Below, one piece after another: positions 1 through 64,000 of a stretch of 64,000 nucleotides of DNA (positions within the stretch are counted from its first letter, which is position 1; each line of letters starts with the position of its first letter). The notes beneath the pieces are model-generated. The model was given only the letters and a program-made list of their open reading frames with translations. It was not told where the DNA came from and did no database searches. The translations under genes and the position numbers were made by a program. Source of the stretch: a phage; the NCBI GenBank assembly GCA_033648345.1, contig GCA_033648345.1_4121.1; one strand, written 5' to 3'.

Positions 1-18
1 CAAAACAGGCAACATTCG

Positions 19-240
19 GTGGCTTGTGTAAATATGAGGACTAAACATATGTTGATTTACCAATGTGATAACATTCGTGTTATGCAGCATCCCTACTTAC
101 AAATCTTTGATGTGCAGCAGTATATGGAAGGTGATGACCCAAGAACCTATGGTCGTAAGTATGATTACTTCACTGTAAAGCAGTGTCATAACATCAAAGA
201 AGTACGACAATTAGTTCAAGAACTTCAAAATAAAGGTTGA
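19..240 (+). CDS. hypothetical protein (73 aa)
   Basis: Intact ORF; its stop codon lies inside the terminator/promoter hairpin at 235-266. Confidence 0.5.
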   Translation: MACVNMRTKHMLIYQCDNIRVMQHPYLQIFDVQQYMEGDDPRTYGRKYDYFTVKQCHNIKEVRQLVQELQNKG

Positions 241-266
241 CTTCGGTCAACCTTTTTTGTTATAAT
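235..266 (+). promoter_or_regulatory. terminator-hairpin/promoter composite (PeSL-like)
   Basis: GGTTGAC-TTCG-GTCAACC hairpin + T-tract; TTGACT in stem serves as -35, TATAAT at 261-266. Confidence 0.6.
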
Positions 267-295
267 TATTTCATCAACTACTGGGGATTTTAATT

Positions 296-736
296 ATGTA
301 CGTATATCGTTTTGAACTTAAATTCAGTTATATTGAACCTAACTTAGATCCAGCAAAAACAGTAGGGCCGTTCGCACGGTACTCTTCACGATACAGTACT
401 AAAAATGGATTTGACCGTTTGTGCATGACCACGCCTTCGCAATTCCAACCAGAACCAACTGAAGATGGAATCTATTCAATCAAACGTGGCTGGGCATTTG
501 GCTGTCAGAGTTTGAATGATTTGTTTAAGTTCTTTACTATGGACTTGGGTAAATTACATCGTGCAGGGTTTGCTGTATCAGTATATGAAGTTCCTGATAA
601 TCATGTTGACATTGGTCGTAGTCAGGTTCAGTACTATTGTGGTAGTGCCAATCTGGTTCGTATTATGTCAGTGAGAGAAGCAAAGGATGAGTACCGCCAA
701 AGTAAAAGAGTAATACATGAGGCTGTATATGGATAA
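296..736 (+). CDS. hypothetical protein (146 aa)
   Basis: ORF immediately downstream of composite promoter; GGGGA SD-like upstream. Confidence 0.6.
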   Translation: MYVYRFELKFSYIEPNLDPAKTVGPFARYSSRYSTKNGFDRLCMTTPSQFQPEPTEDGIYSIKRGWAFGCQSLNDLFKFFTMDLGKLHRAGFAVSVYEVPDNHVDIGRSQVQYYCGSANLVRIMSVREAKDEYRQSKRVIHEAVYG

Positions 737-1073
737 GACTCAAATAGAATTAAAAAAATTTGTATCGTTTTATCTACCCAATGACCCACGTTGTACACAA
801 TATGATGTTGCATATTACAATGCATTGACTACACAGTTAATGAAGAAATTCAAACAGTGTTTGACTGTATTCAATGATGATGGTAGACGTAGATATAGAA
901 TCATTCCAATGAATGATGAAAACGATAACTACTTTGACTTTGATGTTGTTTTTCGAGCATACAATGATGATAGAATAAAATTAAATTATGAGCAAATAAT
1001 GCTTGACCTGAGTGTTATCTGTGTTATAATTACTCACATAGCCGAACTTGATGGTTTAAAAGAATGGTATTGA
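729..1073 (+). CDS. hypothetical protein (114 aa)
   Basis: ORF; start moved to ATG 729 with GAGG 6 nt upstream; overlaps end of previous gene. Confidence 0.5.
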   Translation: MDKTQIELKKFVSFYLPNDPRCTQYDVAYYNALTTQLMKKFKQCLTVFNDDGRRRYRIIPMNDENDNYFDFDVVFRAYNDDRIKLNYEQIMLDLSVICVIITHIAELDGLKEWY

Positions 1074-1087
1074 CTTAGAGGATAATC

Positions 1088-1354
1088 ATGAAGCTTAAAT
1101 TACAATACAATGGTTTTACTTTGCGTAACGACACTGAGTTTGTCAATCGTTCACCAGGTGCTGAGTTGTTTTTGCGAGAGATGAACATTCCTTTCGTCAT
1201 CACTACTGTTGGTGACCGTGAAGTTCTACAATACGCAGAGCATCCAGTTATTGATGTTCCGTGGTATTCTGAGCATATGTATATGGATATGGCCCGTCGC
1301 TACGACTGTAAGTTCGTAGTTGAAGGTGATAAAATTACAGTCCAATTCAAATAA
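1088..1354 (+). CDS. hypothetical protein (88 aa)
   Basis: ORF with GAGGA SD. Confidence 0.6.
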   Translation: MKLKLQYNGFTLRNDTEFVNRSPGAELFLREMNIPFVITTVGDREVLQYAEHPVIDVPWYSEHMYMDMARRYDCKFVVEGDKITVQFK

Positions 1355-1365
1355 GGTAACTTAAA

Positions 1366-1659
1366 ATGATCAGTACTTCAGTAAATGCAAGCATCGTGGC
1401 AGACGTAGAAATGGTTAAAGAATGTACAGACGAAACCCTTCGCAACATGTACATCAACGATTTGATTTCAGAGTACGGAAGTCGTGGTGTTCATGAGTTT
1501 GTTCGCCTGAGCGGTGAATTGATGAAGAATCGCATTCGTATGAAGCTTAATGTGCATCCAAAAGCATGGGCGTTTACAATGAAGTACGCTGAAGATATTG
1601 TTGAGTTGCGTCGCAATGATGTGTATAATCGTTTACACAATGGTACATTAAAGGACTAA
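1366..1659 (+). CDS. hypothetical protein (97 aa)
   Basis: ORF with AAGGT SD; followed by hairpin terminator. Confidence 0.6.
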   Translation: MISTSVNASIVADVEMVKECTDETLRNMYINDLISEYGSRGVHEFVRLSGELMKNRIRMKLNVHPKAWAFTMKYAEDIVELRRNDVYNRLHNGTLKD

Positions 1660-1664
1660 ATTAT

Positions 1665-1692
1665 AGGAATCCGTAAAAGGATTCCTGTTCTT
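1665..1692 (+). terminator. putative rho-independent terminator
   Basis: AGGAATCC-GTAAA-AGGATTCCT hairpin followed by U-rich tract. Confidence 0.45.
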
Positions 1693-1709
1693 GTTTATAA
1701 GGTAATAAA

Positions 1710-1934
1710 ATGAAATATCTAGTACTAGTACTGCTATTCTTGAGTACTGTTGTATGTGCTAAACCAAAGTATCATGTAGTGTGTGTCAACGAGATGGAAG
1801 GATATACTGAAACATATAAGAACCATATTGTTGAAGTTGTAGCCCAAGGTTCCTATGGGACCATCATCTTCCTTAAGAACAATGTGATTGTTCAGTACAA
1901 AAAAGATTCAAATTGTAAAGTGACTAAAAAATGA
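1710..1934 (+). CDS. small secreted protein (74 aa), signal peptide
   Basis: N-terminus MKYLVLVLLFLSTVVCA is signal-peptide-like; AAGGT SD. Confidence 0.6.
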   Translation: MKYLVLVLLFLSTVVCAKPKYHVVCVNEMEGYTETYKNHIVEVVAQGSYGTIIFLKNNVIVQYKKDSNCKVTKK

Positions 1935-2004
1935 TCTAGATCAATTTTTCAGATATTCTCTGTAAATAATAGCAGTACAGAACATTATTTTACGGAGGTG
2001 TAAT

Positions 2005-2241
2005 ATGGAAACTATAATCATCATATGTGCGTTGTTTGCATTTTTGGTAATGTGGTCACCAACATTCATTGCATATAAAATGAAAAATAAAAATGCAGAA
2101 GCAATTATGTACGTAAACTTATGTTGCATACTAACTTATGGAATACTTTTATTCTTTACTGAATTTACATTAATCCCAGTAGTAGTTTGTTCATCAATGT
2201 TTATTTGGTTGTTTCTGCTTTATGAATCTATTAAAAAATAA
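2005..2241 (+). CDS. small membrane protein (78 aa)
   Basis: Two hydrophobic segments; GGAGG SD. Confidence 0.6.
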   Translation: METIIIICALFAFLVMWSPTFIAYKMKNKNAEAIMYVNLCCILTYGILLFFTEFTLIPVVVCSSMFIWLFLLYESIKK

Positions 2242-2249
2242 AAGATATA

Positions 2250-2276
2250 GGGTTGGTATTATACCAACCCTTTTAC
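2250..2276 (+). terminator. putative rho-independent terminator
   Basis: GGGTTGGTAT/ATACCAACCC hairpin followed by TTTTAC. Confidence 0.55.
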
Positions 2277-2295
2277 TTTATGTGGGGTTTAATTA

Positions 2296-2868
2296 ATGAA
2301 TAGAAAAGGTAAGTTTAAAGTATCAAAGAAGAACAAAAGTTCTAGATTTAGACCTATAACTTTAACTTTTAAGGCTAAAGAAGAATTAACTGCACTTAGT
2401 AAAAAGATAATTTCATCTAAGATTAAAGTATCATACGTAAATTCGGTAAAATTTCAAAAGGTTAAACCACAAGACAAACTCATTTCACTTATATTTAAAC
2501 GTAATGATTTTGAGATATTAGTAGATGATTATAGAGCCTATAATGCTGGATTCATTCATGTCACTTGTAATACCGAACTAACTGAGTTGGAACATTTGAC
2601 ATGTATCATAAGTGTAGATAACGGTGTGGTGAAGTACAATTTTTTACATTTTACCAATATCAATAATGGAATGGGTGTACAATCCAGACCTATAGTACCT
2701 ACATGTGATGTGACTAATTTAGCAAAGCTCAATGAAGAAGAATATTTTCAAGAAAGCATTGTAACTGAGCATTTAGATGCTATAATAGCAACTTACAAAG
2801 AATGCATATGGGTTTTGAATGCGATAAAGCCCAAATTGTGTTTAATGAATGTCGTTCGTGATTTATAA
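2296..2868 (+). CDS. hypothetical protein (190 aa)
   Basis: ORF; no recognisable motif. Confidence 0.6.
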   Translation: MNRKGKFKVSKKNKSSRFRPITLTFKAKEELTALSKKIISSKIKVSYVNSVKFQKVKPQDKLISLIFKRNDFEILVDDYRAYNAGFIHVTCNTELTELEHLTCIISVDNGVVKYNFLHFTNINNGMGVQSRPIVPTCDVTNLAKLNEEEYFQESIVTEHLDAIIATYKECIWVLNAIKPKLCLMNVVRDL

Positions 2869-2881
2869 CTGGAGATGTAGT

Positions 2882-3325
2882 ATGGGTTGGATTAACGTTA
2901 ATAGCATTGAACTAAATGAGCAAGACATATTTGCCTTTGTTAATTTGGTAGAGAACATTGCTATTAAAGGTCGTCTGTTTAGTTCATCGGACGGTAAAAA
3001 ATGGATCTCTCTTATGAACGACAATGGCGAGATTTATGACGTTATGCAACTACCTCATTGGGCTTATAAGAATACATCTGATGATGTGATGGCTGCTGTT
3101 ATGCGTGAGTTTGAAAAGCTACCTGGTGGTGATATTAAGAACATCGTATTCAATGCAGAACGCATGAACTACACACCGGAGCAGCTTCAACAGTTGGCAA
3201 TTGCTGCCTATCAAGCTGCCATTAAGAAACCTGAATGTGTGATATTAAAGTACACACCGGACTTGAAGTTAACACTAGAAGATATGGATTCCTTTATCTT
3301 CAGTTCAGAACTTAAACAGTACTGA
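2882..3325 (+). CDS. hypothetical protein (147 aa)
   Basis: ORF; start set to ATG 2882 with GGAG SD just after previous stop. Confidence 0.55.
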   Translation: MGWINVNSIELNEQDIFAFVNLVENIAIKGRLFSSSDGKKWISLMNDNGEIYDVMQLPHWAYKNTSDDVMAAVMREFEKLPGGDIKNIVFNAERMNYTPEQLQQLAIAAYQAAIKKPECVILKYTPDLKLTLEDMDSFIFSSELKQY

Positions 3326-3436
3326 TTTGACTTTGGGACAACCATTTCATACGTGATATAATCTTAAGTGTCTGTAGAAATAAACAGCACATGAAGTATA
3401 AATATTAAAGTAATTTATCTCTTTAAGGAGTATGAA

Positions 3437-3820
3437 ATGGTTGATAAATGGAATAAGAAAGAACCATCGCATGATGTGGATATTTCTGGAATTGATAATG
3501 CACATAAGCATAAGTATCTTGATTCACTAGGTCTACTAAAGCCTGACCAAAGTCTTGCACATGAACGCCCATCCCGCGAAAAAGCTTTCAGTCTAGAATC
3601 TCTAGGTCATGAATTGAATCGTGTGTTTGAAGATCATCCAATTTATGTACGTGATATCATTGAGAAACTTAAAGTAACTCCTAAAGAGCACTTCAAGGCA
3701 ACAGTTCACGCAGCATTCCGTGCACTACATGAAGCACTAAAGAAAACTCATAACCTTCGTAAGATTCATGATGATATCGTGAACTCCATTGAAGGCGAAA
3801 AACATAAGTTTAAAAAATAA
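3437..3820 (+). CDS. hypothetical protein (127 aa)
   Basis: ORF with AAGGAG SD. Confidence 0.65.
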   Translation: MVDKWNKKEPSHDVDISGIDNAHKHKYLDSLGLLKPDQSLAHERPSREKAFSLESLGHELNRVFEDHPIYVRDIIEKLKVTPKEHFKATVHAAFRALHEALKKTHNLRKIHDDIVNSIEGEKHKFKK

Positions 3821-3826
3821 TTAAAA

Positions 3827-3860
3827 GGGGTTGACTTCGGTCAGCCCTTTGTCGTATAAT
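3827..3860 (+). promoter_or_regulatory. terminator-hairpin/promoter composite (PeSL-like)
   Basis: GGGGTTGAC-TTCG-GTCAGCCC hairpin, T-rich, TATAAT 3855-3860. Confidence 0.6.
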
Positions 3861-3906
3861 ATTTTCATTGCTAGAACATAAACCAACTGAGGTAATCATA
3901 TCAAAC

Positions 3907-4164
3907 ATGGCAGAAACATTATCACTATATGCATTAGTACTGTTATTTGTCGGATTTCTTCCCGCACTTATTACAGCCATTCGTGTTGTTAAACATGAAG
4001 CTGCGTTGATTGTATGTAGTATTGGGGCGAACATTCTATTGTATTTCTTTTTAACAAATACTATTGTACTGTTTGCTTTCTTTATCATGATTCTGTGGGT
4101 ACTTGTAATTCTCGGATTCTTCATTTGGTCATTGGTTGATCCTAAGAAAAAACAGGAGAAGTGA
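3907..4164 (+). CDS. small membrane protein (85 aa)
   Basis: Hydrophobic ORF; track start 3868 (TTG) lies at the predicted transcript start so ATG 3907 chosen. Confidence 0.5.
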   Translation: MAETLSLYALVLLFVGFLPALITAIRVVKHEAALIVCSIGANILLYFFLTNTIVLFAFFIMILWVLVILGFFIWSLVDPKKKQEK

Positions 4165-4165
4165 A

Positions 4166-4462
4166 ATGAAATTAATTATTGTAATGATGATGTGTTTGGT
4201 TTTCCCAGTACTGGCTACTCCTAATCTGGACTGCACACTGATGCGTTCAGATGGTGACACACTTGAAATCAACACATATGAACTCTTTGGTCCAAGTGTA
4301 GTGGAGAATGAAACCACCTACAATTTCAAAGCTATTGACTTTGAAGGTAATGTTCCAGTACTAACTACAATGACTATTGACAAAACTACTTTACTCGGAC
4401 GAATCACCACACAACGCGGAGAAAGTAAAACATTCACAGCGAAAGCTGACTGTAACTACTAA
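4166..4462 (+). CDS. secreted protein (98 aa), signal peptide
   Basis: AGGAGA SD then ATG 4166; N-terminus MKLIIVMMMCLVFPVLA. Confidence 0.6.
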   Translation: MKLIIVMMMCLVFPVLATPNLDCTLMRSDGDTLEINTYELFGPSVVENETTYNFKAIDFEGNVPVLTTMTIDKTTLLGRITTQRGESKTFTAKADCNY

Positions 4463-4483
4463 TGGTATAGTACAGTGAAAATA

Positions 4484-4514
4484 GGGTTGACTTCGGTCAA
4501 CCTTTATATATAAT
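4484..4514 (+). promoter_or_regulatory. terminator-hairpin/promoter composite (PeSL-like)
   Basis: GGGTTGAC-TTCG-GTCAACC hairpin; TATAAT 4509-4514. Confidence 0.6.
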
Positions 4515-4527
4515 GGAAGAAATAAAC

Positions 4528-5055
4528 ATGGAACGTTGGAAATTAATTCCTGATTATGACTATTCAATTTCTGATCATGGAAGAGTAAGAAACGAACAAA
4601 CTGGATATATAAGTTGTGGATTTAAAAATAAAGATGGGTATGTGAAGGTCGATTTGTATCGCAATTCTGTGAAAAATAGAAAGGCGATTCATCGACTAGT
4701 AGCTGAAGCATTTTTACCACCACCCACACAGAAACAGTTACAGTGGGCGAGTAGAACAAAGAAAAAAGTTGTTCACATAAACCATAAAGATTGTAATAGA
4801 AGTAACAATCACTATTTGAATTTGGAATGGAGCACAGCATCTGAAAACGTACTATATTCTTATTCACATGGTAACGCAACAACTAATCGTGGTGCTGCTG
4901 TGTTGACATGGGAAATTGTAAGAGAAATAAGAAAAGATTATAATGATAATTATAATGATGTGATAGAATATGCACGAGAAAATTGTAATAAATACCGTGT
5001 ATGTAAAAAAACAATACGTCGTATTTTATACAATCAAACATGGATAGAGGATTAA
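4528..5055 (+). CDS. HNH homing endonuclease (NUMOD4-like N-terminus + HNH)
   Basis: WKLIPDYDYSISDHGRVRN motif, then AIHRLVAEAF...HINHKDCNRSNNHYLNLEW HNH motif; ATG 4513 is inside the -10 box so 4528 used. Confidence 0.8.
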   Translation: MERWKLIPDYDYSISDHGRVRNEQTGYISCGFKNKDGYVKVDLYRNSVKNRKAIHRLVAEAFLPPPTQKQLQWASRTKKKVVHINHKDCNRSNNHYLNLEWSTASENVLYSYSHGNATTNRGAAVLTWEIVREIRKDYNDNYNDVIEYARENCNKYRVCKKTIRRILYNQTWIED

Positions 5056-5059
5056 AAAT

Positions 5060-6553
5060 ATGCCACAAGATAATGGGGATATGAAACATCGTAATGGTGG
5101 ACTAGTACAACACTCGGATAAATGGGCCGACCGAAATCGTCGCAAAAATAGTTATCAAGCAGGACAAGGTTCACGTGGTTCCAGAAACCAAGGAACGGGA
5201 CTTGCTGGTAAGGCAAACGCAGAAGCAGGTGAAGTTAAGAGTACTGAGAACATGACTGAGCTAGAAAAGCTACGTTATGTTAACTCATTAGGTCTTCTTA
5301 ACGCAACACAGAAACAACGCCTTGCTGATATGGAACGTGCTGAGAAAGAACAAGCAGTTCCTAAAGAAGAACCAAAACCAGAAGCTCCTAAAGCAGCTAA
5401 CCCTGTTAAAGAGTTATCTGATAACTTAGGTAAGATCTTTGCTAACAAACCACAGTTGATTCAGGGTATTGTCAAAGCACTACAGGCAGTTCCTAAAGAA
5501 GAACTCAAAGGTAAAGCACAAGCTGTACTTGATGCAATGAAAGGTAATAAGAGCACTGAACCCACTGAAGTATTCAGTACTATCATGCGTGCACTTGAAG
5601 GTACACACAAAGAAGATTCCAAAGAACCTGAACAGGGTGAAGCAAGTCTTGATGGTATTCTTAAAACTTTTGATAGTATTGGTAAAGCAGACCGTGCTAA
5701 TGCCCAGCAAGTCAAGAATGTACTGGCTAAACTTGAAAACCGTTTAGAAGGTAAAGATGATAAGGTTAAGCTCGTATCAGATGCAGTTAACAGTGCACTT
5801 AAATCTTATGTACAAGGTGAGAAAAGTCGCTTCGTAACAGCTATGGATGCTGCATTCAACACTATGAAAAAGTATGAAGCAGAACATGGTGAGAAAGTGA
5901 CACCTGATGGATATCTACTACGTAAAGATGAAGAAGGTGCAGTTGAACAGAAAGATGTTGAGCCTGAGCAAGAAGATCTACCTGATACCGTTGATATGGA
6001 TGGATACATTCATCGTCCTGAGATGGAAGAGTTTGGGTCAGATAAAGAAGGTTTTGAACATGCAATGGCAGTATATAAAGCATTAGTTAAAAATCCAGAT
6101 TATGCTAACCGTTTTGTTGACGAGTTTGATAGTGCATGGAATAACTACAAAGAGAAAGGTTATGATTTCCCTGCTGAAGCTGCATTCTTTGAACTTGGTA
6201 AACTATTAGCTAAACATGGAATTGACGTTGGTTCATCTGATTCCGAAGGTATGGAAGAAGAACATCTTGAAATGACCGATAAATCAATTCATGAACTTCA
6301 AAAGCTAATGATGTGGATATCCGAGATTGGTAAAAAAGCAGGTGCTGATAGTAAAAGTATCAACAAAAACATTAGTTGGATTAAAGATAATGTTGGTAAC
6401 AATGCTCGTAAACTACAAAAGGCGTGGGCTGATTTAGTAAATGGTGCAGATGATGTTGACATTGAATCACCAGAAGCATATGAGTATGCACTAACTACGC
6501 TCGATAACTCATTCAAAGAGTACGACCGTGGTGTTGGAAAAGATAAAAAATAA
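5060..6553 (+). CDS. acidic Lys/Glu/Ala-rich protein (497 aa), probable coiled coil
   Basis: Long ORF with GAGGA SD; low-complexity charged composition. Confidence 0.7.
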   Translation: MPQDNGDMKHRNGGLVQHSDKWADRNRRKNSYQAGQGSRGSRNQGTGLAGKANAEAGEVKSTENMTELEKLRYVNSLGLLNATQKQRLADMERAEKEQAVPKEEPKPEAPKAANPVKELSDNLGKIFANKPQLIQGIVKALQAVPKEELKGKAQAVLDAMKGNKSTEPTEVFSTIMRALEGTHKEDSKEPEQGEASLDGILKTFDSIGKADRANAQQVKNVLAKLENRLEGKDDKVKLVSDAVNSALKSYVQGEKSRFVTAMDAAFNTMKKYEAEHGEKVTPDGYLLRKDEEGAVEQKDVEPEQEDLPDTVDMDGYIHRPEMEEFGSDKEGFEHAMAVYKALVKNPDYANRFVDEFDSAWNNYKEKGYDFPAEAAFFELGKLLAKHGIDVGSSDSEGMEEEHLEMTDKSIHELQKLMMWISEIGKKAGADSKSINKNISWIKDNVGNNARKLQKAWADLVNGADDVDIESPEAYEYALTTLDNSFKEYDRGVGKDKK

Positions 6554-6563
6554 ACATTTAAAA

Positions 6564-6600
6564 GGTTGACTTCGGTCAACCTTTTTTTGTAAATATTGTA
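6564..6600 (+). promoter_or_regulatory. terminator-hairpin/promoter composite (PeSL-like)
   Basis: GGTTGAC-TTCG-GTCAACC hairpin + TTTTTTT, weak -10 TAAATA. Confidence 0.55.
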
Positions 6601-6624
6601 GAGGGTTTTATAAGAGGTAATGCA

Positions 6625-6876
6625 ATGTTTAAATATGTTTTATTTTCACTTGTATTGTTTACTGATATAGTTTATAGTACTGAATACCAGTGCTCCATTG
6701 CTAGACAGGAGTTTAGAAACGGTGAGTTCTATACCAAGTCTTACACTAGAGGATTGGTACATGACAATAATAAAACTATAGGGTTCAATGCATTTGATAA
6801 CAAAGATCGATATACGTCTGGAATACTATCTGAACGTAAGTCGGATATACTAGGTATCGAGCGTGAATTCCGGTGA
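6625..6876 (+). CDS. hypothetical protein (83 aa) with signal-peptide-like N-terminus
   Basis: ORF; MFKYVLFSLVLFTDIVYS; may be the 5' part of a frameshifted longer gene. Confidence 0.5.
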   Translation: MFKYVLFSLVLFTDIVYSTEYQCSIARQEFRNGEFYTKSYTRGLVHDNNKTIGFNAFDNKDRYTSGILSERKSDILGIEREFR

Positions 6877-6886
6877 CACGGTTGCA

Positions 6887-7237
6887 ATGTGTAATGATAT
6901 TGAGAGTACTAAGAAAGTATATACTAATGGTGAAAATACTTTTAGATTCCACAATCTTACTACCAATGAAAGTTTATACTTCTACAACTGTAAAGAGTTC
7001 ATTAAACCTGTGGATAACTCATGTGATATGCCGGAGCCAAAAGCTGCTGTATGTGAGGAACCACAATCCAAAGCTGACAAAGATTCAAAAGATAAGAAAG
7101 ACAAAGCTGACAAATCGGATAAAAAAGAAAACAAAAAGAAAGCTAAAGATGATAAAGATAAAAAGTCCCCTAAGCCAAATCCATTTGAAAAGCCAAAGAA
7201 TGAAAAGCCAAAACCAGACATGACATGTAAAATATAA
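6887..7237 (+). CDS. Lys/Asp-rich low-complexity protein (116 aa)
   Basis: ORF in a different frame overlapping the previous stop; KDKKDKADKSDKKENKKK tail. Confidence 0.4.
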   Translation: MCNDIESTKKVYTNGENTFRFHNLTTNESLYFYNCKEFIKPVDNSCDMPEPKAAVCEEPQSKADKDSKDKKDKADKSDKKENKKKAKDDKDKKSPKPNPFEKPKNEKPKPDMTCKI

Positions 7238-7244
7238 AAGAAAA

Positions 7245-7277
7245 GGGTTGACTTCGGTCGGCCCTTTTTGCTATAAT
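7245..7277 (+). promoter_or_regulatory. terminator-hairpin/promoter composite (PeSL-like)
   Basis: GGGTTGAC-TTCG-GTCGGCCC hairpin + T-tract; TATAAT 7272-7277. Confidence 0.6.
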
Positions 7278-7303
7278 CATTTCATCAACTACTGGAGGTA
7301 AAC

Positions 7304-7717
7304 ATGTTAAAAGTTATTTTCCGTTCTATCAGTTCATTACTTCTTATGATTAGTTCAGTTTGTTATGCAAATGAAGTATCTGATTTATTTGAGAAGAATT
7401 ACCCAACCGCACAAGAGATGGGTGTTTTAAAATGCAAGCTAACTTCGTACAACATCATCGGCAGTAAACTTGTACTGGAACATGAACGTAGTACACCAAT
7501 CCCTCTAGTAGAAGAAGGCAGTACCTTTAGCTTCAAGTACGGGGTGAATGTAACATCTGGTGTAATGAACAATGTTGATGCAGAGACTGGTTCAACATGG
7601 AGTACTAGCGGTAAAGATGTGTTTCATCGTATGCGTGAAAATGGTAAACTGAAGTACGTATATGAAAGTTCATTCATGAAACGTGTATTCATTATAAAAA
7701 ATTGTGTACCAGCATAA
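7304..7717 (+). CDS. secreted protein (137 aa), signal peptide
   Basis: GGAGG SD; N-terminal hydrophobic leader ending ...SSVCYA. Confidence 0.65.
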   Translation: MLKVIFRSISSLLLMISSVCYANEVSDLFEKNYPTAQEMGVLKCKLTSYNIIGSKLVLEHERSTPIPLVEEGSTFSFKYGVNVTSGVMNNVDAETGSTWSTSGKDVFHRMRENGKLKYVYESSFMKRVFIIKNCVPA

Positions 7718-7728
7718 GGAACAACATC

Positions 7729-8004
7729 ATGCGTTCATTTGAAAACTTAATCGGTAAACTTCGCTTACAAGAAATTGAAGATGATGTGAAGGAATTATCT
7801 GAAACTAAGAGTTACATTCATTTAGATGAACTGTTTATTAAGTACGGTGAGATTGGTTTTAAGTCATTATTTGTTTTTGTCATGAAGGTGCATAGTTTAA
7901 AGTACTTTGATTTGAGTTCAAAAGACGGACAACCAAATCTGTATTACATGTATTATCTTAAGAACATAGACGAAGCTAATACATTATTCTTAGAATATAT
8001 GTAG
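7729..8004 (+). CDS. hypothetical protein (91 aa)
   Basis: AAGGAA SD then ATG 7729. Confidence 0.6.
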   Translation: MRSFENLIGKLRLQEIEDDVKELSETKSYIHLDELFIKYGEIGFKSLFVFVMKVHSLKYFDLSSKDGQPNLYYMYYLKNIDEANTLFLEYM

Positions 8005-8014
8005 GGGTAAAAAA

Positions 8015-8353
8015 ATGGAACAACATTTTGAATTAATTAATAAGGTATCATTTTATGTAGTATCGTTAATTTGGGTGTATTACATGTTTTGTTACATTAT
8101 TGCATTCTTCCGATACACAACCTTGTATCAACGCATATACTACGATGCACCCATTTCATTTATGATGTTCTGTGCATGTACGTGGGGGATAATTGAAGCA
8201 CTGGTATGTGGATATAGTACTGACGAATTAAATCTCGTATCGGTGTTGACATTACTAACAATTGCTACTATGATAGCTACTGTTCCGATATTTTTGCTCT
8301 TTAAACTGCTTCATCGCATCGATGAGTGGCGTAATAAAATCCCTGAAAAGTAA
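8015..8353 (+). CDS. small membrane protein, family M member 1 (112 aa)
   Basis: 3-4 hydrophobic helices, basic C-terminal tail (…WRNKIPEK); paralogous to 8363, 8706 and 13394-15833. Confidence 0.65.
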   Translation: MEQHFELINKVSFYVVSLIWVYYMFCYIIAFFRYTTLYQRIYYDAPISFMMFCACTWGIIEALVCGYSTDELNLVSVLTLLTIATMIATVPIFLLFKLLHRIDEWRNKIPEK

Positions 8354-8362
8354 GGATTGATA

Positions 8363-8704
8363 ATGATTTTTTACACTAATGCGTTTGCTTATGCCGTTGC
8401 ATCAATCTACATTGTGTACTTCTTATTTGGTGGAGTACTGTACTTCTTTAAGTACAAAACATTGTTTAACCGAATGTATCCAAATCATCCAATTGTAGTA
8501 GTACTTTTGATTATTTCTGTTGCTCACATCATTGTAGAAACAATAATGGGTATCAGTGCAGTACATTACAGTCTAGGTACTATTGTAATTATTACTATGA
8601 TCATCGCATACATTTTAGTAATGGGTTTTGGTTTATTTGGAAATGTAGCAATGAAATTGTATAATCGAATCAAAACATTACGTGATAATCTACCGGAGCG
8701 TTGA
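8363..8704 (+). CDS. small membrane protein, family M member 2 (113 aa)
   Basis: AAGGA SD then ATG 8363; C-terminus …LRDNLPER. Confidence 0.65.
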   Translation: MIFYTNAFAYAVASIYIVYFLFGGVLYFFKYKTLFNRMYPNHPIVVVLLIISVAHIIVETIMGISAVHYSLGTIVIITMIIAYILVMGFGLFGNVAMKLYNRIKTLRDNLPER

Positions 8705-8705
8705 G

Positions 8706-9050
8706 ATGTATAATTTAAATTTAATATCATATATCATAACAACACTGTTTACTTTCTATGCCTTTGTTGGTATACTCCTACTGTACTTTAAATTTTATAA
8801 ACTTTTTGATCGTTTTTATCCGTCATTAGAACATGAATTCTTATTAGTGATGTACATATGTCTAACGTTTATGTCTACATTTTTCACTGCATCTGATGGT
8901 ATCATTGGTATTAAAGCTGAAGAACCAAATGGGAGTACGCTTGTTGCCTTTATTCTGGTAGGATTTTTCAGTACTTATATTACCTTTATTTCAGGATGTA
9001 CCGTGATTGATTATCTTGTGAAATTACGAGATAAAATGCCAAATCGATAG
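8706..9050 (+). CDS. small membrane protein, family M member 3 (114 aa)
   Basis: Start overlaps previous stop (TGAGATG); C-terminus …LRDKMPNR. Confidence 0.6.
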   Translation: MYNLNLISYIITTLFTFYAFVGILLLYFKFYKLFDRFYPSLEHEFLLVMYICLTFMSTFFTASDGIIGIKAEEPNGSTLVAFILVGFFSTYITFISGCTVIDYLVKLRDKMPNR

Positions 9051-9059
9051 GGGATTGCT

Positions 9060-9317
9060 ATGTTTGCATTGCGTAATAAAAATACAAAAGAGATTCTGTG
9101 TATCTCAACAGTATGGGATTGTGCAGGAAGTGAAATGATTCTCGAAGAAGGTTCAGGTGATTGTGTTTATGTTGTTCAGGATCGTCGCGAACTGGAATCA
9201 TTACTTGACGAATTTAATGCTGGTGGAAATCCTAAAAGTACTCAATTCCCTGAGATCAGGAATCCAGCACCACCAGGCTCTTATGAAATTCTACAACTGT
9301 GGGAGATGGATAAGTAA
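9060..9317 (+). CDS. hypothetical protein (85 aa)
   Basis: ORF; contains a Chi octamer at 9219-9226. Confidence 0.55.
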   Translation: MFALRNKNTKEILCISTVWDCAGSEMILEEGSGDCVYVVQDRRELESLLDEFNAGGNPKSTQFPEIRNPAPPGSYEILQLWEMDK

Positions 9318-9697
9318 TGCGTCAAATGCACAAAGTAACCGAGCTAAACAAGCGTCTGATTAAACAATCAATGTTTGAGGATAAAGAGTCTTACTATAAC
9401 TTCAAACGTGCTGTAGAGGCTGCTATCCACATTCAGAAGCTTAAAGATAGTGGATGTATTATTCTCGAAAATGGTTCTGACGTTGTTACTGATGACTTCA
9501 GTGTAGCGTTTGATGTTTCACCTGATGGTTCGCTATCAATGCCACGCTTAGGGACTGGTGACATGACTGTGTGGGTAGGTTTCACTATGGGGAATGTACC
9601 AGGCACGGTGTATGTAGATGATGCTGAGTTGAAAGAAAGCTTCAAAAACTTATCGCATCTTGAACCACAATACGCACATGAAATGAATTTATTTTGA
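9317..9697 (+). CDS. hypothetical protein (126 aa)
   Basis: ORF; start overlaps previous stop. Confidence 0.55.
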   Translation: MRQMHKVTELNKRLIKQSMFEDKESYYNFKRAVEAAIHIQKLKDSGCIILENGSDVVTDDFSVAFDVSPDGSLSMPRLGTGDMTVWVGFTMGNVPGTVYVDDAELKESFKNLSHLEPQYAHEMNLF

Positions 9698-9698
9698 G

Positions 9699-9758
9699 TT
9701 GACAAACTCATTCAGTACTGTATAATGTTTATCAAGGGGATGAACTTCTCATCCCCAC
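9699..9758 (+). promoter_or_regulatory. sigma70-type promoter with 5' stem-loop
   Basis: TTGACA 9699-9704, 16-nt spacer with AGTACTG, TATAAT 9721-9726, then GGGGATGA…TCATCCCC hairpin before SD. Confidence 0.6.
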
Positions 9759-9773
9759 AATCGAGGAATTGTC

Positions 9774-10328
9774 ATGATTACTTTTAAGAAAACTGCTAAC
9801 CACATCCATGAGATCTACATTAACGGTCACAAAGCTGGCCTTCTTCGTTTACTCGCCCATCATCCGAATATTACCGTATCTGATAATGAACCTAAAGATT
9901 GGCGTGTATTTTTCTTTGGAAAGTACAGTGATTTTCAAGTATCAAACCTGAAGAACATTCGTTCAGTATGCACGTTAACTGAAATTAAAGAAAAGTTAAC
10001 CAAAGCATTGAAAACTAATCCAGATAGTGTTCTTCCACCTGATAACTTTGTAGAGAAAGGATATGCCTTAGCTCATTTCAAAGATGGTACTATTCAATCT
10101 ATCAGTACTGAATATGAATATCAATGGACTGAGTACTTCACTTATGGATCGCGTAATACATTGATGGCTTCACGTAGTAAATTGGAAGAAGTACTGACTC
10201 GTATGAATGAACGCGAGCGTCAATTTTATGACAAACCAGAAATGTGGAGTTCAACTTACATTGACCGTATTGACTATGTTATTATGACTCCAATCTTTGA
10301 CACTGCTTACTATGATTCTTTGAAATAA
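9774..10328 (+). CDS. hypothetical protein (184 aa)
   Basis: ORF with GAGGA SD. Confidence 0.65.
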   Translation: MITFKKTANHIHEIYINGHKAGLLRLLAHHPNITVSDNEPKDWRVFFFGKYSDFQVSNLKNIRSVCTLTEIKEKLTKALKTNPDSVLPPDNFVEKGYALAHFKDGTIQSISTEYEYQWTEYFTYGSRNTLMASRSKLEEVLTRMNERERQFYDKPEMWSSTYIDRIDYVIMTPIFDTAYYDSLK

Positions 10329-10339
10329 GGATAACTTAT

Positions 10340-10516
10340 ATGAAACTACGTACTCGTAATCGACTGATGGATGCACTGTACCATGAACAGCTTTCACTGA
10401 ATGAAGTGAAGCGTCAGTTAATGTACACATATCTGTTACCCGCTCGCATTGCAAAACAACGTGCTAAAGAATTGCTGAAAGAAGCAATCGAGTACTGGGA
10501 ATCTGATTCGTACTAA
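10340..10516 (+). CDS. hypothetical small protein (58 aa)
   Basis: ORF below track threshold; AAGGA SD 8 nt upstream. Confidence 0.45.
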   Translation: MKLRTRNRLMDALYHEQLSLNEVKRQLMYTYLLPARIAKQRAKELLKEAIEYWESDSY

Positions 10517-10544
10517 TTGTCACGTTAATTAAGTGAGGCGATAA

Positions 10545-10796
10545 ATGAAAATTTTATTAGTTCTAATACTACTAATTGTTTTACCATTTACGTTAGTATC
10601 CCCTGAACTTGCATGGAATGTGTTTGTGTACTTACTATGTACTATTGTAGTAAATGGTATCTTGTTCTTAGTTCTATTCATAAATGGAATAGGACACGGT
10701 GGAGGATGGACCAGTACTGCTGATATTGTACATAAAACCACTATGTCTTTATTTGTAGTGTGGAATTTATTCTGGACTTGGTTTGTGTTCTTCTAA
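10545..10796 (+). CDS. small membrane protein (83 aa)
   Basis: Hydrophobic ORF with GAGG SD. Confidence 0.55.
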   Translation: MKILLVLILLIVLPFTLVSPELAWNVFVYLLCTIVVNGILFLVLFINGIGHGGGWTSTADIVHKTTMSLFVVWNLFWTWFVFF

Positions 10797-10805
10797 TTAA
10801 AAAAT

Positions 10806-11177
10806 ATGAATATAGATTTGAAAGGTGCAACCCGAACTGTCATACTCATTGGGGAATATGCTATCAAGATTCCAACCTTTAAAAGTTGGAAGCTATTCTT
10901 AACAGGGATGATAGCTAACCTCAATGAACGTTCTTGGATGCAGTACTCCAAGCGTAGTGATAGTGGTATCTGCCCTACGTTGTGGTCATCATGTACTGGA
11001 CTAGTAACTGTACAGAAACGTTGTAAGCCAGTACAACATAGGGGTTTATTTTGGGTGGAGTTGTGTGCTTTAGCATTGGATTCAGAGTTGAGTACTGACT
11101 TCTTCTATTCAGATGCGAAGCCAGAAAACTTTGGGTATCTGGGTGGTAAGTTAGTTAAACTTGATTATGGAGATTAA
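10806..11177 (+). CDS. minimal protein-kinase-like protein (123 aa)
   Basis: Motif order AIK … DAKPENFG … KLDYGD resembles kinase beta3-Lys, catalytic loop and DFG-like; ends just after DYG. Confidence 0.45.
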   Translation: MNIDLKGATRTVILIGEYAIKIPTFKSWKLFLTGMIANLNERSWMQYSKRSDSGICPTLWSSCTGLVTVQKRCKPVQHRGLFWVELCALALDSELSTDFFYSDAKPENFGYLGGKLVKLDYGD

Positions 11178-11178
11178 T

Positions 11179-11601
11179 ATGTACGCACTGTATAATAAAG
11201 AAAAGAAACAATTTGCTAAGGTTGAAAAATCGATTGATACATTTGGCATGTTTAAGTACTGTATTGTGACGGACCCATATGCTAACTTGTATTACGTTCT
11301 TGATGACGTATCAGTACTGCAACGATTGCTTGAACGTTCCAAAAGCCAATGTCAAGGTATCCATGATGGTTCAACTTATGAAACACCTGAGTGTTCCTAT
11401 GGCTATCTGGATGGGTATGAGATTGTGAAGTTGGGTGCATTGTTGATTAATGAGGAATTTATGAAACTATGTACATGTGATGATTGTGGTAAACAAATAC
11501 CAGAAAGTGAAGTATATCGTAATGAAACTGCATTCGGTGATGATGGTGACTACTGTCAGGATTGTTTTTACGAGAACCATTATGATTTTGGCGATGATTA
11601 A
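11179..11601 (+). CDS. hypothetical protein with Cys-rich C-terminus (140 aa)
   Basis: GGAG SD; C-terminal CTCDDCGK…CQDC suggests a zinc ribbon. Confidence 0.55.
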   Translation: MYALYNKEKKQFAKVEKSIDTFGMFKYCIVTDPYANLYYVLDDVSVLQRLLERSKSQCQGIHDGSTYETPECSYGYLDGYEIVKLGALLINEEFMKLCTCDDCGKQIPESEVYRNETAFGDDGDYCQDCFYENHYDFGDD

Positions 11602-11607
11602 AACAAA

Positions 11608-11640
11608 GGGTTGACTTCGGTCAGCCCTTTTTGTTATAAT
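11608..11640 (+). promoter_or_regulatory. terminator-hairpin/promoter composite (PeSL-like)
   Basis: GGGTTGAC-TTCG-GTCAGCCC hairpin + T-tract; TATAAT 11635-11640. Confidence 0.6.
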
Positions 11641-11668
11641 CATTTCATCGAAACGAGAGGATGAATAC

Positions 11669-12145
11669 ATGACACGCATTAACTTAGTACACGTTAAAGA
11701 ACTTGCTGACCAACATCTGATGGCTGAATATCGTGAACTCCCACGTGTATTTGGTGCTGTACAAAAACACGTTCAAGCACGTAAGCGTGTACGTGATTTC
11801 AAAATTAACAGTACTTACCTGTTAGGTTCAGGTCATGTAACATTCTTCTACAACAAGTTATTGTACTTACAGAAGCGTCATATTGAAATTGTTAACGAAT
11901 GTTTGCGTCGTGGTATGAAGATTCAAAACATTGAATTAAACGACATTAGCGGCTTCCCTGCTGAGTTTTGTAATGACTACGTACCATCGGAGTCAGAGAT
12001 TAAAATGTCTCGTGAGCGTTTGATTGAGAAGCTACAGATGAAGCCTACGTGGTATAAGTTTACTGATGTTGAATGTCCACAGTACGTTAAAGATATGTTG
12101 AATGAAATTGAAGAACAAATCAAAGATGAAATGAATAACTATTAA
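11669..12145 (+). CDS. denV: pyrimidine-dimer DNA glycosylase / endonuclease V (T4 DenV family)
   Basis: N-terminus MTRINL…[21 protein letters not shown]…KRVRDFKI…GHVTFFY…RPTWYK recalled as near-identical to T4 endonuclease V over most of the length. Confidence 0.93.
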
Positions 12146-12151
12146 AGGAAA

Positions 12152-12186
12152 AGGTTGACTTCGGTCAGCCATTTTTGTTATTATAG
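12152..12186 (+). promoter_or_regulatory. terminator-hairpin/promoter composite (PeSL-like)
   Basis: GGTTGAC-TTCG-GTCAGCC hairpin + T-tract, then -10-like TTATTATA. Confidence 0.55.
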
Positions 12187-12214
12187 CTCTATCGAAACGA
12201 ATGAGGATTAAGTA

Positions 12215-12472
12215 ATGATTAAATTAAAATTTGAAGGTATGCGTGATGGGAATGGTAACCTAATCATTACACGAGGTACTAAAGCAGTACGATGCTTAGA
12301 AGAACATGGTATTGAATTTACTATTCCATACGATGATATCAGGATTAAAGAGGATACGGTACTGGAATTGCCACTCACTACATTTGAAGAATTGAATGCA
12401 TTTTGTCAAACATATAATGCACTAATCACTTTCGATGAACGTAATTGTGTTATTGAATTTTTACAACACTGA
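12215..12472 (+). CDS. hypothetical protein (85 aa)
   Basis: ORF with GAGGA SD. Confidence 0.6.
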   Translation: MIKLKFEGMRDGNGNLIITRGTKAVRCLEEHGIEFTIPYDDIRIKEDTVLELPLTTFEELNAFCQTYNALITFDERNCVIEFLQH

Positions 12473-12491
12473 TGATTAAGTAATAAAGAAA

Positions 12492-12524
12492 GGGTTGACA
12501 CTAGTCAGCCCTTTTTGCTATAAT
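12492..12524 (+). promoter_or_regulatory. terminator-hairpin/promoter composite (PeSL-like, loop variant)
   Basis: GGGTTGACA-CTA-GTCAGCCC hairpin + T-tract; TATAAT 12519-12524. Confidence 0.55.
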
Positions 12525-12552
12525 CATTTCATCAACTCAAGAGGATAAAGAC

Positions 12553-13326
12553 ATGACCCGTACAGAGAAAGCAATCCAAATCGAAAAGAACTTCAACAGC
12601 ATGATGGCAGCTTTGGAATGTTTACTTGATACCCAAGCTAATTCAATCAATTCCCTGATTGTATCTGGTAAAGGTGGTGTTGGTAAAACTTACAACGTTG
12701 ACCAGCGTTTACAGAAAGCTGATGATAACTTTGAAATCGACTACAAAAAGATCAGCGGTAAAGTAACCACTATGGGTTTGTACGAAGCACTGTATCGTTC
12801 ACGTCATGCCGCTTCAGTACTGTTACTTGATGACGTTGATATCTTCTCTGACGAGACTAATATTGATTTGCTTAAAGCTGTGTTGGATACGTCAGAGAAG
12901 CGTGTAGTTTCTTACGCGACTTCTGCTAAGTACCTGGAACAGCAGGGTATCCCTAAGCAGTTTGAATTCCGTGGTAAAGTAATCTTTCTGACTAACAAAA
13001 ACCTGTCACAGATTGCTAAAGGTAAAAGCAGCTTAGCACCACACATCGATGCACTGATCACTCGTAGTATCTTTGTTGACCTGCAACTGTTCACCAACGA
13101 AGAAGTGATGATTCACATTGAGAACATCATGAACAAAACTAACATCCTTGAAAACAATGGTGTTAACAAAAATGGTTGTAAAGCAATCCTGAATTGGATG
13201 CTGAACAACGAAGAACGTTTGCGTAGTCCATCACTGCGTATGCCAGTACTGATCGCTGGTCTGTATAATAAATTCCCATACGATTGGGAATCAATGGCAG
13301 AGAATATGTTCCTTGAGAAAATTTAA
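12553..13326 (+). CDS. P-loop NTPase with deviant Walker A (257 aa)
   Basis: Walker A SGKGGVGKT and Walker B-like VLLLDDVD. Confidence 0.75.
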   Translation: MTRTEKAIQIEKNFNSMMAALECLLDTQANSINSLIVSGKGGVGKTYNVDQRLQKADDNFEIDYKKISGKVTTMGLYEALYRSRHAASVLLLDDVDIFSDETNIDLLKAVLDTSEKRVVSYATSAKYLEQQGIPKQFEFRGKVIFLTNKNLSQIAKGKSSLAPHIDALITRSIFVDLQLFTNEEVMIHIENIMNKTNILENNGVNKNGCKAILNWMLNNEERLRSPSLRMPVLIAGLYNKFPYDWESMAENMFLEKI

Positions 13327-13393
13327 TTACATGTATTGACAGCACTACACTATGGTAGTACTATAACTTAATATTCACCACCGGAGATACGAT

Positions 13394-13732
13394 ATGCTTG
13401 AGTTTTTTAATTCAGATACAATGCTTAGTATTACTTTGATTTATCTGTTTGGTTTTTTCTTTTATCATGCACTAGTTGTAGTACTATGGTATTTTAAAAA
13501 GAAAATCGTTTTCAAACTGTATCCTGATGGAAACATTTCACTACTTCTTTTCACTATTATCCAAGGTATGTTTGCAATTGTTGGTCTTATCGCACACTTA
13601 ATTTATTGTGCTAATCCACAGTTGAACTCAATATCACAATATATTGTATTCCTTGGATTACTAATTTGGGTGCTGATATACTTGTTTAATATCATCATTA
13701 ATGGTCGAGCAAAAATTCGTGGGGACTTCTAA
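13394..13732 (+). CDS. small membrane protein, family M member 4 (112 aa)
   Basis: GGAGA SD; 3-4 TM segments. Confidence 0.65.
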   Translation: MLEFFNSDTMLSITLIYLFGFFFYHALVVVLWYFKKKIVFKLYPDGNISLLLFTIIQGMFAIVGLIAHLIYCANPQLNSISQYIVFLGLLIWVLIYLFNIIINGRAKIRGDF

Positions 13733-14079
13733 TGTTTGAATCTTATCTTGAGTTTTTAAAGAGTAGTTCTGTTGCACATTCAATTGCAGGGATTATTCTA
13801 ACAGGTTATGTAACATTTTGGGTAGTTATGTTTCTAGGATGGTATTTTAAACGACAATTCTATAAGCGTAATGGTGAAGATTTTATGAATTCTGTTATTA
13901 ATCAATCGTTGTTTGCATCAACATTGATAGCATGTATTGTAGCAACACTCACAGGAAAGGTACTGCCAGCATTCTCCGCAGTTTACGGTACATTGGGTAT
14001 GATATGTGTAGTTTTTTACTTGATCATTAAACTTTGTTGTGTTATGATTGACCTTCGAAACAAGATACCGGAGGAATGA
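13732..14079 (+). CDS. small membrane protein, family M member 5 (115 aa)
   Basis: Start overlaps previous stop; C-terminus …LRNKIPEE. Confidence 0.65.
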   Translation: MFESYLEFLKSSSVAHSIAGIILTGYVTFWVVMFLGWYFKRQFYKRNGEDFMNSVINQSLFASTLIACIVATLTGKVLPAFSAVYGTLGMICVVFYLIIKLCCVMIDLRNKIPEE

Positions 14080-14414
14080 TGGAATATTTTTTACACTTAC
14101 TGCCGTGGTATATGAAAGTTAGTACTATGTACTATATTCTTAGTGCTGGATTCTACTTTCTGATGTGGTTCTTCAAACGACCAATTTCAGTATTCATCTC
14201 TGATAACATGCTGCAATTAAAATTACACGCATGGTTTTTTATGGCGATGTTTATGCCTATTATTCACTACTCAATGATTAGTAGAGGTTTACGTTCTAAT
14301 GGTGAACCAATTATATTAGTATTCTATTGGGGTTCAACTATTGCATATGTAAGTTTGTTGTTGATCCCAGCCGTTCATAAATTACGTGCTAAAGTTCCTG
14401 ATGCGAGGTACTAA
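14076..14414 (+). CDS. small membrane protein, family M member 6 (112 aa)
   Basis: ATGA overlap; GGAGG SD; C-terminus …LRAKVPDARY. Confidence 0.65.
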   Translation: MMEYFLHLLPWYMKVSTMYYILSAGFYFLMWFFKRPISVFISDNMLQLKLHAWFFMAMFMPIIHYSMISRGLRSNGEPIILVFYWGSTIAYVSLLLIPAVHKLRAKVPDARY

Positions 14415-14728
14415 TGGATATCGTAACATTGATTTACACGCTTTATTCATTCTATTTTATTATGTGTTGGGTTGGATTTTTATTTGTATTGAAGATGTTT
14501 GATTATGTTGAAAAACAGATAAAAGAATTTTGTATTCCTTTTATTGGGTCAACCATAATTAGTATTACTTGTTTGTATTATTTGGTATGTGATCCACCTG
14601 TTAATACAGCAATGATTGACTTCATGTTATTACCAACAACTGTTATTTTTTTATGTAGTCTGATGCCACCGATTAGTCGTGGGCTAACCGAATTTAGACG
14701 CAATCAAAAGCGTAAACGAGGGATGTGA
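14414..14728 (+). CDS. small membrane protein, family M member 7 (104 aa)
   Basis: Overlapping start; basic C-terminal tail. Confidence 0.6.
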   Translation: MDIVTLIYTLYSFYFIMCWVGFLFVLKMFDYVEKQIKEFCIPFIGSTIISITCLYYLVCDPPVNTAMIDFMLLPTTVIFLCSLMPPISRGLTEFRRNQKRKRGM

Positions 14729-15096
14729 TGGAAATTGCACTTATTATATTAACTGCTATGTTGTTTATTAGTACAATTGTTATTATTGGCAAGTTCTTCT
14801 GTGTATCCTTCTTGGAAACCGTATACGATGAAATTGCTGATGATTATGAATTACATGCGGGATTTTTTACTACGTATTGGATTAGTTTATTACTACTTAT
14901 CACTGTATGGATTTTACATATATTCAAATGGGGTATGGTAGATGGTGATCCAGTACTGGCAATTATCTGTGTAGTGTTTGGTCTACTCGGTGGTGCTGTC
15001 CATAATCTGATGGTAATTTGGCAAACCGTACAATATGTATTAGTTCCACATTTTCAGAGAATGCATCAAAGCATCAAATACCGCAAACGAGGATAA
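14728..15096 (+). CDS. small membrane protein, family M member 8 (122 aa)
   Basis: ATG 14728 directly after previous stop (track start 14725 is GTG). Confidence 0.6.
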   Translation: MEIALIILTAMLFISTIVIIGKFFCVSFLETVYDEIADDYELHAGFFTTYWISLLLLITVWILHIFKWGMVDGDPVLAIICVVFGLLGGAVHNLMVIWQTVQYVLVPHFQRMHQSIKYRKRG

Positions 15097-15097
15097 C

Positions 15098-15460
15098 ATG
15101 AATAATATTGAATTATCTTTTATTGGTCAATTAATGGTAATGGCGTATACATTTATCTTCTCACTGAATGCATTCGTGTGCATTGGGAAGTACTTCCATA
15201 AGCGACCATTATCAAATATATATGATGTAATACAAAGGAGATATAGTCCAGCATATACTGTGTTGAGTACAGCATTCAATTTTGGTTTTATTCTAATGCT
15301 GGTTGCATTATTAACATCGAGTTTAAATTTTATAACATTTGGTATTATGGTATGTTCACTAACACTGAGTGTGGTTATTCTCTGTGCATCCGTTGAGTTG
15401 ATGGCGTGGATGTATTATAAGATTTCCGAAATCCATGACCGTTTAGGTAAGAGGAACTAA
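15098..15460 (+). CDS. small membrane protein, family M member 9 (120 aa)
   Basis: Hydrophobic ORF; C-terminus …RLGKRN. Confidence 0.6.
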   Translation: MNNIELSFIGQLMVMAYTFIFSLNAFVCIGKYFHKRPLSNIYDVIQRRYSPAYTVLSTAFNFGFILMLVALLTSSLNFITFGIMVCSLTLSVVILCASVELMAWMYYKISEIHDRLGKRN

Positions 15461-15461
15461 A

Positions 15462-15833
15462 ATGAGTTATCGTGAAATATTTTCGATCATTACTATTATT
15501 GTTTTTAGTTTAGGTTCTTTGGTGTGGTTATTGTATTACTTCTGTGTAACCCCAGTATATAATATGCTAAATTCAGTACGCTCTGATGTTGGTATTGTTT
15601 CTTTTATTATCTTCATGGCATATTATATGCTAAGTATCACAGGTTTGGTTTTGGTTGTTATCTTTGACCTTGGACCGAATCAAGATGGTATGGAGGTGTG
15701 GGAATTGATAACGATGTTTGCATGTATGATACCTGCATTTGGTGTATGTGCTGGTGTATTTTATGGGTTATGTAAAGGTGTGAACTACTTAAAAAATATC
15801 CACAATACTATTCGTAAAAAACGTATGTTATAA
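15462..15833 (+). CDS. small membrane protein, family M member 10 (123 aa)
   Basis: GAGGAA SD; C-terminus …IRKKRML. Confidence 0.6.
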   Translation: MSYREIFSIITIIVFSLGSLVWLLYYFCVTPVYNMLNSVRSDVGIVSFIIFMAYYMLSITGLVLVVIFDLGPNQDGMEVWELITMFACMIPAFGVCAGVFYGLCKGVNYLKNIHNTIRKKRML

Positions 15834-15839
15834 TAAAAA

Positions 15840-15866
15840 TCCAGTACTATTATAGTACTGGATTAA
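15840..15866. terminator. bidirectional hairpin terminator between convergent genes
   Basis: TCCAGTACT-ATTAT-AGTACTGGA hairpin flanked by A/T tracts. Confidence 0.55.
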
Positions 15867-15868
15867 TT

Positions 15869-16993
15869 TTAATTATCTAAGCCACCAATTACACTGAACT
15901 GTGTGGTAACGTCTGAATTATTATCTATGTAAGTTCTTCTACCAACATAATATAGTTGTCCTTTAGCTTGAATAAAAGTTACGGTCCCTGTATTGAATGT
16001 TATAATATCATTGTATGTAATGTCAGGTGGTAGTGCTGCTGATAACGCAGTAACTTTACTTAATGCAGCACTAGCACTACCATTTATACCAGCAGCAATA
16101 CTACCAGTACCATAGAACTTATTATCTTTACCAATGAATACGTTGGCTGATGCTTGTGTAGCTGATGTTATTGCCTTACCAATTTGGAATGCGGTTCCTA
16201 TGGTGTATGGTGTGCTCCTGGCAGCGTCTATGCTTTGTGTATATCCATCCCCTAGCTGACCATTAACTTTGTCACCACATGAGTATAGAGTACCATTGTG
16301 GCTGTATATGATCCCACGGTTAGAGAAGCTAACAGCTTCTGCATTAGTCCATACTGGTGCGGTGTATGAGTTTACACGACTAGCGGTAGTTCCTAGACCT
16401 AGTATACCATATGTGTTATCACCACATCCAAACCATTGTCCAGAACTGTTTTGATAGAACACTGAACGTTCTGTTGATTCCATGCGTACAGCATCCACAG
16501 CACCACTTTTAACGAACGAAGTTGATGAGGATGTAGTACCAGTACCCAATGCACCATAAGTGTTTGTACCAATCGCATATATTGATCCTAGTGGTGTCAT
16601 AACACGTATGCAGTTATATCCCAATTGAACTTTACATTCAAATAGGTTGTCCCATATTTCAGGAACAGCAGAAAATAAATTTGTAATTTCGAACCATGAT
16701 GTTGTCGAACCAGTTAATCCTATACTGCTTTTGTTTCCTAAAATGAAAACAGTTTTGTCCTTCTTAATTATCCATGATGATAGGAAACCTATCTCACAGC
16801 TATGAACATTTGATTCTATTTGGGTAATATAATACTTAACTGTGTTATCACCCATGAATGCCGCAGCACCGGATGCAAAAAGGTTTCCAGTTTGTTTATT
16901 TAAAATGTAGTTATTGTTTCCATATACACTAACATCATAAGAACTTTCTTGTTTTTCGTTCCCATAATCAAATAACAATACGAAAGGTAACAT
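15869..16993 (-). CDS. RCC1-like beta-propeller repeat protein, array member 15 (374 aa)
   Basis: Starts MLPFVLLFDYGN; repeated […YxxGxNxxGxLGxG] blade-type motifs. Confidence 0.75.
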   Translation of the reverse strand: MLPFVLLFDYGNEKQESSYDVSVYGNNNYILNKQTGNLFASGAAAFMGDNTVKYYITQIESNVHSCEIGFLSSWIIKKDKTVFILGNKSSIGLTGSTTSWFEITNLFSAVPEIWDNLFECKVQLGYNCIRVMTPLGSIYAIGTNTYGALGTGTTSSSTSFVKSGAVDAVRMESTERSVFYQNSSGQWFGCGDNTYGILGLGTTASRVNSYTAPVWTNAEAVSFSNRGIIYSHNGTLYSCGDKVNGQLGDGYTQSIDAARSTPYTIGTAFQIGKAITSATQASANVFIGKDNKFYGTGSIAAGINGSASAALSKVTALSAALPPDITYNDIITFNTGTVTFIQAKGQLYYVGRRTYIDNNSDVTTQFSVIGGLDN

Positions 16994-17070
16994 GATAAAA
17001 TCTCCTTGTGTTATACTTTATTTAATCATTTTATAATGTACAATTTTACAGCGATTTAATTGAGGTACTC

Positions 17071-17721
17071 ATGAATAAAAGAAGTAAGTTCTATCAAGAA
17101 TATTTCACTAAACAGAAACGATTCACAAAAAAATACTTTACATCATCCCACCGACCAGTTGCAAGTTACAAACGTCCTAATACTAACTATCTTACTGGTG
17201 GCAAGTTTAGTGCAAAGTTCGAATTACTTATGCGTGAAAAGAATATCAAGATGCATTACGCAGAGACGAGAAAAAACTCATCAATTATTTGTTCTGATTT
17301 TCTTGAGTACGGTTGCTTAACTTATAAATTCAATGATGTATATTTGTATATTGATGTTGATTGTAACAGTACTCTTATGTTTGAGATTTCAATTCACCCA
17401 AATCACAACCGTTATATAAACATTAACTTGATTGATAAAGTACTGATTGGTATATCTAGTACTGATGGTGGTGGATTTGAATTTATTGCTTCAAAATATG
17501 ATGAAGATTTCGTACTTTACCCAGTACTTGATGATGTGAAAGATATACTCAATTCATTAAAAGGAAGTCAATACAAATTATCTGAAGAACAGCTATTTCA
17601 GTACTCACTTATTCATGATGATATCGAGATATACTTAGAGTGTGCGAGAATATTGGAGTATCTTTATAATGAACTAACAACAACTGGTAAAGTGACAGCA
17701 TTCACATTATATAATATGTAA
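17071..17721 (+). CDS. hypothetical protein (216 aa), opposite strand inside the array
   Basis: ORF with GAGGT SD; flanked by the array's hairpin terminator. Confidence 0.6.
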   Translation: MNKRSKFYQEYFTKQKRFTKKYFTSSHRPVASYKRPNTNYLTGGKFSAKFELLMREKNIKMHYAETRKNSSIICSDFLEYGCLTYKFNDVYLYIDVDCNSTLMFEISIHPNHNRYININLIDKVLIGISSTDGGGFEFIASKYDEDFVLYPVLDDVKDILNSLKGSQYKLSEEQLFQYSLIHDDIEIYLECARILEYLYNELTTTGKVTAFTLYNM

Positions 17722-17728
17722 AAGAAAA

Positions 17729-17752
17729 GCCAGTACATAGTACTGGCATTAT
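17729..17752. terminator. hairpin terminator (array type)
   Basis: GCCAGTAC-ATAG-TACTGGC hairpin with flanking A/T tracts. Confidence 0.5.
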
Positions 17753-17753
17753 A

Positions 17754-18890
17754 TTAAACTGGTGGAGAATTATATGGCTCAAATTTATAAGTTGTCGTAG
17801 CAGTACCAGCAATGGCGTTGTTAGCTAGTATGTACATAGTCCTGTAGTCGATTACCACTACAGTAATACTACCACCAAAAGCATAGTCTGTTATGTTATT
17901 AGTGTTGAATGGTAAATTAGATGAACTGGTCCATGTATTAGCTGTTGTGCTATTTGTACCATTGGAATAACCTACACTAGATGCACCAGTTGTCCATAAG
18001 TTTCCATCATTGAACAAGGAGACATGGTTAGTTGTATATGATTTATTAGGTATAGAACTATCAATTGGTGTATTCCAAACTTTAGTAACCCATGTTGTAA
18101 CTGCTGTATTATTAGTAACGCCATTACCTAATGAACCATTTATTGGTATACCTCTTATATAAGAAGTGTTAGTACTAGGGTCAACATATCCAAATGTATA
18201 TGTATCAAATGCAAATTGAAAACAATCAGAACTCGGTAATGTGTACAGTAATGTATATGAAGACGTGTTTATTGATGAATTTGTACCGTTCACGCCTTGG
18301 TATAAAATACCACTAGCCAATATTTGATTATTATTTTTTGTTATAGTGTTCATTGATGGATATGTTTTCACATCACGCACATCATTAGTCACATATGTTT
18401 GTGTTGATAATGCAACGTTACTACCATTACCTATAACCCCTGTATTTGCACCACTCCCATAAAGTGAACCATCATTCAAAAGAACCATTGTAACATTACC
18501 ATTTCCCGTAATTGTTTTAATATTACTAACATCCACCGCAGCAAATACAGTTGATGTTAAATCAGTGAAACGTGTATAATGTGATGTTGTGCCATTGATT
18601 GGTGTCGCAAAACCAGAATACAATATTCTATTTTCTTTGGTAATAAGGAATGTTCCAGTAACACCATTTGAATGGATATCAACAATATTATCTCCCATTA
18701 ATACCCAATCACTTACGAATGTTGTTGTACCAGTACCTAACCCATGTGTAGTGTTGTAACCACGTCCATACACTCTACCATCACTGAGTAATGTTACCAC
18801 ACATTGACCACCACCACCAAGGATAACTTTTTGGATAGTACTCTTTACTTTTATATTCCCGTACTTAACCATTCTTGCAAAAGGTAACAT
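17754..18890 (-). CDS. RCC1-like beta-propeller repeat protein, array member 14 (378 aa)
   Basis: Starts MLPFARMVKYGN; RCC1-type motifs e.g. YGRGYNTTHGLGTG. Confidence 0.75.
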   Translation of the reverse strand: MLPFARMVKYGNIKVKSTIQKVILGGGGQCVVTLLSDGRVYGRGYNTTHGLGTGTTTFVSDWVLMGDNIVDIHSNGVTGTFLITKENRILYSGFATPINGTTSHYTRFTDLTSTVFAAVDVSNIKTITGNGNVTMVLLNDGSLYGSGANTGVIGNGSNVALSTQTYVTNDVRDVKTYPSMNTITKNNNQILASGILYQGVNGTNSSINTSSYTLLYTLPSSDCFQFAFDTYTFGYVDPSTNTSYIRGIPINGSLGNGVTNNTAVTTWVTKVWNTPIDSSIPNKSYTTNHVSLFNDGNLWTTGASSVGYSNGTNSTTANTWTSSSNLPFNTNNITDYAFGGSITVVVIDYRTMYILANNAIAGTATTTYKFEPYNSPPV

Positions 18891-39370: not shown

Positions 39371-39550
39371 ATGAACGAACACAAAGACTTCTATATAAGA
39401 AAACTAACATTCGTCCCCGTAAAAATATATAAAGAATGCGACCCAAGATTATACCTATGGCACTTCAATGAGTGCATAAAAGATTCTATATACCCTAAGA
39501 ACTATAAAGAACAATTGTGCTCAGTACTAACACTAGTACTATCATATTAA
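39371..39550 (+). CDS. small protein, family S member 20 (59 aa)
   Basis: Below track threshold; MNEHKDFYIRKL…. Confidence 0.5.
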   Translation: MNEHKDFYIRKLTFVPVKIYKECDPRLYLWHFNECIKDSIYPKNYKEQLCSVLTLVLSY

Positions 39551-39563
39551 TAGAGATAATACT

Positions 39564-39755
39564 ATGCATAAAGACTATAAAGAGTACTATATAAGTAAAC
39601 TCAAAGAGAATGAACAAGCATGGGTTAACAATTTAATCCCCCTGGCAATGACTCAATACGAATTTAATATGTGTACAAAGATTGTTTTAACTAGTAATGA
39701 TATCTCTAATACGTACTACTTCCTATTAAGAGTACTATATGGTACTTTGAAATAA
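39564..39755 (+). CDS. small protein, family S member 21 (63 aa)
   Basis: MHKDYKEYYISKLKENEQAW…FNMCTKIV…. Confidence 0.6.
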   Translation: MHKDYKEYYISKLKENEQAWVNNLIPLAMTQYEFNMCTKIVLTSNDISNTYYFLLRVLYGTLK

Positions 39756-39766
39756 TAAGGTATACT

Positions 39767-39973
39767 ATGCAGAACATAAAAAACTATAAAGAGTACTATA
39801 TAAGTAAACTACCACCGACTGACCAAGCATGGATTAGATCTATAATAGTACTGGCATTTAATAGATATGCATTTAACAGATGTACCGAGATTGCTATAGA
39901 CCCTTATAATATTAAAGAGAATGTACAGCATAATCAGTACTACTATATGTTAATGCTTATATATAGGAAGTAA
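39767..39973 (+). CDS. small protein, family S member 22 (68 aa)
   Basis: MQNIKNYKEYYISKLPPTDQAW…FNRCTEIA…MLMLIYRK. Confidence 0.6.
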   Translation: MQNIKNYKEYYISKLPPTDQAWIRSIIVLAFNRYAFNRCTEIAIDPYNIKENVQHNQYYYMLMLIYRK

Positions 39974-40022
39974 TTCAACATATAGACAGGGGAAGCTCCG
40001 CAGGGAAAGCATTGGACAGGCT

Positions 40023-40045
40023 TTAACATATGTTATATATGTTAA
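40023..40045 (+). other. perfect 9-bp inverted repeat hairpin TTAACATAT-GTTAT-ATATGTTAA at the end of the small-protein array
   Basis: Palindrome read directly; possible terminator or binding site. Confidence 0.4.
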
Positions 40046-40127
40046 AATTCAGCCTGCTCGACGTCTGAATTGTTAAAATTCAGCCTGGACAAATGCGATC
40101 ACTAGGATTCTCCCCAGGCTAAACCCC

Positions 40128-40420
40128 GTAATCATATGTAGTCATAAGTAATCATATATAAACATTTATGTAATCATTTATAATCATTGTAGTGATTAGT
40201 ATTGAGTACTAGAGTGTAATAGAGTGTAATAGAGTACAGGAATGTGCACGTTTAATCAAGAACGTAGCAGTACTGCCCCAAAAGTATTCAGTACTGAAGG
40301 TGTCGATATCCCACTAAGTAGGCAGAGGAAGTCTGCCGTACTTTTTAGTTTCCAAGCTCCTTTTCCATTTTGCAAATTACATCAAATGTAATCAAAAGTA
40401 ATCACGCAATGATTAGTACT
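40128..40420. repeat. iteron-like cluster: GTAATCA x5 direct plus inverted TGATTAC-like copies; AGTGTAATAGAGT x2
   Basis: GTAATCA at 40128, 40148, 40170, 40388, 40399; GTGTAATAGAGT tandem at 40213-40235. Confidence 0.55.
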
Positions 40421-40892
40421 GAATTATTACTTTCACCTTAATTTCAATTACCCCTTTACCCTTCGGGGTAAAATTCCATTACCCCTTGAGGCTCCAGCAA
40501 AAAGTTGGTTAGTACTCCATCCTAAATCTCGATCCTAAAAATTTTGGAGTACCTATGAAATAAAAGTTGGATCTTCGAAAGTTGAAATTTACGTTGGGAC
40601 GTTTGTGATTTGTGGGATATAATGATGTTTGTAGTCGGGTAGTTCTCAAGAATATCAGTACTGAATGGTGAAAGAAAGTTATTGACATTATGATTCAGTA
40701 CTGTATAATGTTTTACATAGAGAGATGAGTTGCCGCAAACAATTCATTCACTCTACTTCCTGTCGTGAGACAGTACAGAAAGATAGTTCCTCCTATGGGT
40801 GGTACATCTTTTAGAACCTCTTTTTTCGTAATATGAACAGTACTGATATTAACAGAATGGTGTCAATACTGATTTTAATCTAAAGCATTATG

Positions 40893-40912
40893 CCACCAGC
40901 TTGTGCTGGTGG
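40893..40912. repeat. inverted Chi pair forming a hairpin (CCACCAGC-TTGT-GCTGGTGG)
   Basis: GCTGGTGG at 40905-40912 and its reverse complement at 40893-40900. Confidence 0.6.
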
Positions 40913-41097
40913 ATTCCCTCTAACAGTATTCAGTACTACATGATAGTCTTCATCCTCCTAGGGTAACATAGTGAGGGCTATGATGGCAGTACTGAATACT
41001 CCTTTCACAAGATAGATCTATGGTATAGTACTGACGTATTTTGGGCGTAGTTACCCTGGATGGATTTTGGACGTAGATATGTCTAGCCCTCCAGAAG

Positions 41098-41239
41098 TCT
41101 GGAAGTAAATATGGCTATCCATCTAGACGGCTAAACGGCTAGATTTCTGGATGGCTGGGTGGCTGGGTGGCTGGGTGGCTAGACGTTTGGACGGCTAAAC
41201 GGCTAGATGGTTACACGTCTGGAAGTATAGACGGCTAAA
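41098..41239. repeat. nested direct repeats: GGCTGGGT x3 tandem (41153-41176), GACGGCTAAACGGCTAGA x2, TCTGGAAGTA x2
   Basis: Repeats read directly; no ORF with SD covers them. Confidence 0.6.
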
Positions 41240-41402
41240 TCAAAATTTTATTTTGTTTTTTCCAATAGTTCCCCTACCGCGTGGGGATAGTTTCCCCGCA
41301 GTATCTGGAGTTAGATTTTTCTGAATCTGGAATCATTATCTTATAAACTGGGGGCAATGTCAACAGCCTGGACGGATATTTTTAAAAATTTTTTCAGTAC
41401 TG

Positions 41403-41460
41403 AATTTTGGGCGTAACTATGCACCCGGTGGGCTTGAGTCTTTCTCGACTTGATGGAACT
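41403..41460 (-). ncRNA. candidate small RNA/leader with conserved CCCACCGGGTGCAT core (element family E)
   Basis: Minus-strand TATAAT-like box at 41461-41466 followed by …CATCAAGTCGAGAAAG…AGCCCACCGGGTGCATAG…. Confidence 0.3.
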
Positions 41461-41621
41461 ATTATACAGTACTGGAAAAATAAAGCAATACCCTGGAAGC
41501 AAAAAAGTTTTAATTAATTTGCTTGCTATCCTGGGCCGGACTATGGTACTATATTTCAGTACTGAGAAAGTGCGTTTACCTGCTAGGGTGCGGGAGTGTA
41601 TCCTTTTTTTATATCTTGAAT

Positions 41622-41675
41622 TTTGGGCGTAATTCCGCACCCTCTGGGGTTTCCGCTTTCTCGCGTCTATGTAGT
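41622..41675 (-). ncRNA. candidate small RNA/leader, divergent element E copy
   Basis: Minus strand: TATAAT then CTACATAGACGCGAGAAAGCGGAAACCCCAGAGGGTGCGGAATTACGCCCAAAAT. Confidence 0.25.
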
Positions 41676-41998
41676 AATTATACGCTTTTTCAGGATCAAG
41701 TCAATACCTAAAAACAAAATAATTGAAAATAATTTAACGCGTTTAAACGGCCAGTAAAGCCCTGGAATGATTGGAATGGTGCAAATGTATAGCTTAGGTG
41801 TATTAATGCGTTAGAATGCGTCTGAGGCCGTTTTATGGGGTATAGGGATGATTTGGTGGATTGATTCAGTACTGAATAATAGTACTACTATATAGAAAGA
41901 TAGTTCCCCTGGATGGTTGCAGTACTGAATGATAGTACTGAATAATAGTTCCCCTATATAGAAAGAAAACTATTTTAAAAAGTATTTGTAGAAAGTAC

Positions 41999-42058
41999 TT
42001 GCAAACTAAGTTTAACGGCGTATAATGTTTTACATCGAGAGCGGGAACACTTCCCGCT
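41999..42058 (+). promoter_or_regulatory. early-type promoter (TTGCAA…TATAAT) with 5' stem-loop
   Basis: AGTACTTGCAAACTAAGTTTAACGGCGTATAATGTTTTACATC then GCGGGAACACTTCCCGC hairpin before SD. Confidence 0.6.
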
Positions 42059-42081
42059 ACATATTACGAGAGATTAAAACG

Positions 42082-42444
42082 ATGGCGACTCAAATCACTA
42101 AAATTATTGCTAACCTGGTTAACTTCCGCGACGAGATGAAAGGTCTTCCGGCTGAAACGGTAAAAATTCACATCGCAGCTTATCGGGAACTTATTGCAAT
42201 GTTGCCGCTTAAGCGTGAACAATACGCCGCGACCGTGATGCTTGATGCGATGATCCATAAGATGATCGCCAGTGATTTGACGATGGCGTATCAGTATATG
42301 GGTGAATTGTTCGCGGTGTATAGTAAACCAGTACCAGGAATGGAAAGTACAGAAGTATTACACGGTTTAAATTTAAAACAAGATGCATGGGATAATATGC
42401 CTCGTTTCCTGGTATGGGCTGACAGTGGCAAGATTTACGAATAA
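42082..42444 (+). CDS. hypothetical protein (120 aa)
   Basis: ATG after promoter hairpin and GAGAG SD; track start 42025 lies inside the promoter. Confidence 0.6.
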   Translation: MATQITKIIANLVNFRDEMKGLPAETVKIHIAAYRELIAMLPLKREQYAATVMLDAMIHKMIASDLTMAYQYMGELFAVYSKPVPGMESTEVLHGLNLKQDAWDNMPRFLVWADSGKIYE

Positions 42445-42458
42445 GTTTTAGAAAGTAC

Positions 42459-42516
42459 TTGCAAACTAAGTTTAAAAGCGTATAATGTTTTACATCAGGT
42501 GGGGAATAGTTCCCCA
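42459..42516 (+). promoter_or_regulatory. early-type promoter with 5' stem-loop
   Basis: Same consensus; hairpin GGGGAATAGTTCCCC. Confidence 0.6.
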
Positions 42517-42536
42517 CTATATAAGAGGATTAAAAA

Positions 42537-42776
42537 ATGGCTAAATCAAAAATGTTCTTAGGTCACAAAAACAAAACTCATTGGAATGTAAGCCTTTGGA
42601 TTAATAACGATGAGTCATTGTACCGGTTGGCCCTGGACTTTATTGCCGCCAATACTAATCGCAATGATGCGGCCCGTCATATGATGTTATTTTTAGAACA
42701 GACTGGACAAGATAAAACACCGGACGGATTCAAATATAGCACTACTGCGATCCGTGCGGCGATGGTTGGAATGTAA
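42537..42776 (+). CDS. hypothetical protein (79 aa), paralogue of 44576-44815
   Basis: AGAGGA SD; shares …GHKNKT[HQ]WNVSLWINN…TPDGFKYSTTAIRAAMVGM with 44576. Confidence 0.65.
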   Translation: MAKSKMFLGHKNKTHWNVSLWINNDESLYRLALDFIAANTNRNDAARHMMLFLEQTGQDKTPDGFKYSTTAIRAAMVGM

Positions 42777-42861
42777 TAGAATTTATTTAAAGTACTATCG
42801 CAAAAAATGATAGTACTTTATAATAGTGTTTTATTCATACACCAACGATAAGGGCAACAGC

Positions 42862-43128
42862 ATGAATATTAAGTATTTTGCGACGCGTGAACAAGCTCGG
42901 ATCGCCGCACGCCAGGACGGGGCAACGTTTAAAGATATGGGCGTACAATCGGAACGTGGTAAACGTTGGGCCATTATAAAGCGTAGTACCGCCAGATCAT
43001 TACAGTACTGGTTAGCGGCGTTAAAAAGTCCCGATAGTGTATCGCGTCGAGTGGTAGAAATAAAGCTCGACCGAAAGGGCAACCGCGTGACCGTGTACCG
43101 TACTAAAAAGATTGCAGTACTTGAATAA
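42862..43128 (+). CDS. hypothetical protein (88 aa), paralogue of 55885-56280
   Basis: AAGGG SD; shares FATREQARI…FKDMG…KRWA…DRKGNRVTVY with 55885. Confidence 0.6.
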   Translation: MNIKYFATREQARIAARQDGATFKDMGVQSERGKRWAIIKRSTARSLQYWLAALKSPDSVSRRVVEIKLDRKGNRVTVYRTKKIAVLE

Positions 43129-43135
43129 AAAGTAC

Positions 43136-43195
43136 TTGCAAACTATGTTTAATGGCGTATAATGTTTTACATCGAGAGCGGGAACACTTCCCGCC
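43136..43195 (+). promoter_or_regulatory. early-type promoter with 5' stem-loop
   Basis: TTGCAA 43136-43141, TATAAT, GCGGGAACACTTCCCGCC hairpin. Confidence 0.6.
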
Positions 43196-43215
43196 TATAA
43201 CCTGGAGTAATAAAA

Positions 43216-43446
43216 ATGACTAATATGTATATGACTGAAGTTAAAACCGTAAAAGATACTACCACGAATAAAACTACTTACTTACAGCGGATCTGCGGTG
43301 TATGGCAACGTATCAGCAAATCAAAGTACTTTAAATTAACATCATATGCAAACCGTTCGGATTCATTCAGTACTGAAATAAAAGGTAATAAAGTACACCA
43401 ATACGGCACTTATTATTATTATAGCCTGGACGCGATTGCAGTATAA
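43216..43446 (+). CDS. hypothetical protein (76 aa)
   Basis: GGAG SD. Confidence 0.6.
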   Translation: MTNMYMTEVKTVKDTTTNKTTYLQRICGVWQRISKSKYFKLTSYANRSDSFSTEIKGNKVHQYGTYYYYSLDAIAV

Positions 43447-43476
43447 GCAGTTTACAAATCTTTACAATTGCCGGTA

Positions 43477-43505
43477 TTGACTTATTTTGTCAGTACTGGC
43501 ATAAT
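43477..43505 (+). promoter_or_regulatory. sigma70-type promoter driving element E copy
   Basis: TTGACT 43477-43482, spacer with AGTACTG, CATAAT 43500-43505. Confidence 0.5.
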
Positions 43506-43509
43506 GTAT

Positions 43510-43557
43510 TCATTGGCAGATAAGCCGTAGCCCATAGGGTGCGGGAGTGTATCTATA
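43510..43557 (+). ncRNA. candidate small RNA/leader (element E)
   Basis: …AGCCCATAGGGTGCGGGAGTGTATCTATAG immediately downstream of a promoter; no ORF. Confidence 0.3.
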
Positions 43558-43577
43558 GAAAAAGTAGTTTATTACAG

Positions 43578-43620
43578 TTACAATTGTGCACCCGGTGGGT
43601 TAGCTGTTGTCATGGGGTAT
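43578..43620 (-). ncRNA. candidate small RNA/leader (element E, opposite strand)
   Basis: Minus strand: CATAAT (43621-43626) then …CATGACAACAGCTAACCCACCGGGTGCACAATTG; convergent with 43510 copy. Confidence 0.3.
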
Positions 43621-43649
43621 ATTATGCCAGTACTTGATAATGCTGTCAA
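43621..43649 (-). promoter_or_regulatory. minus-strand sigma70-type promoter
   Basis: Reverse complement reads TTGACA-17-CATAAT. Confidence 0.5.
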
Positions 43650-43695
43650 TACTTTTTTTTACTATTCAGTACTGAAAACTATTTTTAAAAAGTAC

Positions 43696-43723
43696 TTGCA
43701 AACTATGTTTAAAGGCGTATAAT
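43696..43723 (+). promoter_or_regulatory. early-type promoter (upstream member of a tandem pair)
   Basis: TTGCAA 43696-43701, TATAAT 43718-43723. Confidence 0.55.
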
Positions 43724-43730
43724 GTTTTAC

Positions 43731-43810
43731 ATCAGGACGGGGAACGAAATAAGTAACTCCCCGTTAAGTAGCCCAGGAGTAAGGCACACGAAAAACTCCC
43801 CTGATAAAAT
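43731..43810 (+). ncRNA. conserved non-coding leader between tandem promoters (element L)
   Basis: ATCAGGACGGGGAACGAAATAAGTAACTCCCCGTTAAGTAGCCCAGGAGTAAGG…ACGAAAAACTCCCC; no start codon; repeated at 54691 and 46677. Confidence 0.35.
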
Positions 43811-43813
43811 AGT

Positions 43814-43841
43814 TTGACAAATGTTTTTAAAAGCGTATAAT
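43814..43841 (+). promoter_or_regulatory. sigma70-type promoter (downstream member of tandem pair)
   Basis: TTGACA 43814-43819, TATAAT 43836-43841. Confidence 0.55.
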
Positions 43842-43873
43842 ACTTACATCAACTACTGAATGAGGGTTACAAA

Positions 43874-44485
43874 ATGAAAACTATCACTACTACTACTTTC
43901 GTTATGGATTTTTCTGAATTGAACGCAGAACAAAAAACGTCAGCTATCGAACTGGTTCGGGAACGTGAAAAAAACTCAAACGACAATTATTTTTCTGAAA
44001 GTGAAATTGAATACTATAAAGAAACAGTACTACCGGAATATGGCATTAATGACGCTGAAATACAATTCAGTGGTTTTTGGTCCCAGGGTGACGGTGCATC
44101 AATCAGTACTGACCACGTTGACGGTGTGAAGTTTTTACGCAAGGTAAGAGCATTAACTAAGTATCGCTCAATCCGTCACTTGCTGAATGAAGATGATTTG
44201 GCGATGAGTGTAAAGCGTTCTCATTCTTTGTACTTGCATGAGAATACTGTAAGCGGGTACATTGAATCGGCTTACACTGATTTAACCGCAAAACAAGAAA
44301 CGTTAGTTAATGAGCTTGAGGAACTACTCACTGAAACTATTCGTGAATTATCCCGCAAGTTGTACCGTGATTTAGAGAATGCATATGAGGATCAATTCAC
44401 TACTGAAAACATCGTATCACTGATTGAGGGTAACGAATATCAATTCAATGTTATTGATGGCGTAGTAGAATCAATCGAATATTAA
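43874..44485 (+). CDS. hypothetical protein (203 aa)
   Basis: GAGGG SD. Confidence 0.65.
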   Translation: MKTITTTTFVMDFSELNAEQKTSAIELVREREKNSNDNYFSESEIEYYKETVLPEYGINDAEIQFSGFWSQGDGASISTDHVDGVKFLRKVRALTKYRSIRHLLNEDDLAMSVKRSHSLYLHENTVSGYIESAYTDLTAKQETLVNELEELLTETIRELSRKLYRDLENAYEDQFTTENIVSLIEGNEYQFNVIDGVVESIEY

Positions 44486-44575
44486 TTCAAAAAGTACTTG
44501 CAAACTAAGTTTAAAAGCGTATAATACTTTATATCGAGGCGGGGAGTGGTTCCCCGCTCAAACGAGGATTTAAAA

Positions 44576-44815
44576 ATGGCTAGTACTAAAACTTATAACG
44601 GACACAAAAACAAAACTCAATGGAATGTAAGCCTTTGGATTAATAACGGTGAGTCATTGTATCGGCTTGCACAAAGTTGTATCGCACAAAGTAGAACTAA
44701 AGATATTGCAGCGGAATGCATGTACCGCAGATTAAAAGCCAACGGTACTACTACAACGCCGGACGGCTTTAAGTATAGCACTACTGCGATCCGTGCTGCA
44801 ATGGTTGGAATGTAA
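44576..44815 (+). CDS. hypothetical protein (79 aa), paralogue of 42537-42776
   Basis: Promoter + GGCGGGGAGTGGTTCCCCGC hairpin + GAGGA SD then ATG 44576. Confidence 0.65.
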   Translation: MASTKTYNGHKNKTQWNVSLWINNGESLYRLAQSCIAQSRTKDIAAECMYRRLKANGTTTTPDGFKYSTTAIRAAMVGM

Positions 44816-44873
44816 TATTCAGTACTGTAACAATGGCGGGGAATGGTTCCCGCCTTTATTGAGGGTTTATCTA

Positions 44874-45134
44874 ATGAGTAAAGTAATTAACTATACAGTA
44901 CTAAGCAAGTCATTGTCTATCAGTGAATGCACCGATGGTTTTTGGCTTTATGATGAAACGCGTGGAATGAATTTAGCTATGCGTGTAAAAACTGCTGAGG
45001 CGGCGTATCTTGAGGCACTGGAATACTACCAGGAACGTTTAACGGAAGTAGAAGAAGATTATAAAAGCCTCAAAGCGAAAGTAGATCATTTCGTCGGTCA
45101 ATTCATCGAGGAAGACGACGATAAACAATACTGA
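44874..45134 (+). CDS. hypothetical protein (86 aa)
   Basis: Intercistronic hairpin GGCGGGGAATGGTTCCCGCC, GAGGG SD, ATG 44874. Confidence 0.55.
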   Translation: MSKVINYTVLSKSLSISECTDGFWLYDETRGMNLAMRVKTAEAAYLEALEYYQERLTEVEEDYKSLKAKVDHFVGQFIEEDDDKQY

Positions 45135-45222
45135 AAAAAAGTACTTGCAATTAGTTTTCAGTACTGTATAATAGTTTACATCAAGTGGAGAAATGGTTCT
45201 CCCTGGTAATGAGGAAAATAAA

Positions 45223-45444
45223 ATGGCTAATATCACTACTCTTTCCCAACTGGAAGCACTGGTTAAATCTATGCGGGAACATGCCGACAAAATCGGCGTA
45301 CAAGATCCAGCCGTTTGCTTCTGCGACGAATTGAATGATGATACCCTTGTAATAGCAGAAGTCCAGGACGTTTCTAACTATTCCTCGCGTTACACTGGCG
45401 GCGTAGCAAATAAAGGCGACTTCTGTTTATACCTTACAAAATAA
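45223..45444 (+). CDS. hypothetical protein (73 aa)
   Basis: Promoter TTGCAA 45145/TATAAT 45167, hairpin, GAGGA SD. Confidence 0.6.
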   Translation: MANITTLSQLEALVKSMREHADKIGVQDPAVCFCDELNDDTLVIAEVQDVSNYSSRYTGGVANKGDFCLYLTK

Positions 45445-45449
45445 CAACG

Positions 45450-45479
45450 CGGGGAGATAATAACTCCCCGTTACTTTTT
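45450..45479. terminator. rho-independent terminator
   Basis: CGGGGAGATAATAACTCCCCG hairpin + TTACTTTTTC. Confidence 0.6.
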
Positions 45480-45502
45480 CAGTACTGAATCATTTAATAG
45501 AC

Positions 45503-45550
45503 GGATCTATGCACCCGGTGGGTTAGTGACTGTTTCGTCTTGATGTAGTA
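45503..45550 (-). ncRNA. candidate small RNA/leader (element E, opposite strand)
   Basis: Minus strand: CATAAT (45551-45556) then TACTACATCAAGACGAAACAGTCACTAACCCACCGGGTGCATAGATCC. Confidence 0.3.
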
Positions 45551-45579
45551 ATTATGCCAGTACTGGATGCAGTTGTCAA
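45551..45579 (-). promoter_or_regulatory. minus-strand sigma70-type promoter
   Basis: Reverse complement reads TTGACA-17-CATAAT. Confidence 0.5.
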
Positions 45580-45687
45580 CAACTATTTTTCAAATACTTT
45601 TTATTAAAATACTTGCAATTAGTTTTTAAACGCGTATAATGTTTTGCATAGGGGGAGCGGTTCCCCTGGTAACTAAGGAATAATAAA

Positions 45688-45924
45688 ATGCTTGAACAAA
45701 TCAAATCAACGTCTGCGAATGTAACGGGAACGGTAGCACACTTTACTAGTGATGAATCGCGGGGCGTTCCCTATTGTGCTGTACATGTAAACACTGATGG
45801 CAACTACTGGTTTACGGTTTACGGATCATATTCATTTGGACGGCCTGGGCATCAAAAAATTCTGGATAAAGTACAACCAACGGGTAAAAATATCACTGCC
45901 GAAATGTTTTATAAAAAATCATAA
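45688..45924 (+). CDS. hypothetical protein (78 aa)
   Basis: Promoter TTGCAA 45613/TATAAT 45635, hairpin GGGGGAGCGGTTCCCC, AAGGAA SD. Confidence 0.6.
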   Translation: MLEQIKSTSANVTGTVAHFTSDESRGVPYCAVHVNTDGNYWFTVYGSYSFGRPGHQKILDKVQPTGKNITAEMFYKKS

Positions 45925-46008
45925 AGTACTTGATAATAGTTTTTAGTACTGTATAATATTTTACATCGCAAGGGGGAGCGGTTCCCCCTAGTAACTAAGG
46001 ATAATCAA

Positions 46009-46308
46009 ATGAAAATTGCAATCATCGCCCTGGCTTTATCTGTTTCCTCTTTCGCTGTTAATGCGTCATTAGATGTAAGTAGTGAAAAATTCATTCAGTG
46101 CACTGTTGCAATGACCGATGAAAGAACTGGCGAGATTGTATTAAAGGATTTAGAGATCCAGCCGGAAGCATTTAAAAACGGCCCGTTCCATGAAGAAGAC
46201 GAAAACGGTAGCACAACAATTTATTATGATGCCAGTACTAAACGCGGTTCGGTCACTGTAATGGATACTGAGAAAGTAACTCATACTGGCGTTATTAATT
46301 GCCGTTGA
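46009..46308 (+). CDS. secreted protein (99 aa), signal peptide
   Basis: MKIAIIALALSVSSFAVNA leader; own promoter and hairpin. Confidence 0.65.
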   Translation: MKIAIIALALSVSSFAVNASLDVSSEKFIQCTVAMTDERTGEIVLKDLEIQPEAFKNGPFHEEDENGSTTIYYDASTKRGSVTVMDTEKVTHTGVINCR

Positions 46309-46329
46309 TAGATACTACGGGGTAACATC

Positions 46330-46560
46330 ATGACTAAGCGAATTGTTTTACTTAACGAAAGCAGTACTACACAACTACTTAACGCCGTGCATTATGATAT
46401 TGAAACGAGCGTTAATCTTATCAGTACTGTAGTACTGTTGGACACTGGAAAGGTCGCCAATGATAAAGCGATTGCAGGTATATTAACGGATCTTGAGCCT
46501 GGTAGCAGTGCACCAATAACGTTAAATGGTAAAGTGTTTAATATTTTACTCACTGATTAA
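46330..46560 (+). CDS. hypothetical protein (76 aa)
   Basis: ORF followed by strong terminator. Confidence 0.55.
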   Translation: MTKRIVLLNESSTTQLLNAVHYDIETSVNLISTVVLLDTGKVANDKAIAGILTDLEPGSSAPITLNGKVFNILLTD

Positions 46561-46566
46561 GTACAT

Positions 46567-46592
46567 AGCCCACCTGGTGGGCTTTTTTGTTT
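46567..46592 (+). terminator. rho-independent terminator
   Basis: AGCCCACC-T-GGTGGGCT hairpin + TTTTTTGTTTTT. Confidence 0.7.
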
Positions 46593-46676
46593 TTGTAGTA
46601 TCGTAGTACTGAGATACTTTGAAAATAGTTTTAAAAAAGTAGTTGACATTACCGCAGAAAAGCGTAGAATGTATTA

Positions 46677-46750
46677 CATCAAGACGGGGAGCACTAAGTA
46701 GACCGCCAGTAAGTCGAACGAAAAACTGGACACGTCGAGAAAACTTTGAT
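46677..46750 (+). ncRNA. conserved non-coding leader (element L, divergent copy)
   Basis: TTGACA 46643/TAGAAT 46665 then ATCAAGACGGGGAGCACTAAGTAGACCGCCAGTAAG…ACGAAAAACTGG. Confidence 0.3.
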
Positions 46751-46793
46751 ACACTAATAAACGTAAACTAAACTTTAATTGAGGATTTATAAA

Positions 46794-47276
46794 ATGGCTA
46801 ATGTAAAATCATTCATCAAAGCACTGGTAGCAAATGAAACTAACGTCGCGGCAGAGATCCTGGCTGAACTGGATAACGATACCATGAAAGCGGTACGCAA
46901 TAATTTTAACATCGCGTACAGTACTGCGAAAGAACTACAAGCAAATAAAGCAGCAGAGATCGAGGCAGCAAAGGCGGCCCGTGAAGCAGAACTACAAGCA
47001 ACAATTGAAAGTATTCAGGCGGCAGTAGTTGGATTGGATCTGGAAGTAGTTACAGAGATGGCACAAAAAGCCCTGGCGAAAAAGTACGGGGAAGACAAGC
47101 CAGAAGTAAAAGCCAAAAAATGGATTCAAGAACGTGTAGCGGTAGTACTTGATAATGGGGAAGAATATCTGATTCCGGTGCGTGGTAACTGCATTGCTGT
47201 AGTACTGGATGCGATTAACTCCAGCGGTATGACTCGCGAGGAATGGATCGAAGCTCATCGCAAAGTGGAAGCATAA
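46794..47276 (+). CDS. hypothetical protein (160 aa)
   Basis: GAGGA SD then ATG 46794. Confidence 0.65.
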   Translation: MANVKSFIKALVANETNVAAEILAELDNDTMKAVRNNFNIAYSTAKELQANKAAEIEAAKAAREAELQATIESIQAAVVGLDLEVVTEMAQKALAKKYGEDKPEVKAKKWIQERVAVVLDNGEEYLIPVRGNCIAVVLDAINSSGMTREEWIEAHRKVEA

Positions 47277-47297
47277 CAATTAAAGTACTGAATCACT

Positions 47298-47326
47298 AGC
47301 CCACTGTATAAGTGGGCTTTTTTGTG
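47298..47326 (+). terminator. rho-independent terminator
   Basis: AGCCCACT-GTATA-AGTGGGCT hairpin + TTTTTTG. Confidence 0.7.
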
Positions 47327-47342
47327 TTTATCGTTTACCAGG

Positions 47343-47412
47343 CCACCAGCACCGCCTAGAATCGATTCTAACGCATTAAACTGATTATCTGATGCATCGC
47401 CCTAGCTGGTGG
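47343..47412. repeat. inverted Chi pair (CCACCAGC … GCTGGTGG) flanking a TAGAATCGATTCTA palindrome
   Basis: Reverse-complement Chi at 47343-47350, Chi at 47405-47412; 14-bp perfect palindrome between them. Confidence 0.55.
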
Positions 47413-47550
47413 AGTTAAGGCCGTTAGAATGCGATTTAGAGCGTTTAAAGTATTTTGCAAAAAGTAATAAAAAGTACTTGCACGATTCAGAGATTAGCGT
47501 ATAATGTTTTACATCAAGGCGAAACACCTTAACTAACTGAGGATATAAAG

Positions 47551-47703
47551 ATGAATACTTATGAACTGGATTGTTTCACTATGCAAGTAATGTTAGTATG
47601 CAGTAAAAAAGAATGGTCATCAAAGGAATTTAAAGCAGTTATTGCGTGTGCAAAACACGGCAAGACTATCAATGAAACGGCATCAATCATTGATAAACTT
47701 TAA
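47551..47703 (+). CDS. hypothetical small protein (50 aa)
   Basis: Below track threshold; promoter (TATAAT 47500) + GAGGA SD then ATG. Confidence 0.5.
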   Translation: MNTYELDCFTMQVMLVCSKKEWSSKEFKAVIACAKHGKTINETASIIDKL

Positions 47704-47773
47704 AAAATAGTTTGACAATAGTTTTAAGTACTGACATAATACATACATCAACTACTGAATAGGAATCAAAACA

Positions 47774-48001
47774 ATGGCTATCGTAATCACTCGCGTATCT
47801 GGTACTACTGGCAATTCTTCTACTGTTGCTGTAATTACTAATAAGAAAGGTGCGGAATTACATTTTGCAATGAATACCTGGGCGGTGAATGAGTTCGGTC
47901 AGTGGGCTAGTGTAGAATACATTGAAACCTATCAAGTGCCAACCATTAGCTTAACGGATCTCGGCGTAGATCGTATCTTATGCCTGGATGAATTAAATTA
48001 A
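47774..48001 (+). CDS. hypothetical protein (75 aa)
   Basis: Promoter TTGACA 47712/CATAAT 47735; AGGAA SD. Confidence 0.6.
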   Translation: MAIVITRVSGTTGNSSTVAVITNKKGAELHFAMNTWAVNEFGQWASVEYIETYQVPTISLTDLGVDRILCLDELN

Positions 48002-48086
48002 AAAAGTACTTGCAAAGTAAATCAAATAAAGTATAATACATTACATCAAGGGGAGAAATGGTTCTCCCCACTACAAGGAAACTAAA

Positions 48087-48236
48087 ATGAAAACTTGTCA
48101 ATGTGGTCAGAAATCTATTACGGGTTTAAAGCGGGGCGTTGCTCTTTGCCAGTACCATTATAATTTACAAGTATGGGGTAAAGAATGGGCCGACCAGGTG
48201 GAAGCAGCAAAGAAAGCAAAAAGTAAGTAAAAATAT
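48087..48236 (+). CDS. small Cys-containing protein (49 aa), possible zinc ribbon
   Basis: Below track threshold; promoter + hairpin + AAGGAA SD; CQCG…CQYH. Confidence 0.5.
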
Positions 48237-48248
48237 TATCACAGTACT

Positions 48249-48277
48249 ATTGACATAGTTTGATAGTACTGGCATAA
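48249..48277 (+). promoter_or_regulatory. sigma70-type promoter (duplicated module, copy 1)
   Basis: TTGACA 48249-48254, spacer GTTTGATAGTACTGG, CATAAT 48272-48277; about 80 bp repeated at 48525-48605. Confidence 0.6.
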
Positions 48278-48311
48278 TAGATTTTATCAAGACAACTAAG
48301 AGGAAACAATA

Positions 48312-48524
48312 ATGGCTATCATCACAAAAATCAAAGTAAACAAATCACTGGTTAAGCTGGAAGAAGTGAAAGAAGGTTATAAAGTATCGTGGTGCGGCAT
48401 GTATCGGATTTTTACAGATGTTGACGATGCAATCAATTACTACACTGACACGGTAAAAAACTTTGTTCGTGCTGATGTGGTTATGGCAGTGGCAACACAC
48501 AAAGCATCGAAAGAAAGTAAGTAA
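48312..48524 (+). CDS. hypothetical protein (70 aa)
   Basis: AGAGGA SD. Confidence 0.6.
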   Translation: MAIITKIKVNKSLVKLEEVKEGYKVSWCGMYRIFTDVDDAINYYTDTVKNFVRADVVMAVATHKASKESK

Positions 48525-48543
48525 AAATATTATCACAGTACTA

Positions 48544-48572
48544 TTGACATAGTTTGATAGTACTGGCATAAT
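48544..48572 (+). promoter_or_regulatory. sigma70-type promoter (duplicated module, copy 2)
   Basis: Identical to copy at 48249. Confidence 0.6.
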
Positions 48573-48605
48573 AGATTTTATCAAGACAACTAAGAGGAAA
48601 TTAAA

Positions 48606-48950
48606 ATGGCTAACATCAACACTATCGCAGCACAAAATATCAACCTGTCTTCTGTTGAAGTTGTACATATTGCCGCTCGGCGTTGGTTCCAGGCTTCATA
48701 TGGTAACACTTATTTCTCTTTAAGTGTAGACGTAGAAATTGATGGTAATTTTATTGAAGTAGTAAACGTGCCGTTCCAATATGGATACGGGGATCATTTT
48801 GACACTGTAGCAATGGAAGAATTTAGCAAGGTTATTAATATGGAAGGTAAAGAGTTTTTACGCGGTTCTTATCTTTCACGTTTTTGCCGTGATAATAATA
48901 TCACTGTTTACAGTTCGGTAACTGATGTTAAACGCAAAAAAGATCTTTAA
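48606..48950 (+). CDS. hypothetical protein (114 aa), paralogue of 55466-55789
   Basis: Shared GNTY…YGYG…VKRKKD with 55466. Confidence 0.65.
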   Translation: MANINTIAAQNINLSSVEVVHIAARRWFQASYGNTYFSLSVDVEIDGNFIEVVNVPFQYGYGDHFDTVAMEEFSKVINMEGKEFLRGSYLSRFCRDNNITVYSSVTDVKRKKDL

Positions 48951-49030
48951 TTAGCTTTACTTTATGCAGATACTTTGATATAGTGTCTGCATAGGGGAAA
49001 GAAATTAAATTAACTTAAGAGGATAGTATA

Positions 49031-49300
49031 ATGAAAAATATCAGTACTTTAATTGATGCAGGTACACATGTTCGGCGGTCTATGGTTGCAACCAGTACTA
49101 CAAAACAAGTAGCAAGCGGTTATCTTGTATTTGTGCACGATGGAAAACTCCTGGAACGTTCAATCAATTTTGATGTTAAAAACAATTGCCGTTTTATTAT
49201 TTTTAAGCGTGAACAATATAAAATTGATTTACCAGCGAAGCCCATTAGCGGGGCGTATAACGTCTATTCATTGTTTGAGCGTCAACCATACACCTATTAA
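49031..49300 (+). CDS. hypothetical protein (89 aa)
   Basis: AGAGGA SD. Confidence 0.6.
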   Translation: MKNISTLIDAGTHVRRSMVATSTTKQVASGYLVFVHDGKLLERSINFDVKNNCRFIIFKREQYKIDLPAKPISGAYNVYSLFERQPYTY

Positions 49301-49351
49301 TCAAAACATCGTTAGCGGTCGATTTAGGCCGCTTATATTGGGGATTATACC

Positions 49352-49624
49352 ATGAACGTTAATCAAGTACTGAATGAGATCGAAAGCATCATTAAACCAA
49401 TGAAACGCATTGATGCTATGTTAACACCGGAAGAATGCCGCCTTTATGAGCGTTACAGCGTCGAACAAGTCCAGGCAATGGCTATGGCTACCCCAGCCGT
49501 TAAACAGCCTGAGAACGCGTTACAGGACGTTACAGGGGATTATATCATCAATCCAGTACTAGGGAAGATGGCGGCAATCACCGAAGATCAACAAGACTAC
49601 TTAAGCCAGTACTTAAAAGGTTAA
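49352..49624 (+). CDS. hypothetical protein (90 aa)
   Basis: ORF, weak SD. Confidence 0.55.
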   Translation: MNVNQVLNEIESIIKPMKRIDAMLTPEECRLYERYSVEQVQAMAMATPAVKQPENALQDVTGDYIINPVLGKMAAITEDQQDYLSQYLKG

Positions 49625-49629
49625 TTAAT

Positions 49630-49839
49630 ATGCTTACTGTACAGGATAAGATCGACATCTTAAAGGTTAATATGTATGTGATTGATGCCGTACCTGGTAA
49701 AGTATTTGCATACGATGACACTACTGTAAGCGATTTCTACTATAGCCAGGCCGTGGGGGATCTTTCTGTACAGTCGGTTATTGAAAACGTAGTTAATGCA
49801 GCGTATGAGCATTTACTTTCAAATAGTACTTGCAATTAG
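49630..49839 (+). CDS. hypothetical protein (69 aa)
   Basis: ORF closely following previous stop. Confidence 0.55.
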   Translation: MLTVQDKIDILKVNMYVIDAVPGKVFAYDDTTVSDFYYSQAVGDLSVQSVIENVVNAAYEHLLSNSTCN

Positions 49840-49908
49840 TTTTTAAACGCGTATAATGTTTTACATGAAGGGGAGAAATGATTCTCCCCACTAATTAAGG
49901 AATATGAA

Positions 49909-50055
49909 ATGAAAGCATCAAAAAAGAGTAATACTAAGAAAGCACGTTCACCTTTCGCTGGGGTATTCCCTTTACGTTTCGTTGATGAAGTGGTTTCCTA
50001 CCCGCCGGGCCTTACTCCTGAGATGGTAGAAAGTTTGCGTAAATCTAAAAAATAG
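49909..50055 (+). CDS. hypothetical basic small protein (48 aa)
   Basis: Below track threshold; promoter + GGGGAGAAATGATTCTCCCC hairpin + AAGGA SD. Confidence 0.45.
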   Translation: MKASKKSNTKKARSPFAGVFPLRFVDEVVSYPPGLTPEMVESLRKSKK

Positions 50056-50136
50056 TACTTGCAATTAGTTTTTAAACGCGTATAATGTTTTACATAGAGG
50101 GGAGAAATGGTTCTCCCCAATAACAGGAGAATCAAA

Positions 50137-50289
50137 ATGAAACAATACAATGCTCGGTTTGATGTTACTATCGGCAACGGCAAAGGTCAATTTTCTTTCA
50201 GTACTCGCCGCAGTTATACAGAAAACTTCCTGCGTAATTGTGCACTGACCGCCGCACAAATTAAACATTACTTCCAGGCTAAAAAATGA
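50137..50289 (+). CDS. hypothetical small protein (50 aa)
   Basis: Promoter + hairpin + AGGAGA SD; track start 50107 is inside the hairpin. Confidence 0.55.
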   Translation: MKQYNARFDVTIGNGKGQFSFSTRRSYTENFLRNCALTAAQIKHYFQAKK

Positions 50290-50375
50290 AATCATTAGCT
50301 TATTACAGTTCAGCGGTGATCGGTGCATTGATCGCGGCATTGTTAGTAACCTATCTATTCTTTATGGTGATTTAA
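50286..50375 (+). CDS. tiny hydrophobic peptide (29 aa)
   Basis: ATGA overlap with previous stop; MKSLAYYSSAVIGALIAALLVTYLFFMVI. Confidence 0.35.
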   Translation: MKSLAYYSSAVIGALIAALLVTYLFFMVI

Positions 50376-50510
50376 ATGAATCCTAACGGTTTAATTTACA
50401 GTACTCCTAAAACGAAAGCAGATAAAGCGAAAGCACGTAAAGCGAAAGTAAAGGAGTACATTAAGCAAGGCATGACGCGAAAGGCGGCAGTACTGAAAGC
50501 TAAAAAATAA
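50376..50510 (+). CDS. Lys-rich small protein (44 aa)
   Basis: ATG immediately after previous stop (TAAATG). Confidence 0.35.
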   Translation: MNPNGLIYSTPKTKADKAKARKAKVKEYIKQGMTRKAAVLKAKK

Positions 50511-50520
50511 ATGAAAAAAG

Positions 50521-50554
50521 TGGTTGACTTCGGTCAGCCATTTTGCTATTATAT
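50521..50554 (+). promoter_or_regulatory. terminator-hairpin/promoter composite (PeSL-like)
   Basis: GGTTGAC-TTCG-GTCAGCC hairpin + TTTTGCTATTATAT. Confidence 0.6.
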
Positions 50555-50555
50555 A

Positions 50556-50606
50556 TTCATTGAGAGATAGCTCACTAGCCCACCGGGTGCATAAGTGTAT
50601 CTATTA
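50556..50606 (+). ncRNA. candidate small RNA/leader (element E) downstream of PeSL
   Basis: TTCATTGAGAGATAGCTCACTAGCCCACCGGGTGCATAAGTGTATCTATTATAT. Confidence 0.3.
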
Positions 50607-50724
50607 TATAAGTATTGAGTACTGAAAACTATTTTTAAAAAGTACTTGCAAACTATCTCAATAAGCGTATAATGTTTTACATCGAAAGGGGAAACGGTTT
50701 CCCCTGGTAATAAGGAAACAAATC

Positions 50725-51066
50725 ATGACTATTGCAATTGCTCAATCTAACTTTGAAAATGAAATCATCGCCCAGGCACTGCGTTTAAATGATGGTCGGG
50801 CCGAAATTAATTACGGTTTCAATTCAGGCGGTTGTGAAAAATATCAGTACTTTGTAACTGCTGATGGCGGTGTCCTGGGCATCAATACCGTTATTGTAAA
50901 CATTCAGAAAATTAATTTCAATGATCCAGACGATAGCCAGTTTTACATTGTAGGCGTAGACGTGAACTATGAGGATGACTCACTAACTGATGATCACACT
51001 GGCGAGCGGTTAGAAAGTGCATACGGTGAAGATGATTATCAGTCCGGTCCAGAAGATTTCGAATAA
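50725..51066 (+). CDS. hypothetical acidic protein (113 aa)
   Basis: Promoter + GGGGAAACGGTTTCCCC hairpin + AAGGAAA SD. Confidence 0.65.
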   Translation: MTIAIAQSNFENEIIAQALRLNDGRAEINYGFNSGGCEKYQYFVTADGGVLGINTVIVNIQKINFNDPDDSQFYIVGVDVNYEDDSLTDDHTGERLESAYGEDDYQSGPEDFE

Positions 51067-51157
51067 TATAAAAAATAGTTTGACAATAGATTATAGTACT
51101 GTATAATTAATTACATCAAGGGGAGAATAGTTCTCCCCAACTAAGAGGAAAAAGAAA

Positions 51158-51340
51158 ATGGCTGAATTAATCGCTCGGAATACAATTGCAGGCGTTGAAG
51201 ATGTAACATTATCATATGATTCAGATAAACAAGTTTACGTCGTTCGTTATGGTCTGATTGGTGTTAACGTTGATTATATTGATGAAGCCTTTGAAAAATA
51301 CTTTGAATTTATTAATATGGCTTATAATGATTATCGTTAA
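51158..51340 (+). CDS. hypothetical protein (60 aa)
   Basis: Promoter TTGACA…TATAAT + hairpin + AGAGGA SD. Confidence 0.6.
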   Translation: MAELIARNTIAGVEDVTLSYDSDKQVYVVRYGLIGVNVDYIDEAFEKYFEFINMAYNDYR

Positions 51341-51430
51341 AAAATAGTTTGACAATAGATTATAGTACTGTATAATAGTTTACATCAAGGGGAGAAAAAC
51401 TTCTCCCCACTAACAGAGAGAGAAAACAAA

Positions 51431-51643
51431 ATGGCTAATATCTGCACTGTACTGAAAAATGCAAAACAAGTTTTATTTTCTGATCACGATCATTTAAACA
51501 AGGATATTACGGGCGTTCGGAATATCAAAGATGTAAAAAGTGTTATGGGTATCTATTGCAATATGAAACGTGTCGGCACGTTCGGCGATAAAGTACTATA
51601 CCAGGCAGGGGATTATAACTTCACATTAACCATCATCAATTAA
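51431..51643 (+). CDS. hypothetical protein (70 aa)
   Basis: Near-duplicate of the promoter upstream of 51158. Confidence 0.6.
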   Translation: MANICTVLKNAKQVLFSDHDHLNKDITGVRNIKDVKSVMGIYCNMKRVGTFGDKVLYQAGDYNFTLTIIN

Positions 51644-51733
51644 AATATATTACCAGTACTATTGACAACGTTTGATAGTACTGTATAATAAGTTTTATAA
51701 ACAGTAGTTAACTTAACCTAAGAGAGAAACAAA

Positions 51734-51877
51734 ATGATCGCACTGGATTCATTCATCGACGCAGTACTGGCAAAAACTGGCGAGGATCTGACCGCAGAAC
51801 AATACGCGATGATCGAGCAATGTCAGCAAAACGGTAAATCGGTGAAAGATACTGTTAAGATTATCCGCAAGATGTAA
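51734..51877 (+). CDS. hypothetical small protein (47 aa)
   Basis: Below track threshold; promoter TTGACA…TATAAT + AGAGAGA SD. Confidence 0.45.
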   Translation: MIALDSFIDAVLAKTGEDLTAEQYAMIEQCQQNGKSVKDTVKIIRKM

Positions 51878-51886
51878 TATTATAGC

Positions 51887-51912
51887 CCACTGGTTAACGC
51901 TGGTGGGCTTTA
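51887..51912 (+). terminator. hairpin terminator containing a Chi octamer
   Basis: AGCCCACTGG-TTAAC-GCTGGTGGGCT hairpin; weak U-tract. Confidence 0.45.
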
Positions 51913-51982
51913 ATCATTTACCCTATACAATGCCAGTACTCAACCGTTTATCTCGTTAGAATGCGTTACAGGACGTTTGACA

Positions 51983-52180
51983 ATGATTAGCATGAAATCA
52001 GTACAAAAACAAATAGAAACATTATCAAAAATTAAACGTAAACAATACTCCTTAGAATATACAATCAATGGTAACTATCATCTAATGAAAGAAAATAATT
52101 TTATAGTCATTGATGAATCATTGCAAATTATTAGTATAGTACTGAAAGCATTAATCAATGACAGAAAAAAATTAAAATAA
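51983..52180 (+). CDS. hypothetical protein (65 aa)
   Basis: ORF; start uncertain (ATG 51983 or 51992). Confidence 0.45.
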   Translation: MISMKSVQKQIETLSKIKRKQYSLEYTINGNYHLMKENNFIVIDESLQIISIVLKALINDRKKLK

Positions 52181-52183
52181 TTG

Positions 52184-52212
52184 TTGACATACAATGCCAG
52201 TACTGGCATAAT
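52184..52212 (+). promoter_or_regulatory. sigma70-type promoter driving element E copy
   Basis: TTGACA 52184-52189, 17-nt spacer with AGTACTG, CATAAT 52207-52212. Confidence 0.55.
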
Positions 52213-52217
52213 ACTTA

Positions 52218-52266
52218 CATCAAGACGAGAACGTCACTAACCCATAGGGTGCACAAATGTAACTAT
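52218..52266 (+). ncRNA. candidate small RNA/leader (element E)
   Basis: CATCAAGACGAGAACGTCACTAACCCATAGGGTGCACAAATGTAACTAT; no ORF. Confidence 0.3.
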
Positions 52267-52508
52267 ATAATATCGATCAATAAATGATCAAAAAAGTACT
52301 GGATCAATTTAGCATAAGGAGTATAATTCTGATCAATTCTTGATCAAAGGCAATATACGCAGTTGAATTTATATAGACAGTACAAAGGCGTTACTATCCG
52401 TGGTAATGCTGGTGGATATGTAGTATCATATGGTTTGAATAAGATTAGCACTAGTAGTATTATTGTAGCATTACAGTACTATAGTATTTTTATAATGAGG
52501 TTAAAATA

Positions 52509-52766
52509 ATGGCTGTTGGATTCGCGAAGGACGGGGCCGAGCAAGACGAGATTAACGCAGTGATTCAGGCCGCTGTAAACCACGCTAGAAAGCAAATTAA
52601 CGCACAAAGAGAATCACTGGTACATTGCCTCGACTGCGGCGATAAAATCCCTGAGAATCGACGCCAGGCCGTTATAGGGTGCATGTATTGTATTACTTGC
52701 CAGGAGGATCATGATAGTACTTTTAAAAGAGATCCGCGTAATTGTTGGCATAGATCTATGAGATAA
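52509..52766 (+). CDS. TraR/DksA-type C4 zinc-finger protein (85 aa)
   Basis: CLDCGDKIPENRRQA…CMYCITC four-cysteine motif. Confidence 0.7.
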   Translation: MAVGFAKDGAEQDEINAVIQAAVNHARKQINAQRESLVHCLDCGDKIPENRRQAVIGCMYCITCQEDHDSTFKRDPRNCWHRSMR

Positions 52767-52830
52767 AAAGTAATTGACAGTACTGAAAGATAGTGTATAA
52801 TGTTTTATATCTTAACTGAGGATTGAAATC

Positions 52831-53187
52831 ATGGGTATTCAACACATCACGCGTACTACTGACAATGGCGAGATCACTGGTTATCAGGTACAGGGCAAAG
52901 TAGCACAATTGCAGTACTGGTTTGTTAAACGTGGAATCATTGCACCGGATCTTGATTATGACCGTGTAGCGTTTATTGATTCTCTTTATGTTGATCCTGA
53001 TAGTCGGGGCAATGGTGAAGGTAACGAATTAATGAATGCCTTTATTGATGCCGCCGATGATTCAGATTGTATCATCTTAGAATGCGATACGGGAGAAGAT
53101 AACGCCTTTAATCTTAAAGAATGGTACGAAGGCTTCGGATTCGAGGTATTGATAGATAGTGAATATCCTATCATGATTTTATCATAG
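52831..53187 (+). CDS. possible GNAT-family acetyltransferase (118 aa)
   Basis: IDSLYVDPDSRGNGEGNELMNAFID resembles acetyl-CoA binding motif A; assignment tentative. Confidence 0.45.
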   Translation: MGIQHITRTTDNGEITGYQVQGKVAQLQYWFVKRGIIAPDLDYDRVAFIDSLYVDPDSRGNGEGNELMNAFIDAADDSDCIILECDTGEDNAFNLKEWYEGFGFEVLIDSEYPIMILS

Positions 53188-53266
53188 TACTTGCATTTAG
53201 TTTTCAGTACTGTTATAGTACTTGCATCAAGGGGAAACATCTTCCCCTACTAAGAGGAAATAAAAA

Positions 53267-53455
53267 ATGGAAAACTTATCAAGTATTTTAGTACAAGATG
53301 ATTTCGGTAATCCTGGAAGTGCTATCATTGTTCGGGGCAATAAAGCAACGTTTGTTATTGCTGGTGGACCCGTACAGCGTAGCATTAAAAATAATGCTGT
53401 TACCATTAATAATGTACGCTATCGCTTAGATAAAGAATTAATTCATAAACTGTAA
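53267..53455 (+). CDS. hypothetical protein (62 aa)
   Basis: Promoter + hairpin + AGAGGA SD. Confidence 0.6.
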   Translation: MENLSSILVQDDFGNPGSAIIVRGNKATFVIAGGPVQRSIKNNAVTINNVRYRLDKELIHKL

Positions 53456-53482
53456 TATTAATTTAATAGAGGATAACAATAA

Positions 53483-53806
53483 ATGTACATTCATACTACT
53501 ATCACAAAGGAAGTCCGTTGCCAGTTCGAAAGTATTCCGGGCGTATGTTTCATCACTGGTACGTTTTCCCCTGGTGATCGTGATAATCCAGTACTGTTAC
53601 AATTACGCCATCCATCATGGGATAAAGCATTTGATCTACCGTTGAATGAATTCGCAACTACTGCTGAAAAGTACATTAAAAATATTCGCGAGAATGATCG
53701 ACTATTCATTAATGCTTTTAGTGATTCCGCGTTAAGCGAGATCCACGGCGTATTGGTTGCAATCATGGAATCAATGCAGAAAACTAAATTCAAACAAGGT
53801 GAATAA
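53483..53806 (+). CDS. hypothetical protein (107 aa)
   Basis: AGAGGA SD. Confidence 0.6.
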   Translation: MYIHTTITKEVRCQFESIPGVCFITGTFSPGDRDNPVLLQLRHPSWDKAFDLPLNEFATTAEKYIKNIRENDRLFINAFSDSALSEIHGVLVAIMESMQKTKFKQGE

Positions 53807-53889
53807 AAACTATTGACAATGCAATCCAGTACTGTATAATAGTTTACATGAAGGGGAGAAATGATTCTCCCCACTAAGAGGAAAGAAAA

Positions 53890-54102
53890 ATGCAAGGTCA
53901 ACTAATCGTTCGTAAATGGTCTGATACTAACGAAAAACCGTGGGATGTACAATACATCGCCCCAAATGGTGAATCCAGATATCAACCAGGTGTAACGCAT
54001 AGTACTGAGCAATTCGCCGCCGCTCATCGCGAACGTCTGTTACAATCAATGCAGCAAGGTTCCGGTGAAAAATTCATTCAGGATCATTGGCTGAAAGATT
54101 AA
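53890..54102 (+). CDS. hypothetical protein (70 aa)
   Basis: Promoter + GGGGAGAAATGATTCTCCCC hairpin + AGAGGA SD. Confidence 0.6.
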   Translation: MQGQLIVRKWSDTNEKPWDVQYIAPNGESRYQPGVTHSTEQFAAAHRERLLQSMQQGSGEKFIQDHWLKD

Positions 54103-54188
54103 AAAGTACTTGCACTGTACTGAATAAAGTGTATAATGTTTTATATCGGAAGGGGAATAGTTCCCCTCCGAACAAAGAGGAAAGTATA

Positions 54189-54362
54189 ATGGTCCAGGTA
54201 GAATTAACAGTACTGAAAGATCTGTTTTATCGGATTGGTACTACTGGCGAATATCCGAAGGGTGATAATGCAAAACTTTACGTATCACTCGACTTATGGC
54301 AACGCGAACAATTAGCAACGGCCTGGCGTAAAGGCAAAGCAGATCGAGAGGTGAAAGCATGA
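54189..54362 (+). CDS. hypothetical small protein (57 aa)
   Basis: Promoter + GGAAGGGGAATAGTTCCCCTCC hairpin + AGAGGA SD; track start 54087 is in the promoter. Confidence 0.55.
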   Translation: MVQVELTVLKDLFYRIGTTGEYPKGDNAKLYVSLDLWQREQLATAWRKGKADREVKA

Positions 54363-54508
54363 AAGAATTCTTATTTGAAGTAGTGTTTCAAGGTGTCGGC
54401 AATAACCAACTGATTCGATCAAGTGGTTATAATGTTAACCAGGCATGGAATAACATTAAACAAATGTACCCGAACGCTATCACATATCGCAACCCGAAAG
54501 AAGTTTAA
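54359..54508 (+). CDS. hypothetical small protein (49 aa)
   Basis: ATGA overlap with previous stop. Confidence 0.4.
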   Translation: MKEFLFEVVFQGVGNNQLIRSSGYNVNQAWNNIKQMYPNAITYRNPKEV

Positions 54509-54522
54509 AAATAATTGAAAAA

Positions 54523-54558
54523 GGGATTGACTCCGGTCAGTCCCTTTGCTATTATATA
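54523..54558 (+). promoter_or_regulatory. terminator-hairpin/promoter composite (PeSL-like)
   Basis: GGGATTGAC-TCCG-GTCAGTCCC hairpin + TTTGCTATTATATA. Confidence 0.6.
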
Positions 54559-54603
54559 CGCATAGAAACAAATTAGCCCACCGGGTGCATAAATGTATCT
54601 ATT
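54559..54603 (+). ncRNA. candidate small RNA/leader (element E) downstream of PeSL
   Basis: …AATTAGCCCACCGGGTGCATAAATGTATCTATTG followed by a Chi octamer at 54608. Confidence 0.3.
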
Positions 54604-54690
54604 GTTTGCTGGTGGCTAGTACTATCAAGTACTGAAAACTATTTTTAAAAAGTACTTGCAAAGTATCACGATAAGCGTATAATGTTTTAC

Positions 54691-54770
54691 ATCAGGACGG
54701 GGAACGAAACAAGTAACCCCGTTAAGTAGTCCAGGAGTAAGACATACGAAAAACTCCCCTGATAAAATAG
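54691..54770 (+). ncRNA. conserved non-coding leader between tandem promoters (element L)
   Basis: Near-identical to 43731-43810. Confidence 0.35.
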
Positions 54771-54832
54771 TTTGACAATAGAAAGTAAACGAGTATAATA
54801 CTTACATCAACCACTGATAAGGAAACATTAAA

Positions 54833-55108
54833 ATGCGGATTCTACTGACAGCTAACGAAATCGAACAAGTACTGACTACTAACCTGGAAGACTGGAAACG
54901 TGAAGCAGATATCCAGGCGGTTCAATGGCTTAACGATAAGTTAACGCCGGATGACTTAAGCAAGATTGTAGATCCTCAATTCTACGAAGATATTCACGAC
55001 ACCGCGTTAAGCGTCGAGGATGTACTTGATAAGCACTACATTGATACTGATTTACATGTTTACGGTCGTAAAAACTTTATCACTATTCACGACATTTACA
55101 ATACTTAA
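54833..55108 (+). CDS. hypothetical protein (91 aa)
   Basis: AAGGAAA SD. Confidence 0.6.
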   Translation: MRILLTANEIEQVLTTNLEDWKREADIQAVQWLNDKLTPDDLSKIVDPQFYEDIHDTALSVEDVLDKHYIDTDLHVYGRKNFITIHDIYNT

Positions 55109-55196
55109 GTATTGACAAAGTATCTTAGTACTGTATAATAGTTTACATCAAGTGAGGGGAAACGGTTCCCCTCCTAACAAAGAGAGAGAAATAAAA

Positions 55197-55379
55197 ATGG
55201 CTAAGTGCACTATCTGCAAGAAAGAAATAGTATTAGTTCCAAGTGCCCGTGAACGTGCCGCTCGGTTTGGTGGCAAAGCGTCAGACTATACAAAAATGTT
55301 TACTGCCCATACAGCTTGCCAGGTAGCAAAACGTTCACAAGAAAGCGTAGAATTAATGCGTAAACTTTCCAAAAAATAA
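55197..55379 (+). CDS. small Cys-containing protein (60 aa)
   Basis: Promoter TTGACA…TATAAT + GAGGGGAAACGGTTCCCCTC hairpin; MAKCTICKK…HTAC. Confidence 0.55.
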   Translation: MAKCTICKKEIVLVPSARERAARFGGKASDYTKMFTAHTACQVAKRSQESVELMRKLSKK

Positions 55380-55465
55380 GTATTGACAAAGTATCTTAGT
55401 ACTGTATAATAGTTTACATCAAGTGAGGGGAAACGGTTCCCCTCCTAACAGAGAGAGAAATAAAA

Positions 55466-55789
55466 ATGGCTATGATCCTTACCCAGAAAGTGGAATTGAA
55501 AATTGTAACCTCCTTTGACATTAAAGTTAATCGGTGGACTGATTCACACGGCAATACTTACCACTCTTGCTACGTGTCTGCGTTAATTGGCGACCGCTGG
55601 GAAGACCTGGGACACGAAACCTTTACATACGGTTACGGTACGCAAGGCGAATACACTGGTTTGGAGATCATTAAAGAAACCGTTATAGGTTTCAACCCGA
55701 AAGAAAAAGTTATTCACCGCATCGAAAAAGAGATTAACAAAGAAATAACAGTTCGCTACTACGATGTAAAACGTAAGAAAGACATGTAA
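55466..55789 (+). CDS. hypothetical protein (107 aa), paralogue of 48606-48950
   Basis: Exact duplicate of the promoter module upstream of 55197. Confidence 0.65.
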   Translation: MAMILTQKVELKIVTSFDIKVNRWTDSHGNTYHSCYVSALIGDRWEDLGHETFTYGYGTQGEYTGLEIIKETVIGFNPKEKVIHRIEKEINKEITVRYYDVKRKKDM

Positions 55790-55884
55790 TAGAATCCATT
55801 TAAAGTACTATTTGACATTGCCCAGATAGTACTTTATAATAGACTCTAACTTGTAGTACTAACTCAACTAATAGGATGTATACC

Positions 55885-56280
55885 ATGATTACTAAATTCT
55901 ACGCTACCCGTGAAGCTGCCCGTATTGTTGCACGCGAGGAAGGAGCAGCATTTAAAGACATGGGAACGACAGCACCGAAAGGTCAACGCTGGGCCGTACA
56001 GTTCAAAGAAATCTCTGATATTGTGAATTCACCTGAGCCAGTACTGACAGCAGCAGAACTAAAACGAGCGGATATGCTGGCGGCAATACTTGACGCACAA
56101 GATGAGTTTATCGCTGATTCTGATATCAAAGTACAGGTAAACCACACCGCATGGACTCACGCGGATCACCTGGCAAACCTTAAGCGTCCAAGTGAACTGA
56201 TTCGCAACCAGAAAGAGATCCGACATGATCGTAAGGGTAATCGTGTAACAGTATACAGTAAACGCCGCCAGGTTATCTAA
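55885..56280 (+). CDS. hypothetical protein (131 aa), paralogue of 42862-43128
   Basis: Promoter TTGACA…TATAAT; AGGATG SD then ATG 55885. Confidence 0.6.
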   Translation: MITKFYATREAARIVAREEGAAFKDMGTTAPKGQRWAVQFKEISDIVNSPEPVLTAAELKRADMLAAILDAQDEFIADSDIKVQVNHTAWTHADHLANLKRPSELIRNQKEIRHDRKGNRVTVYSKRRQVI

Positions 56281-56302
56281 TAACTTGCAGTACTAACAAC
56301 AC

Positions 56303-56328
56303 GGCGGGATCAGTTCCCGCCTTTTTTA
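56303..56328 (+). terminator. rho-independent terminator
   Basis: GGCGGGATCAGTTCCCGCC hairpin + TTTTTT. Confidence 0.7.
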
Positions 56329-56341
56329 TAGGACAAACAAA

Positions 56342-56596
56342 ATGATTAAGGTTCAACTATATAAAGATAACATCTTACGGGTACACTATAAAGCACCGAA
56401 GAGAATCATCACAAAGGCCGTACAGCTTGCTAATGAGTTTATTAATGGTAACCTATTACCGAGGAAGTTAAGCAACGGGAAACTGCGTGTAATCGACGTG
56501 GACACTAACAACAGGATAGTAATCGAGAACACAGGAAAGATAAACCTTTATGAGCATCAACAATACAATAAGAAAATAAAACTAATATCACGTTGA
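56342..56596 (+). CDS. hypothetical protein (84 aa)
   Basis: ORF, weak SD. Confidence 0.5.
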   Translation: MIKVQLYKDNILRVHYKAPKRIITKAVQLANEFINGNLLPRKLSNGKLRVIDVDTNNRIVIENTGKINLYEHQQYNKKIKLISR

Positions 56597-56649
56597 CAGT
56601 ACTCAATTGTTTTAGTATTATGTACACATACCAACACGGGAGAAACAAA

Positions 56650-56868
56650 ATGAAATTATCTAAAATCGAAAAGAAAACTATTGATGAAGCAGTTAAGCAC
56701 GGTTATACCTTTCGTAATGATTCACATTTTACCAATTATCAACAAGGGTATCGTACTATTAAAAAACTTATTGACAAAGGTTTATTAGTTGAAGTCAATA
56801 ACGGCAATGGCATTGAGTATCAACCAACACAGGACGCATTTTATTTTAAGAAATATAATATTATCTAA
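56650..56868 (+). CDS. hypothetical protein (72 aa)
   Basis: Promoter TTGACAGTACTCAA…; GGGAGA SD then ATG 56650. Confidence 0.55.
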   Translation: MKLSKIEKKTIDEAVKHGYTFRNDSHFTNYQQGYRTIKKLIDKGLLVEVNNGNGIEYQPTQDAFYFKKYNII

Positions 56869-56926
56869 TTGACAGTACTCAAATGTTTTAGTACTATATG
56901 TACATACCAACACGGGGGAAAACAAA

Positions 56927-57169
56927 ATGATTACTTTAGAAAAACGTATCAAAGAAACTACATCGCTGGTGGAATTGTTAACAGTACTCAAATGTAAAAC
57001 AACACCATTCAGCACGCCGGACTTTATTAATATGGTTGATGTTAACGGTCGTTATCGCATTGCAGTAGAACATGGAACAGCGAAAGTATTCAGTACTAAA
57101 AACACTAAGGAAGTGATTCACGCGGTTAGTGTGAAAAAAGTGGTTGCCATTGATAGTAAAGTACTGTAA
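56927..57169 (+). CDS. hypothetical protein (80 aa)
   Basis: Near-duplicate of the promoter upstream of 56650. Confidence 0.6.
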   Translation: MITLEKRIKETTSLVELLTVLKCKTTPFSTPDFINMVDVNGRYRIAVEHGTAKVFSTKNTKEVIHAVSVKKVVAIDSKVL

Positions 57170-57200
57170 TATAGTTTCATTAACTCAAGGAGTAAATGCA

Positions 57201-57785
57201 ATGCGTAATTATACTAAATTCATCCGTACACTGTCAGAAATGGAAACCAACAAAGAGATCCTTTCAGCTTGTCGGTTAGCTGGCCTGGAGATCATCGGTG
57301 CTGGTTCTTCCCGTATAGTATTCGCTTTAAATGATCGGTTAGTGATTAAGGTCGCGAATTGTGATGCGGGTGTAGAACAAAATGAAACTGAATGTAAGGT
57401 ATGGAATTTTTTAGACTATGACCGCCCTCAGTTGAAACAGTACTTTGCAAAGGTGCATATGCATTTATGCGATCCTGATAATATGTTTATCGTTATGGAT
57501 CGGTTGAGTACTGCAAGCAAAGGCAGTGTGAAGCACGTTAACGCGTGCAATGAATTAAAGTACAATATTAAACGTAATGCAATCGAACGCCAGCACCGCT
57601 TTGCTGATGCACTACAACACGTTGATGATACATTATCAACACTAACGATAAGAGATATCAGAAAACAGAATATCGGCCAGGATCGTAATGGCCTTATTAA
57701 AGTACTTGATTACGGTTTAACCAGCAATATCTGGAATCAGTACTATAAAAAGCGTGATGTGGCAGCAAGTAAAGTAACACGATAA
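57201..57785 (+). CDS. protein-kinase-like protein (194 aa)
   Basis: AAGGAG SD; GAGSSRIVF (Gly-rich loop), VIKV, IRDIRKQNIG (catalytic-loop-like), KVLDYG (DFG-like) in kinase order. Confidence 0.55.
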   Translation: MRNYTKFIRTLSEMETNKEILSACRLAGLEIIGAGSSRIVFALNDRLVIKVANCDAGVEQNETECKVWNFLDYDRPQLKQYFAKVHMHLCDPDNMFIVMDRLSTASKGSVKHVNACNELKYNIKRNAIERQHRFADALQHVDDTLSTLTIRDIRKQNIGQDRNGLIKVLDYGLTSNIWNQYYKKRDVAASKVTR

Positions 57786-57800
57786 AAAAAGATTAAAAAA

Positions 57801-57836
57801 GGGATTGACTCCGGTCAGTCCCTTTGCTATTATATA
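57801..57836 (+). promoter_or_regulatory. terminator-hairpin/promoter composite (PeSL-like)
   Basis: GGGATTGAC-TCCG-GTCAGTCCC hairpin + TTTGCTATTATATA. Confidence 0.6.
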
Positions 57837-57892
57837 TTCATTGAGAGATAACTCACTGACCCATAGGGTGCGGAAGTGTATCTATTATATAA
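57837..57892 (+). ncRNA. candidate small RNA/leader (element E) downstream of PeSL
   Basis: TTCATTGAGAGATAACTCACTGACCCATAGGGTGCGGAAGTGTATCTATTATAT. Confidence 0.3.
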
Positions 57893-58008
57893 GCATTCAG
57901 TACTGAAAACTATTTTAAAAAAGTACTTGCATTGTACTTAGAATCAAGTATAATGTTTTATATCGAGAGGGGGAAATGGTTCTCCCTGGTACATTAAGGA
58001 ATAAAATC

Positions 58009-58416
58009 ATGACTACTACTAATCAAGCTCGGTCCATCGCCAACGATAAAAATCATGCTGCAATGGTCGCTGGTTACATTGAAGCTATGCAATTCAGTAC
58101 TGTACACAATGAGAACGGCGAATACCTGGAAGATTATGAATTATCAGAGCAAGCCCATCAAGCGGCAGTGATTGCATGTTCACGTTTCCTTGCTGTACAT
58201 GGTGAAGATATGGAAACAGTACAAAAACACCATAATCCTGATTATACTTATAGTCATGCAGGTCATGATCTCTTTCTTACTCGCGAAGGTCACGGCACTG
58301 GTTTTTGGGATCGTGATATCGGTCACTATGATGATATATTCACTAAGTACTGCGAAGAAATCAACGTTTGCGATCCCTATGTAGGCGATGATAATCTAAT
58401 CTATATGGGCGAATAA
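58009..58416 (+). CDS. hypothetical protein (135 aa)
   Basis: Promoter + GGGGGAAATGGTTCTCCC hairpin + AAGGAA SD; track start 57976 is in the hairpin. Confidence 0.6.
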   Translation: MTTTNQARSIANDKNHAAMVAGYIEAMQFSTVHNENGEYLEDYELSEQAHQAAVIACSRFLAVHGEDMETVQKHHNPDYTYSHAGHDLFLTREGHGTGFWDRDIGHYDDIFTKYCEEINVCDPYVGDDNLIYMGE

Positions 58417-58504
58417 AAGTATTTGACAAAGTATATCAGTACTGTATAATAGTTTACATCAAGGGGAGAATAGTTCTCCCCCACCAATAAAAGGAAACAA
58501 AATT

Positions 58505-58777
58505 ATGTCCAGCTACTCCGCTACTATGATCATTAAAGATATGAACGGTAATCCTACTTCTGCTGGTGGATCATTTGGAAACATTAATTTAGATGGTCGG
58601 TTATCCATGCAATCAGCCATCGATGCAGCGAAAGAAGTTTTTAAGAATGAATGTACTGTAAGTAAGCTGGATTATATGGGATTCGCTATCGAAAAAACTA
58701 ATCGTTTTGTGAACTACAAAAATCCACTGATGATCGATACTAACCTGAAAGCAAACGAAGTGGGGTACTTATTATGA
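58505..58777 (+). CDS. hypothetical protein (90 aa)
   Basis: Promoter TTGACA…TATAAT + hairpin + AAGGAA SD. Confidence 0.6.
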   Translation: MSSYSATMIIKDMNGNPTSAGGSFGNINLDGRLSMQSAIDAAKEVFKNECTVSKLDYMGFAIEKTNRFVNYKNPLMIDTNLKANEVGYLL

Positions 58778-58965
58778 CAGTTGAAGAAGTTAAAAAAGTA
58801 CTGGCAGTACTACGCTATCATAATCATTGCAAGGTGAAGAATGATCCTGATTATCTCGATTCATCCCTGGAAGAGGATACACTACAAGCAATAAGCCATA
58901 TGCAAAAAATGCTTAAGCGTATGACCGAAAAGAATAGGCCGGACTATATCGGAAATAAAATTTAA
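58774..58965 (+). CDS. hypothetical protein (63 aa)
   Basis: ATGA overlap with previous stop. Confidence 0.55.
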   Translation: MTVEEVKKVLAVLRYHNHCKVKNDPDYLDSSLEEDTLQAISHMQKMLKRMTEKNRPDYIGNKI

Positions 58966-59052
58966 AAAGTACTTGCATTGTAGTTAGATTAACGTATAAT
59001 GTTTTATATCGAGAGGGGGAAATGGTTTCCCCTCAAGTCCAGGAGATACACC

Positions 59053-59316
59053 ATGAACACTATCGAAATCACTATCAATGCACACGTATACGACAACGTA
59101 GTACTGCAAACTACTATGACCGCTAATGATACCAGTACTTTGCGGAATACTGTTATTAGTGCCGTATGTGCTGCAATCGGTGATGTATCCCTGGAAAATG
59201 CAGAACATATCAACAACGGTTTCACTATGTGCAAGCGTGATAACGCAAAACATATCATCGTGGAAGGTTACGGCGGTGTAGAATTTAATGTTTATATGAA
59301 AAAAGTACTTGCATAA
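59053..59316 (+). CDS. hypothetical protein (87 aa)
   Basis: Promoter + hairpin + AGGAGA SD then ATG 59053. Confidence 0.6.
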   Translation: MNTIEITINAHVYDNVVLQTTMTANDTSTLRNTVISAVCAAIGDVSLENAEHINNGFTMCKRDNAKHIIVEGYGGVEFNVYMKKVLA

Positions 59317-59383
59317 TAACTAAAACAAAGTATAATGTTTTGCATAGGGGGAGATATCCTCCCCCACTAAAAGGAGTAATAAA

Positions 59384-59608
59384 ATGGCTAACTTTGATGA
59401 ACTGATGCGGGAAGTAGCTAACCTGGCAGAAGAGAAGAAATCATTCGATTCTATCTATAACACCGCTCACCGTGATTCAGTACTGGCATGTAACCAGGAT
59501 CAAAAAGATGAACTAATCGCCACCTATCATGAAGCATGGAAGTACTACCGACAATGGGAGAAAGAAGAAAGTGAGTCTACCATTGACGGCCTCAATAATC
59601 TAATCTAA
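59384..59608 (+). CDS. hypothetical protein (74 aa)
   Basis: Promoter + GGGGGAGATATCCTCCCCC hairpin + AAGGAG SD. Confidence 0.6.
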   Translation: MANFDELMREVANLAEEKKSFDSIYNTAHRDSVLACNQDQKDELIATYHEAWKYYRQWEKEESESTIDGLNNLI

Positions 59609-59684
59609 AAGTTTTATTTCAGTACTATTGACATAGCTTGATAGTACTGATGTAATAACTTTACTAACTACAAGGGGAAACATA

Positions 59685-59942
59685 ATGGAACAGTTCACAC
59701 AATATCGGGTAAATCCACAAGCTATGGCCTACGTAGAAGACCATAAAACGTTACCAGTACTGCAACCAGTTAAAGGCCGTATCTATCGTGGCCTTGCCTG
59801 GGATACGGCCCAGGATGGATATAAAACCGTCGCCGTGGGGATGTATTGCGGGAATGGTGAATGGTTTGATCCTAGCAATCCGATTGCACTTGACAGTACT
59901 GAAAAAATGAAATGGGCCGACTACATCGAAGATATTTCATAA
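59685..59942 (+). CDS. hypothetical protein (85 aa)
   Basis: Promoter TTGACA…; AAGGGGA SD. Confidence 0.6.
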   Translation: MEQFTQYRVNPQAMAYVEDHKTLPVLQPVKGRIYRGLAWDTAQDGYKTVAVGMYCGNGEWFDPSNPIALDSTEKMKWADYIEDIS

Positions 59943-60032
59943 AAACTATTTGACAGTACTAACCAGTAATGTATAATGTTTTACATAGAGCGGGGGAATA
60001 GTTCTCCCGCCAATAGTTTGGAGTTAAACATT

Positions 60033-60233
60033 ATGTCTATCGCTATCGCCCTGGTTGAAGTACTGAAAGAAGCTAAAGCCAACCAGATCGACGTAAAGAT
60101 CCAGGAACTACAAAACGGCTTAATCGGCTGTACTTGTACCGCTGGTGGAGCGGCAGACTATCGAGAACACGAATCACTCGAATCACTGGTTCGGTATCTT
60201 ACCATGATCGTTGATGATTGGAGAATCATCTAA
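60033..60233 (+). CDS. hypothetical protein (66 aa)
   Basis: Promoter + GCGGGGGAATAGTTCTCCCGC hairpin + GGAG SD; contains Chi at 60141. Confidence 0.55.
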   Translation: MSIAIALVEVLKEAKANQIDVKIQELQNGLIGCTCTAGGAADYREHESLESLVRYLTMIVDDWRII

Positions 60234-60251
60234 CAAAAAAAGAATAAAAAA

Positions 60252-60288
60252 GGGATTGACTCCGGTCAGTCCCTTTGCTATTATATAC
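60252..60288 (+). promoter_or_regulatory. terminator-hairpin/promoter composite (PeSL-like)
   Basis: GGGATTGAC-TCCG-GTCAGTCCC hairpin + TTTGCTATTATATA. Confidence 0.6.
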
Positions 60289-60332
60289 GCATAGACAAAA
60301 ACTAGCCCACAGGGTGCATAGGTGTATCTAAA
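60289..60332 (+). ncRNA. candidate small RNA/leader (element E) downstream of PeSL
   Basis: CGCATAGACAAAAACTAGCCCACAGGGTGCATAGGTGTATCTAAAAT; Chi at 60364 follows. Confidence 0.3.
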
Positions 60333-60480
60333 ATATATAGTTAATAACGGTGAGTAACTATCTGCTGGTGGAGTGAAAACTATTAATAAAAAAAACTATT
60401 GACAAAGTATATCAGTACTGCAATAATGTATCTCGTAGGGCGGCAATGGTGCGACGGCCCACAAAGTTAGGAGATTCAAA

Positions 60481-60813
60481 ATGAGTACTTCAATCGCTAT
60501 CGTTAAAGCTTTCATCCGTACCAATGTTTCATCTGTATTCATCGACGGTCTGGATCGGGAAGTAGAATACTCAATCATTATCGCACAGACTGCAAACGGT
60601 GCTCGGTATATCCTTAATAATAGTGAAGCAAATCACTACTACTTCACTAAAGCTACTGGCTTTAAACGCATCGATGCTGACGTAGTATACACTAAGATGA
60701 ATAAGCTGGTAGACAAGATTAACGCGAAAGGTACTATCGATTTACAGTACTGGACCGAAACCGATCCAGAATATGGATCTCACCGCTACCTGAATCCAGG
60801 TATTAAAATGTAA
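60481..60813 (+). CDS. hypothetical protein (110 aa)
   Basis: Promoter TTGACA…; AGGAGA SD. Confidence 0.6.
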   Translation: MSTSIAIVKAFIRTNVSSVFIDGLDREVEYSIIIAQTANGARYILNNSEANHYYFTKATGFKRIDADVVYTKMNKLVDKINAKGTIDLQYWTETDPEYGSHRYLNPGIKM

Positions 60814-60902
60814 AAAGTACTTGCATAGTACTTAGATTCATGTATAATGTTTTACATAGAGAGGGGGAAATGGTTCTCCCTCCTAAATTAAGGAGTTTTA
60901 TC

Positions 60903-61304
60903 ATGACCTTCTCAATCACTTCCTTCGCTGACGTTTTAGTACTGGCTCGGACTTTTGGTAAAGCTGGCCTTGAGCACGCTGTAAGTAATGGTCATATGCA
61001 CCCTGAATATTGCCGCATCATTGGAAGCTGTAAACGTTGGGCTGTGTCCCGTAACATTGAGATTGAAAACTTCAATGACGGTAACAACGAATATACAGTT
61101 GATGCAGTATTCGAAGTCGTTGATCTCGGCGGTATCTATAACACTAACCTGAATGATGTGCGTATCGTTCGCACGGGGTTCGGTGCTTATGATGTATCTA
61201 TCCGTGAAGCTATGGACAAGGGATACATTAGCAAGGACCAGTTAGCTTACATCATGCAGCAAACTAAGGAACGTAACGAAGCACGCACTATCTTAGGACT
61301 GTAA
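60903..61304 (+). CDS. hypothetical protein (133 aa)
   Basis: Promoter + GAGGGGGAAATGGTTCTCCCTC hairpin + AAGGAG SD; track start 60840 is inside the -10 box. Confidence 0.6.
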   Translation: MTFSITSFADVLVLARTFGKAGLEHAVSNGHMHPEYCRIIGSCKRWAVSRNIEIENFNDGNNEYTVDAVFEVVDLGGIYNTNLNDVRIVRTGFGAYDVSIREAMDKGYISKDQLAYIMQQTKERNEARTILGL

Positions 61305-61372
61305 GCGTTACACATCACCAAACATCATAGGCCGCCTTGTAGCGGCCTTAACTATATCAGGAGGGCATACAT

Positions 61373-61582
61373 ATGTTCTATACAGTATACAGCGTTCTAG
61401 GTACTATTGCAGGCGTACATGATAACGTCAATGATGCTATGCGTACAGTACTGCAACAGGTTCCACTAAAGCCTAAGACCATTAAGCAGATGACAGCACG
61501 ACTAACCAGGGCGACGGCTGGCGTGGAAGTATGGCAGGACTATGGGGATACACAGATAATCGTAAGCGTAACGAAGGATTAA
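61373..61582 (+). CDS. hypothetical protein (69 aa)
   Basis: CAGGAGG SD. Confidence 0.6.
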   Translation: MFYTVYSVLGTIAGVHDNVNDAMRTVLQQVPLKPKTIKQMTARLTRATAGVEVWQDYGDTQIIVSVTKD

Positions 61583-61865
61583 TGCGTAAAAGGATTTAGT
61601 ACTGAATCATAAAAAAGTCAAGGCATTTTTAAACTTCAGCGTTAAAAAAATGCATAGGTAATCCCTTGACTTTTATGAATAAAAAGGGATTGGACTATGG
61701 CAAAATGCGTAGGGGGCTTAACTGCGGGTAACCTTAGCGACTTCGAAAAAAGGAGTGATAGGGGCTTGACTTTTTATATAATTCTGATAATATATAGTCT
61801 ATATTATATTTCATTCATATTTTATATGTTAGTTACATTAACTCAACATTAGAGGTCACAGAACT

Positions 61866-62231
61866 ATGAATCCATCATCTAATAAATGTGGTACTTCCTT
61901 TAATGTAGAATGGTTATTTTTTAAACCCACATCTACTATAAAATCATTCATTGCTGATATCACTGAAGCACCTGACACCCTTGTATCAGTTGTTAACAAC
62001 AATAACGAAATGGTATTTTCTATTGATGAAAATCAATATGCAGATATCTATTCATTGAGTCGTATAAAAAACTTAGTTGTACTGTCCGAGAAAGCGTTCG
62101 CAAAAGAAGCGAAGAAATGGGATTTTAAACTTCCTATTGAATTGGTACGTGAAATACAAAAATTGGGATGTACTACTATTGAGAATTGTAAAGACTCACG
62201 TGCTACTGGGAATATTTCATTTGAAGTATAA
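61866..62231 (+). CDS. hypothetical protein (121 aa)
   Basis: AGAGG SD; upstream region has a different promoter style (CTTGACT…TATAAT-like). Confidence 0.6.
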   Translation: MNPSSNKCGTSFNVEWLFFKPTSTIKSFIADITEAPDTLVSVVNNNNEMVFSIDENQYADIYSLSRIKNLVVLSEKAFAKEAKKWDFKLPIELVREIQKLGCTTIENCKDSRATGNISFEV

Positions 62232-62254
62232 TGCATTTATATGAACAAAACATC

Positions 62255-62283
62255 TTGACATCATGCCTCACATGGGGTATGAT
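62255..62283 (+). promoter_or_regulatory. sigma70-type promoter for the GTNYQ array
   Basis: TTGACA 62255-62260, 17-nt spacer, TATGAT 62278-62283. Confidence 0.5.
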
Positions 62284-62317
62284 GTTTTTTCACATATGAA
62301 CCTATGGATTTTATCCT

Positions 62318-62515
62318 ATGCGTATTTTAACTAAAGAACAGCACCACGAAAGACTTATCAATAACATGGCTATGATAATGTATAAGTCCCATGACCGTGG
62401 TATTGCATATAAGCGTGAATTGGTTATGGCACTATTCATTGGAACTAACTTTCAGGAAAGGTATGTCAAGGATTGGATTTGGTATTTAATTGAAGATATA
62501 ACGAGTAAACTATGA
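62318..62515 (+). CDS. small protein, family G member 1 (65 aa)
   Basis: MRILTKEQ…IGTNFQERYV…L; head of overlapping-start array. Confidence 0.6.
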   Translation: MRILTKEQHHERLINNMAMIMYKSHDRGIAYKRELVMALFIGTNFQERYVKDWIWYLIEDITSKL

Positions 62516-62712
62516 AAATGCGTATTTTAAATAAAGAAGAATATCAATCACTGTTACGTAAAAACTACGTAAAGATTTACAACACAGACACACACGTAGA
62601 ACGAATGGAGTTATACCTTTTGATTACATTGGGAACAAACTATCAGGGTAGATGGGTGTGGCAATATATGGATACATTGAAAAATAAAATATTGTCCACG
62701 AGGAAACAATGA
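62512..62712 (+). CDS. small protein, family G member 2 (66 aa)
   Basis: ATGA overlap; …LGTNYQGRWV…. Confidence 0.6.
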   Translation: MKMRILNKEEYQSLLRKNYVKIYNTDTHVERMELYLLITLGTNYQGRWVWQYMDTLKNKILSTRKQ

Positions 62713-62918
62713 AAACTATAACACGAACCCAATCATTAGGTCTTATCTTGAAATACATGGACTTAATGTTGGATATCAGCAAAGACCTTCCTAAAACTGA
62801 AATCCAAGTTGCAAGAGCAGAGATCCGCATGTTAGCTGTACTGAACACAAACCATCAGGAAGAGTATGTTGACGATTGGATTCGATTTTTAATAGAAGAT
62901 ATTAAGAGTAAACTATGA
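62709..62918 (+). CDS. small protein, family G member 3 (69 aa)
   Basis: ATGA overlap; GAGGA SD; …LNTNHQEEYVDDWIRFLIEDIKSKL. Confidence 0.6.
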   Translation: MKTITRTQSLGLILKYMDLMLDISKDLPKTEIQVARAEIRMLAVLNTNHQEEYVDDWIRFLIEDIKSKL

Positions 62919-63130
62919 ATATCATTACAAACTCAAATCAATATACCGAACGCGTCGCTGCCAGACAACTTGAAATTCTCATAGTATATGAAGAGACTGA
63001 TGATTTGAACTTAGCATTAGTATTGGAAAATGATATACTATTGGGTGCATTCCTCGGCACAGATTATCAGGAGCACTTCTTGAATGAGTATATAATTGCA
63101 CTCCAGAAATACATTAAGAGCAAACTATGA
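62915..63130 (+). CDS. small protein, family G member 4 (71 aa)
   Basis: ATGA overlap; …LGTDYQEHFL…. Confidence 0.6.
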   Translation: MNIITNSNQYTERVAARQLEILIVYEETDDLNLALVLENDILLGAFLGTDYQEHFLNEYIIALQKYIKSKL

Positions 63131-63345
63131 AACATTTAAGTAACTCCGAGAAGAATAAAATTATCATTGCTGCAATAAACAAATATTTTACACTTCCTCA
63201 CACAGAAGGTTTATGTGTAAGGGAACACAGGATAAACACCACCGATATACGCATGATGGCTGTACTGGGGACGAACTTTCAGGAAGAGTATGTTGTTGCA
63301 CACATAGTTGCCCTCACTGATCTAATAAGGGACAAATGCAAATGA
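63127..63345 (+). CDS. small protein, family G member 5 (72 aa)
   Basis: ATGA overlap; …LGTNFQEEYV…. Confidence 0.6.
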   Translation: MKHLSNSEKNKIIIAAINKYFTLPHTEGLCVREHRINTTDIRMMAVLGTNFQEEYVVAHIVALTDLIRDKCK

Positions 63346-63560
63346 AAGACATAAACACTCAAGAATATCTTAAACGATTAGAACAAGGGAAGAACTTTAG
63401 ACTTCAAGTTTACGATGATGAATCACTAACATCCAATGAAAAGTATGTTATACTAACAGACTCAACATTAATACCATTTGTAGGAACAAACTATCAGGAG
63501 GTTATGGTAGACAACCACATCACGGCCTTAAAATGTCATGTCAGGGATTTAGGTAAATGA
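63336..63560 (+). CDS. small protein, family G member 6 (74 aa)
   Basis: Overlapping start; …VGTNYQEVMV…. Confidence 0.6.
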   Translation: MQMKDINTQEYLKRLEQGKNFRLQVYDDESLTSNEKYVILTDSTLIPFVGTNYQEVMVDNHITALKCHVRDLGK

Positions 63561-63814
63561 GACGCTTAACACAAGATGAATATGAAACTATAGTTCGTAA
63601 ACTAACCCCCGTCGCCAGTATAGTCTACGATGACCCCAGCCTTACATGGAACCAAATGCGAGCTAAAGTTAATGAGCTATGGTTGCTGTACTTTATGGGG
63701 ACTCAATATCAAGATAAGTTTTGCACAGAATATGTCGAACAATTAATGAATGTTATACAGGATAAACTAGATGATTATTGGCTCACAAAACATGAAGACT
63801 TTATCAGGAGTTGA
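63557..63814 (+). CDS. small protein, family G member 7 (85 aa) with C-terminal read-through extension
   Basis: …MGTQYQDKF…VIQDKL then 14 extra residues; the usual CTATGA stop/start junction reads CTAGATGA here. Confidence 0.55.
   Translation: MRRLTQDEYETIVRKLTPVASIVYDDPSLTWNQMRAKVNELWLLYFMGTQYQDKFCTEYVEQLMNVIQDKLDDYWLTKHEDFIRS

Positions 63815-64000: not shown

Follow-up and report, generated by a model that had tools for sequence, protein, structure and literature searches.

C(UUCG)G hairpins in the intercistronic regions of T4 were reportedly described by Tuerk et al. in 1988 as RNA stability or termination hairpins. The closest described systems are the promoter-early stem-loops (PeSLs) of T4-like phages. 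In RB49, PeSLs have terminator and promoter activity, as established by lacZ fusions (PMC2839356), and for phage nt-1 a stem consensus of A3-4G3-loop-C3T3-4 has been published (PMC4122927). For the RaK2-like phage CBB, RpoD-like early promoters with UP-like elements have been predicted, concentrated in the early regions and the terminal repeat (PMC5259590).

The DNA analysed here, a window of 64,000 nucleotides, belongs to an Asteriusvirus (121Q/PBECO4 group), a 121Q-type jumbo E. coli phage. It contains 12 copies of a signal of roughly 45-70 bp between early genes, which most likely ends the transcription of one early gene and starts that of the next. These composites are real but largely of a known kind, found in a new phage group, and they match the PeSL cassettes of T4-like phages. 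We consider them to be, probably, PeSL-type bifunctional cassettes of 121Q-like Asteriusvirus that act by the four-step mechanism proposed below.

Twelve composites between early genes

A sequence-only reading of the window had claimed twelve sites where a terminator hairpin is fused to a promoter. All twelve were found, 2-4 nt from the starts it gave, and all are intergenic, on the + strand and co-directional with the genes. Eight are situated in a variable early block and four in a direct terminal repeat of ~21 kb; the minus-strand paralogue array of the window contains none. The composites and two of the genes beside them are as follows.

228..266, + strand: composite 1, AAAGGTTGAC-TTCG-GTCAACCTTT; -35 at 237-242, 18-bp spacer, TGt-TATAAT at 261-266
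3825..3860, + strand: composite 2, AAGGGGTTGAC-TTCG-GTCAGCCCTTT; -35 at 3831-3836, TATAAT at 3855-3860
4483..4514, + strand: composite 3, hairpin intact, promoter half altered
4513..5055, + strand: HNH_3 + NUMOD4 endonuclease gene, inserted directly past the composite 3 hairpin
6560..6590, + strand: composite 4, hairpin and T7 tract; -15.3 kcal/mol
7240..7277, + strand: composite 5, GGGTTGAC-TTCG-GTCGGCCC with two G·U pairs; TGc-TATAAT at 7272-7277
11602..11640, + strand: composite 6, directly upstream of denV
11669..12145, + strand: denV (Pyr_excise), the sole gene with composites on both sides
12147..12184, + strand: composite 7, directly downstream of denV; mosaic junction
12487..12524, + strand: composite 8, loop ACTA; perfect TTGACA-18-TATAAT with TGc; -18.7 kcal/mol
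50517..50552, + strand: composite 9, AAAGTGGTTGAC-TTCG-GTCAGCCATTTT; 17-bp spacer, TGc-TATTAT; terminal repeat
54520..54555, + strand: composite 10, AAAGGGATTGAC-TCCG-GTCAGTCCCTTT; TGc-TATTAT; -19.5 kcal/mol; terminal repeat
57798..57833, + strand: composite 11, sequence type as composite 10; terminal repeat
60249..60284, + strand: composite 12, sequence type as composite 10; terminal repeat

In the window, TTGACTTCGGTCA at ≤2 mismatches has 14 matches against 1.44 expected, 11 of which are sites of the earlier reading, and the 23-mer GGGTTGACTTCGGTCAGCCCTTT at ≤3 mismatches has 8 against 0.00 expected. A sequence-agnostic structural scan for composites was run on the window and on regions of 121Q. 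It returned 14 matches in the window, again including 11 of the 12 sites, and in 121Q it returned 7 in the 95-113 kb region, 6 in the equivalent of the terminal repeat and none in the replication/structural core at 1-50 kb. Rfam-curated families gave no match at the gathering score across the whole window.

The copies share one order of parts: first an A-rich tract, then a hairpin with a GC clamp, then a T-tract and, in most copies, TGnTATAAT or TATTAT, with TTGAC invariant. The core of the proposed ~35-bp consensus stood up. Its length did not, since the conserved sequence continues beyond the -10 and enters the leader (CATTTCATC[A/G]A...SD), making the unit about 60-70 bp. The formula GG(G)TTGAC-TTCG-GTCARCC(C) + T-tract + TATAAT was likewise too narrow: the loop is TTCG in 8 of the 12 copies, TCCG in three (54527, 57805 and 60256) and ACTA in one (12495), and the -10 is TATAAT in six copies, TATTAT in five and missing from copy 6566. 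Ten of the 12 copies are intact composites, the exceptions being copies 6566 and 4487.

The composites had also been said to flank denV, the HNH endonuclease gene and a P-loop ATPase gene. This is correct for denV, which has a copy on either side; for the HNH gene and for the putative ATPase gene (257 aa, downstream of composite 8) there is an upstream copy only. The ATPase assignment rests on an AAA_16 match under Pfam's cutoff, and the product is putative.

The hairpin half

The main loop type forms a C(UUCG)G tetraloop, and the three TCCG copies have one additional A-U pair (GGGATTGAC...GTCAGTCCC). On folding, the sense-strand RNA hairpins range from -12.1 to -19.5 kcal/mol (z -3.9 to -6.6) and are 5.6-7.9 kcal/mol more stable than their antisense counterparts; composite 5, for example, folds at -18.0 kcal/mol in sense and at -10.1 in antisense. 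In the 10 of 12 copies with an assignable upstream ORF, the hairpin starts 0-24 nt past the upstream stop codon. In composite 1 (-14.1 kcal/mol, z -5.1) the stop codon TGA of the upstream gene lies inside TTGAC.

Three to seven T residues follow the hairpin. The U-tract is short in several copies, which may therefore terminate only partly: it is UUUG in composite 2 (copy 3831; only 3 T past the stem, -16.9 kcal/mol) and in three of the four terminal-repeat copies, and UUUUG at 50524. ARNOLD terminators are annotated at these hairpins in the GenBank record of G17, and a terminator is annotated on the homologous module in that of Munch. The same 23-mer hairpin with its T-tract is present in 11 bacterial contigs, where it resembles an ordinary terminator.

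The promoter half

The 5' arm of the hairpin is the invariant -35 sequence TTGAC, and the 3' arm is variable. In 10 copies a -35 of TTGACT or TTGACA is followed at 17-18 bp by TATAAT or TATTAT, the -10 matching at least 5/6 positions at this fixed spacing; 11 copies match the two hexamers at 10-12 of 12 positions. A TGn precedes the -10 in 9 of the 12 copies, composite 2 being one without it. The longer spacer of 18 bp is one above the optimum. The 22 nt upstream of the stem are A-rich and UP-like (68-91% A+T, 27-68% A). On the homologous module of one further phage, fHe-Yen9-03, the GenBank record has -35 and -10 promoter signals annotated.

Two copies depart from this pattern. Composite 4 (6566) has no acceptable -10 (TGTAAATATT), was skipped by the structural scan and appears to be effectively a terminator only. 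In composite 3 (4487) the promoter half has been rewritten by the inserted HNH gene: the spacer is 16 bp and the TATAAT overlaps the ATG of that gene (-2), where relatives have TATACT at 17 bp. The promoter of this copy is doubtful.

In the first block, a leader of 26-46 nt between the -10 and the ATG contains a Shine-Dalgarno sequence in 7 of the 8 copies. In the terminal repeat, 142-277 nt separate the four copies from the ATG, this interval also holds a second promoter, and the copies belong to a larger module:

50572..50604, + strand: conserved box (G/A)CCC-ANN-GGGTGC...GTATCTAT, about 25 nt downstream of the predicted start of the composite 9 promoter
50646..50673, + strand: second tandem promoter TTGCAA-16-TATAAT ('P2' cassette type), between composite 9 and its gene

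The box recurs after composites 10-12 (54570-54602, 57853-57885 and 60299-60331) and after six other promoters, and promoters equivalent to P2 also follow composites 10-12. Other early promoters in the window contain the palindrome CAGTACTG, in 63 copies against about 1 expected, or AGTACT-based hairpins around the -35, at 51662 and 55812.

Proposed mechanism

In the termination step, the incoming transcript, emerging in the order A-tract, 5' arm, loop and 3' arm, would fold into a hairpin of -12 to -19.5 kcal/mol followed by U3-7. This would act as an intrinsic terminator whose release point lies within the spacer of the next promoter. In the initiation step, the same stretch would be an early promoter for the host sigma-70 RNA polymerase. 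The A-rich tract would serve as a UP-like element, TTGAC(T) in the 5' arm plus the first loop base as the -35, the remaining loop, 3' arm and T-tract as the 17-18 bp spacer, and TGnTATAAT or TATTAT as the extended -10, with the 26-46 nt leader carrying the Shine-Dalgarno sequence. Because each cassette would both terminate and initiate, each early gene block would be insulated as a separate transcription unit. The originally suggested combination of terminator and promoter fits every sequence feature tested.

The last step is suggested by the comparison with relatives. The units may be crossover points for deleting, inserting and swapping gene cassettes with the expression signals kept, since they are near-identical direct repeats of 45-70 bp in a lineage encoding RecA/UvsX-like and UvsY-like proteins, both annotated in 121Q.

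Junctions in related phages

The window was compared with six relatives. Five of the eight copies in the first block have alignment breaks nearby, at +30/+63, +18, -6 to -16, +10 to +12, and -6 relative to the copy. At composite 6, all six alignments restart 6-16 nt ahead of TTGAC, and at copy 12495 four of them restart exactly 6 nt before TTGAC. Composite 7 (12155) is a mosaic: its left flank is that of 121Q and vB_Ec-M-J and its right flank that of CMSTMSU, the crossover after denV falling inside the hairpin core of ~20 nt. At the same locus 121Q, G17, vB_Ec-M-J and JP4 have a half copy, GGGTTGACTTCGGTTAcacaaagg, joined to unrelated sequence at the boundary of the loop and the 3' arm. By our own count, about 5 of 9-10 junction breakpoints lie at first-block copies compared with about 26% expected from a gene-junction null, a modest enrichment.

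The first-block junctions are consistent with the idea of portable gene-shuffling cassettes; those in the terminal repeat are not. There, no indel junctions occur at the hairpins, the junctions being at a different, more abundant promoter cassette, and vB_Ec-M-J and 121Q have the four copies at the corresponding places.

An alternative that we regard as unlikely, although it deserves serious consideration, is that the composites are purely regulatory and their link to indels is passive, turnover being caused by HNH/homing endonuclease genes together with illegitimate or gene-boundary recombination. The variable DNA beside the copies consists largely of such endonuclease genes, which move by their own mechanism and confound the junction counts. 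The insertion after copy 4487, the HNH_3 + NUMOD4 gene, was not found in any of the six relatives compared, and in relatives HNH/homing endonuclease genes adjoin the denV and ATPase copies (EcMJ_557, EcMJ_562, JP4_0196, JP4_0203 and 121Q gene 221). The terminal-repeat junctions and the modest size of the enrichment point the same way. Against a passive link stand a crossover within the hairpin core that has different phages matching on either side, the half element cut at the loop/3'-arm boundary, and the exact restart of four alignments at copy 12495. Recombination in PeSL loops has moreover been directly demonstrated in RB49 and phi1 (PMC2839356).

Operator or terminator alone

The elements could also be early promoters whose palindrome is a cruciform, or an operator bound at the DNA level by a regulator from phage or host, rather than an RNA terminator. 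An inverted repeat overlapping the -35 is in the classic operator position, and palindromes are present at the other early promoters (CAGTACTG and the AGTACT-based hairpins). We nevertheless hold this to be very improbable, as the palindrome is imperfect in a manner that RNA tolerates. In 119 distinct composites, the position facing the first T of TTGAC holds G in 103 cases, A in 13 and T in 3, and never C; the sample is slightly biased towards purines, a few of its loci having been collected by scans that demanded R at both positions. Across the collected composites the loops are stable tetraloops (UUCG, UCCG and GNRA) on a constant stem, of which UUCG and GNRA stabilise RNA; a T-tract follows in every copy, and the antisense strand folds far less well than the sense strand.

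That the elements are plain intrinsic terminators with an incidental likeness to promoters and no initiation is the least likely reading: the G17 and Munch annotators marked terminators only, the bacterial contigs have an ordinary-looking terminator and copy 6566 lacks a -10, but the -10 at fixed spacing in 10 of 12 copies, the TGn in 9, a 5' arm fixed as TTGAC opposite a variable partner, the TAnnnT found at 16-19 bp in 119 of 153 distinct contexts collected across phages, and the A-rich upstream tract, conserved leader and Shine-Dalgarno sequence all exceed what a terminator needs.

Comparison with known systems

Several known systems resemble the composites. The T4 C(UUCG)G hairpins share the extra-stable tetraloop closed by a C-G pair and likewise lie between phage genes; unlike the hairpins here, they are not known to have been described as containing the -35 of the next promoter. 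Phage CBB belongs to the same supergroup and carries the same hairpin/promoter sequence, whereas the CBB paper gives promoters and terminators in separate lists and describes no composite or PeSL-like element (PMC5259590).

The PeSLs of RB49 and phi1 (Arbiol et al. 2010, PMC2839356) similarly join a terminator stem-loop to an early sigma-70 promoter close to consensus, with an AT-rich tract upstream, and are repeats between ORFans linked to indels among close relatives. In RB49 the stem-loop consists of polyG/polyC and is usually placed over the -10 or between it and the -35, whereas here the -35 is the 5' arm. Experiments on RB49/phi1 demonstrated both activities, as promoter and as terminator, and also mini-circles; for the present elements the two activities are predicted from sequence.

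The design A-tract, GGG-TTGAC-UUCG-GUCAG-CCC, U-tract, TGnTATAAT recurs near base-for-base in several large lytic phage groups: RaK2/121Q-like jumbo phages, Vibrio and Aeromonas Straboviridae, Certrevirus and the Gram-positive Herelleviridae phage A9. Otherwise these groups have a distant relationship or none. That the cassette itself spread horizontally is a speculative explanation, and we doubt it; if true, the cassette would be a common linker that moves early-gene cassettes between phage families, not only within one lineage.

The likeness to T4-type PeSLs, raised earlier as an analogy, is closer than that: the PeSLs of nt-1 share the layout and are almost identical in sequence. Intergenic examples from nt-1, AAAAGGGTTGACAGTAGTCAGCCCTTTTTTGTATCAT...ATCAACTCAATGGAGAG..ATG and GGGTTGCTTCGGCAGCCCTTTTTTGTTATTCT, match its published stem consensus. 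The nt-1/KVP40-type PeSLs (Comeau, Arbiol & Krisch 2014, PMC4122927) have, in the same order as here, an A-tract, a GGG clamp, a -35 (TTGAC/TTGCxx) in the 5' arm, a 3-4 nt loop (UUCG in one nt-1 copy, as here), a 3' arm ending in ..CAGCCC, T4-6 and a -10 of TATCAT/TATTAT. Next in both kinds is a leader starting ..ATC[G/A]A[A/C].., a start seen in about a third of distinct copies across phages, then a Shine-Dalgarno sequence and ATG, here in 7 of the 8 first-block copies, and both are situated among small ORFans in variable regions. The hosts differ: nt-1 and KVP40 are schizo-T4-like Vibrio phages (Straboviridae), whereas the present phage is an Asteriusvirus, a RaK2/121Q-like jumbo phage with a terminal repeat of ~21 kb. 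Compared with the nt-1 PeSLs, the hairpin core here is much more uniform, being TTGAC-UUCG-GUCAG in most copies, and four copies sit within a longer conserved module that also includes a box downstream and a further promoter.

Results

The sequence-only reading had described twelve sites in the window at which a hairpin terminator overlaps the next promoter. All twelve of these composites are present on the plus strand, at most 2-4 nt from where they had been placed; copies are named here by the start of their TTGAC. When searched with at most two mismatches, TTGACTTCGGTCA has 14 matches against 1.44 expected, and the 23-mer GGGTTGACTTCGGTCAGCCCTTT, with at most three mismatches, has 8 against 0 expected. 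The hairpins have folding energies of -12.1 to -19.5 kcal/mol (z -3.9 to -6.6). In the copies with an assignable upstream ORF (10 of 12), its stop codon lies 0-24 nt 5' of TTGAC, and at copy 237 the upstream TGA falls within TTGAC. Ten composites are intact. The proposed formula, in which TTGAC serves both the hairpin and the -35 region, has to be corrected for the other two: copy 6566 is a terminator only with no usable -10, and copy 4487 is disrupted, its -10 being at 16 bp and extending over the start codon (ATG) of an HNH+NUMOD4 gene, whereas relatives have TATACT at 17 bp. A terminator-like hairpin at 2249-2271, GGGTTGGTATTATACCAACCC followed by TTTT, starts like a composite (A-tract, GGGTTG) but is not followed by a promoter sequence, and could be a thirteenth, degenerate copy.

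The window was assigned by megablast to the genus Asteriusvirus, the 121Q/PBECO4/G17-like jumbo coliphages that are kin of Klebsiella phage RaK2, and its closest matches are CMSTMSU, vB_Ec-M-J, WPEC5 and Turkey3 (97-98% identity). Its layout is as follows.

Layout of the window
1-15.8 kb, + strand, small genes
15.9-34.9 kb, - strand, array of ~380-aa paralogues
35-40 kb, tandem ORFs of 60-70 aa
about 40.3 to about 61.8 kb, direct terminal repeat of ~21 kb, from alignment to vB_Ec-M-J

Base 1 of vB_Ec-M-J corresponds to window position 40317, and the repeat of that phage is annotated as 1-21525. The minus-strand array (15869-34882) consists of about 16 successive paralogous genes of 358-449 aa, with no composites among them. 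It is followed on the plus strand (34967-39973) by some 25 ORFs in tandem, 59-81 aa long and many of them with overlaps of a few bases, and the terminal repeat starts just after; an equivalent small-ORF array is found in the 121Q annotation (genes 252-265 and 319-346). Short tandem or interleaved repeats, TGGCTAGACGG / CGGCTAAACGG at spacings of 8 and 16 nt, occupy 41112-41240, which is ~0.8 kb in from where the terminal repeat begins on the left, and the surrounding ~1.7 kb has only a few short ORFs. Over the whole window, Rfam gave no match at the gathering threshold and ARAGORN gave no tRNA.

The copies form two sub-families, eight in the first block (237 to 12495) and four in the terminal repeat (50524 to 60256). 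First-block copies carry a short conserved leader, CATTTCATC[A/G]A..., and a Shine-Dalgarno sequence, and the ATG is situated 26-46 nt past the -10 in all of them except 4487. Three of the four terminal-repeat copies have a UCCG loop and an additional A-U pair, and all four have TGcTATTAT at 17 bp. On the 3' side of each come a conserved box and a second promoter before the gene is reached.

The promoter half has a -35 TTGACT or TTGACA and a spacer of 17-18 bp, with TGn 5' of the -10 in 9 of the 12 copies and an A-rich tract in the position of an UP element. The C that ends TTGAC closes C(UUCG)G, and with the first base of the loop the hexamer TTGACT is complete. From there, 3 nt of loop, 8 nt of 3' arm and the 7-nt TTTTTGY give the 18-bp spacer, which ends in TGn. 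Stable tetraloops (UUCG, UCCG or GNRA) cap this constant stem.

Among 119 distinct composites drawn from the window, its relatives and IMG/VR, the first T of TTGAC faces G 103 times, A 13 times, T three times and C not once, and the second T faces A 109 times, G nine times and C once; this sample is slightly purine-biased, as a few loci came from scans demanding purines at both positions facing TT. Because of the G·U pairs, the sense RNA hairpin is kept while the DNA palindrome is broken, and the antisense hairpin is weaker than the sense hairpin by 5.6-7.9 kcal/mol. The hairpin half thus appears to behave as an RNA structure of the sense strand, and the preferred G (bottom strand GGCTGAC) would also be expected to prevent an antisense -35. 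We infer the function of the composites from strong sequence logic and homology of design, and on this basis the terminator-promoter reading is probably right in its essentials. Hairpins are annotated as ARNOLD terminators in the G17 record, the homologous terminal-repeat hairpin is annotated as a terminator in the Munch record, and -35 and -10 signals are annotated on the homologous module in the fHe-Yen9-03 record. The composite as one unit appears in none of the annotation records examined, nor in the fEgEco12, Sharanji, RaK2 and CBB papers. The CBB paper lists promoters and terminators separately, and the other genome papers checked for this phage group describe neither.

The distribution of composites was surveyed with a sequence-agnostic scan (a hairpin of at most -11 kcal/mol whose 5' arm contains TTGNNN, then a T-run and TAnnnT at 16-19 bp). 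It returned 14 sites in the window, namely 11 of the 12 composites, two AGTACT-palindrome promoters and one doubtful site. In 121Q, there were no sites in 50 kb of the replication/structural core, seven at 95-113 kb and six at 132-162 kb. The 121Q copies are confined to these last two regions, as judged from 97 kb of 121Q and pattern scans of its IMG/VR copy.

The terminal repeat contains further regulatory elements. A second promoter cassette, P2, has at least 22 copies at window 40-64 kb and consists of AAAGTACTTGCAA or TTGACA, 16 bp (N16) and GTATAATGTTTTACATC[G/A]AG, followed after the -10 by a leader hairpin GGGGAGAA..TTCTCCCC, a Shine-Dalgarno sequence and ATG. Almost all of the small genes in the terminal repeat carry it, and part of it is similar to Phapecoctavirus/Justusliebigvirus phages (74-86% identity). 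The start, ATCGAGAGGG, resembles the initial transcribed sequence of T7 A1. Ten strong promoters, in both orientations, share the conserved box (G/A)CCC-ANN-GGGTGC then ..GTATCTAT, ~25 nt 3' of the predicted start.

P2 cassettes (examples) and conserved boxes
42452-42519, P2 cassette
50639-50706, P2 cassette
54649-54716, P2 cassette
58416-58483, P2 cassette
43531, 50579, 52241, 54577, 57860, 60306, + strand, conserved box
45522, 43599, 41648, 41432, - strand, conserved box

In Salmonella phage Munch and Yersinia phage fHe-Yen9-03, the terminal-repeat module has retained the box. The box is not called a structured RNA here, as RNAalifold on the boxes that follow the terminal-repeat copies gave only a 4-bp mini-hairpin with no compensatory changes. 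A terminator-like hairpin (45470-45450) follows the minus-strand box at 45522, and therefore a small RNA of ~100 nt is possible at this site; another idea is that the box is a nut/boxB-like antitermination site. The palindromic octamer CAGTACTG occurs 63 times in the whole window against about 1 expected by chance, for example at 9713, 40696, 45159, 53827 and 58437, and inside ORFs at 24054, 25626 and 27599. It directly abuts the -10 in many terminal-repeat promoters (CAGTACTGTATAAT), and AGTACT abuts the -35 as well (AAAGTACTTGCAA). The octamer could be the binding site of a regulator, or could be tied to DNA modification or restriction.

The sequence-only reading had pointed to the proposal that similar modules of T4-type phages mediate gene shuffling. 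The first block was aligned to six relatives (G17, vB_Ec-M-J, CMSTMSU, 121Q, Turkey3 and JP4), and alignments end at five of the eight copies there. In the terminal repeat, the four copies are conserved in place.

Alignment ends, relative to the copy
copy 3831, +30 and +63
copy 4487, +18
copy 11611, -6 to -16
copy 12155, +10 to +12, within the hairpin
copy 12495, -6

At copy 12155, the left flank (the denV end) is like 121Q and vB_Ec-M-J, and the right flank is like CMSTMSU; the match to different phages indicates a crossover in the hairpin core. In four relatives, a half element, GGGTTGACTTCGGTTAcacaaagg.., is joined to another gene at this position. The segment from denV to the copy before the putative ATPase gene is 323 bp in the window against 2.1-2.9 kb in relatives, and its contents differ; 121Q codes for RecA-like and UvsY proteins. 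The shuffling case is weakened by the conservation in the terminal repeat, where the relatives' indel junctions are located at the other, more abundant cassette (P2) and not at the four composites. It is weakened as well by the many variable cassettes that are HNH or homing endonuclease genes, and by an enrichment of breakpoints that is modest over a gene-junction null in which 8 of 31 junctions hold a copy (hand count from the six-relative alignments).

Discussion

A 62-nt consensus of the element matched 179 phage records. These include Asteriusvirus, the wider RaK2 group (RaK2, K64-1, CBB, BF and Eneladusvirus), Aeromonas T4-likes, 51 KVP40/nt-1-type Vibrio phages, Certrevirus (CR3 and CR9) and Brochothrix phage A9. 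Each part of the element is tied to a functional consensus. When 596 Gb of bacterial genomes were scanned for exact occurrences of the 23-mer hairpin, there were 11 matches, all ordinary-looking terminators in unrelated bacterial contigs, and hairpin identity alone is therefore no evidence of common descent. Transfer of the whole cassette across families is not supported, since blastp against the ORFs of the window with ORFs from loci of nt-1, CR3, A9, 65.2, D480 and IMG/VR gave only weak or scattered matches and revealed no gene and element that had moved together between families. Contig L010, with many blastp matches to window ORFs, is a related jumbo phage. The IMG/VR loci were gathered with patterns longer than the 15-mer, which gave mostly chance singletons among the matches listed.

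The leader start ATCGAAAC or ATC[A/G]A[A/C] is present in 42 of 128 distinct composites, including those of nt-1, Certrevirus and the window. This is suggestive, but constraints on promoter escape could also explain it, and for this reason transfer of the element between phage families is considered only possible. An identical 20-nt hairpin with T-tract and -10 is situated ahead of a putative gene for a UV endonuclease in Aeromonas phage 65.2 and ahead of gp142 in the Gram-positive Herelleviridae phage A9, a phage with at least two copies.

The elements would extend cassettes of the promoter-early stem-loop (PeSL) type from T4-like phages to the RaK2/121Q jumbo phages, and they offer a concrete prediction of early transcription units in a phage with >80% of its genes of no known function. 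Their design rule is compact: the C of the -35 closes the tetraloop, and the loop, 3' arm and U-tract exactly fill the 17-18 bp spacer. The design could serve as an insulator part of ~45 bp for synthetic biology, and the copies are defined sites for asking whether jumbo phages owe their gene turnover to repeated regulatory cassettes.

Promoter and terminator activity, as well as mini-circles, have been demonstrated solely for the PeSLs of RB49/phi1 (PMC2839356), which are unlike the window's elements in sequence. The intergenic regions of nt-1 that were named PeSLs by Comeau et al. 2014 (PMC4122927), who give a stem consensus, have their parts in an order identical to that in the window, leader included. 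Examples from nt-1 are AAAAGGGTTGACAGTAGTCAGCCCTTTTTTGTATCAT...ATCAACTCAATGGAGAG..ATG, GGGTTGCTTCGGCAGCCCTTTTTTGTTATTCT and GGGTTGCACTATGCAGCCCTTTTTAGTATTAT...ACATCGAAACGAGA. Comparison of GGGTTGAC..GTCAGCCC with GGGTTGCA..TGCAGCCC reveals a double compensatory change, from AC/GT to CA/TG. The identical order of parts argues that the window's elements are PeSLs of the nt-1 type, a kind already known, in an Asteriusvirus and thus in another phage lineage.

Follow-up and report, generated by a model that had tools for sequence, protein, structure and literature searches.

The locus considered here raises the question of whether an HNH gene that stands directly behind a terminator/promoter cassette in a phage genome is a mobile homing endonuclease and, if it is, how it is accommodated beside the virion gene that follows it. 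The stretch of DNA that was analysed, referred to below as the window, is 64,000 nucleotides long, and the matches of its bases 3400–6600 identify its source as an Asteriusvirus (121Q/PBECO4-like) jumbo coliphage. Across these bases Escherichia phage EC.P1 is 98.2% identical over 99% of the length, while many Asteriusvirus records show 84–98% identity over just 41–80% of it. No tRNA, intron or other Rfam family was found in the whole 64-kb window, and a tblastn search for paralogous HNH genes elsewhere in the window returned none at E < 0.5. We put at roughly four in five the probability that the + strand at positions 4528–5055 encodes a functional HNH homing endonuclease of the I-HmuI type as a free-standing gene, a reading drawn from sequence comparison and structural modelling in which cleavage and homing are putative activities.

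The open reading frame list places the start of the gene at 4513, giving a frame of 4513–5055. This start was rejected and the biological start assigned to the ATG at 4528, because, counted from there, the NUMOD4 match sets in at residue 2, because all homologs begin with ME.W at the equivalent position, and because ATG 4513 overlaps the −10 box of the upstream promoter. The gene so defined encodes 175 amino acids and forms its own reading frame between two genes, its stop and the downstream start being 4 nt apart. Both of the motifs named in the original prediction, NUMOD4-like and HNH, are recovered as Pfam domains above their gathering cutoffs (NUMOD4, E=3.8e-7, 30.7 bits against 23.4; HNH_3, E=3.9e-8, 33.3 bits against 24.8), and the protein matches the PHROG 59 HNH endonuclease family at 1.5e-36. 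Its N-terminus is formed by the NUMOD4 beta module; the catalytic motif of HNH_3 (INHKDCNRSNNHYLNLEWSTASEN), of the beta-beta-alpha-metal type, comes next, and three helices make up the C-terminal domain. Residues N85, H86, N93, N94 and N98, together with an EN motif, are invariant in 8 homologs and align to the I-HmuI motif DHKDGNKDNN...N.

The relationship to I-HmuI holds at the level of profile and fold. A profile of the protein and seven homologs gave a single match among PDB sequences, to I-HmuI (1U3E), at E=4.6e-21. The AlphaFold model has a mean pLDDT of 85.9, with the strands of the NUMOD4 module at residues 4–53 modelled at pLDDT > 90, and in Foldseek 1U3E is both the top match (E=5.7e-8, probability 1.0, TM 0.56 in both directions) and the only one with E < 0.001. 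Comparison with an 84% homolog gives a dN/dS of 0.087 at dS ~1.1, and the reading frame is therefore kept by selection and is no decaying remnant. The clade linked to the downstream structural gene also has an insertion of ~12 residues (PTQKQLQWASRTKKK) between NUMOD4 and the HNH motif, at HNH residues ~68–82 (window 4730–4775), with a predicted helix at residues 68–75; this insertion is missing from I-HmuI and from homologs of 37–44% identity.

Comparison with relatives agrees with the free-standing, putatively mobile insertion that the original prediction had proposed: the gene is not conserved at this position in all of them, and empty-site alleles are the rule. Among the 1,428 phage records of the phage collection that have any HNH match, EC.P1 alone exceeds 60% identity and is the sole carrier of the window gene, at 99.4%, the next best local match being 41.5%. 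Phages vB_Ec-M-J, 121Q, JNE01 and G17 and ~30 other records lack the gene at a flank identity of 97–98%, and in ~30 related Asteriusvirus records the alignment does not begin until window position 5111, which defines the empty site. IMG/VR held no close relative of the gene, its best match being partial at 45% identity. Copies that are 99% identical occur on at least 24 public contigs, and 10 of the 10 contexts shown place them in the same slot, on two backbones, the structural gene encoding 497 amino acids in one and 419 in the other.

The two edges of the insertion differ in character. To the left, vB_Ec-M-J matches the window with 0 mismatches over 4242–4505, after which divergence is complete, so that the junction at 4505/4506 is sharp and has no left tract; it lies 3 nt past the stem of the cassette hairpin, within the U-tract of HNH-less alleles. 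The match to vB_Ec-M-J and 121Q breaks off at 4505 and is picked up again at 5111, where codon 18 of the structural gene lies; the spacer diverges completely between the HNH+ and HNH-less alleles. The first 17 codons of the structural gene (5060–5110, + strand) read MPQDNGDMKHRNGGLVQ in the window allele and MPGQFTDKNGGNMAG in HNH-less alleles, with a 6-nt indel and differences from vB_Ec-M-J in 33 of 50 alignment columns. To the right of them lies a co-conversion-like tract (5111–5203, + strand) in which raised divergence decays to identity: mismatches to vB_Ec-M-J per 50 columns run 9, 11 and 2, then ~0 for more than 1 kb, the decay downstream of HNH spanning ~150 bp. The endpoint of the tract varies among carriers with the 497-aa backbone, falling at 5146–5152 in one locus (L048), at 5179–5182 in EC.P1 and two further loci (L042, L043), and at 5203–5212 in the window and L046. 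Double-strand-break repair after homing gives rise to co-conversion tracts that vary in this way (PMC2988022). The diverged 17-codon variant is linked to all HNH copies of at least 84% identity, and positions 5060–5110 are a candidate region for target-site immunity. The structural-gene N-terminus of TH47, MPSDYNNGDMKHRNGAIVQHS, also resembles the HNH-linked variant of the window.

The gene that follows HNH, at 5060–6553 on the + strand, encodes a virion structural protein of 497 amino acids (PHROG 20398, 2.5e-236), annotated as structural in 121Q (gp201), vB_Ec-M-J and others, and is the likely target gene of the endonuclease. HNH homologs at 84% (L031), 59% (L035), 57% (L032–34) and 54% (L038–40) identity adjoin orthologs of this gene, lying 1–11 nt upstream of them; the orthologs are 88% (L031), 43% (L035) and 60% (L032–34) identical to the 497-aa protein, and in L038–40 the N-terminus is recognisable. 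The cassette hairpin is found upstream of HNH in L031 and L032 and is missing in L035 and L038, so that HNH has been tied to the structural gene for longer, and more tightly, than to the cassette. The diverged HNH+ loci L032, L035 and L038 have an N-terminus of the HNH-less type, MPGxF.DKNG. Since these loci keep a “sensitive-type” N-terminal peptide, it is not possible to name the N-terminal codons as the target, and locating the cleavage site by sequence comparison is defeated in the same way; the diverged codons of the window allele may have come along as hitch-hiking donor sequence and need not underlie immunity. PHROG 16530 is matched both by the 127-aa gene at 3437–3820 and by the 497-aa protein, to whose N-terminal part (5060–5600) that gene is paralogous.

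The cassette at the left edge was described in the original prediction as a PeSL-like terminator and promoter behind which HNH had inserted, with the gene starting 14 nt after the −10 box. The spacing agrees, with 13 nt between TATAAT and ATG 4528, and the insertion does adjoin the cassette, although the division between resident and inserted sequence can now be drawn more finely. The terminator-like hairpin AGGGUUGAC-UUCG-GUCAACCUU (4483–4504, + strand), recognised by its fold, its repeat family and the annotation of G17, has a 9-bp stem, a UUCG loop and a folding energy of −12.1 kcal/mol (z=−3.9); the authors of the G17 genome, using ARNOLD, marked the equivalent hairpins of that phage as terminators. 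A sigma70-like promoter, TTGACT-N16-TATAAT (4487–4514, + strand), matches the consensus at 11 of 12 positions, with its −35 element (TTGACT, 4487–4492) inside the 5′ arm of the hairpin, a 16-nt spacer, and its −10 element (TATAAT) at 4509–4514. The hairpin is found in HNH+ and HNH-less alleles alike and, as there is no mismatch to vB_Ec-M-J over 4242–4505, it is resident and lies outside the mobile unit. The −35 element is thus resident as well, and the HNH-linked part of the cassette comprises only TATAAT and the sequence 3′ of 4505.

How HNH is expressed can be framed from these elements, and the gene is probably transcribed early. One route would be read-through of the hairpin, whose U-tract, UUUUCUUU in HNH-less alleles, is shortened by the insertion to UUUAUAUA. 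The other would be transcription from TTGACT-N16-TATAAT, which would begin near 4521 and yield a nearly leaderless and poorly translated mRNA, its leader of ~6 nt leaving out the GGAAG at 4515–4519, so that its translation would call for initiation of the leaderless type. The TATAAT of the window is not kept in the L031 (84%) or L032 (57%) loci and, because it is unconserved and would give a ~6-nt leader without a Shine-Dalgarno sequence, its role in HNH expression is doubtful. An RNA structure sequestering the ribosome binding site at the HNH start, of the type seen in I-TevI, segB and mobE, was considered and rejected, the 70-nt leader and start region scoring z=+0.77 against shuffles; no leader structure is conserved in L031, L035 and L038, and a local hairpin occurs in L032 only.

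The cassette belongs to a family of repeats. Its hairpin core, GGTTGACTTCGGTCAACC, has 8 copies within 3 mismatches in the window, all on the + strand, where 0.04 would be expected, and a looser pattern gives 12 cassette copies with the consensus aaaGGGTTGACTTCGGTCAGCCCTTTTTGcTATAATcATTTCATC. These fold at −12 to −18 kcal/mol and match the promoter consensus at 10–12 of 12 positions. In canonical copies the spacer is N18 and the −10 is of the extended TGn form, whereas the spacer of the HNH-adjacent copy is N16. The family resembles the PeSL of T4-type phages in being a repeated composite of sigma70 promoter and terminator hairpin that is dense among small ORFan genes and may likewise mark indel boundaries. 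In a PeSL, however, the stem-loop is followed by an AT-rich tract and then by the −35 and −10 elements (PMC2839356), whereas in the window cassettes the −35 TTGAC lies within the stem; PeSL stems are of the form GGGG...CCCC, while those of the window are GGGTTGAC/GTCA(A/G)CCC with a UUCG loop; and PeSL reside in T4-like phages, the window cassettes in an Asteriusvirus. Given this placement of the −35 and the different phage lineage, we regard the window cassettes as analogues of PeSL and not as members. The likeness of a repeated promoter and stem-loop composite thus stands, while membership of the T4-type family does not.

Within this locus, the one examined for the purpose, three junctions (3868, 4478 and 4505) coincide with cassettes. 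At 3866–3906 the window is without a 37-aa membrane ORF (121Q gp200-like) that EC.P1, vB_Ec-M-J and 121Q have, and this indel starts directly after the −10 region of the cassette at 3831–3860. Four variant cassettes (GGGATTGACTCCGGTCAGTCCC + TGCTATTAT) lie further along, at 50524, 54527, 57805 and 60256 (window 50500–60500), each followed by a conserved non-coding stretch of ~150 nt. In this stretch GCCCACCGGGTGC comes first, then another sigma70-like promoter, which has an A/T-rich tract upstream of it, and then a GC hairpin ahead of the next ORF. These ~150-nt stretches have no tRNA or Rfam match and may be a small RNA or tandem-promoter module. A distinct repeated promoter-like element, TTTTTgATTAAATATAGTATAATGAATAAAGGAGG, precedes each gene of a tandem array of ~1.15 kb paralogous genes on the minus strand (window ~16900–34900), which start with MLPF(A/V)RM... 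and are annotated in 121Q as RCC1-like “DNA condensation” proteins. In more distant phages the HNH homologs have upstream motifs of the type TGAAACG...TGTGGTATAAT (L035 1700–1772; L038 843–902) and no TTGAC hairpin; these motifs are of the promoter class that has been called “divergent RpoD-like” in CBB and GAP32.

That the locus is a recombination hotspot, as was originally proposed, is borne out by the variety of its contents as well as by the three or more endpoints of the tract. The slot between the 127-aa gene and the structural gene occurs in at least six configurations. The window has two small membrane or unknown genes and HNH; EC.P1 has the same content and the 37-aa ORF; vB_Ec-M-J has the same small genes without HNH; 121Q and G17 have the 37-aa ORF only; JNE01 has a 97-aa ORF; and TH47 and UB have proteins of 394 and 257 amino acids, respectively. 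Both of the last two match PHROG 681, “endonuclease” (7e-66 for the TH47 protein, encoded at 1501–2685 of locus L004; 1e-42 for the UB protein, at 803–1576 of L052), and that of TH47 also contains CapR and treble-clef zinc domains. One site is therefore used by two unrelated endonuclease families.

A feature missed in the original prediction may explain how the structural gene tolerates the insertion. The heptamer ATAAATA is the putative late promoter of Rak2-like phages (PMC5259590), and a copy lies within the HNH coding sequence at 4988–4994 on the + strand, 65 nt upstream of the structural-gene ATG. In HNH-less alleles a resident copy, TATAAATA, lies 45 nt upstream of that ATG and is removed by the insertion; all other alleles, including TH47 and UB, have exactly one ATAAATA 32–45 nt upstream of the structural gene. 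The motif is ~20-fold depleted in the window, with 2 copies on both strands of the 64 kb against 41.8 +/- 6.9 expected, and both lie upstream of virion structural genes, the second (3398–3404) being 32 nt upstream of the 127-aa structural-protein paralog. The depletion suggests strong counter-selection of the late-promoter signal across this early region. The region used for testing the motif was the structural module of phAPEC6, as 121Q 105–155 kb is early-region DNA without structural genes. In this module 13 of 15 ATAAATA copies are intergenic, in sense orientation and 16–64 nt upstream of genes, that of the major head protein among them; against this range the 65 nt of the embedded copy stands at the long end.

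Four diverged homologs keep the embedded motif unchanged at HNH offset 460, and in those of 84, 59 and 57% identity it occupies identical codon positions, while the 54% homolog (L038) has a single ATAAATA at another offset, 188 nt upstream. This conservation is partly explained by the overlap of the motif with the conserved [D/N]-K-Y codons of the HNH protein. The last HNH codons also contain the Shine-Dalgarno sequence of the structural gene, GAGGA (5047–5051, + strand), 8 nt upstream of ATG 5060. On the most economical reading of these motifs, the element appears to carry a putative replacement for the late promoter that it displaces.

These features can be assembled into a mechanism. In a mixed infection the enzyme would nick or cut an HNH-less genome somewhere within the ~85-nt late-promoter/5′UTR spacer or among the opening codons of the structural gene, and repair from an HNH+ genome would copy the HNH gene together with a variable ~90–150 bp of the 5′ end of the donor structural gene. 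The HNH+ allele would be protected, the target stretch being replaced or diverged. Expression of the structural gene would then be taken over by the embedded ATAAATA, 65 nt upstream, and GAGGA, a takeover that would make a clean loss of HNH costly. The complete proposal, that this HNH lineage homes into the late-promoter/5′UTR spacer of a virion gene, destroys its target, supplies the promoter itself and is in that sense “addictive”, and competes with PHROG 681 for the site, goes well beyond the identity of the gene, and we advance it tentatively, as a possible reading on which we would not yet rely.

An insertion that borders so exactly on a repeated cassette could also have been moved without any nuclease of its own. 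The HNH gene would then be passive cargo, shuffled in PeSL style by homologous recombination between the repeated cassettes and the structural gene. The left junction falls exactly at the cassette, and a sharp junction is equally expected from cassette-mediated recombination; other indels of the locus start right after cassettes, the 37-aa ORF after that at 3831 and a 121Q module difference between those at 3831 and 4487; the window has 12 cassette copies; and PeSL cassettes and the shuffling that they mediate are documented in T4-type phages (PMC2839356, PMC4122927; Arbiol et al. 2010; Comeau et al. 2014). The right boundary is nevertheless of another kind, lying away from any cassette and inside a coding gene as a graded tract with variable endpoints, and the linkage of HNH to the structural gene persists in L035 and L038, where this hairpin does not stand upstream. 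Strong purifying selection on the HNH ORF and the targeting of the same slot by a second endonuclease family also argue against passive cargo, and we consider it unlikely that cassette recombination is the whole explanation, although the two mechanisms are not exclusive of each other.

Purifying selection would equally be expected if the protein had been domesticated as an accessory nuclease, directed for example at host DNA or rival phages or employed in processing DNA, and were no longer mobile. Its stable position beside a virion gene across deep divergence would fit such a role, as would an embedded promoter that hinders gene loss. Yet nearly all close relatives are viable phages without the gene, its variable endpoints on near-identical backbones indicate recent transfers, and its domain architecture is that of homing enzymes of the I-HmuI type. 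We therefore regard domestication as very improbable and prefer the free-standing homing endonuclease as the description of this gene.

Should the promoter-replacing reading prove true, the 5′ end of the structural gene would be a long-lived endonuclease arena across the Rak2-like jumbo phages. The locus itself is a clean natural case of putative intronless homing in the 121Q/Rak2-like jumbo phages, which have been little studied. For experiments it offers empty sites, co-conversion tracts with several endpoints, and HNH lineages, five of them and diverged, on one target gene. ATAAATA may serve as a sharp operational marker for late promoters in these phages, and the locus, as a predictable point of mosaicism, is relevant to the comparison and engineering of therapeutic Asteriusvirus phages.

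Within this phage group, free-standing HNH genes have been reported from Rak2-like phages (CBB_420, 528 and 535; RaK2 and GAP32; fEgEco12 gp520 and gp570), one of them located where a virion structural protein gene ends (PMC5259590), and HNH genes are among the presence/absence differences of close Asteriusvirus genomes (PMC13070987). Among Asteriusvirus genome papers, that of Sharanji makes no mention of promoters or homing endonucleases, and the fEgEco12 paper lists just two presence/absence HNH genes. The Rak2-like reports differ from the present case in being at the level of annotation, and no record of the collection other than EC.P1 exceeds 60% identity to the window gene; the lineage is thus one where such homing endonucleases had so far only been annotated. 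The closest structural counterpart is I-HmuI of Bacillus phage SPO1 (1U3E), which shares the N-terminal beta-sheet NUMOD4 module, the HNH motif and a helical C-terminal DNA-binding region, and to which the predicted fold of the window protein matches over its full length. In contrast to the free-standing window gene, I-HmuI is a nicking enzyme encoded in a group I intron; it is ~22% identical to the window protein and lacks the ~12-residue insertion of the clade.

The closest parallels in arrangement are the mobA–E and segA–G genes of T4, which are likewise intergenic and free-standing, share the orientation of their neighbours, occur sporadically and show co-conversion of flanking markers. 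The T4 genes belong to another phage lineage than the Asteriusvirus, Rak2-like source of the window and bear no close sequence relationship to its HNH gene, and the RBS-sequestering hairpin of I-TevI, segB and mobE was not found at the window HNH start. Promoters serving genes downstream lie within the endonuclease ORFs of T4 segG, segA, segE, mobB and mobC (PMC2988022). In the case of segG, which lies upstream of gene 32, the promoter of an essential downstream gene resides within the endonuclease ORF (PMC2988022), an arrangement that the window HNH would, by analogy, putatively share. The conceptual gain beyond what is known from T4 is accordingly little: judged by its sequence features, the HNH element appears to be a free-standing homing endonuclease of the T4 seg/mob kind with an embedded promoter, a type already known from that phage.

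Follow-up and report, generated by a model that had tools for sequence, protein, structure and literature searches.

Two clusters of genes for small membrane proteins

The window, which is the whole 64,000-nucleotide stretch of DNA analysed here (contig GCA_033648345.1_4121.1), is from a 121Q/PBECO4-like (Asteriusvirus) jumbo phage of E. coli. A family of ten small proteins had been predicted at 8015-9050 and 13394-15833. All ten open reading frames were found there on the + strand, and they encode proteins of 104-123 aa. The genes are named m1 to m10 and their products have three transmembrane (TM) helices each:

8015-8353, + strand: m1, 112 aa, tail ...WRNKIPEK, PHROG 19285
8357-8704, + strand: m2, 115 aa from TTG 8357, tail ...LRDNLPER
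8682-9050, + strand: m3, 122 aa from GTG 8682, tail ...LRDKMPNR
13394-13732, + strand: m4, 112 aa, tail ...GRAKIRGDF
13732-14079, + strand: m5, 115 aa, tail ...LRNKIPEE
14076-14414, + strand: m6, 112 aa, helices aromatic-rich, tail ...LRAKVPDARY
14414-14728, + strand: m7, 104 aa, tail ...FRRNQKRKRGM
14725-15096, + strand: m8, 123 aa from GTG 14725, tail ...MHQSIKYRKRG
15098-15460, + strand: m9, 120 aa, tail ...IHDRLGKRN
15462-15833, + strand: m10, 123 aa, tail ...IHNTIRKKRML, the final gene of the array

For three genes another start is more likely, as judged by the Shine-Dalgarno spacing and the 121Q annotation: ATG 8363 (113 aa) for m2, ATG 8706 (114 aa) for m3 and ATG 14728 (122 aa) for m8. 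The m3 counterpart in 121Q, gp209, is annotated with this shorter start. With the listed starts, the predicted start/stop overlaps between the genes were confirmed, with 1 nt for m4/m5 and m6/m7 and 4 nt for m5/m6 and m7/m8. Gaps of 1 nt separate m8 from m9 and m9 from m10, and all overlaps or gaps in cluster 2 are 1-4 nt long.

Promoters and translational coupling

The two clusters are accompanied by the following elements:

7246..7277, + strand: early-type promoter in a hairpin (GGTTGACTTCGGTC...TATAAT), scan 11/12, extended -10 TG
12495..12524, + strand: perfect sigma-70-type promoter, TTGACA-18-TATAAT with TG, upstream of the NrdC.10-like gene
12553..13326, + strand: T4 NrdC.10-like P-loop/AAA ATPase, about 41% identity to T4 nrdC.10 (tblastn), PHROG 1250
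13336..13364, + strand: sigma-70-type promoter TTGACA-17-TACTAT within the 67 nt that separate the NrdC.10-like gene from m4; a GGAGA Shine-Dalgarno sequence comes after it
15838..15864, called on both strands: predicted hairpin terminator between m10 and a convergent RCC1-like gene

Strong sigma-70-type promoters lie at the head of the transcription units of both clusters. The promoter at 7246..7277 heads a transcription unit (7304-9697) that includes cluster 1. Its hairpin-promoter cassette is present in eight exact copies in the window, against 0.2 expected. Terminator prediction gave no terminator between the promoter at 12495..12524 and cluster 2. Promoter-like matches in the region numbered 53 compared to 50.9 in shuffled sequence, i.e. 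the total was no higher, and weight is given only to the few intergenic sites that are perfect or nearly perfect. From the promoter consensus alone we infer that the genes are probably expressed early by the host RNA polymerase. Each gene has its Shine-Dalgarno sequence within the final codons of the gene before it, as exemplified by the GGAG of m3 within m2, and the family genes look translationally coupled by their arrangement. Part of the motif at the extreme C-terminus also serves the next gene as its Shine-Dalgarno sequence.

The ten proteins belong to one superfamily

Pairwise similarity among the ten proteins is weak, and their unity was seen by profile searches, which joined them into a single superfamily whose members have roughly 100-130 aa. 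Iterative searches seeded with m5 and with m8 reached the same 85 proteins out of 728 six-frame ORFs. This converged set holds all ten window members, and no minus-strand ORF or other small membrane ORF among the 728 was included. When the 364 window ORFs of at least 40 aa were searched, the family profile matched exactly these ten with E-values from 4e-22 to 7e-18, which are inflated because the profile includes the ten themselves; no further ORF appeared at E<1. As an independent test, profiles were built with one orthogroup left out at a time. Every window member was recovered with E-values between 4e-10 and 2e-4 (m1 3.7e-8, m2 5.9e-5, m3 2.3e-8, m4 6.4e-7, m5 4.4e-10, m6 1.9e-4, m7 1.9e-6, m8 9.7e-9, m9 7.7e-9, m10 1.6e-9). 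The top true non-member was at 0.21 in these runs, and better matches outside the included set came only from Munch 8462-8791, a gene within the Munch array. HHalign gave 40-98% probability between the family groups, with 93% for m6 against the m5 group, whereas four control membrane families reached at most 4%. The proposed single family in two tandem clusters of three and seven genes was therefore borne out, with the members alignable at the profile level.

The family matched no holin, no Imm and none of the families in Pfam, NCBIfam or PADLOC. In the Pfam search no family, including any Imm family that it holds, was found consistently at E<=1, and a fold search gave no informative match.

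Three helices and a conserved cytoplasmic face

TM helices were predicted in all ten proteins. The original prediction of multi-pass membrane proteins with 3-4 helices holds for the multi-pass character, and the Kyte-Doolittle scan gave three helices per protein, not four. The hydropathy of m6 is weaker than that of the other members owing to the many aromatic residues in its helices. AlphaFold2 models of m5 (pLDDT 71.7; helices 13-38, 55-74 and 80-111) and m10 (pLDDT 77.4; helices 3-26, 42-69 and 79-122) showed three long helices and a short helix in loop 1, with an additional short N-terminal helix in m5. In both models, the tail prolongs helix 3. The mean number of lysines and arginines is 0.38 in the N-terminus, 2.8 in loop 1, 0.59 in loop 2 and 4.86 in the tail. 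This charge distribution predicts that the N-terminus is outside in the periplasm and that loop 1 and the C-terminal tail are cytoplasmic.

Only about half of the members fit the tail pattern LR.K.P(E/D) that had been proposed for all. A conserved proline followed by an acidic residue (IPE, LPE or VPD) is found in m1, m2, m5 and m6, whereas m3 and m4 end off-pattern with MPNR and RAKIRGDF, and the tails of m7 to m10 end with (R/H)x4-6(K/R)(K/R)(G/N/M). About 90% of the family share an Arg/His ahead of a basic K/R-R-G end, together with a GWxF(K/R) motif where helix 1 exits the membrane at its cytoplasmic end. Other conserved positions are a Tyr/Phe in loop 1 and an Arg/His in the amphipathic extension of helix 3. 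The conserved residues are all located on the predicted cytoplasmic face. By region, identity is highest in the tail, loop 1 and helix 1 and lowest in helix 2, loop 2 and helix 3. Some of the low identity of the helix 2-3 region may come from uncertain alignment at places of varying length. Taken together, we are highly confident of the anatomy, family and topology of the ten proteins.

This layout is that of the class I holins, since the lambda S105 type has about 105 aa, three TM helices, an N-out/C-in orientation and a basic cytoplasmic C-terminus, and the family members have 104-123 aa, three TM helices, a predicted N-out/C-in orientation and a basic tail. As holins or antiholins, the proteins would build up in the inner membrane and trigger or time lysis for a SAR-type endolysin, which we consider very unlikely. 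The usual partners of SAR endolysins are pinholins with two helices, which counts against such a role. The array differs from a holin locus in having no lysis cassette, as no lysis-related Pfam domain was found in the neighbouring genes scanned, and in its ten paralogs per genome behind sigma-70-type early promoters. No holin family occurred in the Pfam matches of the ten proteins or among the 25 most frequent families across 123 members. The endolysin of this phage group is gp532 in 121Q, where the family genes are numbered gp207-209 and gp224-232. However, gp532 has an N-terminal transmembrane domain (PMC5259590, PMC7247149), and the word 'holin' is missing from the main text of both papers, where no holin is named.

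The family is confined to Rak2-like jumbo phages

When related phages were searched, the family turned out to be a clade-wide feature of the Rak2-like jumbo phages and not peculiar to the window. A family profile searched exhaustively against 1.84 billion cluster representatives gave 96 matches, all of 81-131 aa. The 85 proteins newly retrieved in this search all have the same kind of basic tail, and their largest source contigs, where long enough to judge, are about 355-371 kb. The family is confined to the Rak2-like clade; m2 matched only Asteriusvirus records (tblastn). Named members are 121Q gp207-209 and gp224-232, RaK2 ORF309-316, GAP32_522/523/525/526/526A/527 and Serratia BF gp389 and gp384-387. 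Most database records call these genes 'hypothetical', while the GAP32 record tags six copies as 'putative membrane protein, 3 transmembrane domains'. The family is spread over at least eight unrelated-looking PHROGs (19285, 19454, 19046, 27396, 33258, 26405, 27618 and 16874). In the literature searched, there was no published statement of the family's unity, its common cytoplasmic motif or its function.

The array lies directly downstream of an NrdC.10 homolog in 9/9 array-bearing relatives sampled, which represent four named genera and the unclassified Munch and Kaldavass. The unnamed arrays of the Rak2-like phages share with that of the window the superfamily, the position after NrdC.10, the size, the three TM helices and the basic tail. 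The copy number in the sampled loci is 0 in XaC1, 5 in Serratia BF, 6 in GAP32 and 8 in RaK2 and A4; it is 10 in the window and in 121Q, and cluster 1 has 1-3 copies across the relatives. We conclude that the family expanded by tandem duplication in the Rak2-like jumbo myophages. For m4, m6, m7, m8 and m10, one-to-one counterparts are present in RaK2 with the order kept between Asteriusvirus and Alcyoneusvirus, and the family is thus ancient and maintained. Two of these, m4 with RaK2 9924-10268 and m6 with RaK2 10270-10605, each fell into one phmmer cluster (E<=1e-8) and were taken as orthologs.

Subunits of one complex would explain the ordered one-to-one orthologs and the conserved shared tail no less well than independent specificity variants would. 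The proteins could be subunits of a heteromeric inner-membrane complex (a channel, scaffold or anchoring platform) joined via the shared tail and the GWxF face, and the NrdC.10-like ATPase encoded next to the array might cooperate with it. Tight coupling in translation would help to make such subunits in stoichiometric amounts. The elements common to all paralogs are on one face, and a hydrophobic stripe with heptad-like spacing runs along the tail, which prolongs helix 3 as a long helix. However, there are between 0 and 10 copies in total and between 1 and 3 in cluster 1. In 121Q (gp228/229) and CMSTMSU the m7 match is in two pieces, which suggests a frameshift and is consistent with the loss of that copy. 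The consistent position after NrdC.10 would support the variant with the ATPase, which has a weak Pfam AAA_16 match, but XaC1, PA5oct and T4 have NrdC.10 with no array adjoining, and no family member was found next to T4 nrdC.10. In addition, the NrdC.10 and array alleles assort independently: in TH47, NrdC.10 is 59% identical, yet m7 is 98% and m10 97% identical to the window, and the tails of the other array members are identical or nearly so. We regard a heteromeric complex as rather unlikely and treat the ATPase, a conserved upstream neighbour of the array, as genomic context.

Divergent alleles under purifying selection

Compared to 121Q, dN/dS is 0.10-0.42 across the family (m1 0.17, m8 0.10). 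The genes are real and under purifying selection. Compared to phage A4, the family members are 29-65% identical, whereas the flanking genes are 92-99% identical. Within the genus, m10 has at least four discrete allele classes, with about 98%, 64%, 58% and 40% identity. The divergence, the allele classes, the varying copy number and the split m7 match in 121Q form an accessory, arms-race-like pattern, as of a fast-evolving family.

General host-takeover or membrane-remodelling factors would act on permeability, transport, energetics or membrane expansion, with largely redundant, drifting paralogs. The early-type promoters and the predicted membrane location agree with this, and one related PHROG, 16874, is annotated as 'membrane protein' in the category 'moron, auxiliary metabolic gene and host takeover'. 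In the relatives, the array is followed by envelope-type genes, a DUF1190 protein and, in RaK2, a ClpP-like peptidase. Redundant drifting copies should vanish, yet dN/dS is low and one-to-one orthologs persist across genera. Divergent discrete alleles in near-identical genomes point to a specific contested interaction and not to a generic effect. This makes such factors unlikely, slightly more so than a heteromeric complex.

A possible role in guarding the infected cell

We tentatively favour, as the best explanation overall, that the family members are early accessory inner-membrane proteins guarding the infected cell. An exclusion or counter-defence function is put forward with a little more reserve. 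Holin-like, exclusion and membrane-remodelling functions had been considered for the family; of these, exclusion fits best, although it is unproven, and a holin-like function is least supported. The array genes would be expressed early by the host RNA polymerase as translationally coupled sets, and the products would be accessory proteins acting in the inner membrane. The conserved cytoplasmic face may be a shared anchoring or assembly module, and the variable hairpin of helix 2, loop 2 and helix 3 could direct each paralog to a separate intramembrane target. In their most likely role, the proteins would protect the slowly replicating infected cell at its membrane. Either the genome entry of competing phages could be blocked, as T4 Imm does via the incoming tape-measure channel, or membrane-acting host defences could be neutralised.

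Like the proposed family proteins, T4 Imm is a small early inner-membrane protein of a large lytic myophage. It differs in its shorter length, its two TM helices and its single-copy gene. The exclusion genes described so far are usually single and not arrays of 7-10, and the sequence and fold searches gave no similarity of the family to Imm or another exclusion protein. According to a preprint, Imm is a small early membrane protein that blocks genome entry by binding to the tape-measure protein (bioRxiv 10.64898/2026.03.06.709160). This binding may serve as a working model for the action of the diversified TM hairpins. The virion proteome of the related phage phAPEC6, with 62 proteins, lacks the family orthologs gp012c-017c and gp028c-029c (PMC7247149). 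This is weak evidence, since mass spectrometry of virions often misses membrane proteins.

The array region has a repeated hairpin-plus-promoter cassette and varies sharply between relatives, and in this it resembles the T4-type hypervariable early regions. Such plastic accessory regions typically have small early genes, promoter-stem-loop cassettes and sharp variation between close relatives. Here, in contrast, one family is amplified to 7-10 copies and kept across genera. Both clusters are located among small early-type genes that are punctuated by the hairpin-plus-promoter cassette.

Ten small membrane proteins with three predicted helices

The window corresponds to the Asteriusvirus E. coli jumbo myophages (121Q/PBECO4 group, informally 'Rak2-like'), with up to about 97-98% nucleotide identity, and its closest records are CMSTMSU, EC.P1 and Ecwhy_1. 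Many small genes lie on the plus strand from position 1 to about 16,000, after which the coding strand switches. The original prediction had placed ten genes for small multi-pass membrane proteins in this region, and all ten were found as described.

Cluster 1
8015-8353, + strand, m1
8357-8704, + strand, m2
8682-9050, + strand, m3
Cluster 2
13394-13732, + strand, m4
13732-14079, + strand, m5
14076-14414, + strand, m6
14414-14728, + strand, m7
14725-15096, + strand, m8
15098-15460, + strand, m9
15462-15833, + strand, m10

Transmembrane helices were predicted in all ten proteins by hydropathy and positive-inside counts, and for two of them AlphaFold2 models were examined. The multi-pass character was borne out, but the hydropathy scan gave three helices in each protein and not three to four as originally proposed. 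The helices of m6 scored weaker because they are rich in aromatic residues. In the AlphaFold2 models of m5 (pLDDT 71.7) and m10 (pLDDT 77.4), helix 1 is followed by a short helix in loop 1, by helix 2 and by a long helix 3 that runs into the C-terminal tail. Among 85 family members, the mean number of lysine and arginine residues was 0.38 in the N-terminus, 2.8 in loop 1, 0.59 in loop 2 and 4.86 in the tail. According to the positive-inside rule, the N-terminus should therefore be periplasmic and loop 1 and the tail cytoplasmic. The predicted topology of the family is thus that of proteins of about 100-130 aa with three transmembrane helices in an N-out/C-in orientation.

A common tail of the form LR.K.P(E/D) had also been proposed. 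Its proline-acidic part is present in m1, m2, m5 and m6, whereas the other six proteins end differently: m3 with MPNR, m4 with RAKIRGDF and m7-m10 with (R/H)...K/R-K/R-G/N.

The ten proteins share a common ancestor

Pairwise BLASTP among the ten proteins gave clear links only between m1, m2 and m3 and between m4 and m5, and the proteins are spread over at least seven PHROGs. Eight of the ten match seven PHROG models at 1e-46 to 1e-60, m3 has a weak match (1e-3) to PHROG 19285, and m9 matched no PHROG below E 0.01. The PHROGs covering family members are 19285, 19454, 19046, 27396, 33258, 26405 and 27618. Since BLASTP linked few of the proteins and the PHROGs were scattered, we collected the equivalent regions of eleven related phages and compared the proteins by profiles.

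With phmmer single-linkage (E<=1e-3), nine of the ten fell into one component of 77 proteins, and m6 with its orthologs formed a separate component of six. HHalign joined the orthologous groups into a connected network, with 90% for m1-3/m4, 93% for m5/m6, 77% for m8/m9, 76% for m8/m10 and 43% for the m5 group against a GAP32-type group, as compared to 4% or less against everything for four other small membrane-protein families of the same genomes. Iterated profile searches seeded with m5 or with m8 converged on the same 85 of 728 six-frame ORFs, including all ten window members and not a single minus-strand ORF; the sole extra match was a gene inside the array of phage Munch. When the profiles were built without the orthologous group of the protein in question, each window member was still recovered with E 4e-10 to 2e-4, whereas the best non-array ORF had an E of 0.21. 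Among the window ORFs, the family profile matched exactly the ten. The claim of a single, mutually alignable family is therefore supported at the profile level for all ten, and at this level we regard their common ancestry as established; m7 and m6 are the most divergent members.

Scans of the ten against Pfam, NCBIfam and PADLOC gave only scattered sub-threshold matches to unrelated membrane families, and no family of the three libraries was matched. Over 123 family members, Pfam returned 151 different families with no recurrent signal, and fold searches in BFVD and PDB returned family members or generic helix bundles only. In public records, the array genes are 'hypothetical' or 'putative membrane', and the GAP32 record notes three TM domains in six adjacent genes. 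Literature searches on Rak2-like and other jumbo phages yielded no functional or expression data for the array genes, nor did the CBB supplements contain anything on them.

A conserved cytoplasmic face and a variable hairpin

At the predicted cytoplasmic end of helix 1, the family carries a G-W-x-F-(K/R) motif, with the Phe in 76% of the members, followed about ten residues later by a Tyr or Phe in loop 1. Helix 3 is followed by a hydrophobic stripe with a spacing of roughly four residues, then by an Arg (61%) or His (29%) and a K/R-R-(G) end. In the tail columns, R/H reaches 90%, and K/R reaches 80% and 92% in the last two conserved columns.

Between paralog groups, the tail, loop 1 and helix 1 were the most similar regions (14-19% identity), and helix 2, loop 2 and helix 3 the least similar (10-11%). 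The short N-terminal segment is left out of this ranking because the start Met common to all proteins inflates its value of 35%, and part of the gradient may be due to uncertain alignment of regions that vary in length. The same ranking of regions was seen within orthologous groups (38-48% versus 21-27%). The anatomy is secure at the level of prediction: these are inner-membrane proteins with three helices in an N-out/C-in orientation, whose cytoplasmic face is conserved and whose hairpin of helices 2 and 3 varies.

The array follows the NrdC.10 homolog in related jumbo phages

Cluster 2 begins 68 nt past an NrdC.10-like ATPase gene (12553-13326, + strand), and cluster 1 occupies another position, 3.5 kb upstream of this gene. 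The search for the family in related phages that had originally been suggested found the array in relatives across four genera and in two unclassified phages. In every array-bearing relative sampled, it lies directly downstream of the NrdC.10 homolog: in 121Q, A4, TH47 and phAPEC6 (Asteriusvirus), RaK2 and KP13-7 (Alcyoneusvirus), GAP32 and XbC2 (Mimasvirus), Serratia phage BF (Eneladusvirus) and the unclassified Salmonella phage Munch and Erwinia phage Kaldavass. Xanthomonas phage XaC1, Pseudomonas phage PA5oct and T4 have NrdC.10 with no family member adjoining it. The first 50 kb of the 121Q genome was searched for members outside the clusters and held none.

Word-indexed homolog searches found about 50 proteins in total. 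All of those with a source name belonged either to a jumbo phage or to an E. coli assembly, and the largest of the contigs measured about 310-384 kb. When 1.84 billion cluster representatives were searched exhaustively with the profile, only 96 matched. All of them have 81-131 aa and align over nearly their full length, and each of the 85 that were newly retrieved has the same kind of basic tail end. When ten distant matches were traced, three lay on contigs of 355-371 kb, which is jumbo-phage size, and seven on contigs of 3.5-31 kb. The restriction of the family to this clade and its tandem amplification are regarded as secure.

Two members in phAPEC6 (MK817115.1) were found without an annotated CDS (1244-1669 and 10502-10840 of the extracted locus), both with a family profile E of about 1e-20.

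Array genes diverge in classes under purifying selection

RaK2 has one-to-one counterparts of m4, m6, m7, m8 and m10 in conserved order, which places the divergence of the paralogs before the split of these genera. Against 121Q, dN/dS was 0.10-0.42, indicating purifying selection. Chance ORFs were rejected as an explanation in view of the dN/dS values below 0.5 and the conservation of the genes throughout the clade. Compared to phage A4, the family members are only 29-65% identical, whereas identity is 92-99% for denV and three other neighbours. The family is a divergence hot spot despite purifying selection. Within the one genus, m10 falls into discrete classes of about 98%, 64%, 58% and 40% identity, the last of which is no closer to the window than the ortholog from RaK2. 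The m7 match is in two pieces in 121Q (gp228/229) and in CMSTMSU, which suggests a frameshift.

The NrdC.10-like gene itself occurs as two deeply divergent alleles of about 59% amino-acid identity, although the Asteriusvirus genomes that carry them otherwise share about 97% identity here. The allele in the window is that of WPEC3, UE-S1 and ph0011 and not that of 121Q. In TH47, the NrdC.10 allele assorts independently of the downstream array.

Junctions and expression signals

The genes had been described as overlapping at start and stop. This is correct for the cluster 2 junctions that overlap by 1-4 nt; others have 1-nt gaps and do not overlap. The last codons of each gene hold the Shine-Dalgarno sequence of the next, as in ...CCG GAG GAA TGA before m6, ...AAA CGA GGA TAA before m9 and ...AAG AGG AAC TAA before m10. 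The Shine-Dalgarno sequences within the tails and the tight junctions imply translational coupling. The Shine-Dalgarno spacing also suggests ATG 8363, ATG 8706 and ATG 14728 as the likely starts of m2, m3 and m8, respectively. The extreme C-terminal conservation is partly explained by this dual coding, because P-E-E and K-R-G both spell the GGAG/GAGG core. Dual coding does not account for all of it, since the basic tail is also found in genes that end an array and have no gene to couple to, such as m10 and the final array genes in RaK2 and GAP32, and since the conserved R/H lies upstream of the Shine-Dalgarno codons.

Translational coupling and the conserved gene order are what would be expected if the proteins assembled into a heteromeric complex via their shared tails. 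We consider this the main rival to the reading favoured below but rather improbable; the variation in copy number, the split m7 in 121Q and the independent assortment of the array and the NrdC.10 alleles count against it.

The following expression signals were found by scanning the sequence; the convergent gene beyond the terminator is listed with them.

7246-7277, + strand, promoter cassette heading the cluster 1 unit: a hairpin containing the -35 hexamer, then TATAAT
235, 3829, 4485, 6564, 7246, 11609, 12153 and 50522, + strand, exact copies of the cassette GGTTGACTTCGGTC
54525, 57803 and 60254, + strand, variants of this cassette
12495, perfect TTGACA-18-TATAAT promoter of the NrdC.10-like gene
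13336, m4's own promoter, TTGACA-17-TACTAT
15838-15864, hairpin terminator, scored on both strands, closing the array against the convergent gene
15869-16993, - strand, convergent gene with RCC1 repeats in the domain scan

The eight exact copies of GGTTGACTTCGGTC compare to 0.2 expected by chance. The cassette forms a hairpin with the -35 hexamer, followed in the three copies read by TATAAT (7246, 11609) or TATTAT (12153), and resembles the promoter-stem-loop cassettes of T4-type phages. The total of promoter-like sites was not above the shuffled expectation, so only the strong intergenic sites carry weight. From their sigma-70 early-type consensus, we infer that the array genes are probably expressed early. 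The T4-type late promoter octamer TATAAATA was found once in the window (3397, away from the clusters) against 13.3 expected, and at least once in all 100 shuffled sequences. This motif is strongly avoided, and late genes here, such as those of the minus-strand block, consequently do not use it in its exact form.

The predicted layout, small with three TM helices, N-out/C-in and a charged cytoplasmic tail, would fit a class I holin of the lambda S type. However, the upstream promoters are of the early type, the copy number does not fit a holin, and in this genomic context the neighbours scanned with Pfam had no lysis-related domain. No holin family was found among the ten at E<=1, nor among the 25 families that the 123 members scanned matched most often. 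We therefore regard a holin role as quite unlikely. The endolysin of the group is 121Q gp532, which has an N-terminal TM domain and is distant from the family genes gp207-232 (PMC5259590).

Possible functions of the array

The array proteins are phage accessory small membrane proteins, a familiar kind. What this analysis adds is their union in a single superfamily, the signature on the cytoplasmic side, the constant location after nrdC.10, the dual coding of Shine-Dalgarno sequence and tail, and the hot-spot pattern of variation. Virion components were rejected, as the phAPEC6 orthologs are absent from the 62-protein virion proteome of that phage (PMC7247149), although in the case of membrane proteins such an absence is weak evidence. 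The early-type promoters, the non-virion status, the variable copy number, the deep allelic classes in genomes that are nearly identical, and the purifying selection on each copy together resemble conflict-type accessory genes acting at the membrane. By this analogy, superinfection exclusion or counter-defence is our best guess, though a tentative one. The model for this is T4 Imm, which is described as binding the incoming tape-measure protein so that genome entry is blocked (bioRxiv 10.64898/2026.03.06.709160). Homology of the array proteins to Imm was sought in Pfam, PHROG, NCBIfam and PADLOC and among BFVD and PDB folds, and none was found. The promoter consensus and the predicted topology support the view that they may be early-expressed small proteins of the inner membrane, as would be expected of the Imm type.

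A more specific but doubtful possibility is that the array serves as a 'library' of binders acting within the membrane and made by coupled translation. The proteins would be anchored or assembled by a module that stays constant on the cytoplasmic side (GWxF face and R/H-KRG helix), and each hypervariable hairpin of helix 2, loop 2 and helix 3 would recognise a different target, for example membrane channels of competitor phages or membrane-acting defence effectors. This could give a slow-growing jumbo phage a broad and evolvable membrane protection and, if true, the array would correspond to T4 Imm but with multiple specificities, provided by a family of genes.

Rak2-like jumbo phages (121Q, PBECO4, RaK2, GAP32) are under consideration for therapy, yet most genes of such phages, 83% in phAPEC6, are without an assigned function (PMC7247149). 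Up to ten 'hypothetical' genes per genome, spread over at least eight database families, now form one defined superfamily, for which a topology is predicted, a cytoplasmic signature is conserved and the place in the genome is fixed, and their variation resembles that of phage-phage or phage-host conflict genes. If exclusion or counter-defence were their function, they would have a bearing on host range, on the outcome of co-infections and on the design of phage cocktails. As the genes are short and easy to clone, these functional ideas are directly testable.

Genes in and around the array

In several relatives, a gene for a DUF1190 protein lies just past the array (A4 18086-18637, RaK2 12054-12650, GAP32 11049-11672 and Kaldavass 11650-12315 of the extracted loci), and RaK2 additionally has a ClpP-like peptidase there. 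The window array ends directly at the terminator, so the DUF1190 gene is missing. A gene of roughly 255-266 aa interrupts the array in GAP32 (8464-9228), Serratia BF (8118-8918), Kaldavass (8817-9596) and XbC2 (9402-10184), again in locus coordinates; there is none in the window. The GAP32 copy has no Pfam match and matches PHROG 27654 (unknown function).

Equivalents of the convergent RCC1-like gene are labelled 'DNA condensation protein' or 'regulator of chromosome condensation' in relatives. The phAPEC6 'DNA condensation proteins' gp003-gp010, encoded beside the array, are virion proteins by mass spectrometry (PMC7247149).

Three other small ORFs of the window have 2-3 predicted TM helices.

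2005-2241, + strand, 78 aa
3868-4164, + strand, 98 aa
10545-10796, + strand, 83 aa

None of them matched the family profile at E<1, and they are considered non-members. The 83-aa ORF is 96-99% conserved in 121Q and A4.

Follow-up and report, generated by a model that had tools for sequence, protein, structure and literature searches.

A strand-polarized array of host Chi octamers confined to the direct terminal repeat of an Escherichia jumbo phage

The 64,000-nt stretch of phage DNA analysed here (the window; GC ~0.36) derives from an Escherichia Asteriusvirus jumbo phage. This virulent myovirus has a genome of ~350 kb whose two ends carry the same ~21-kb sequence, a direct terminal repeat (DTR) that is fixed and exact. 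Positions 40317-61734 (+ strand) represent a collapsed single copy of this repeat (~21.4 kb), which is the early-gene block and comprises ~55 small + strand ORFs and ~20 sigma70-like promoters. The assignment is based on end-to-end homology: the segment aligns over its full length with the DTR annotated at 1-21525 of vB_Ec-M-J, a record that starts and ends with the same copy, and its two boundaries agree with those of the fEgEco12 DTR (left, AGTAGGCAGAGG...; right, ...GGGTAACCT/TAGCGAC). The DTR termini in the window were assigned by homology to fEgEco12, whose own DTR termini were verified by PhageTerm and restriction mapping; as restriction enzymes digest fEgEco12 DNA normally, it is not heavily modified (PMC13070987). 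In every lineage examined, the DTR is exactly the block of early genes transcribed by host RNA polymerase, so that 'terminal' is inseparable from 'early-transcribed and co-oriented with the genes'. E. coli served as isolation host for all of the closest relatives, in support of the enterobacterial host proposed by a sequence-only reading of the window. Recognition of the octamer GCTGGTGG (Chi) by E. coli RecBCD is established, and the host of this exact isolate, as judged from the relatives, would have a RecBCD that reads this word.

An exact search of both strands returned 13 Chi copies in the window, 11 on the + strand (9219, 40905, 47405, 51899, 52408, 53360, 54608, 56965, 58562, 60141 and 60364) and two on the - strand (40893 and 47343); 12 of the 13 lie within 40317-61734. 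The abundance claimed by the sequence-only reading is real, as chance would yield 0.72 copies on average and four at most, with none of 100 dinucleotide-preserving shuffles reaching 13. For 40317-61734, Markov models of order 1-3 predicted 0.17-0.47 copies on the + and 0.04-0.12 on the - strand, against 12 observed (0.56 Chi per kb in 38% GC DNA). All coordinates given by the earlier reading were correct, although it overlooked the copy at 56965 and, more importantly, the restriction of the copies to the DTR, hence to both ends of the packaged DNA, in a polar strand layout. Its span of 9219-60371 had to be narrowed: the enrichment is limited to 40893-60371, and the copy at 9219-9226 (+ strand), an isolated one outside the DTR in the Ala-Gly-Gly frame (GCT-GGT-GGA) of ORF 9060-9317, is part of the coding-strand background and not of the array. 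The whole-genome test of over-representation that it proposed as a refutation would be misleading. In the close relative vB_Ec-M-J, each 21.5-kb DTR copy carries 11 Chi (0.51/kb; Markov expectation 0.1-0.4 copies) versus 23 in the 335.5-kb unique part (0.069/kb), i.e., a 7.5-fold difference in density; the 23 copies in the unique part fall inside the range of the one-mismatch neighbours.

Chi was over-represented relative to composition in both the window and the DTR, and relative to similar words in the DTR. The DTR contains 12 Chi versus six copies for its 24 one-mismatch neighbours summed, all ten + strand GCTGGTG heptamers within it end in G, and in all five lineages Chi ranked first of 168 permutations matched for composition (7-12 copies; next best, 1-3). 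Although coding sequence makes up 68% of the DTR, seven of its 12 Chi copies are non-coding, while four are read as Ala-Gly-Gly and one as Leu-Val; DTR genes encode Ala-Gly-Gly four times and use GCTGGTGGA each time, against an expected 12.5%. The DTR array is not codon-driven, and these proportions led us to reject a codon-driven abundance of the chromosomal type (mostly in ORFs, CTG-GTG frame). A dispersed repeat or promoter/terminator module was rejected as well: the flanks of the copies are unrelated save for a weak T(-1)/A(+1) preference, no longer motif is common to them, and two copies overlap hairpins while the others do not.

At the left, 577 bp from the DTR end, lies a non-coding bidirectional Chi palindrome (40893-40912; CCACCAGC-TTGT-GCTGGTGG) that forms a perfect hairpin with 8-bp arms and a 4-nt loop (z = -4.2). 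Its - strand copy at 40893 is predicted to be the first active Chi met by RecBCD from the left end, and phage fENko-Kae01 keeps both octamers (CCACCAGC-TTAA-GCTGGTGG at 484/496) amid poorly conserved flanks. The second - strand Chi (47343-47350), intergenic and 7.0 kb from the left end, has counterparts at 7013 in Kae01 and 6454 in Muenster. It is separated by 54 nt from an intergenic + strand copy (47405-47412), yet this region folds no better than shuffles (z = -1.3); of the 'inverted pairs' noted earlier, the 40893/40905 pair is thus a true palindrome, whereas a hairpin is not supported for 47343/47405. All further copies are on the + strand. The intergenic one at 51899-51906 forms the 3' arm of a terminator-like hairpin (z = -3.6) in a context, ACTGGTTAAC-Chi, also present in Kae01. 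Two lie in small ORFs in the Ala-Gly-Gly frame, at 52408-52415 (GCT-GGT-GGA; absent from vB_Ec-M-J, which reads GCTGATGG, and from 121Q) and 53360-53367. They are followed by an intergenic copy ~45 bp upstream of an early promoter (54608-54615), a Leu-Val copy in the small ORF 56927-57166 (56965-56972), and two in the Ala-Gly-Gly frame (58562-58569 and 60141-60148, the latter lost in 121Q). The last copy, intergenic at 60364-60371 and 1.36 kb from the right end of the DTR, is predicted to be the first active Chi for RecBCD arriving from that end.

With ten + and two - copies, the DTR of the window is strongly polarized. Pooled over four genera, the ratio was 36 + to 7 - Chi (p = 9e-6), with the - copies sitting leftward (mean relative position 0.25 versus 0.62 for +; p = 0.0016). 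By the orientation rule for RecBCD entry as restated in PMC12315714, Chi co-oriented with the early genes point the way that is active for RecBCD coming in from the right, and the array is biased toward the entry end. Such polarity is the arrangement expected if Chi protected each end in the orientation active from that side; speaking against end-guarding, the 5:1 strand asymmetry gives the left end just 1-2 active sites.

Among four Asteriusvirus relatives, 43 of 48 octamers were preserved, more than the 31.7 that divergence of the flanks would predict (P = 3e-5, shared ancestry ignored), and 121Q displayed Chi turnover, with three sites lost and one gained. The design is common to five lineages (Asteriusvirus, fENko-Kae01, Muenster, XbC2 and Hallingskeid) whose DTR/early-block sequences cannot be aligned; the DTRs of the window and of Kae01, for instance, align at dispersed promoter-like repeats only. 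Each lineage has 7-12 Chi co-oriented with the early genes plus 1-2 opposite copies, mostly nearer the left end: 12+/2- in the PhageTerm DTR of fENko-Kae01 (two in the following 30 kb), 7+/1- in Muenster (none in the following 25 kb), 7+/2- in XbC2 and 11/2 in Hallingskeid. Exact-octamer specificity, non-coding placement, conservation and five-lineage recurrence strongly support selection for the host Chi octamer.

An interaction with RecBCD appears to be the most economical reading of this array. From its layout we infer RecBCD to be the reader, with end protection plus recombination between the repeats as the probable outcome, and we assign a probability of roughly 60% to a Chi-armed terminal repeat in which RecBCD is stopped inside redundant DNA and the ends are channelled into RecA recombination. 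The linear virion genome would begin and finish with the repeat. RecBCD entering from the right end would unwind leftward and meet ten correctly oriented top-strand GCTGGTGG copies, the first at 1.4 kb, while RecBCD from the left end would meet bottom-strand Chi at 0.6 kb and 7 kb. Upon Chi recognition, the enzyme would turn from DNA degradation to making a RecA-coated 3' tail; as the switch would occur within redundant DNA, no unique information would be lost. Since this tail would share homology with the repeat at the opposite end or with that of a sister genome, it could invade there and give a head-to-tail junction; the resulting circle or concatemer could then be replicated and packaged. 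The anti-RecBCD strategy suggested earlier is therefore favoured insofar as it invokes RecBCD, but attenuation is probably only half of the function, given that Chi also switches the enzyme to RecA loading; the other half is likely recombination between repeats, as proposed for P1. Points against this reading are the exact overlap of the DTR with the early-gene block and the fact that the phage family, by annotation, encodes recombination proteins of its own (UvsX/UvsY, gp46/47-like, endonuclease VII-like).

Alternatively, with RecBCD still the reader, the array might work mainly late, on ends arising from replication or from terminase cutting of concatemers and not on the injected genome; in the manner of lambda and LLS, it would then boost recombination-dependent replication or shield the ends of concatemers. 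Lambda and LLS Chi are active on RecBCD entering the cos end freed by terminase (PMC12315714), the one-directional 36:7 bias resembles LLS, where one end only is exposed, and the phage has a T4-like set of recombination and replication genes. We nevertheless consider late action unlikely: in concatemers of DTR phages the repeat lies internally at the junctions, host RecBCD may by then have been inhibited or the host's DNA-metabolism machinery taken apart, and the opposite-strand copies 0.2-0.6 kb from the left terminus, conserved in three lineages, best fit a mature genome whose left end is free. That the main benefit is immunity evasion fits all sequence evidence for a RecBCD-read array. A fast RecBCD stop would limit the fragments feeding CRISPR spacer acquisition, which, as Levy et al. 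reportedly found in 2015, is bounded by Chi sites; a DNA signal in place of a protein inhibitor would also leave untriggered such RecBCD-guarding defences as retron Ec48, said to sense RecBCD inhibition (Millman et al., 2020). In line with this, the 20 largest DTR ORFs include no recognisable Gam, gp5.9 or gp2-type protein, and the annotations of the relatives list none. Nearly all early DTR genes, however, lack an assigned role, and a RecBCD inhibitor may be among their products, which would count against the Chi-armed repeat as well. Evasion would moreover be an added benefit and not an alternative mechanism, and it explains the repeat-only location and conserved polarity no better than end protection with recombination does; as the main benefit it is quite improbable.

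Could the octamer instead be bound or processed by a factor of the phage or by another one of the host, in early transcription, packaging or recognition of the termini, its identity with Chi being coincidental? The DTR is dense with repeated signals (~20 promoters and 39 CAGTACTG palindromes), some Chi overlap terminator-like hairpins, a protein could bind the palindrome close to the left terminus, and there is the weak flank preference. Yet a phage-specific 8-mer would match host Chi with a chance of ~1 in 33,000, the identical octamer recurs in five lineages with differing promoters and DTR sequences, distances to promoters and terminators vary, copies also occur within ORFs via synonymous spelling, and a longer shared motif is lacking, making this very unlikely. 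Finally, Chi could be unselected, a mere consequence of base composition, of codon usage or of host-like DNA gained horizontally in recent times: unique-region copies are mostly coding-strand GCT-GGT-GGN (GCT-GGT being the commonest Ala-Gly spelling, 40%), the DTR is slightly GC-richer (0.385 versus 0.354), and some of its small genes are common to other coliphage genera. A GC of 0.385 is, however, far from that of E. coli (roughly 0.51). Markov and shuffle expectations amount to only 0.1-0.7 copies, and most DTR copies are non-coding, with the CTG-GTG frame in 1/12 of them versus 68% of E. coli ORF copies (bioRxiv 10.1101/2021.07.08.451572). The lack of enrichment of one-mismatch neighbours and composition-matched permutations, together with the coding context, effectively refutes this reading, to which we give next to no chance.

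The Chi-armed repeat that we favour has its closest parallel in P1 (and P7, D6 and NGUA22), where ~50 Chi are concentrated beside pac in the terminally redundant region and are proposed to promote RecBCD-RecA recombination of the terminal repeats, circularising the injected linear DNA (bioRxiv 10.1101/2021.07.08.451572; PMC12315714). In both cases host Chi is over-represented, orientation-biased and clustered at the terminal repeats of the packaged DNA. P1, in contrast to the virulent Asteriusvirus with its fixed DTR, is a temperate headful packager with a variable, circularly permuted redundancy of 5-10 kb and Cre-lox as a second circularisation route; the present array differs in being confined within the repeat and bipolar, with opposite-strand copies leftward, in a phage with T4-like UvsX/UvsY. 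RecBCD dependence is backed by genetic evidence for P1 and is a prediction for the Asteriusvirus array. LLS-type lambdoids likewise cluster 8-25 Chi toward one genome end, ~7:1 in the active orientation for RecBCD entering there (Genome Res 2025, PMC12315714), and LLS grows better on RecBCD+ cells (bioRxiv 10.1101/2021.07.08.451572; PMC12315714). These are, however, ~30-58 kb cos phages without their own recombinase, in keeping with the high Chi density that accompanies absence of a Rec module in lambdoid phages (PMC12315714). Asteriusvirus relatives, in contrast, carry such genes by annotation; vB_Ec-M-J has a UvsX-like recombinase, a UvsY mediator, an SbcCD-like nuclease, endonuclease VII and a DprA-like protein, which places the phage, not a lambdoid in any case, outside the LLS 'no Rec module' subclass.

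The E. coli chromosome shares the octamer and a strand bias by which RecBCD that enters at a break meets Chi in its active orientation, but its Chi are sparser (~0.22/kb versus 0.56/kb in the DTR) and mostly in ORFs (bioRxiv 10.1101/2021.07.08.451572). T5 also has a long exact DTR carrying its earliest-expressed host-takeover genes (10.2 kb; first-step-transfer pre-early genes, by annotation), yet this repeat has just two Chi (0.2/kb), both inside annotated coding sequences, with neither an array nor a bipolar layout. Proteins that counter RecBCD at exposed double-strand ends by block or inhibition include the T4 end protector gp2, lambda Gam, T7 gp5.9 and P22 Abc2, none of which was recognisable in the DTR ORFs tested; unlike these, a Chi array would be a cis DNA signal that redirects the enzyme and needs no gene expression. 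A search of the literature on GCTGGTGG in jumbo phages or direct terminal repeats yielded no data on a dependence of phage growth, circularisation or recombination on RecBCD, RecA or the Chi sites, and 'RecBCD' is absent from the text of the fEgEco12 genome paper (PMC13070987). The terminal Chi cluster would be a further member of the known P1/LLS-type kind, with no earlier report found for jumbo phages. If the Chi-armed repeat acts as proposed, the phage would use the host's own DNA-end nuclease to protect and join the ends of its genome.

An exact search of the window returned 13 matches to GCTGGTGG, the Chi octamer that controls RecBCD in E. coli: 11 on the + strand (9219, 40905, 47405, 51899, 52408, 53360, 54608, 56965, 58562, 60141 and 60364) and two on the - strand (40893 and 47343). 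When the window (GC ~0.36) was shuffled with its dinucleotides preserved, 0.72 copies arose on average and four at most, so the over-representation claimed by the sequence-only reading is real and non-random; its coordinates were all correct, with the copy at 56965 overlooked. That reading had also taken the two inverted pairs for hairpins. This held for 40893/40905, which form a perfect palindrome, CCACCAGC-TTGT-GCTGGTGG, with a folding z of -4.2, but failed for 47343 and 47405, which are separated by 54 nt and whose fold is no stronger than that of shuffled controls. The finding is more structured than was realized at that stage: 12 of the 13 copies fall within the direct terminal repeat (DTR).

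The window belongs to a jumbo myovirus of Escherichia in the genus Asteriusvirus (PBECO4/121Q group), with BF17, vB_Ec-M-J and fEgEco12 as nearest records (~95-96% identity). In vB_Ec-M-J, bp 1-21,525 are annotated as direct terminal repeats, both record ends were confirmed to be identical, and the block aligns to window positions 40317 to about 61734. For fEgEco12, PhageTerm delimits a DTR of 20,993 bp, which restriction mapping bears out (PMC13070987). The fEgEco12 termini match both boundaries in the window, AGTAGGCAGAGG... at 40317 and the junction of ...GGGTAACCT with TAGCGAC at 61734. The window can therefore be read as the right end of the unique region, followed by a single collapsed copy of the DTR and then by the left end of the unique region. 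The DTR doubles as the block of early genes, carrying about 55 small + strand ORFs, and GTACTTGC occurs 20 times within it and not once in the rest of the window.

For genome-wide densities, we assembled the full 378,573-bp genome of vB_Ec-M-J as a proxy for the window isolate (DTR-region segments ~95-97% identical to the window). Each DTR copy holds 11 Chi sites (9 +, 2 -; 0.51 per kb), where Markov models of order 0-4 predict 0.1-0.4. The 335.5-kb unique region holds 23 (14 +, 9 -; 0.069 per kb), with expectations of about 6-8 on the + and 4.5-6.3 on the - strand (orders 3-5). The sequence-only reading had proposed such a full-genome Markov count as a check; the enrichment was borne out for the DTR, while the unique region stayed inside the range of neighboring words, its 23 copies comparing with a mean of about 11 and a maximum of 28 for one-mismatch neighbors. 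The enrichment therefore belongs to the terminal repeat: the repeat is Chi-rich, the genome as a whole not notably so.

Within the repeat, it is the exact word that stands out. The window DTR has 12 Chi as compared to six for all 24 one-mismatch neighbors summed; all ten GCTGGTG heptamers on the + strand are followed by G; and with ten copies on the early-gene strand, Chi tops the 168 permutations of its letters (next best three, mean 0.34). Together with the Markov models, these neighbors and composition-matched permutations rule out an artefact of base composition. Nor is the octamer carried along by one longer repeat, because the sequences flanking the copies show no relation to each other; the extended context holds nothing beyond a weak T(-1)/A(+1) bias, part of which stems from GGA codons. 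Codon usage could likewise generate Chi, which can be read in frame as GCT-GGT-GGN. Based on the fEgEco12 annotation, four coding copies in the DTR occur as GCT-GGT-GGA (Ala-Gly-Gly) and one in a Leu-Val frame. However, seven of the 12 DTR copies are non-coding, though the DTR is 68% coding, and the Chi spelling is used in four of four Ala-Gly-Gly tripeptides of DTR genes against 12.5% expected from DTR codon usage. This coding and frame analysis rules out a codon artefact for the DTR. In the unique region of vB_Ec-M-J, GCT-GGT makes up 40% of Ala-Gly pairs and 70% of those with Gly next (p = 0.005-0.02). The background copies, including that at 9219, are mostly ordinary coding-strand Ala-Gly-Gly, given how common this codon pair is there, with at most a mild extra preference; the rise from 40% to 70% hints that coding-strand Chi is mildly favored genome-wide, or that codon context plays a part.

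Site conservation was scored for the 12 window DTR sites in four Asteriusvirus relatives (vB_Ec-M-J, fEgEco12, 121Q and CMSTMSU). Of 48 octamers, 43 are intact, whereas the divergence of the local flanks would predict 31.7 (Poisson-binomial P = 3e-5, a statistic that ignores shared ancestry); 121Q has lost three sites and gained one elsewhere. More telling than this conservation is that the design recurs in lineages whose repeats do not align. Counting copies co-oriented with early genes as + and the opposite as -, the PhageTerm-defined DTR of Klebsiella phage fENko-Kae01 (1-19736) has 12 + and 2 - (two copies in the next 30 kb), and the repeat of Klebsiella phage Muenster (Alcyoneusvirus; 1-20030) 7 + and 1 - (none in the next 25 kb, at 27% GC). 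The 17.5-kb early block of 'Xanthomonas' phage XbC2 (Mimasvirus, OP292654.1; 1-17500) carries 7 + and 2 -, with no Chi in the next 8.5 kb and one in 23 kb at the other record end. Finally, the ~22.6-kb early block of Erwinia phage Hallingskeid carries 11 + and 2 -; the four copies in its next 17.4 kb all lie in RCC1-like genes. The window and fENko-Kae01 DTRs align at dispersed promoter-like repeats only, and Chi ranks first of 168 permutations in each of the five lineages covered (Asteriusvirus, fENko-Kae01, Muenster, XbC2 and Hallingskeid). XbC2 is recorded as a phage of Xanthomonas vesicatoria, yet its oriented array (7 +, 2 -) is of the enterobacterial word: either the same word is read by Xanthomonas RecBCD, or the evolutionary host is enterobacterial. 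This array makes XbC2 unusable as a different-host control in a host-switch test, despite its label. Pseudomonas is a host with a different Chi, GCTGGCGC.

The arrays are polar. Pooled over four genera, 36 + copies stand against seven - copies (binomial p = 9e-6). Copies of the - class are shifted to the left end of the repeat (relative positions 0.01, 0.02, 0.03, 0.32, 0.33, 0.36 and 0.70) as compared to the + copies, whose mean relative position is 0.62 (Mann-Whitney p = 0.0016). In three lineages, a - strand Chi lies 0.2-0.6 kb from the left terminus; in Asteriusvirus and fENko-Kae01 this copy is part of a bidirectional palindrome of which both octamers are kept, while loop and flanks differ. 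The left-end palindrome of the window, CCACCAGCTTNNGCTGGTGG, was found at ten loci in an IMG/VR scan, one on a 348,532-bp contig and the others on contigs of 1.9-61 kb. Three genera also carry an opposite-strand Chi at a distance of 6.5-7.0 kb from the left end of the repeat (7027 in the window, i.e. position 47343; 7013 in fENko-Kae01; 6454 in Muenster), and its position appears conserved without sequence conservation, as judged from the window and fENko-Kae01 repeats. RecBCD that comes in from the right end responds to GCTGGTGG on the top strand (PMC12315714). The right repeat of the virion hence presents ten sites in active orientation, the first 1.36 kb from the end, and the left repeat presents such sites at 0.58 and 7.0 kb. 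In all lineages, the DTR coincides with the block transcribed early, so that a terminal location cannot be told apart from an orientation shared with the early genes.

Several further features of the region were recorded. About 20 nearly DTR-exclusive copies of an early promoter of the sigma70 type, with the module AAAAAGTACTTGCA...N...CGTATAATGTTTTACATC, are present (e.g. 54650-54700 and 60395-60440), and each small early gene seemingly has its own promoter and terminator. One terminator-like hairpin (51883-51908) has Chi as its 3' arm and a counterpart at ~19340-19365 in fENko-Kae01; its 5' context, ACTGGTTAAC, is identical in these otherwise unalignable phages, which also have short blocks at DTR positions of about 167-237 in common. 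The palindrome CAGTACTG is found 63 times in the window (0.97 expected), 39 of them in the DTR. It is dense in 34925-46926 and 50488-61453, with many copies in the gene-poor stretch just upstream of the DTR, and often takes the form TCAGTACTGA, a candidate operator, UP-like element or protein site; a related AGTACT core is kept near the left terminus of fENko-Kae01. Straddling the DTR left boundary, ~4 kb (37413-41341) lack any ORF of at least 80 aa and could hold packaging or termini signals; GC is 0.326 over 36001-40000, and GC skew changes sign at this stretch. Immediately upstream of the DTR, about 15 paralogs (~360-450 aa each) follow one another in tandem on the - strand (15869-34882). 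Relatives have them annotated as RCC1-like proteins ('regulator of chromosome condensation'), and the synteny extends to XbC2 and Hallingskeid; RCC1-like genes of vB_Ec-M-J and Hallingskeid have Chi copies on the coding strand. Just past the right boundary (62318-63814), the layout switches abruptly to tightly abutting or overlapping ORFs of 65-85 aa without individual promoters, and relatives have dozens of such ~70-aa paralog-like genes annotated. Small early genes at DTR ~2130-4500, 8386-11320, 14829-15113 and 18455-18645 (window ~42450-44800, 48700-51640, 55145-55430 and 58770-58960) are 80-90% identical in nucleotides to those of unrelated ~135-155-kb coliphages, including records named Phapecoctavirus and Justusliebigvirus, which indicates horizontal exchange of early 'moron-like' genes. 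The same genes match records labelled Campylobacter phage, labels that may be mis-assignments.

The closest precedents both come from the Smith laboratory (bioRxiv 10.1101/2021.07.08.451572; PMC12315714). P1 and relatives carry about 50 Chi, mostly in or near the terminal redundancy, proposed to drive RecBCD-dependent circularization (bioRxiv 10.1101/2021.07.08.451572). LLS and 62 further lambdoid phages without a Rec module carry 8-25 in the proposed active orientation; those of LLS, a phage whose growth is better when RecBCD is present, cluster near the right end (PMC12315714). The window phage shares with P1 and LLS the over-representation, terminal clustering and orientation bias of Chi, but is set apart as a virulent myovirus of ~350 kb whose DTR is fixed and exact, by the bipolar layout and by having its own recombinase. 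Owing to the latter, it lacks the defining feature of the LLS class ('no Rec module') and falls outside it. The 10.2-kb terminal repeat of T5 (NC_005859) has two Chi, at 8127 and 8689, both + and in annotated coding sequences (0.12 expected), a weak excess that makes T5 no clean negative control for long-DTR coliphages. Literature searches turned up no relevant work that links GCTGGTGG to jumbo phages or to direct terminal repeats, and the fEgEco12 genome paper discusses its repeats generically, without the term 'RecBCD' and with 'chi' only in unrelated words such as 'chicken' (PMC13070987). The window phage is thus best filed with phages that bear oriented terminal clusters of host Chi, not reported before for jumbo phages in the searchable literature.

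How might such an array act? The RecBCD steps drawn on here are established biology, which we apply to this phage by inference. RecBCD would load on a free end and degrade until it recognizes Chi, whereupon its nuclease would be attenuated and RecA loaded on the 3' tail ending at Chi. As all these Chi sites lie in redundant DNA, no unique DNA would be lost. The RecA-coated tail would find its homologue in the opposite terminal repeat or in the repeat of a sister genome, and could invade it to create the head-to-tail junction of a circle or concatemer. RecBCD would then be the reader of the observed enrichment, specificity, location, polarity and recurrence, with protection and recombination as the presumed outcome. 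Chi is recognized with a probability of about 0.3-0.4 per RecBCD encounter; at this rate, an enzyme passing ten sites in series would recognize one of them with a probability of >95%, and an enzyme passing two sites with one of about 55%. The 5:1 strand asymmetry of the DTR, which leaves the left end with few active sites, is a weak point of this mechanism. Heavy base modification might mask Chi, and the normal cutting of fEgEco12 DNA by restriction enzymes argues against it (PMC13070987). A RecBCD inhibitor could be hidden among the uncharacterized early genes; when the 20 largest ORFs of the DTR, nearly all of unknown function, were compared with PHROGs, no inhibitor or end protector was recognizable, a result of little weight. 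A further weak point is that the phage family is annotated with UvsX, UvsY, SbcCD-like and endonuclease VII-like proteins. We tentatively propose, at a probability of roughly 40%, that across the RaK2/121Q-like clade the ~20-kb repeat is a sacrificial, Chi-armed buffer that works without gene expression and turns RecBCD into a circularizing or concatemerizing enzyme, bottom-strand Chi guarding the left end and the top-strand array the right. Since it would redirect RecBCD with no inhibition, the array would be invisible to defenses that sense RecBCD inhibition, and would coexist with phage UvsX.

How giant linear phage genomes survive RecBCD early on and use their long repeats is essentially unstudied in this clade, and published genome papers only speculate that the repeats circularize DNA (PMC13070987). 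An array of Chi sites that is conserved, oriented and limited to the repeat offers a concrete and cheaply testable mechanism. It would extend the notion of phages that exploit rather than inhibit RecBCD from temperate P1 and lambdoids to virulent, therapeutic-candidate jumbo phages with their own recombinases; if true, coexistence with UvsX runs against the published rule of 'Chi instead of a Rec module'. Precedent limits the surprise, but conservation across five lineages, the bipolar design and the coexistence with a phage recombinase make for a sharp, testable hypothesis. In practical terms, the coincidence of the Chi-dense block with the DTR provides a genomic marker for physical termini in collapsed or permuted assemblies, and the dominant oriented octamer in related DTRs may reveal the Chi of non-model hosts. 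The recBCD/recA genotype of the host could, moreover, affect the therapeutic efficacy of these phages.

Follow-up and report, generated by a model that had tools for sequence, protein, structure and literature searches.

Does this phage DNA encode two very small protein kinases, or do two of its reading frames merely resemble kinases? The window, the whole stretch of 64,000 nucleotides that was analysed, belongs to a jumbo coliphage of the Asteriusvirus type (PBECO4/121Q/G17 group). A sequence-only reading had noted two ORFs with motifs in kinase order, and ORF calling on the window recovered both on the + strand, where all features given below also lie: K1 (10806-11177, 123 aa) and K2 (57201-57785, 194 aa). 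All named motifs were located, in K1 as AIK (residues 19-21), DAKPENFG (103-110) and KLDYGD (118-123), and in K2 as GAGSSRIVF (33-41), VIKV (47-50), IRDIRKQNIG (150-159) and KVLDYG (167-172). Treatment of 10806-57785 as a single locus was rejected, since the two genes are 46 kb apart in separate transcription units; a family-profile search of the window's ORFs detected no third paralogue between them. An alternative K2 ORF of 213 aa, with a TTG start at 57144, was among the listed reading frames. This longer form was rejected because its TTG opens a −35-like hexamer (TTGCCA-17-TAATAT), an AAGGAG Shine-Dalgarno sequence at 57187-57192 precedes the ATG at 57201, and the equivalent Met is the start in all homologues.

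K1 (10806..11177) is composed of an N-lobe, a single C-lobe helix, a catalytic loop, beta7-beta8, the DYG motif and the stop codon. It matches phrog_4301 (E 1.8e-43), and is named "hypothetical" everywhere in databases. Its homologues number at least 140, with a median length of 123 aa, and come from enterobacterial, Acinetobacter, Aquimarina and metagenomic phages; where phages and prophages are unrelated, genes of this family stand at differing positions of the moron type. Conservation was counted in 114 homologues of 30-55% identity, with a mean column identity of 32%. The degenerate glycine loop G7-A-T9-R10-T-V12 (10824..10841) lies between predicted strands 2-4 and 10-15; G7 is present in 113/114, T9 in 110/114 and R10 in all. 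Likewise invariant are the beta3 lysine K21 of AIK (10866..10868; predicted strand 18-23), the alphaC glutamate E41 (10926..10928; helix 28-43) together with G34 and N38 of the family signature G34-x3-N38-x2-E41, and D120 of the DFG-equivalent D120-Y-G122 (11163..11171), in which Y is kept in 82 and G in 93 homologues; one codon further stands the stop TAA (11175-11177). The catalytic loop D103-A-K105-P-E-N108 (11112..11129) resembles HRDLKPEN of Ser/Thr kinases and was aligned by profile in register with 'SDLKPANF' of TTK. Its D, K and N are each conserved in 105/114 (about 92%), with E replacing D in the other nine, and its P and E in 92 and 80, respectively.

K2 (57201..57785; phrog_4301, E 1.8e-41) carries two N-terminal helices, an N-lobe, a helical insert, the catalytic loop, DYG and a short C-terminal helix. 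Its relatives include 2072 cluster representatives at E<=1e-3, and some database records give it an automatic kinase-domain name. Among the 78 relatives used for counting (mean column identity 18%), seven residues are invariant: R38, K50, G57, Q60, E64, D170 and G172. In the glycine loop G33-A-G35-S-S-R38-I-V-F41 (57297..57323), which aligns with that of MKK7 and with 'GNGHFS' of the T7 gp0.7 kinase (T7K), G33 is kept in 68, G35 in 71 and S36 in 74 relatives. The beta3 lysine K50 of VIKV (57348..57350) aligns with K93 in 'VIKV' of T7K, and the alphaC glutamate E64 (57390..57392) belongs to G57-x2-Q60-N61-x2-E64 in helix 55-73, where N61 is found in 74/78. The catalytic loop D152-I-R-K-Q-N157 (57654..57671) aligns with 'RDIKPSN' of MKK4 and 'DMHSGN' of T7K. 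D152 is present in 77/78, while N157 is kept in close relatives and in only 33/78 of the wider family, being otherwise S, H or Q. The DFG-equivalent D170-Y-G172 (57708..57716; Y in 62/78) aligns with D213 in the DPV motif of T7K. Motif conservation in homologues had been set beforehand as a test of the kinase-like interpretation; in more than 100 diverged homologues the Lys and Glu are kept, as are the Asp residues of the catalytic loop and of DFG.

The two proteins share one family. Both match phrog_4301, annotated "unknown function"; comparison of their family profiles by hhalign gave 97.6% (E 3.4e-12), and the K1 HMM found K2 as its sole other match among the window's ORFs (E 8.6e-6). The alphaC signatures are identically spaced (G34/N38/E41 of K1 corresponding to G57/N61/E64 of K2), and the glycine loops are degenerate, K1 having a single Gly and both having Arg at the third-Gly position of GxGxxG. 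When the K2 family profile was run against PDB, 252 sequences were found at E<=1, and nearly all among the 60 listed were protein kinases, aligned in register from the G-loop through DFG, including canonical MKK7 and MKK4 (the latter at E 5e-5 to 1.5e-4). The order and identity of the core motifs agree with canonical Ser/Thr kinases (PF00069), D-A-K-P-E-N ... D-Y-G of K1 paralleling HRD-L-K-P-E-N ... D-F-G. In contrast, K1 is devoid of the canonical His-Arg before the catalytic Asp and of GxGxxG, and both proteins fall below the gathering threshold: K2 scored 17 bits (E 0.004) against Pfam Pkinase with its cut-off of 31.7, and no Pfam or NCBIfam model passed its cut-off for either, K1 giving no score at all. 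Since the K1 profile by itself gave only sub-threshold PDB matches (TTK, E 0.4-1), its assignment as a kinase depends on the modelled structure and on the connection via K2.

A non-kinase fold in structure prediction had been named as another possible refutation, and AlphaFold2 yielded kinase-like folds for both proteins. The K1 model (mean pLDDT 93.8, pTM 0.83) follows the order beta1-3, alphaC, beta4-5, alphaE, catalytic loop and beta7-8. By Foldseek, all of its PDB matches among those listed were kinases, including Lpg2603, TTK (TMq up to 0.66), RIOK2 (TMq 0.60) and, among the top matches, the kinase domain of WbdD. The K2 model (mean pLDDT 94.2, pTM 0.90) retrieved kinases for the most part, including OSR1, Lpg2603, MEK1 and PRPK (TMq 0.47), and also aminoglycoside phosphotransferases APH(2'') and SAICAR synthase, which have the same fold. 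Near-invariance in 114 K1 and 78 K2 homologues, profile matches in PDB and retrieval of the fold altogether indicate that the motif set is not due to chance. The kinase-like interpretation as a whole is supported by these results, and K1 and K2 are most likely diverged members of one large phage-borne kinase-fold superfamily, represented by phrog_4301.

It had also been noted correctly that both proteins lack most of a canonical C-lobe. K1 stops one residue past G122, and K2 stops 22 residues past G172, the extra part being one short helix. These stop positions are conserved: 104 of the 114 K1 homologues have only 1-3 residues beyond the DFG-equivalent Asp, and K2 relatives have a median of 24 (range 5-45). 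The short C-lobe is therefore a constant character of the family and not a truncation, and this early end appears to be under selection in both families. Compared with canonical kinases, the activation segment with its APE motif, the P+1 loop and helices alphaF to alphaI are absent, and 113-140 residues extend from the G-loop to DFG. Retained are the glycine-loop remnant with its invariant Arg, the beta3 Lys and the alphaC Glu in the N-lobe, and one helix, the catalytic-loop Asp(/Asn), beta7-beta8 and the metal-binding DYG motif in the C-lobe. Polyproteins with three to four complete tandem copies of a unit of about 190 aa also occur, indicating that this unit is an autonomous domain. Bud32/PRPK and RIO are small kinase-fold enzymes without a classical activation segment, and PRPK and RIOK2 are among the structural matches given above. 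Unlike K1 and K2, however, they keep a helical C-lobe and form Pfam families of their own, whose models were matched by no member of either the K1 or the K2 family; they are cellular housekeeping proteins, whereas K1 and K2 are phage accessory genes.

The analogy with T7 gp0.7 drawn in the sequence-only reading finds partial support in homology, on the side of K2. A T7K profile of eight sequences matched the K2 family at 92.5% (E 4.7e-7, 147 columns) in register, with K93/K50, D195/D152 and D213/D170 paired. The analogy did not extend to K1 at this level, as no link was detectable between the K1 and T7K profiles; the K1 model matched the BFVD model of the T7K-family RSB1 ORF7 (E 4e-3, TMq 0.55). 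Neither K1 nor K2 matched PHROG 2828, the group of T7K, and T7K did not match phrog_4301. T7K and homologues such as JSS1_004 resemble K1 and K2 in being phage-encoded, with an N-lobe, catalytic loop and DFG-equivalent, in occurring as standalone short versions in jumbo phages, and in the short C-terminal part of only about 20-30 residues beyond the DFG-equivalent. In T7K itself, DPV (residues 213-215) is followed by about 25 residues and then by the basic shut-off domain, and natural homologues stop 20-31 residues past DP[VL]. Experiments have shown T7K to be hyperpromiscuous, acting on Ser, Thr and Tyr, and to inactivate defence systems (PMC13645617, PMC12345140). In one homologue, the N-terminal kinase domain on its own was sufficient to phosphorylate DndFGH in vitro (PMC12345140). 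DPV, which the T7K authors suggested as the basis of its constitutive activity, is replaced by DYG in K1 and K2. Moreover, the invariant G-loop Arg and alphaC (Q)N-x-x-E of K1 and K2 are absent in T7K, and its shut-off/DNA-binding domain is absent in K1 and K2.

The putative promoters of both genes are defined as consensus matches. A sigma70-consensus sequence, TTGACA-16-TATAAT (9699..9726; 12/12 match), heads a five-gene unit including K1, and no other strong + strand promoter was detected between it and K1. The unit ends with a terminator-like hairpin (11605..11630), the 5' arm of which contains TTGACT, the −35 of the denV promoter that follows. Directly upstream of K2 is the sigma70-like TTGCCA-17-TAATAT (57144..57172; 9/12 match only), which has sequence in common with promoter repeats nearby (families D4, D11 and D13). 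A terminator-like hairpin (57798..57825), 13 nt past the K2 stop, likewise has the −35 of the next promoter embedded, and is repeated at 54498-54566 (family D5). Such sigma70-type promoters suggest that K1 and K2 are probably synthesized early by host RNA polymerase, as is T7 gp0.7.

We lean toward the reading that K1 and K2 are early phosphotransferases with an open active site, acting on host or defence proteins. Mg-ATP would be bound with the Lys-Glu pair on one side and the DYG Asp on the other, and the gamma-phosphate would be transferred via the catalytic-loop Asp. Because the substrate side of the cleft is uncovered, host or defence proteins might be modified with little sequence specificity, the behaviour known for T7 gp0.7. 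Their family is a large and so far unstudied one of phages, distantly akin to the T7 kinase, by which bacterial defences are disarmed.

It is unlikely, yet deserves serious weight, that K1 and K2 are pseudokinases or nucleotide-binding regulators, in which the kinase fold binds ATP, another nucleotide or a host protein and transfers no phosphate alone. Such proteins could be inhibitors, decoys or allosteric subunits, or could gain activity once the missing C-lobe is supplied by a host factor or by another copy of the protein. About 120 aa is a typical size for phage inhibitor and sponge proteins. All that follows DFG in a canonical kinase is missing, the glycine loop is degenerate, and the catalytic-loop Asn varies across the wider K2 family. 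The effector kinases SteC, OspG/NleH, HopBF1 and Lpg2603 (Lem28) also have a depleted C-lobe and atypical motifs, HopBF1 being called 'minimal and atypical' (PMC9950578). SteC, a minimal kinase of Salmonella, needs alphaF and an activation-segment phosphoserine for binding of ATP and substrate, and is inactive when cut 11-13 residues past its DFG-equivalent, roughly the extent of K2; OspG, another minimal effector kinase, requires an E2~ubiquitin partner (PMC13395416). By the SteC precedent, K1 in particular might not work alone. However, effector kinases are secreted, act in eukaryotic cells and have kinase domains of about 200 aa or more, K1 being about 80 residues shorter, and the activation segment and alphaF kept by SteC are both absent from K1 and K2. 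Lpg2603 ranks first or second among the solved structures matched by each model; as to sequence, no matches to effector kinases appeared besides a marginal one between the K2 family profile and the SteC N-lobe (E 0.0017). In pseudokinases, at least one residue among the Lys, the catalytic Asp and the DFG Asp has usually been lost, whereas the conservation of K21, E41, D120, D103, K105 and N108 described above is hard to explain without catalysis. In addition, T7K is highly active despite having almost nothing beyond its DFG-equivalent, and no conserved partner gene of the K1 family was found among the compared phage and prophage neighbourhoods.

That these proteins are small-molecule kinases or other ATP-dependent transferases we consider quite improbable. 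In this reading the fold would serve to phosphorylate, or to modify with a nucleotide in some other way, not proteins but metabolites, sugars or lipids, compounds resembling antibiotics, or signalling nucleotides of immunity. The matches to APH(2''), SAICAR synthase and WbdD point in this direction, as do the weak match of 2/78 K2 relatives to the Pfam ABC1 atypical kinase model and, in the wider K2 family, the occurrence of non-canonical H or S where the catalytic-loop Asn would stand. In small-molecule kinases of this fold, however, the substrate pocket is made by a C-terminal helical subdomain, which K1 and K2 do not have. Furthermore, D-A-K-P-E-N of K1, with Lys at D+2, is the Ser/Thr protein-kinase form, and the sole experimentally studied relatives, T7K by homology and SteC by profile match, are protein kinases.

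Finally, that K1 is a truncated pseudogene fragment of a longer or K2-like kinase, or half of a split gene that the downstream ORF completes, with coincidental motifs, is effectively refuted and of negligible probability. No described kinase domain is nearly as short as K1, the next ORF begins 2 nt past its stop, and relatives are called at 102 aa (Salmonella phage SD-1_S14) and 84 aa (phage CMSTMSU). Yet more than 100 homologues agree with K1 in length and in the place of the stop, its fold is compact and confidently predicted, motif conservation excludes chance, and the 140-aa ORF downstream is assigned to another PHROG (8563), receives no significant score from the mini-kinase profiles and does not neighbour K1-family genes in other phages.

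Apart from K1 and K2, a true T7K-like gene (213 aa, DPL motif) is present elsewhere in the genomes of Asteriusvirus phages; it is in keeping with the homologue that PMC13645617 mentions for jumbophage G17.

The window has a G+C content of 33-40% and showed 95-98% nucleotide identity to Escherichia jumbo phages of the genus Asteriusvirus (350-380 kb; PBECO4, 121Q, vB_EcoM_G17, fEgEco12 and others). The sequence-only reading had proposed two minimal protein-kinase-like ORFs lacking most of the C-lobe, and ORF calls found both of them, with their motifs, where it had placed them. K1, a protein of 123 aa, is encoded at 10806-11177 on the + strand and contains AIK (residues 19-21), DAKPENFG (103-110) and KLDYGD (118-123); K2, of 194 aa, is encoded at 57201-57785, also on the + strand, and contains GAGSSRIVF (33-41), VIKV (47-50), IRDIRKQNIG (150-159) and KVLDYG (167-172). 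The early stop claimed for both was likewise seen, K1 ending 1 residue and K2 22 residues past the Gly of the DFG-equivalent motif DYG (D120-Y-G122 in K1 and D170-Y-G172 in K2). Some 46 kb separates the two genes, which belong to different transcription units. When every six-frame ORF of 50 aa or more was searched with the family HMMs and, by phmmer, with the protein kinase gp0.7 of phage T7 (T7K), K1 and K2 were the sole matches, with no third paralogue in the window. A 213-aa version of K2 starting at TTG 57144 was rejected as an artefact, because this TTG is the first triplet of a -35-like hexamer (TTGCCA-17-TAATAT), ATG 57201 is preceded by an AAGGAG Shine-Dalgarno sequence, and K2 homologues begin at the equivalent Met.

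Both proteins matched the same family HMM, phrog_4301, annotated as "unknown function": K1 with E 1.8e-43 over profile positions 40-167 of 225, and K2 with E 1.8e-41 over positions 13-185. Pairwise BLASTP similarity between K1 and K2 was limited to the stretch from the catalytic loop to DYG. By comparison of family alignments using hhalign, the K2 family (78 sequences) matched the K1 family (114 sequences) at 97.6%, E 3.4e-12, in register from the G-loop to DYG, and K2 was the only other match of the K1 HMM among the window ORFs (E 8.6e-6). Two signatures are common to K1 and K2 and absent from canonical kinases. One is an invariant Arg at the third-Gly position of GxGxxG, giving the loop form G-x-[ST]-R in K1 and G-x-G-S-S-R in K2; the other is an invariant G-x3-N-x2-E at αC, identically spaced in the two proteins (G34/N38/E41 in K1 and G57/N61/E64 in K2).

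K1 had at least 140 homologues, encoded by Asteriusvirus phages, by lambdoid prophages of Salmonella, by phages or prophages of Acinetobacter and Aquimarina, and in many metagenomes; 114 were aligned, with a mean column identity of 32%. Throughout this alignment (114/114) R10, K21, G34, N38, E41 and D120 were invariant, and G7 (113/114), T9 (110/114) and G110 (110/114) were nearly so. The catalytic-loop residues D103, K105 and N108 were each present in 105 of the 114 sequences, and the loop, D-A-K-P-E-N, with its Lys at D+2, is of the Ser/Thr-kinase type. For K2, an exhaustive profile search returned 2072 cluster representatives at E<=1e-3, of which 248 reached E<=1e-10, and 78 members were aligned, with a mean column identity of 18%. 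Here R38, K50, G57, Q60, E64, D170 and G172 were invariant (78/78), and D152 was kept in 77/78. The predicted ion-pair residues, β3 Lys and αC Glu, were thus complete in both families (K21/E41 in 114/114, K50/E64 in 78/78). Within DYG, Tyr was found in 82/114 K1 and 62/78 K2 sequences, and Gly in 93/114 and 78/78, respectively. Lack of motif conservation had been set beforehand as a possible refutation of the kinase-like reading; the catalytic residues were kept across the 114 K1 and 78 K2 homologues, the exception being the catalytic-loop Asn of the K2 family (N157), which K2 shares with its close relatives but which only 33/78 of the wider family retain, with S, H or Q in its place elsewhere.

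The AlphaFold2 model of K1, built on the 114-sequence alignment, had a mean pLDDT of 93.8 and a pTM of 0.83. Its predicted elements are strands 2-4, 10-15 and 18-23, helix 28-43, strands 58-61 and 68-71, helix 80-92, a short helix 97-101, and strands 109-112 and 115-118, after which the chain ends; this order corresponds to β1-3, αC, β4-5, an αE-like helix, the catalytic loop and β7-8. The K2 model (78 sequences; pLDDT 94.2, pTM 0.90) has in addition two N-terminal helices, a helical insert at 109-145 and, within the 22 residues past DYG, one C-terminal helix (175-182). The protein-kinase-like N-lobe of five antiparallel strands plus αC was present in both models at pLDDT >90, and Foldseek matched them to PDB kinases at a probability of ~1.0. 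The helical C-lobe past DFG (activation segment, P+1 loop and αF-αI) was absent from K1, K2 and both families. Foldseek gave 1655 matches of K1 in the PDB, the best 50 of which were all kinases, led by E-value by Legionella Lpg2603, the WbdD kinase domain, TTK/MPS1 (TMq up to 0.66) and RIOK2. Against BFVD, the best K1 matches were 117-273 aa long, came from phages and were almost all labelled "uncharacterized"; among them are proteins of Aeromonas phage PS1 (133 aa, TMq 0.86), Ralstonia phage RP12 (TMq 0.81), CBB, RaK2, Lacusarx and PaMx11. The PDB matches of K2 (OSR1, Lpg2603, MEK1, APH(2''), PRPK and SAICAR synthase; TMq 0.41-0.47) all fell within the kinase/ATP-grasp-like fold group. A non-kinase fold was the other possible refutation; both models were kinase-like and their PDB neighbours of kinase fold. 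On these predicted structures, we consider it very highly probable that both K1 and K2 adopt a kinase-like fold.

Sequence links to known kinases were fainter for K1. With the Pfam Pkinase model (PF00069; gathering threshold 31.7 bits), K2 scored 17 bits (E 0.004), below threshold, and K1 gave no match; weak Pkinase matches were found for 6/78 and ABC1 matches for 2/78 of the K2 relatives, and none of the 114 K1 relatives matched any Pfam kinase model. NCBIfam gave nothing at threshold for either protein. Among the PADLOC defence kinases, K1 had no match and K2 had weak core-kinase similarity to PD-T4-6 (E 7e-4, 17 bits). The K2-family profile matched 252 PDB sequences at E<=1, with kinases in register and MKK4 as the best (1.5e-4 to 5e-5). 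It also matched the N-lobe of SteC, an SPI-2 effector kinase of Salmonella (PDB 8jbi_D; E 0.0017), which hints at a common ancestry of SteC and the phage mini-kinases. The K1 profile gave sub-threshold PDB matches only, 16 of the 18 being to TTK, with sDakpenfGy...LvklDyg on the K1 side. In database records, K2 is in some cases automatically named "protein kinase domain-containing protein" or "serine/threonine-protein kinase PRP4", and K1 is a "hypothetical protein" in all records found. Neither family was described in the literature searched (minimal and phage kinases, jumbo-phage phosphoproteomics and Asteriusvirus genomes), which also yielded no transcript data for the genus, and a 2026 survey of oral-microbiome kinase-like domains does not include them.

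Direct membership of K1 or K2 in the T7K family was rejected. Neither protein matched PHROG 2828, the T7K family, even at E<=10 (T7K itself, 3.6e-137), T7K did not match phrog_4301, and single-sequence T7K scored insignificantly against the K1 and K2 profiles. A T7K profile was then built from eight diverse homologues (T7, FE44, fPS-54-ocr, SFP20, EFA-1, RSB1, fENko-Kae01 and slurp01). It aligned with the K2 family at 92.5% and E 4.7e-7 over 147 columns, in register, pairing K93 with K50, D195 with D152 and D213 with D170; no match was obtained with the K1 family. Judged from this profile alignment, K2 is probably a remote homologue of T7K, and K1 is connected to T7K only through the K2-family profile and through a weak structural match, lower ranked in BFVD, to the T7K-family member RSB1 ORF7. 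T7K carries DPV (residues 213-215; PMC13645617) in place of DFG, with D-P invariant among its homologues, whereas K1 and K2 carry DYG. In architecture T7K resembles K1 and K2, with ~25 residues between DPV and its basic shut-off domain, and its standalone natural homologues end 20-31 residues past DP[VL]. In the case of JSS1_004, a T7K homologue, the N-terminal kinase domain on its own phosphorylates DndFGH in vitro (PMC12345140), and T7K, by phosphorylating indiscriminately, disarms many defence systems (PMC13645617; Jiang et al. 2024, cited there).

Distant T7K homologues have been reported in the jumbophages G17 and Munch (PMC13645617). K2 is probably not the G17 homologue, as tblastn with T7K instead found PSLUR01_00112 of vB_Eco_slurp01 (locus L006, 1381-2022; 213 aa; E 8e-3 over T7K residues 68-230), with the motifs G-x-G...FKV...DIHSSN...TDPL, in which DPL takes the place of DFG. 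On these sequence grounds PSLUR01_00112 is a true gp0.7 homologue of Asteriusvirus, and a gene of this type fits the reported G17 homologue. It is annotated as 'hypothetical' in slurp01 and as 'protein kinase' in Klebsiella phage fENko-Kae01, and no such gene was detected in the window by phmmer with T7K against the six-frame ORFs. As this T7K-like gene is neither K1 nor K2, Asteriusvirus phages encode three different C-lobe-less kinase-like proteins.

In the mechanism that we favour, K1 and K2 would bind Mg-ATP and transfer phosphate via the conserved Asp, with low substrate specificity as in T7K, since they lack the half of the C-lobe that binds substrate. That both are active phosphotransferases is a reading towards which the balance tilts modestly, on the strength of a full catalytic set kept over deep divergence, the confidently predicted fold, the probable homology of K2 with T7K and the phage accessory-gene context. 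Counting against activity are the glycine loops, degenerate in both K1 and K2, and the Asn that varies in the wider K2 family. Moreover, constructs of SteC ending 11-13 residues past the DFG-equivalent are inactive, and SteC needs αF and an activation-segment phosphoserine for substrate and ATP binding (PMC13395416). Given this precedent and these motif caveats, K1 may work only as a dimer or together with a host protein, or may be a pseudokinase that binds nucleotide. We find it rather doubtful that the K1 family, at ~120 aa and ending at the DFG-equivalent, is by itself a catalytically competent, autonomous protein kinase. It is also possible that a small molecule, instead of a protein, is the substrate, since APH, WbdD and SAICAR synthase are among the structural neighbours, but the pocket-forming helical subdomain is missing from K1 and K2, and the catalytic loop of K1 is of the protein-kinase type.

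K1 comes fourth in a compact + strand unit of five genes (9774-10328, 10340-10516, 10545-10796, K1 and 11179-11601), headed by a perfect σ70 consensus promoter at 9699-9726 (+) and closed by a hairpin at 11605-11630, which also contains the -35 of the denV promoter. Directly downstream, denV at 11669-12145 (+) encodes a pyrimidine-dimer DNA glycosylase of the T4 endonuclease V type (Pfam Pyr_excise E 2.7e-15; phrog_1183 E 4.5e-58); in the annotation search it was the only gene of known function neighbouring K1 and K2. The gene following K1 (11179-11601, +, from ATG 11179) encodes a 140-aa product with an N-terminal phrog_8563 domain and an acidic C-terminal tail, in which two CxxC pairs (CDDCGKQ...CQDC) suggest a zinc ribbon. 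A kinase split between K1 and this ORF is unlikely: the latter belongs to another PHROG (8563), has no significant score with the mini-kinase profile, and is not beside the K1 homologues in Salmonella, Acinetobacter and Aquimarina phage contexts. Elsewhere, K1-family genes occupy accessory, moron-like slots (loci L013 1318-1650, L013 5001-5360 and L002 6001-6372) with no conserved neighbour. In Salmonella lambdoid prophages they lie between an Rz-type lysis gene and terminase Nu1, with HicAB and a DNA methyltransferase nearby; in Acinetobacter-type phage contigs they lie inside the head-tail module, at the same locus as an Acb2/Tad1-hairpin gene (anti-CBASS/Thoeris sponge-like); and in an Aquimarina prophage the terminase genes lie downstream of the K1-family gene.

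The short ending is a fixed property of the K1 family. In 104 of 114 members 1-3 residues follow the DFG-equivalent Asp, that is, 0-1 residue past D-x-G, and the length has a median of 123 aa (range 109-137). This conserved length and stop position rule out a pseudogene, a fragment or a sequencing truncation. K2 relatives have a median tail of 24 residues past the Asp (range 5-45), typically one short helix with the consensus "LTxxVxxxxY". In metagenomic poly-kinases of 640-920 aa (P0141, P0143, P0147, P0152 and P0157), three or four complete K2-like domains are arranged in tandem (three in P0141 and four in P0143), most copies with a recognisable G-x-G-S-S-R loop and DYG-type motif. Since every tandem unit stops just past its own DYG, the K2-like unit of ~190 residues behaves as an autonomous domain.

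The αF helix and the activation segment are the textbook scaffold of the kinase active site, and we know of no described kinase domain with an architecture like that of K1. The kinase fold, phage kinases and minimal kinases are already known; the novelty lies in fitting the complete catalytic set into ~120 aa with the stop codon directly behind DFG, a layout constant across more than 100 homologues. Because more than 100 proteins keep the catalytic residues and end at DFG, the K1 family represents a naturally occurring minimal kinase or else a novel kinase-derived class of nucleotide-binding proteins, and either would be informative for kinase evolution and protein design. If active, K1 would be the smallest kinase-fold enzyme known, about the same size as the unrelated DgkA of 121 residues, which has been called the smallest known kinase (PMC4703834), and a kinase N-lobe plus a C-lobe stub of ~45 residues would suffice for phosphotransfer. 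Asteriusvirus phages would then deploy three different C-lobe-less kinases (K1, K2 and the T7K-like protein), and K1-type genes would form a widespread class of phage morons for low-specificity phosphorylation of the host, for example to disable defence systems. Members of the K1-type and K2-type families are found in jumbo phages, in temperate prophages and in metagenomes, and if they act like T7K, phosphorylation-based host takeover would be far commoner among phages than the Autographiviridae-centred picture implies. Direct tests should be cheap, since K1 and K2 are short proteins for which good folding is predicted.

σ70 consensus matches lie upstream of both the K1 and K2 units. K2 is surrounded by small genes, many with a near-consensus promoter repeat in front; its own promoter-like site is weaker (9/12 consensus), and a hairpin lies 13 nt past its stop. 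The K2 region is presumably early and dependent on host RNA polymerase. The GC skew of the window changes sign at ~16 kb (+ to -) and ~40 kb (- to +), which would put transcription on the + strand in the flanks (1-16 kb and 40-64 kb) and on the - strand in the 24 kb between them. Between 54098 and 59993, near-consensus σ70 promoters are densely repeated before many small genes (for example at 54098-54170, 54644-54716, 55104-55155, 55375-55426, 57915-57987, 58415-58466, 58961-59033, 59297-59369 and 59942-59993), sharing an upstream AAAAAGTACTTGCA or TTGACA, then N17 and TATAAT. The 'TTG start codons' mechanically listed at 56593, 56869 and 57144 are -35 hexamers of such promoters. A G+C-rich hairpin cassette, AAAGGG(A)TTGACT(C/T)CGGTCAG(T/C)CCCTTT, recurs at 11605-11640, 12153-12184, 54498-54566 and 57776-57844. 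A TTGACT -35 lies inside its 5' stem arm and a TATAAT or TATTAT -10 follows 17-18 nt on, so that the cassette appears to be a terminator-like stem fused to the promoter of the next gene.
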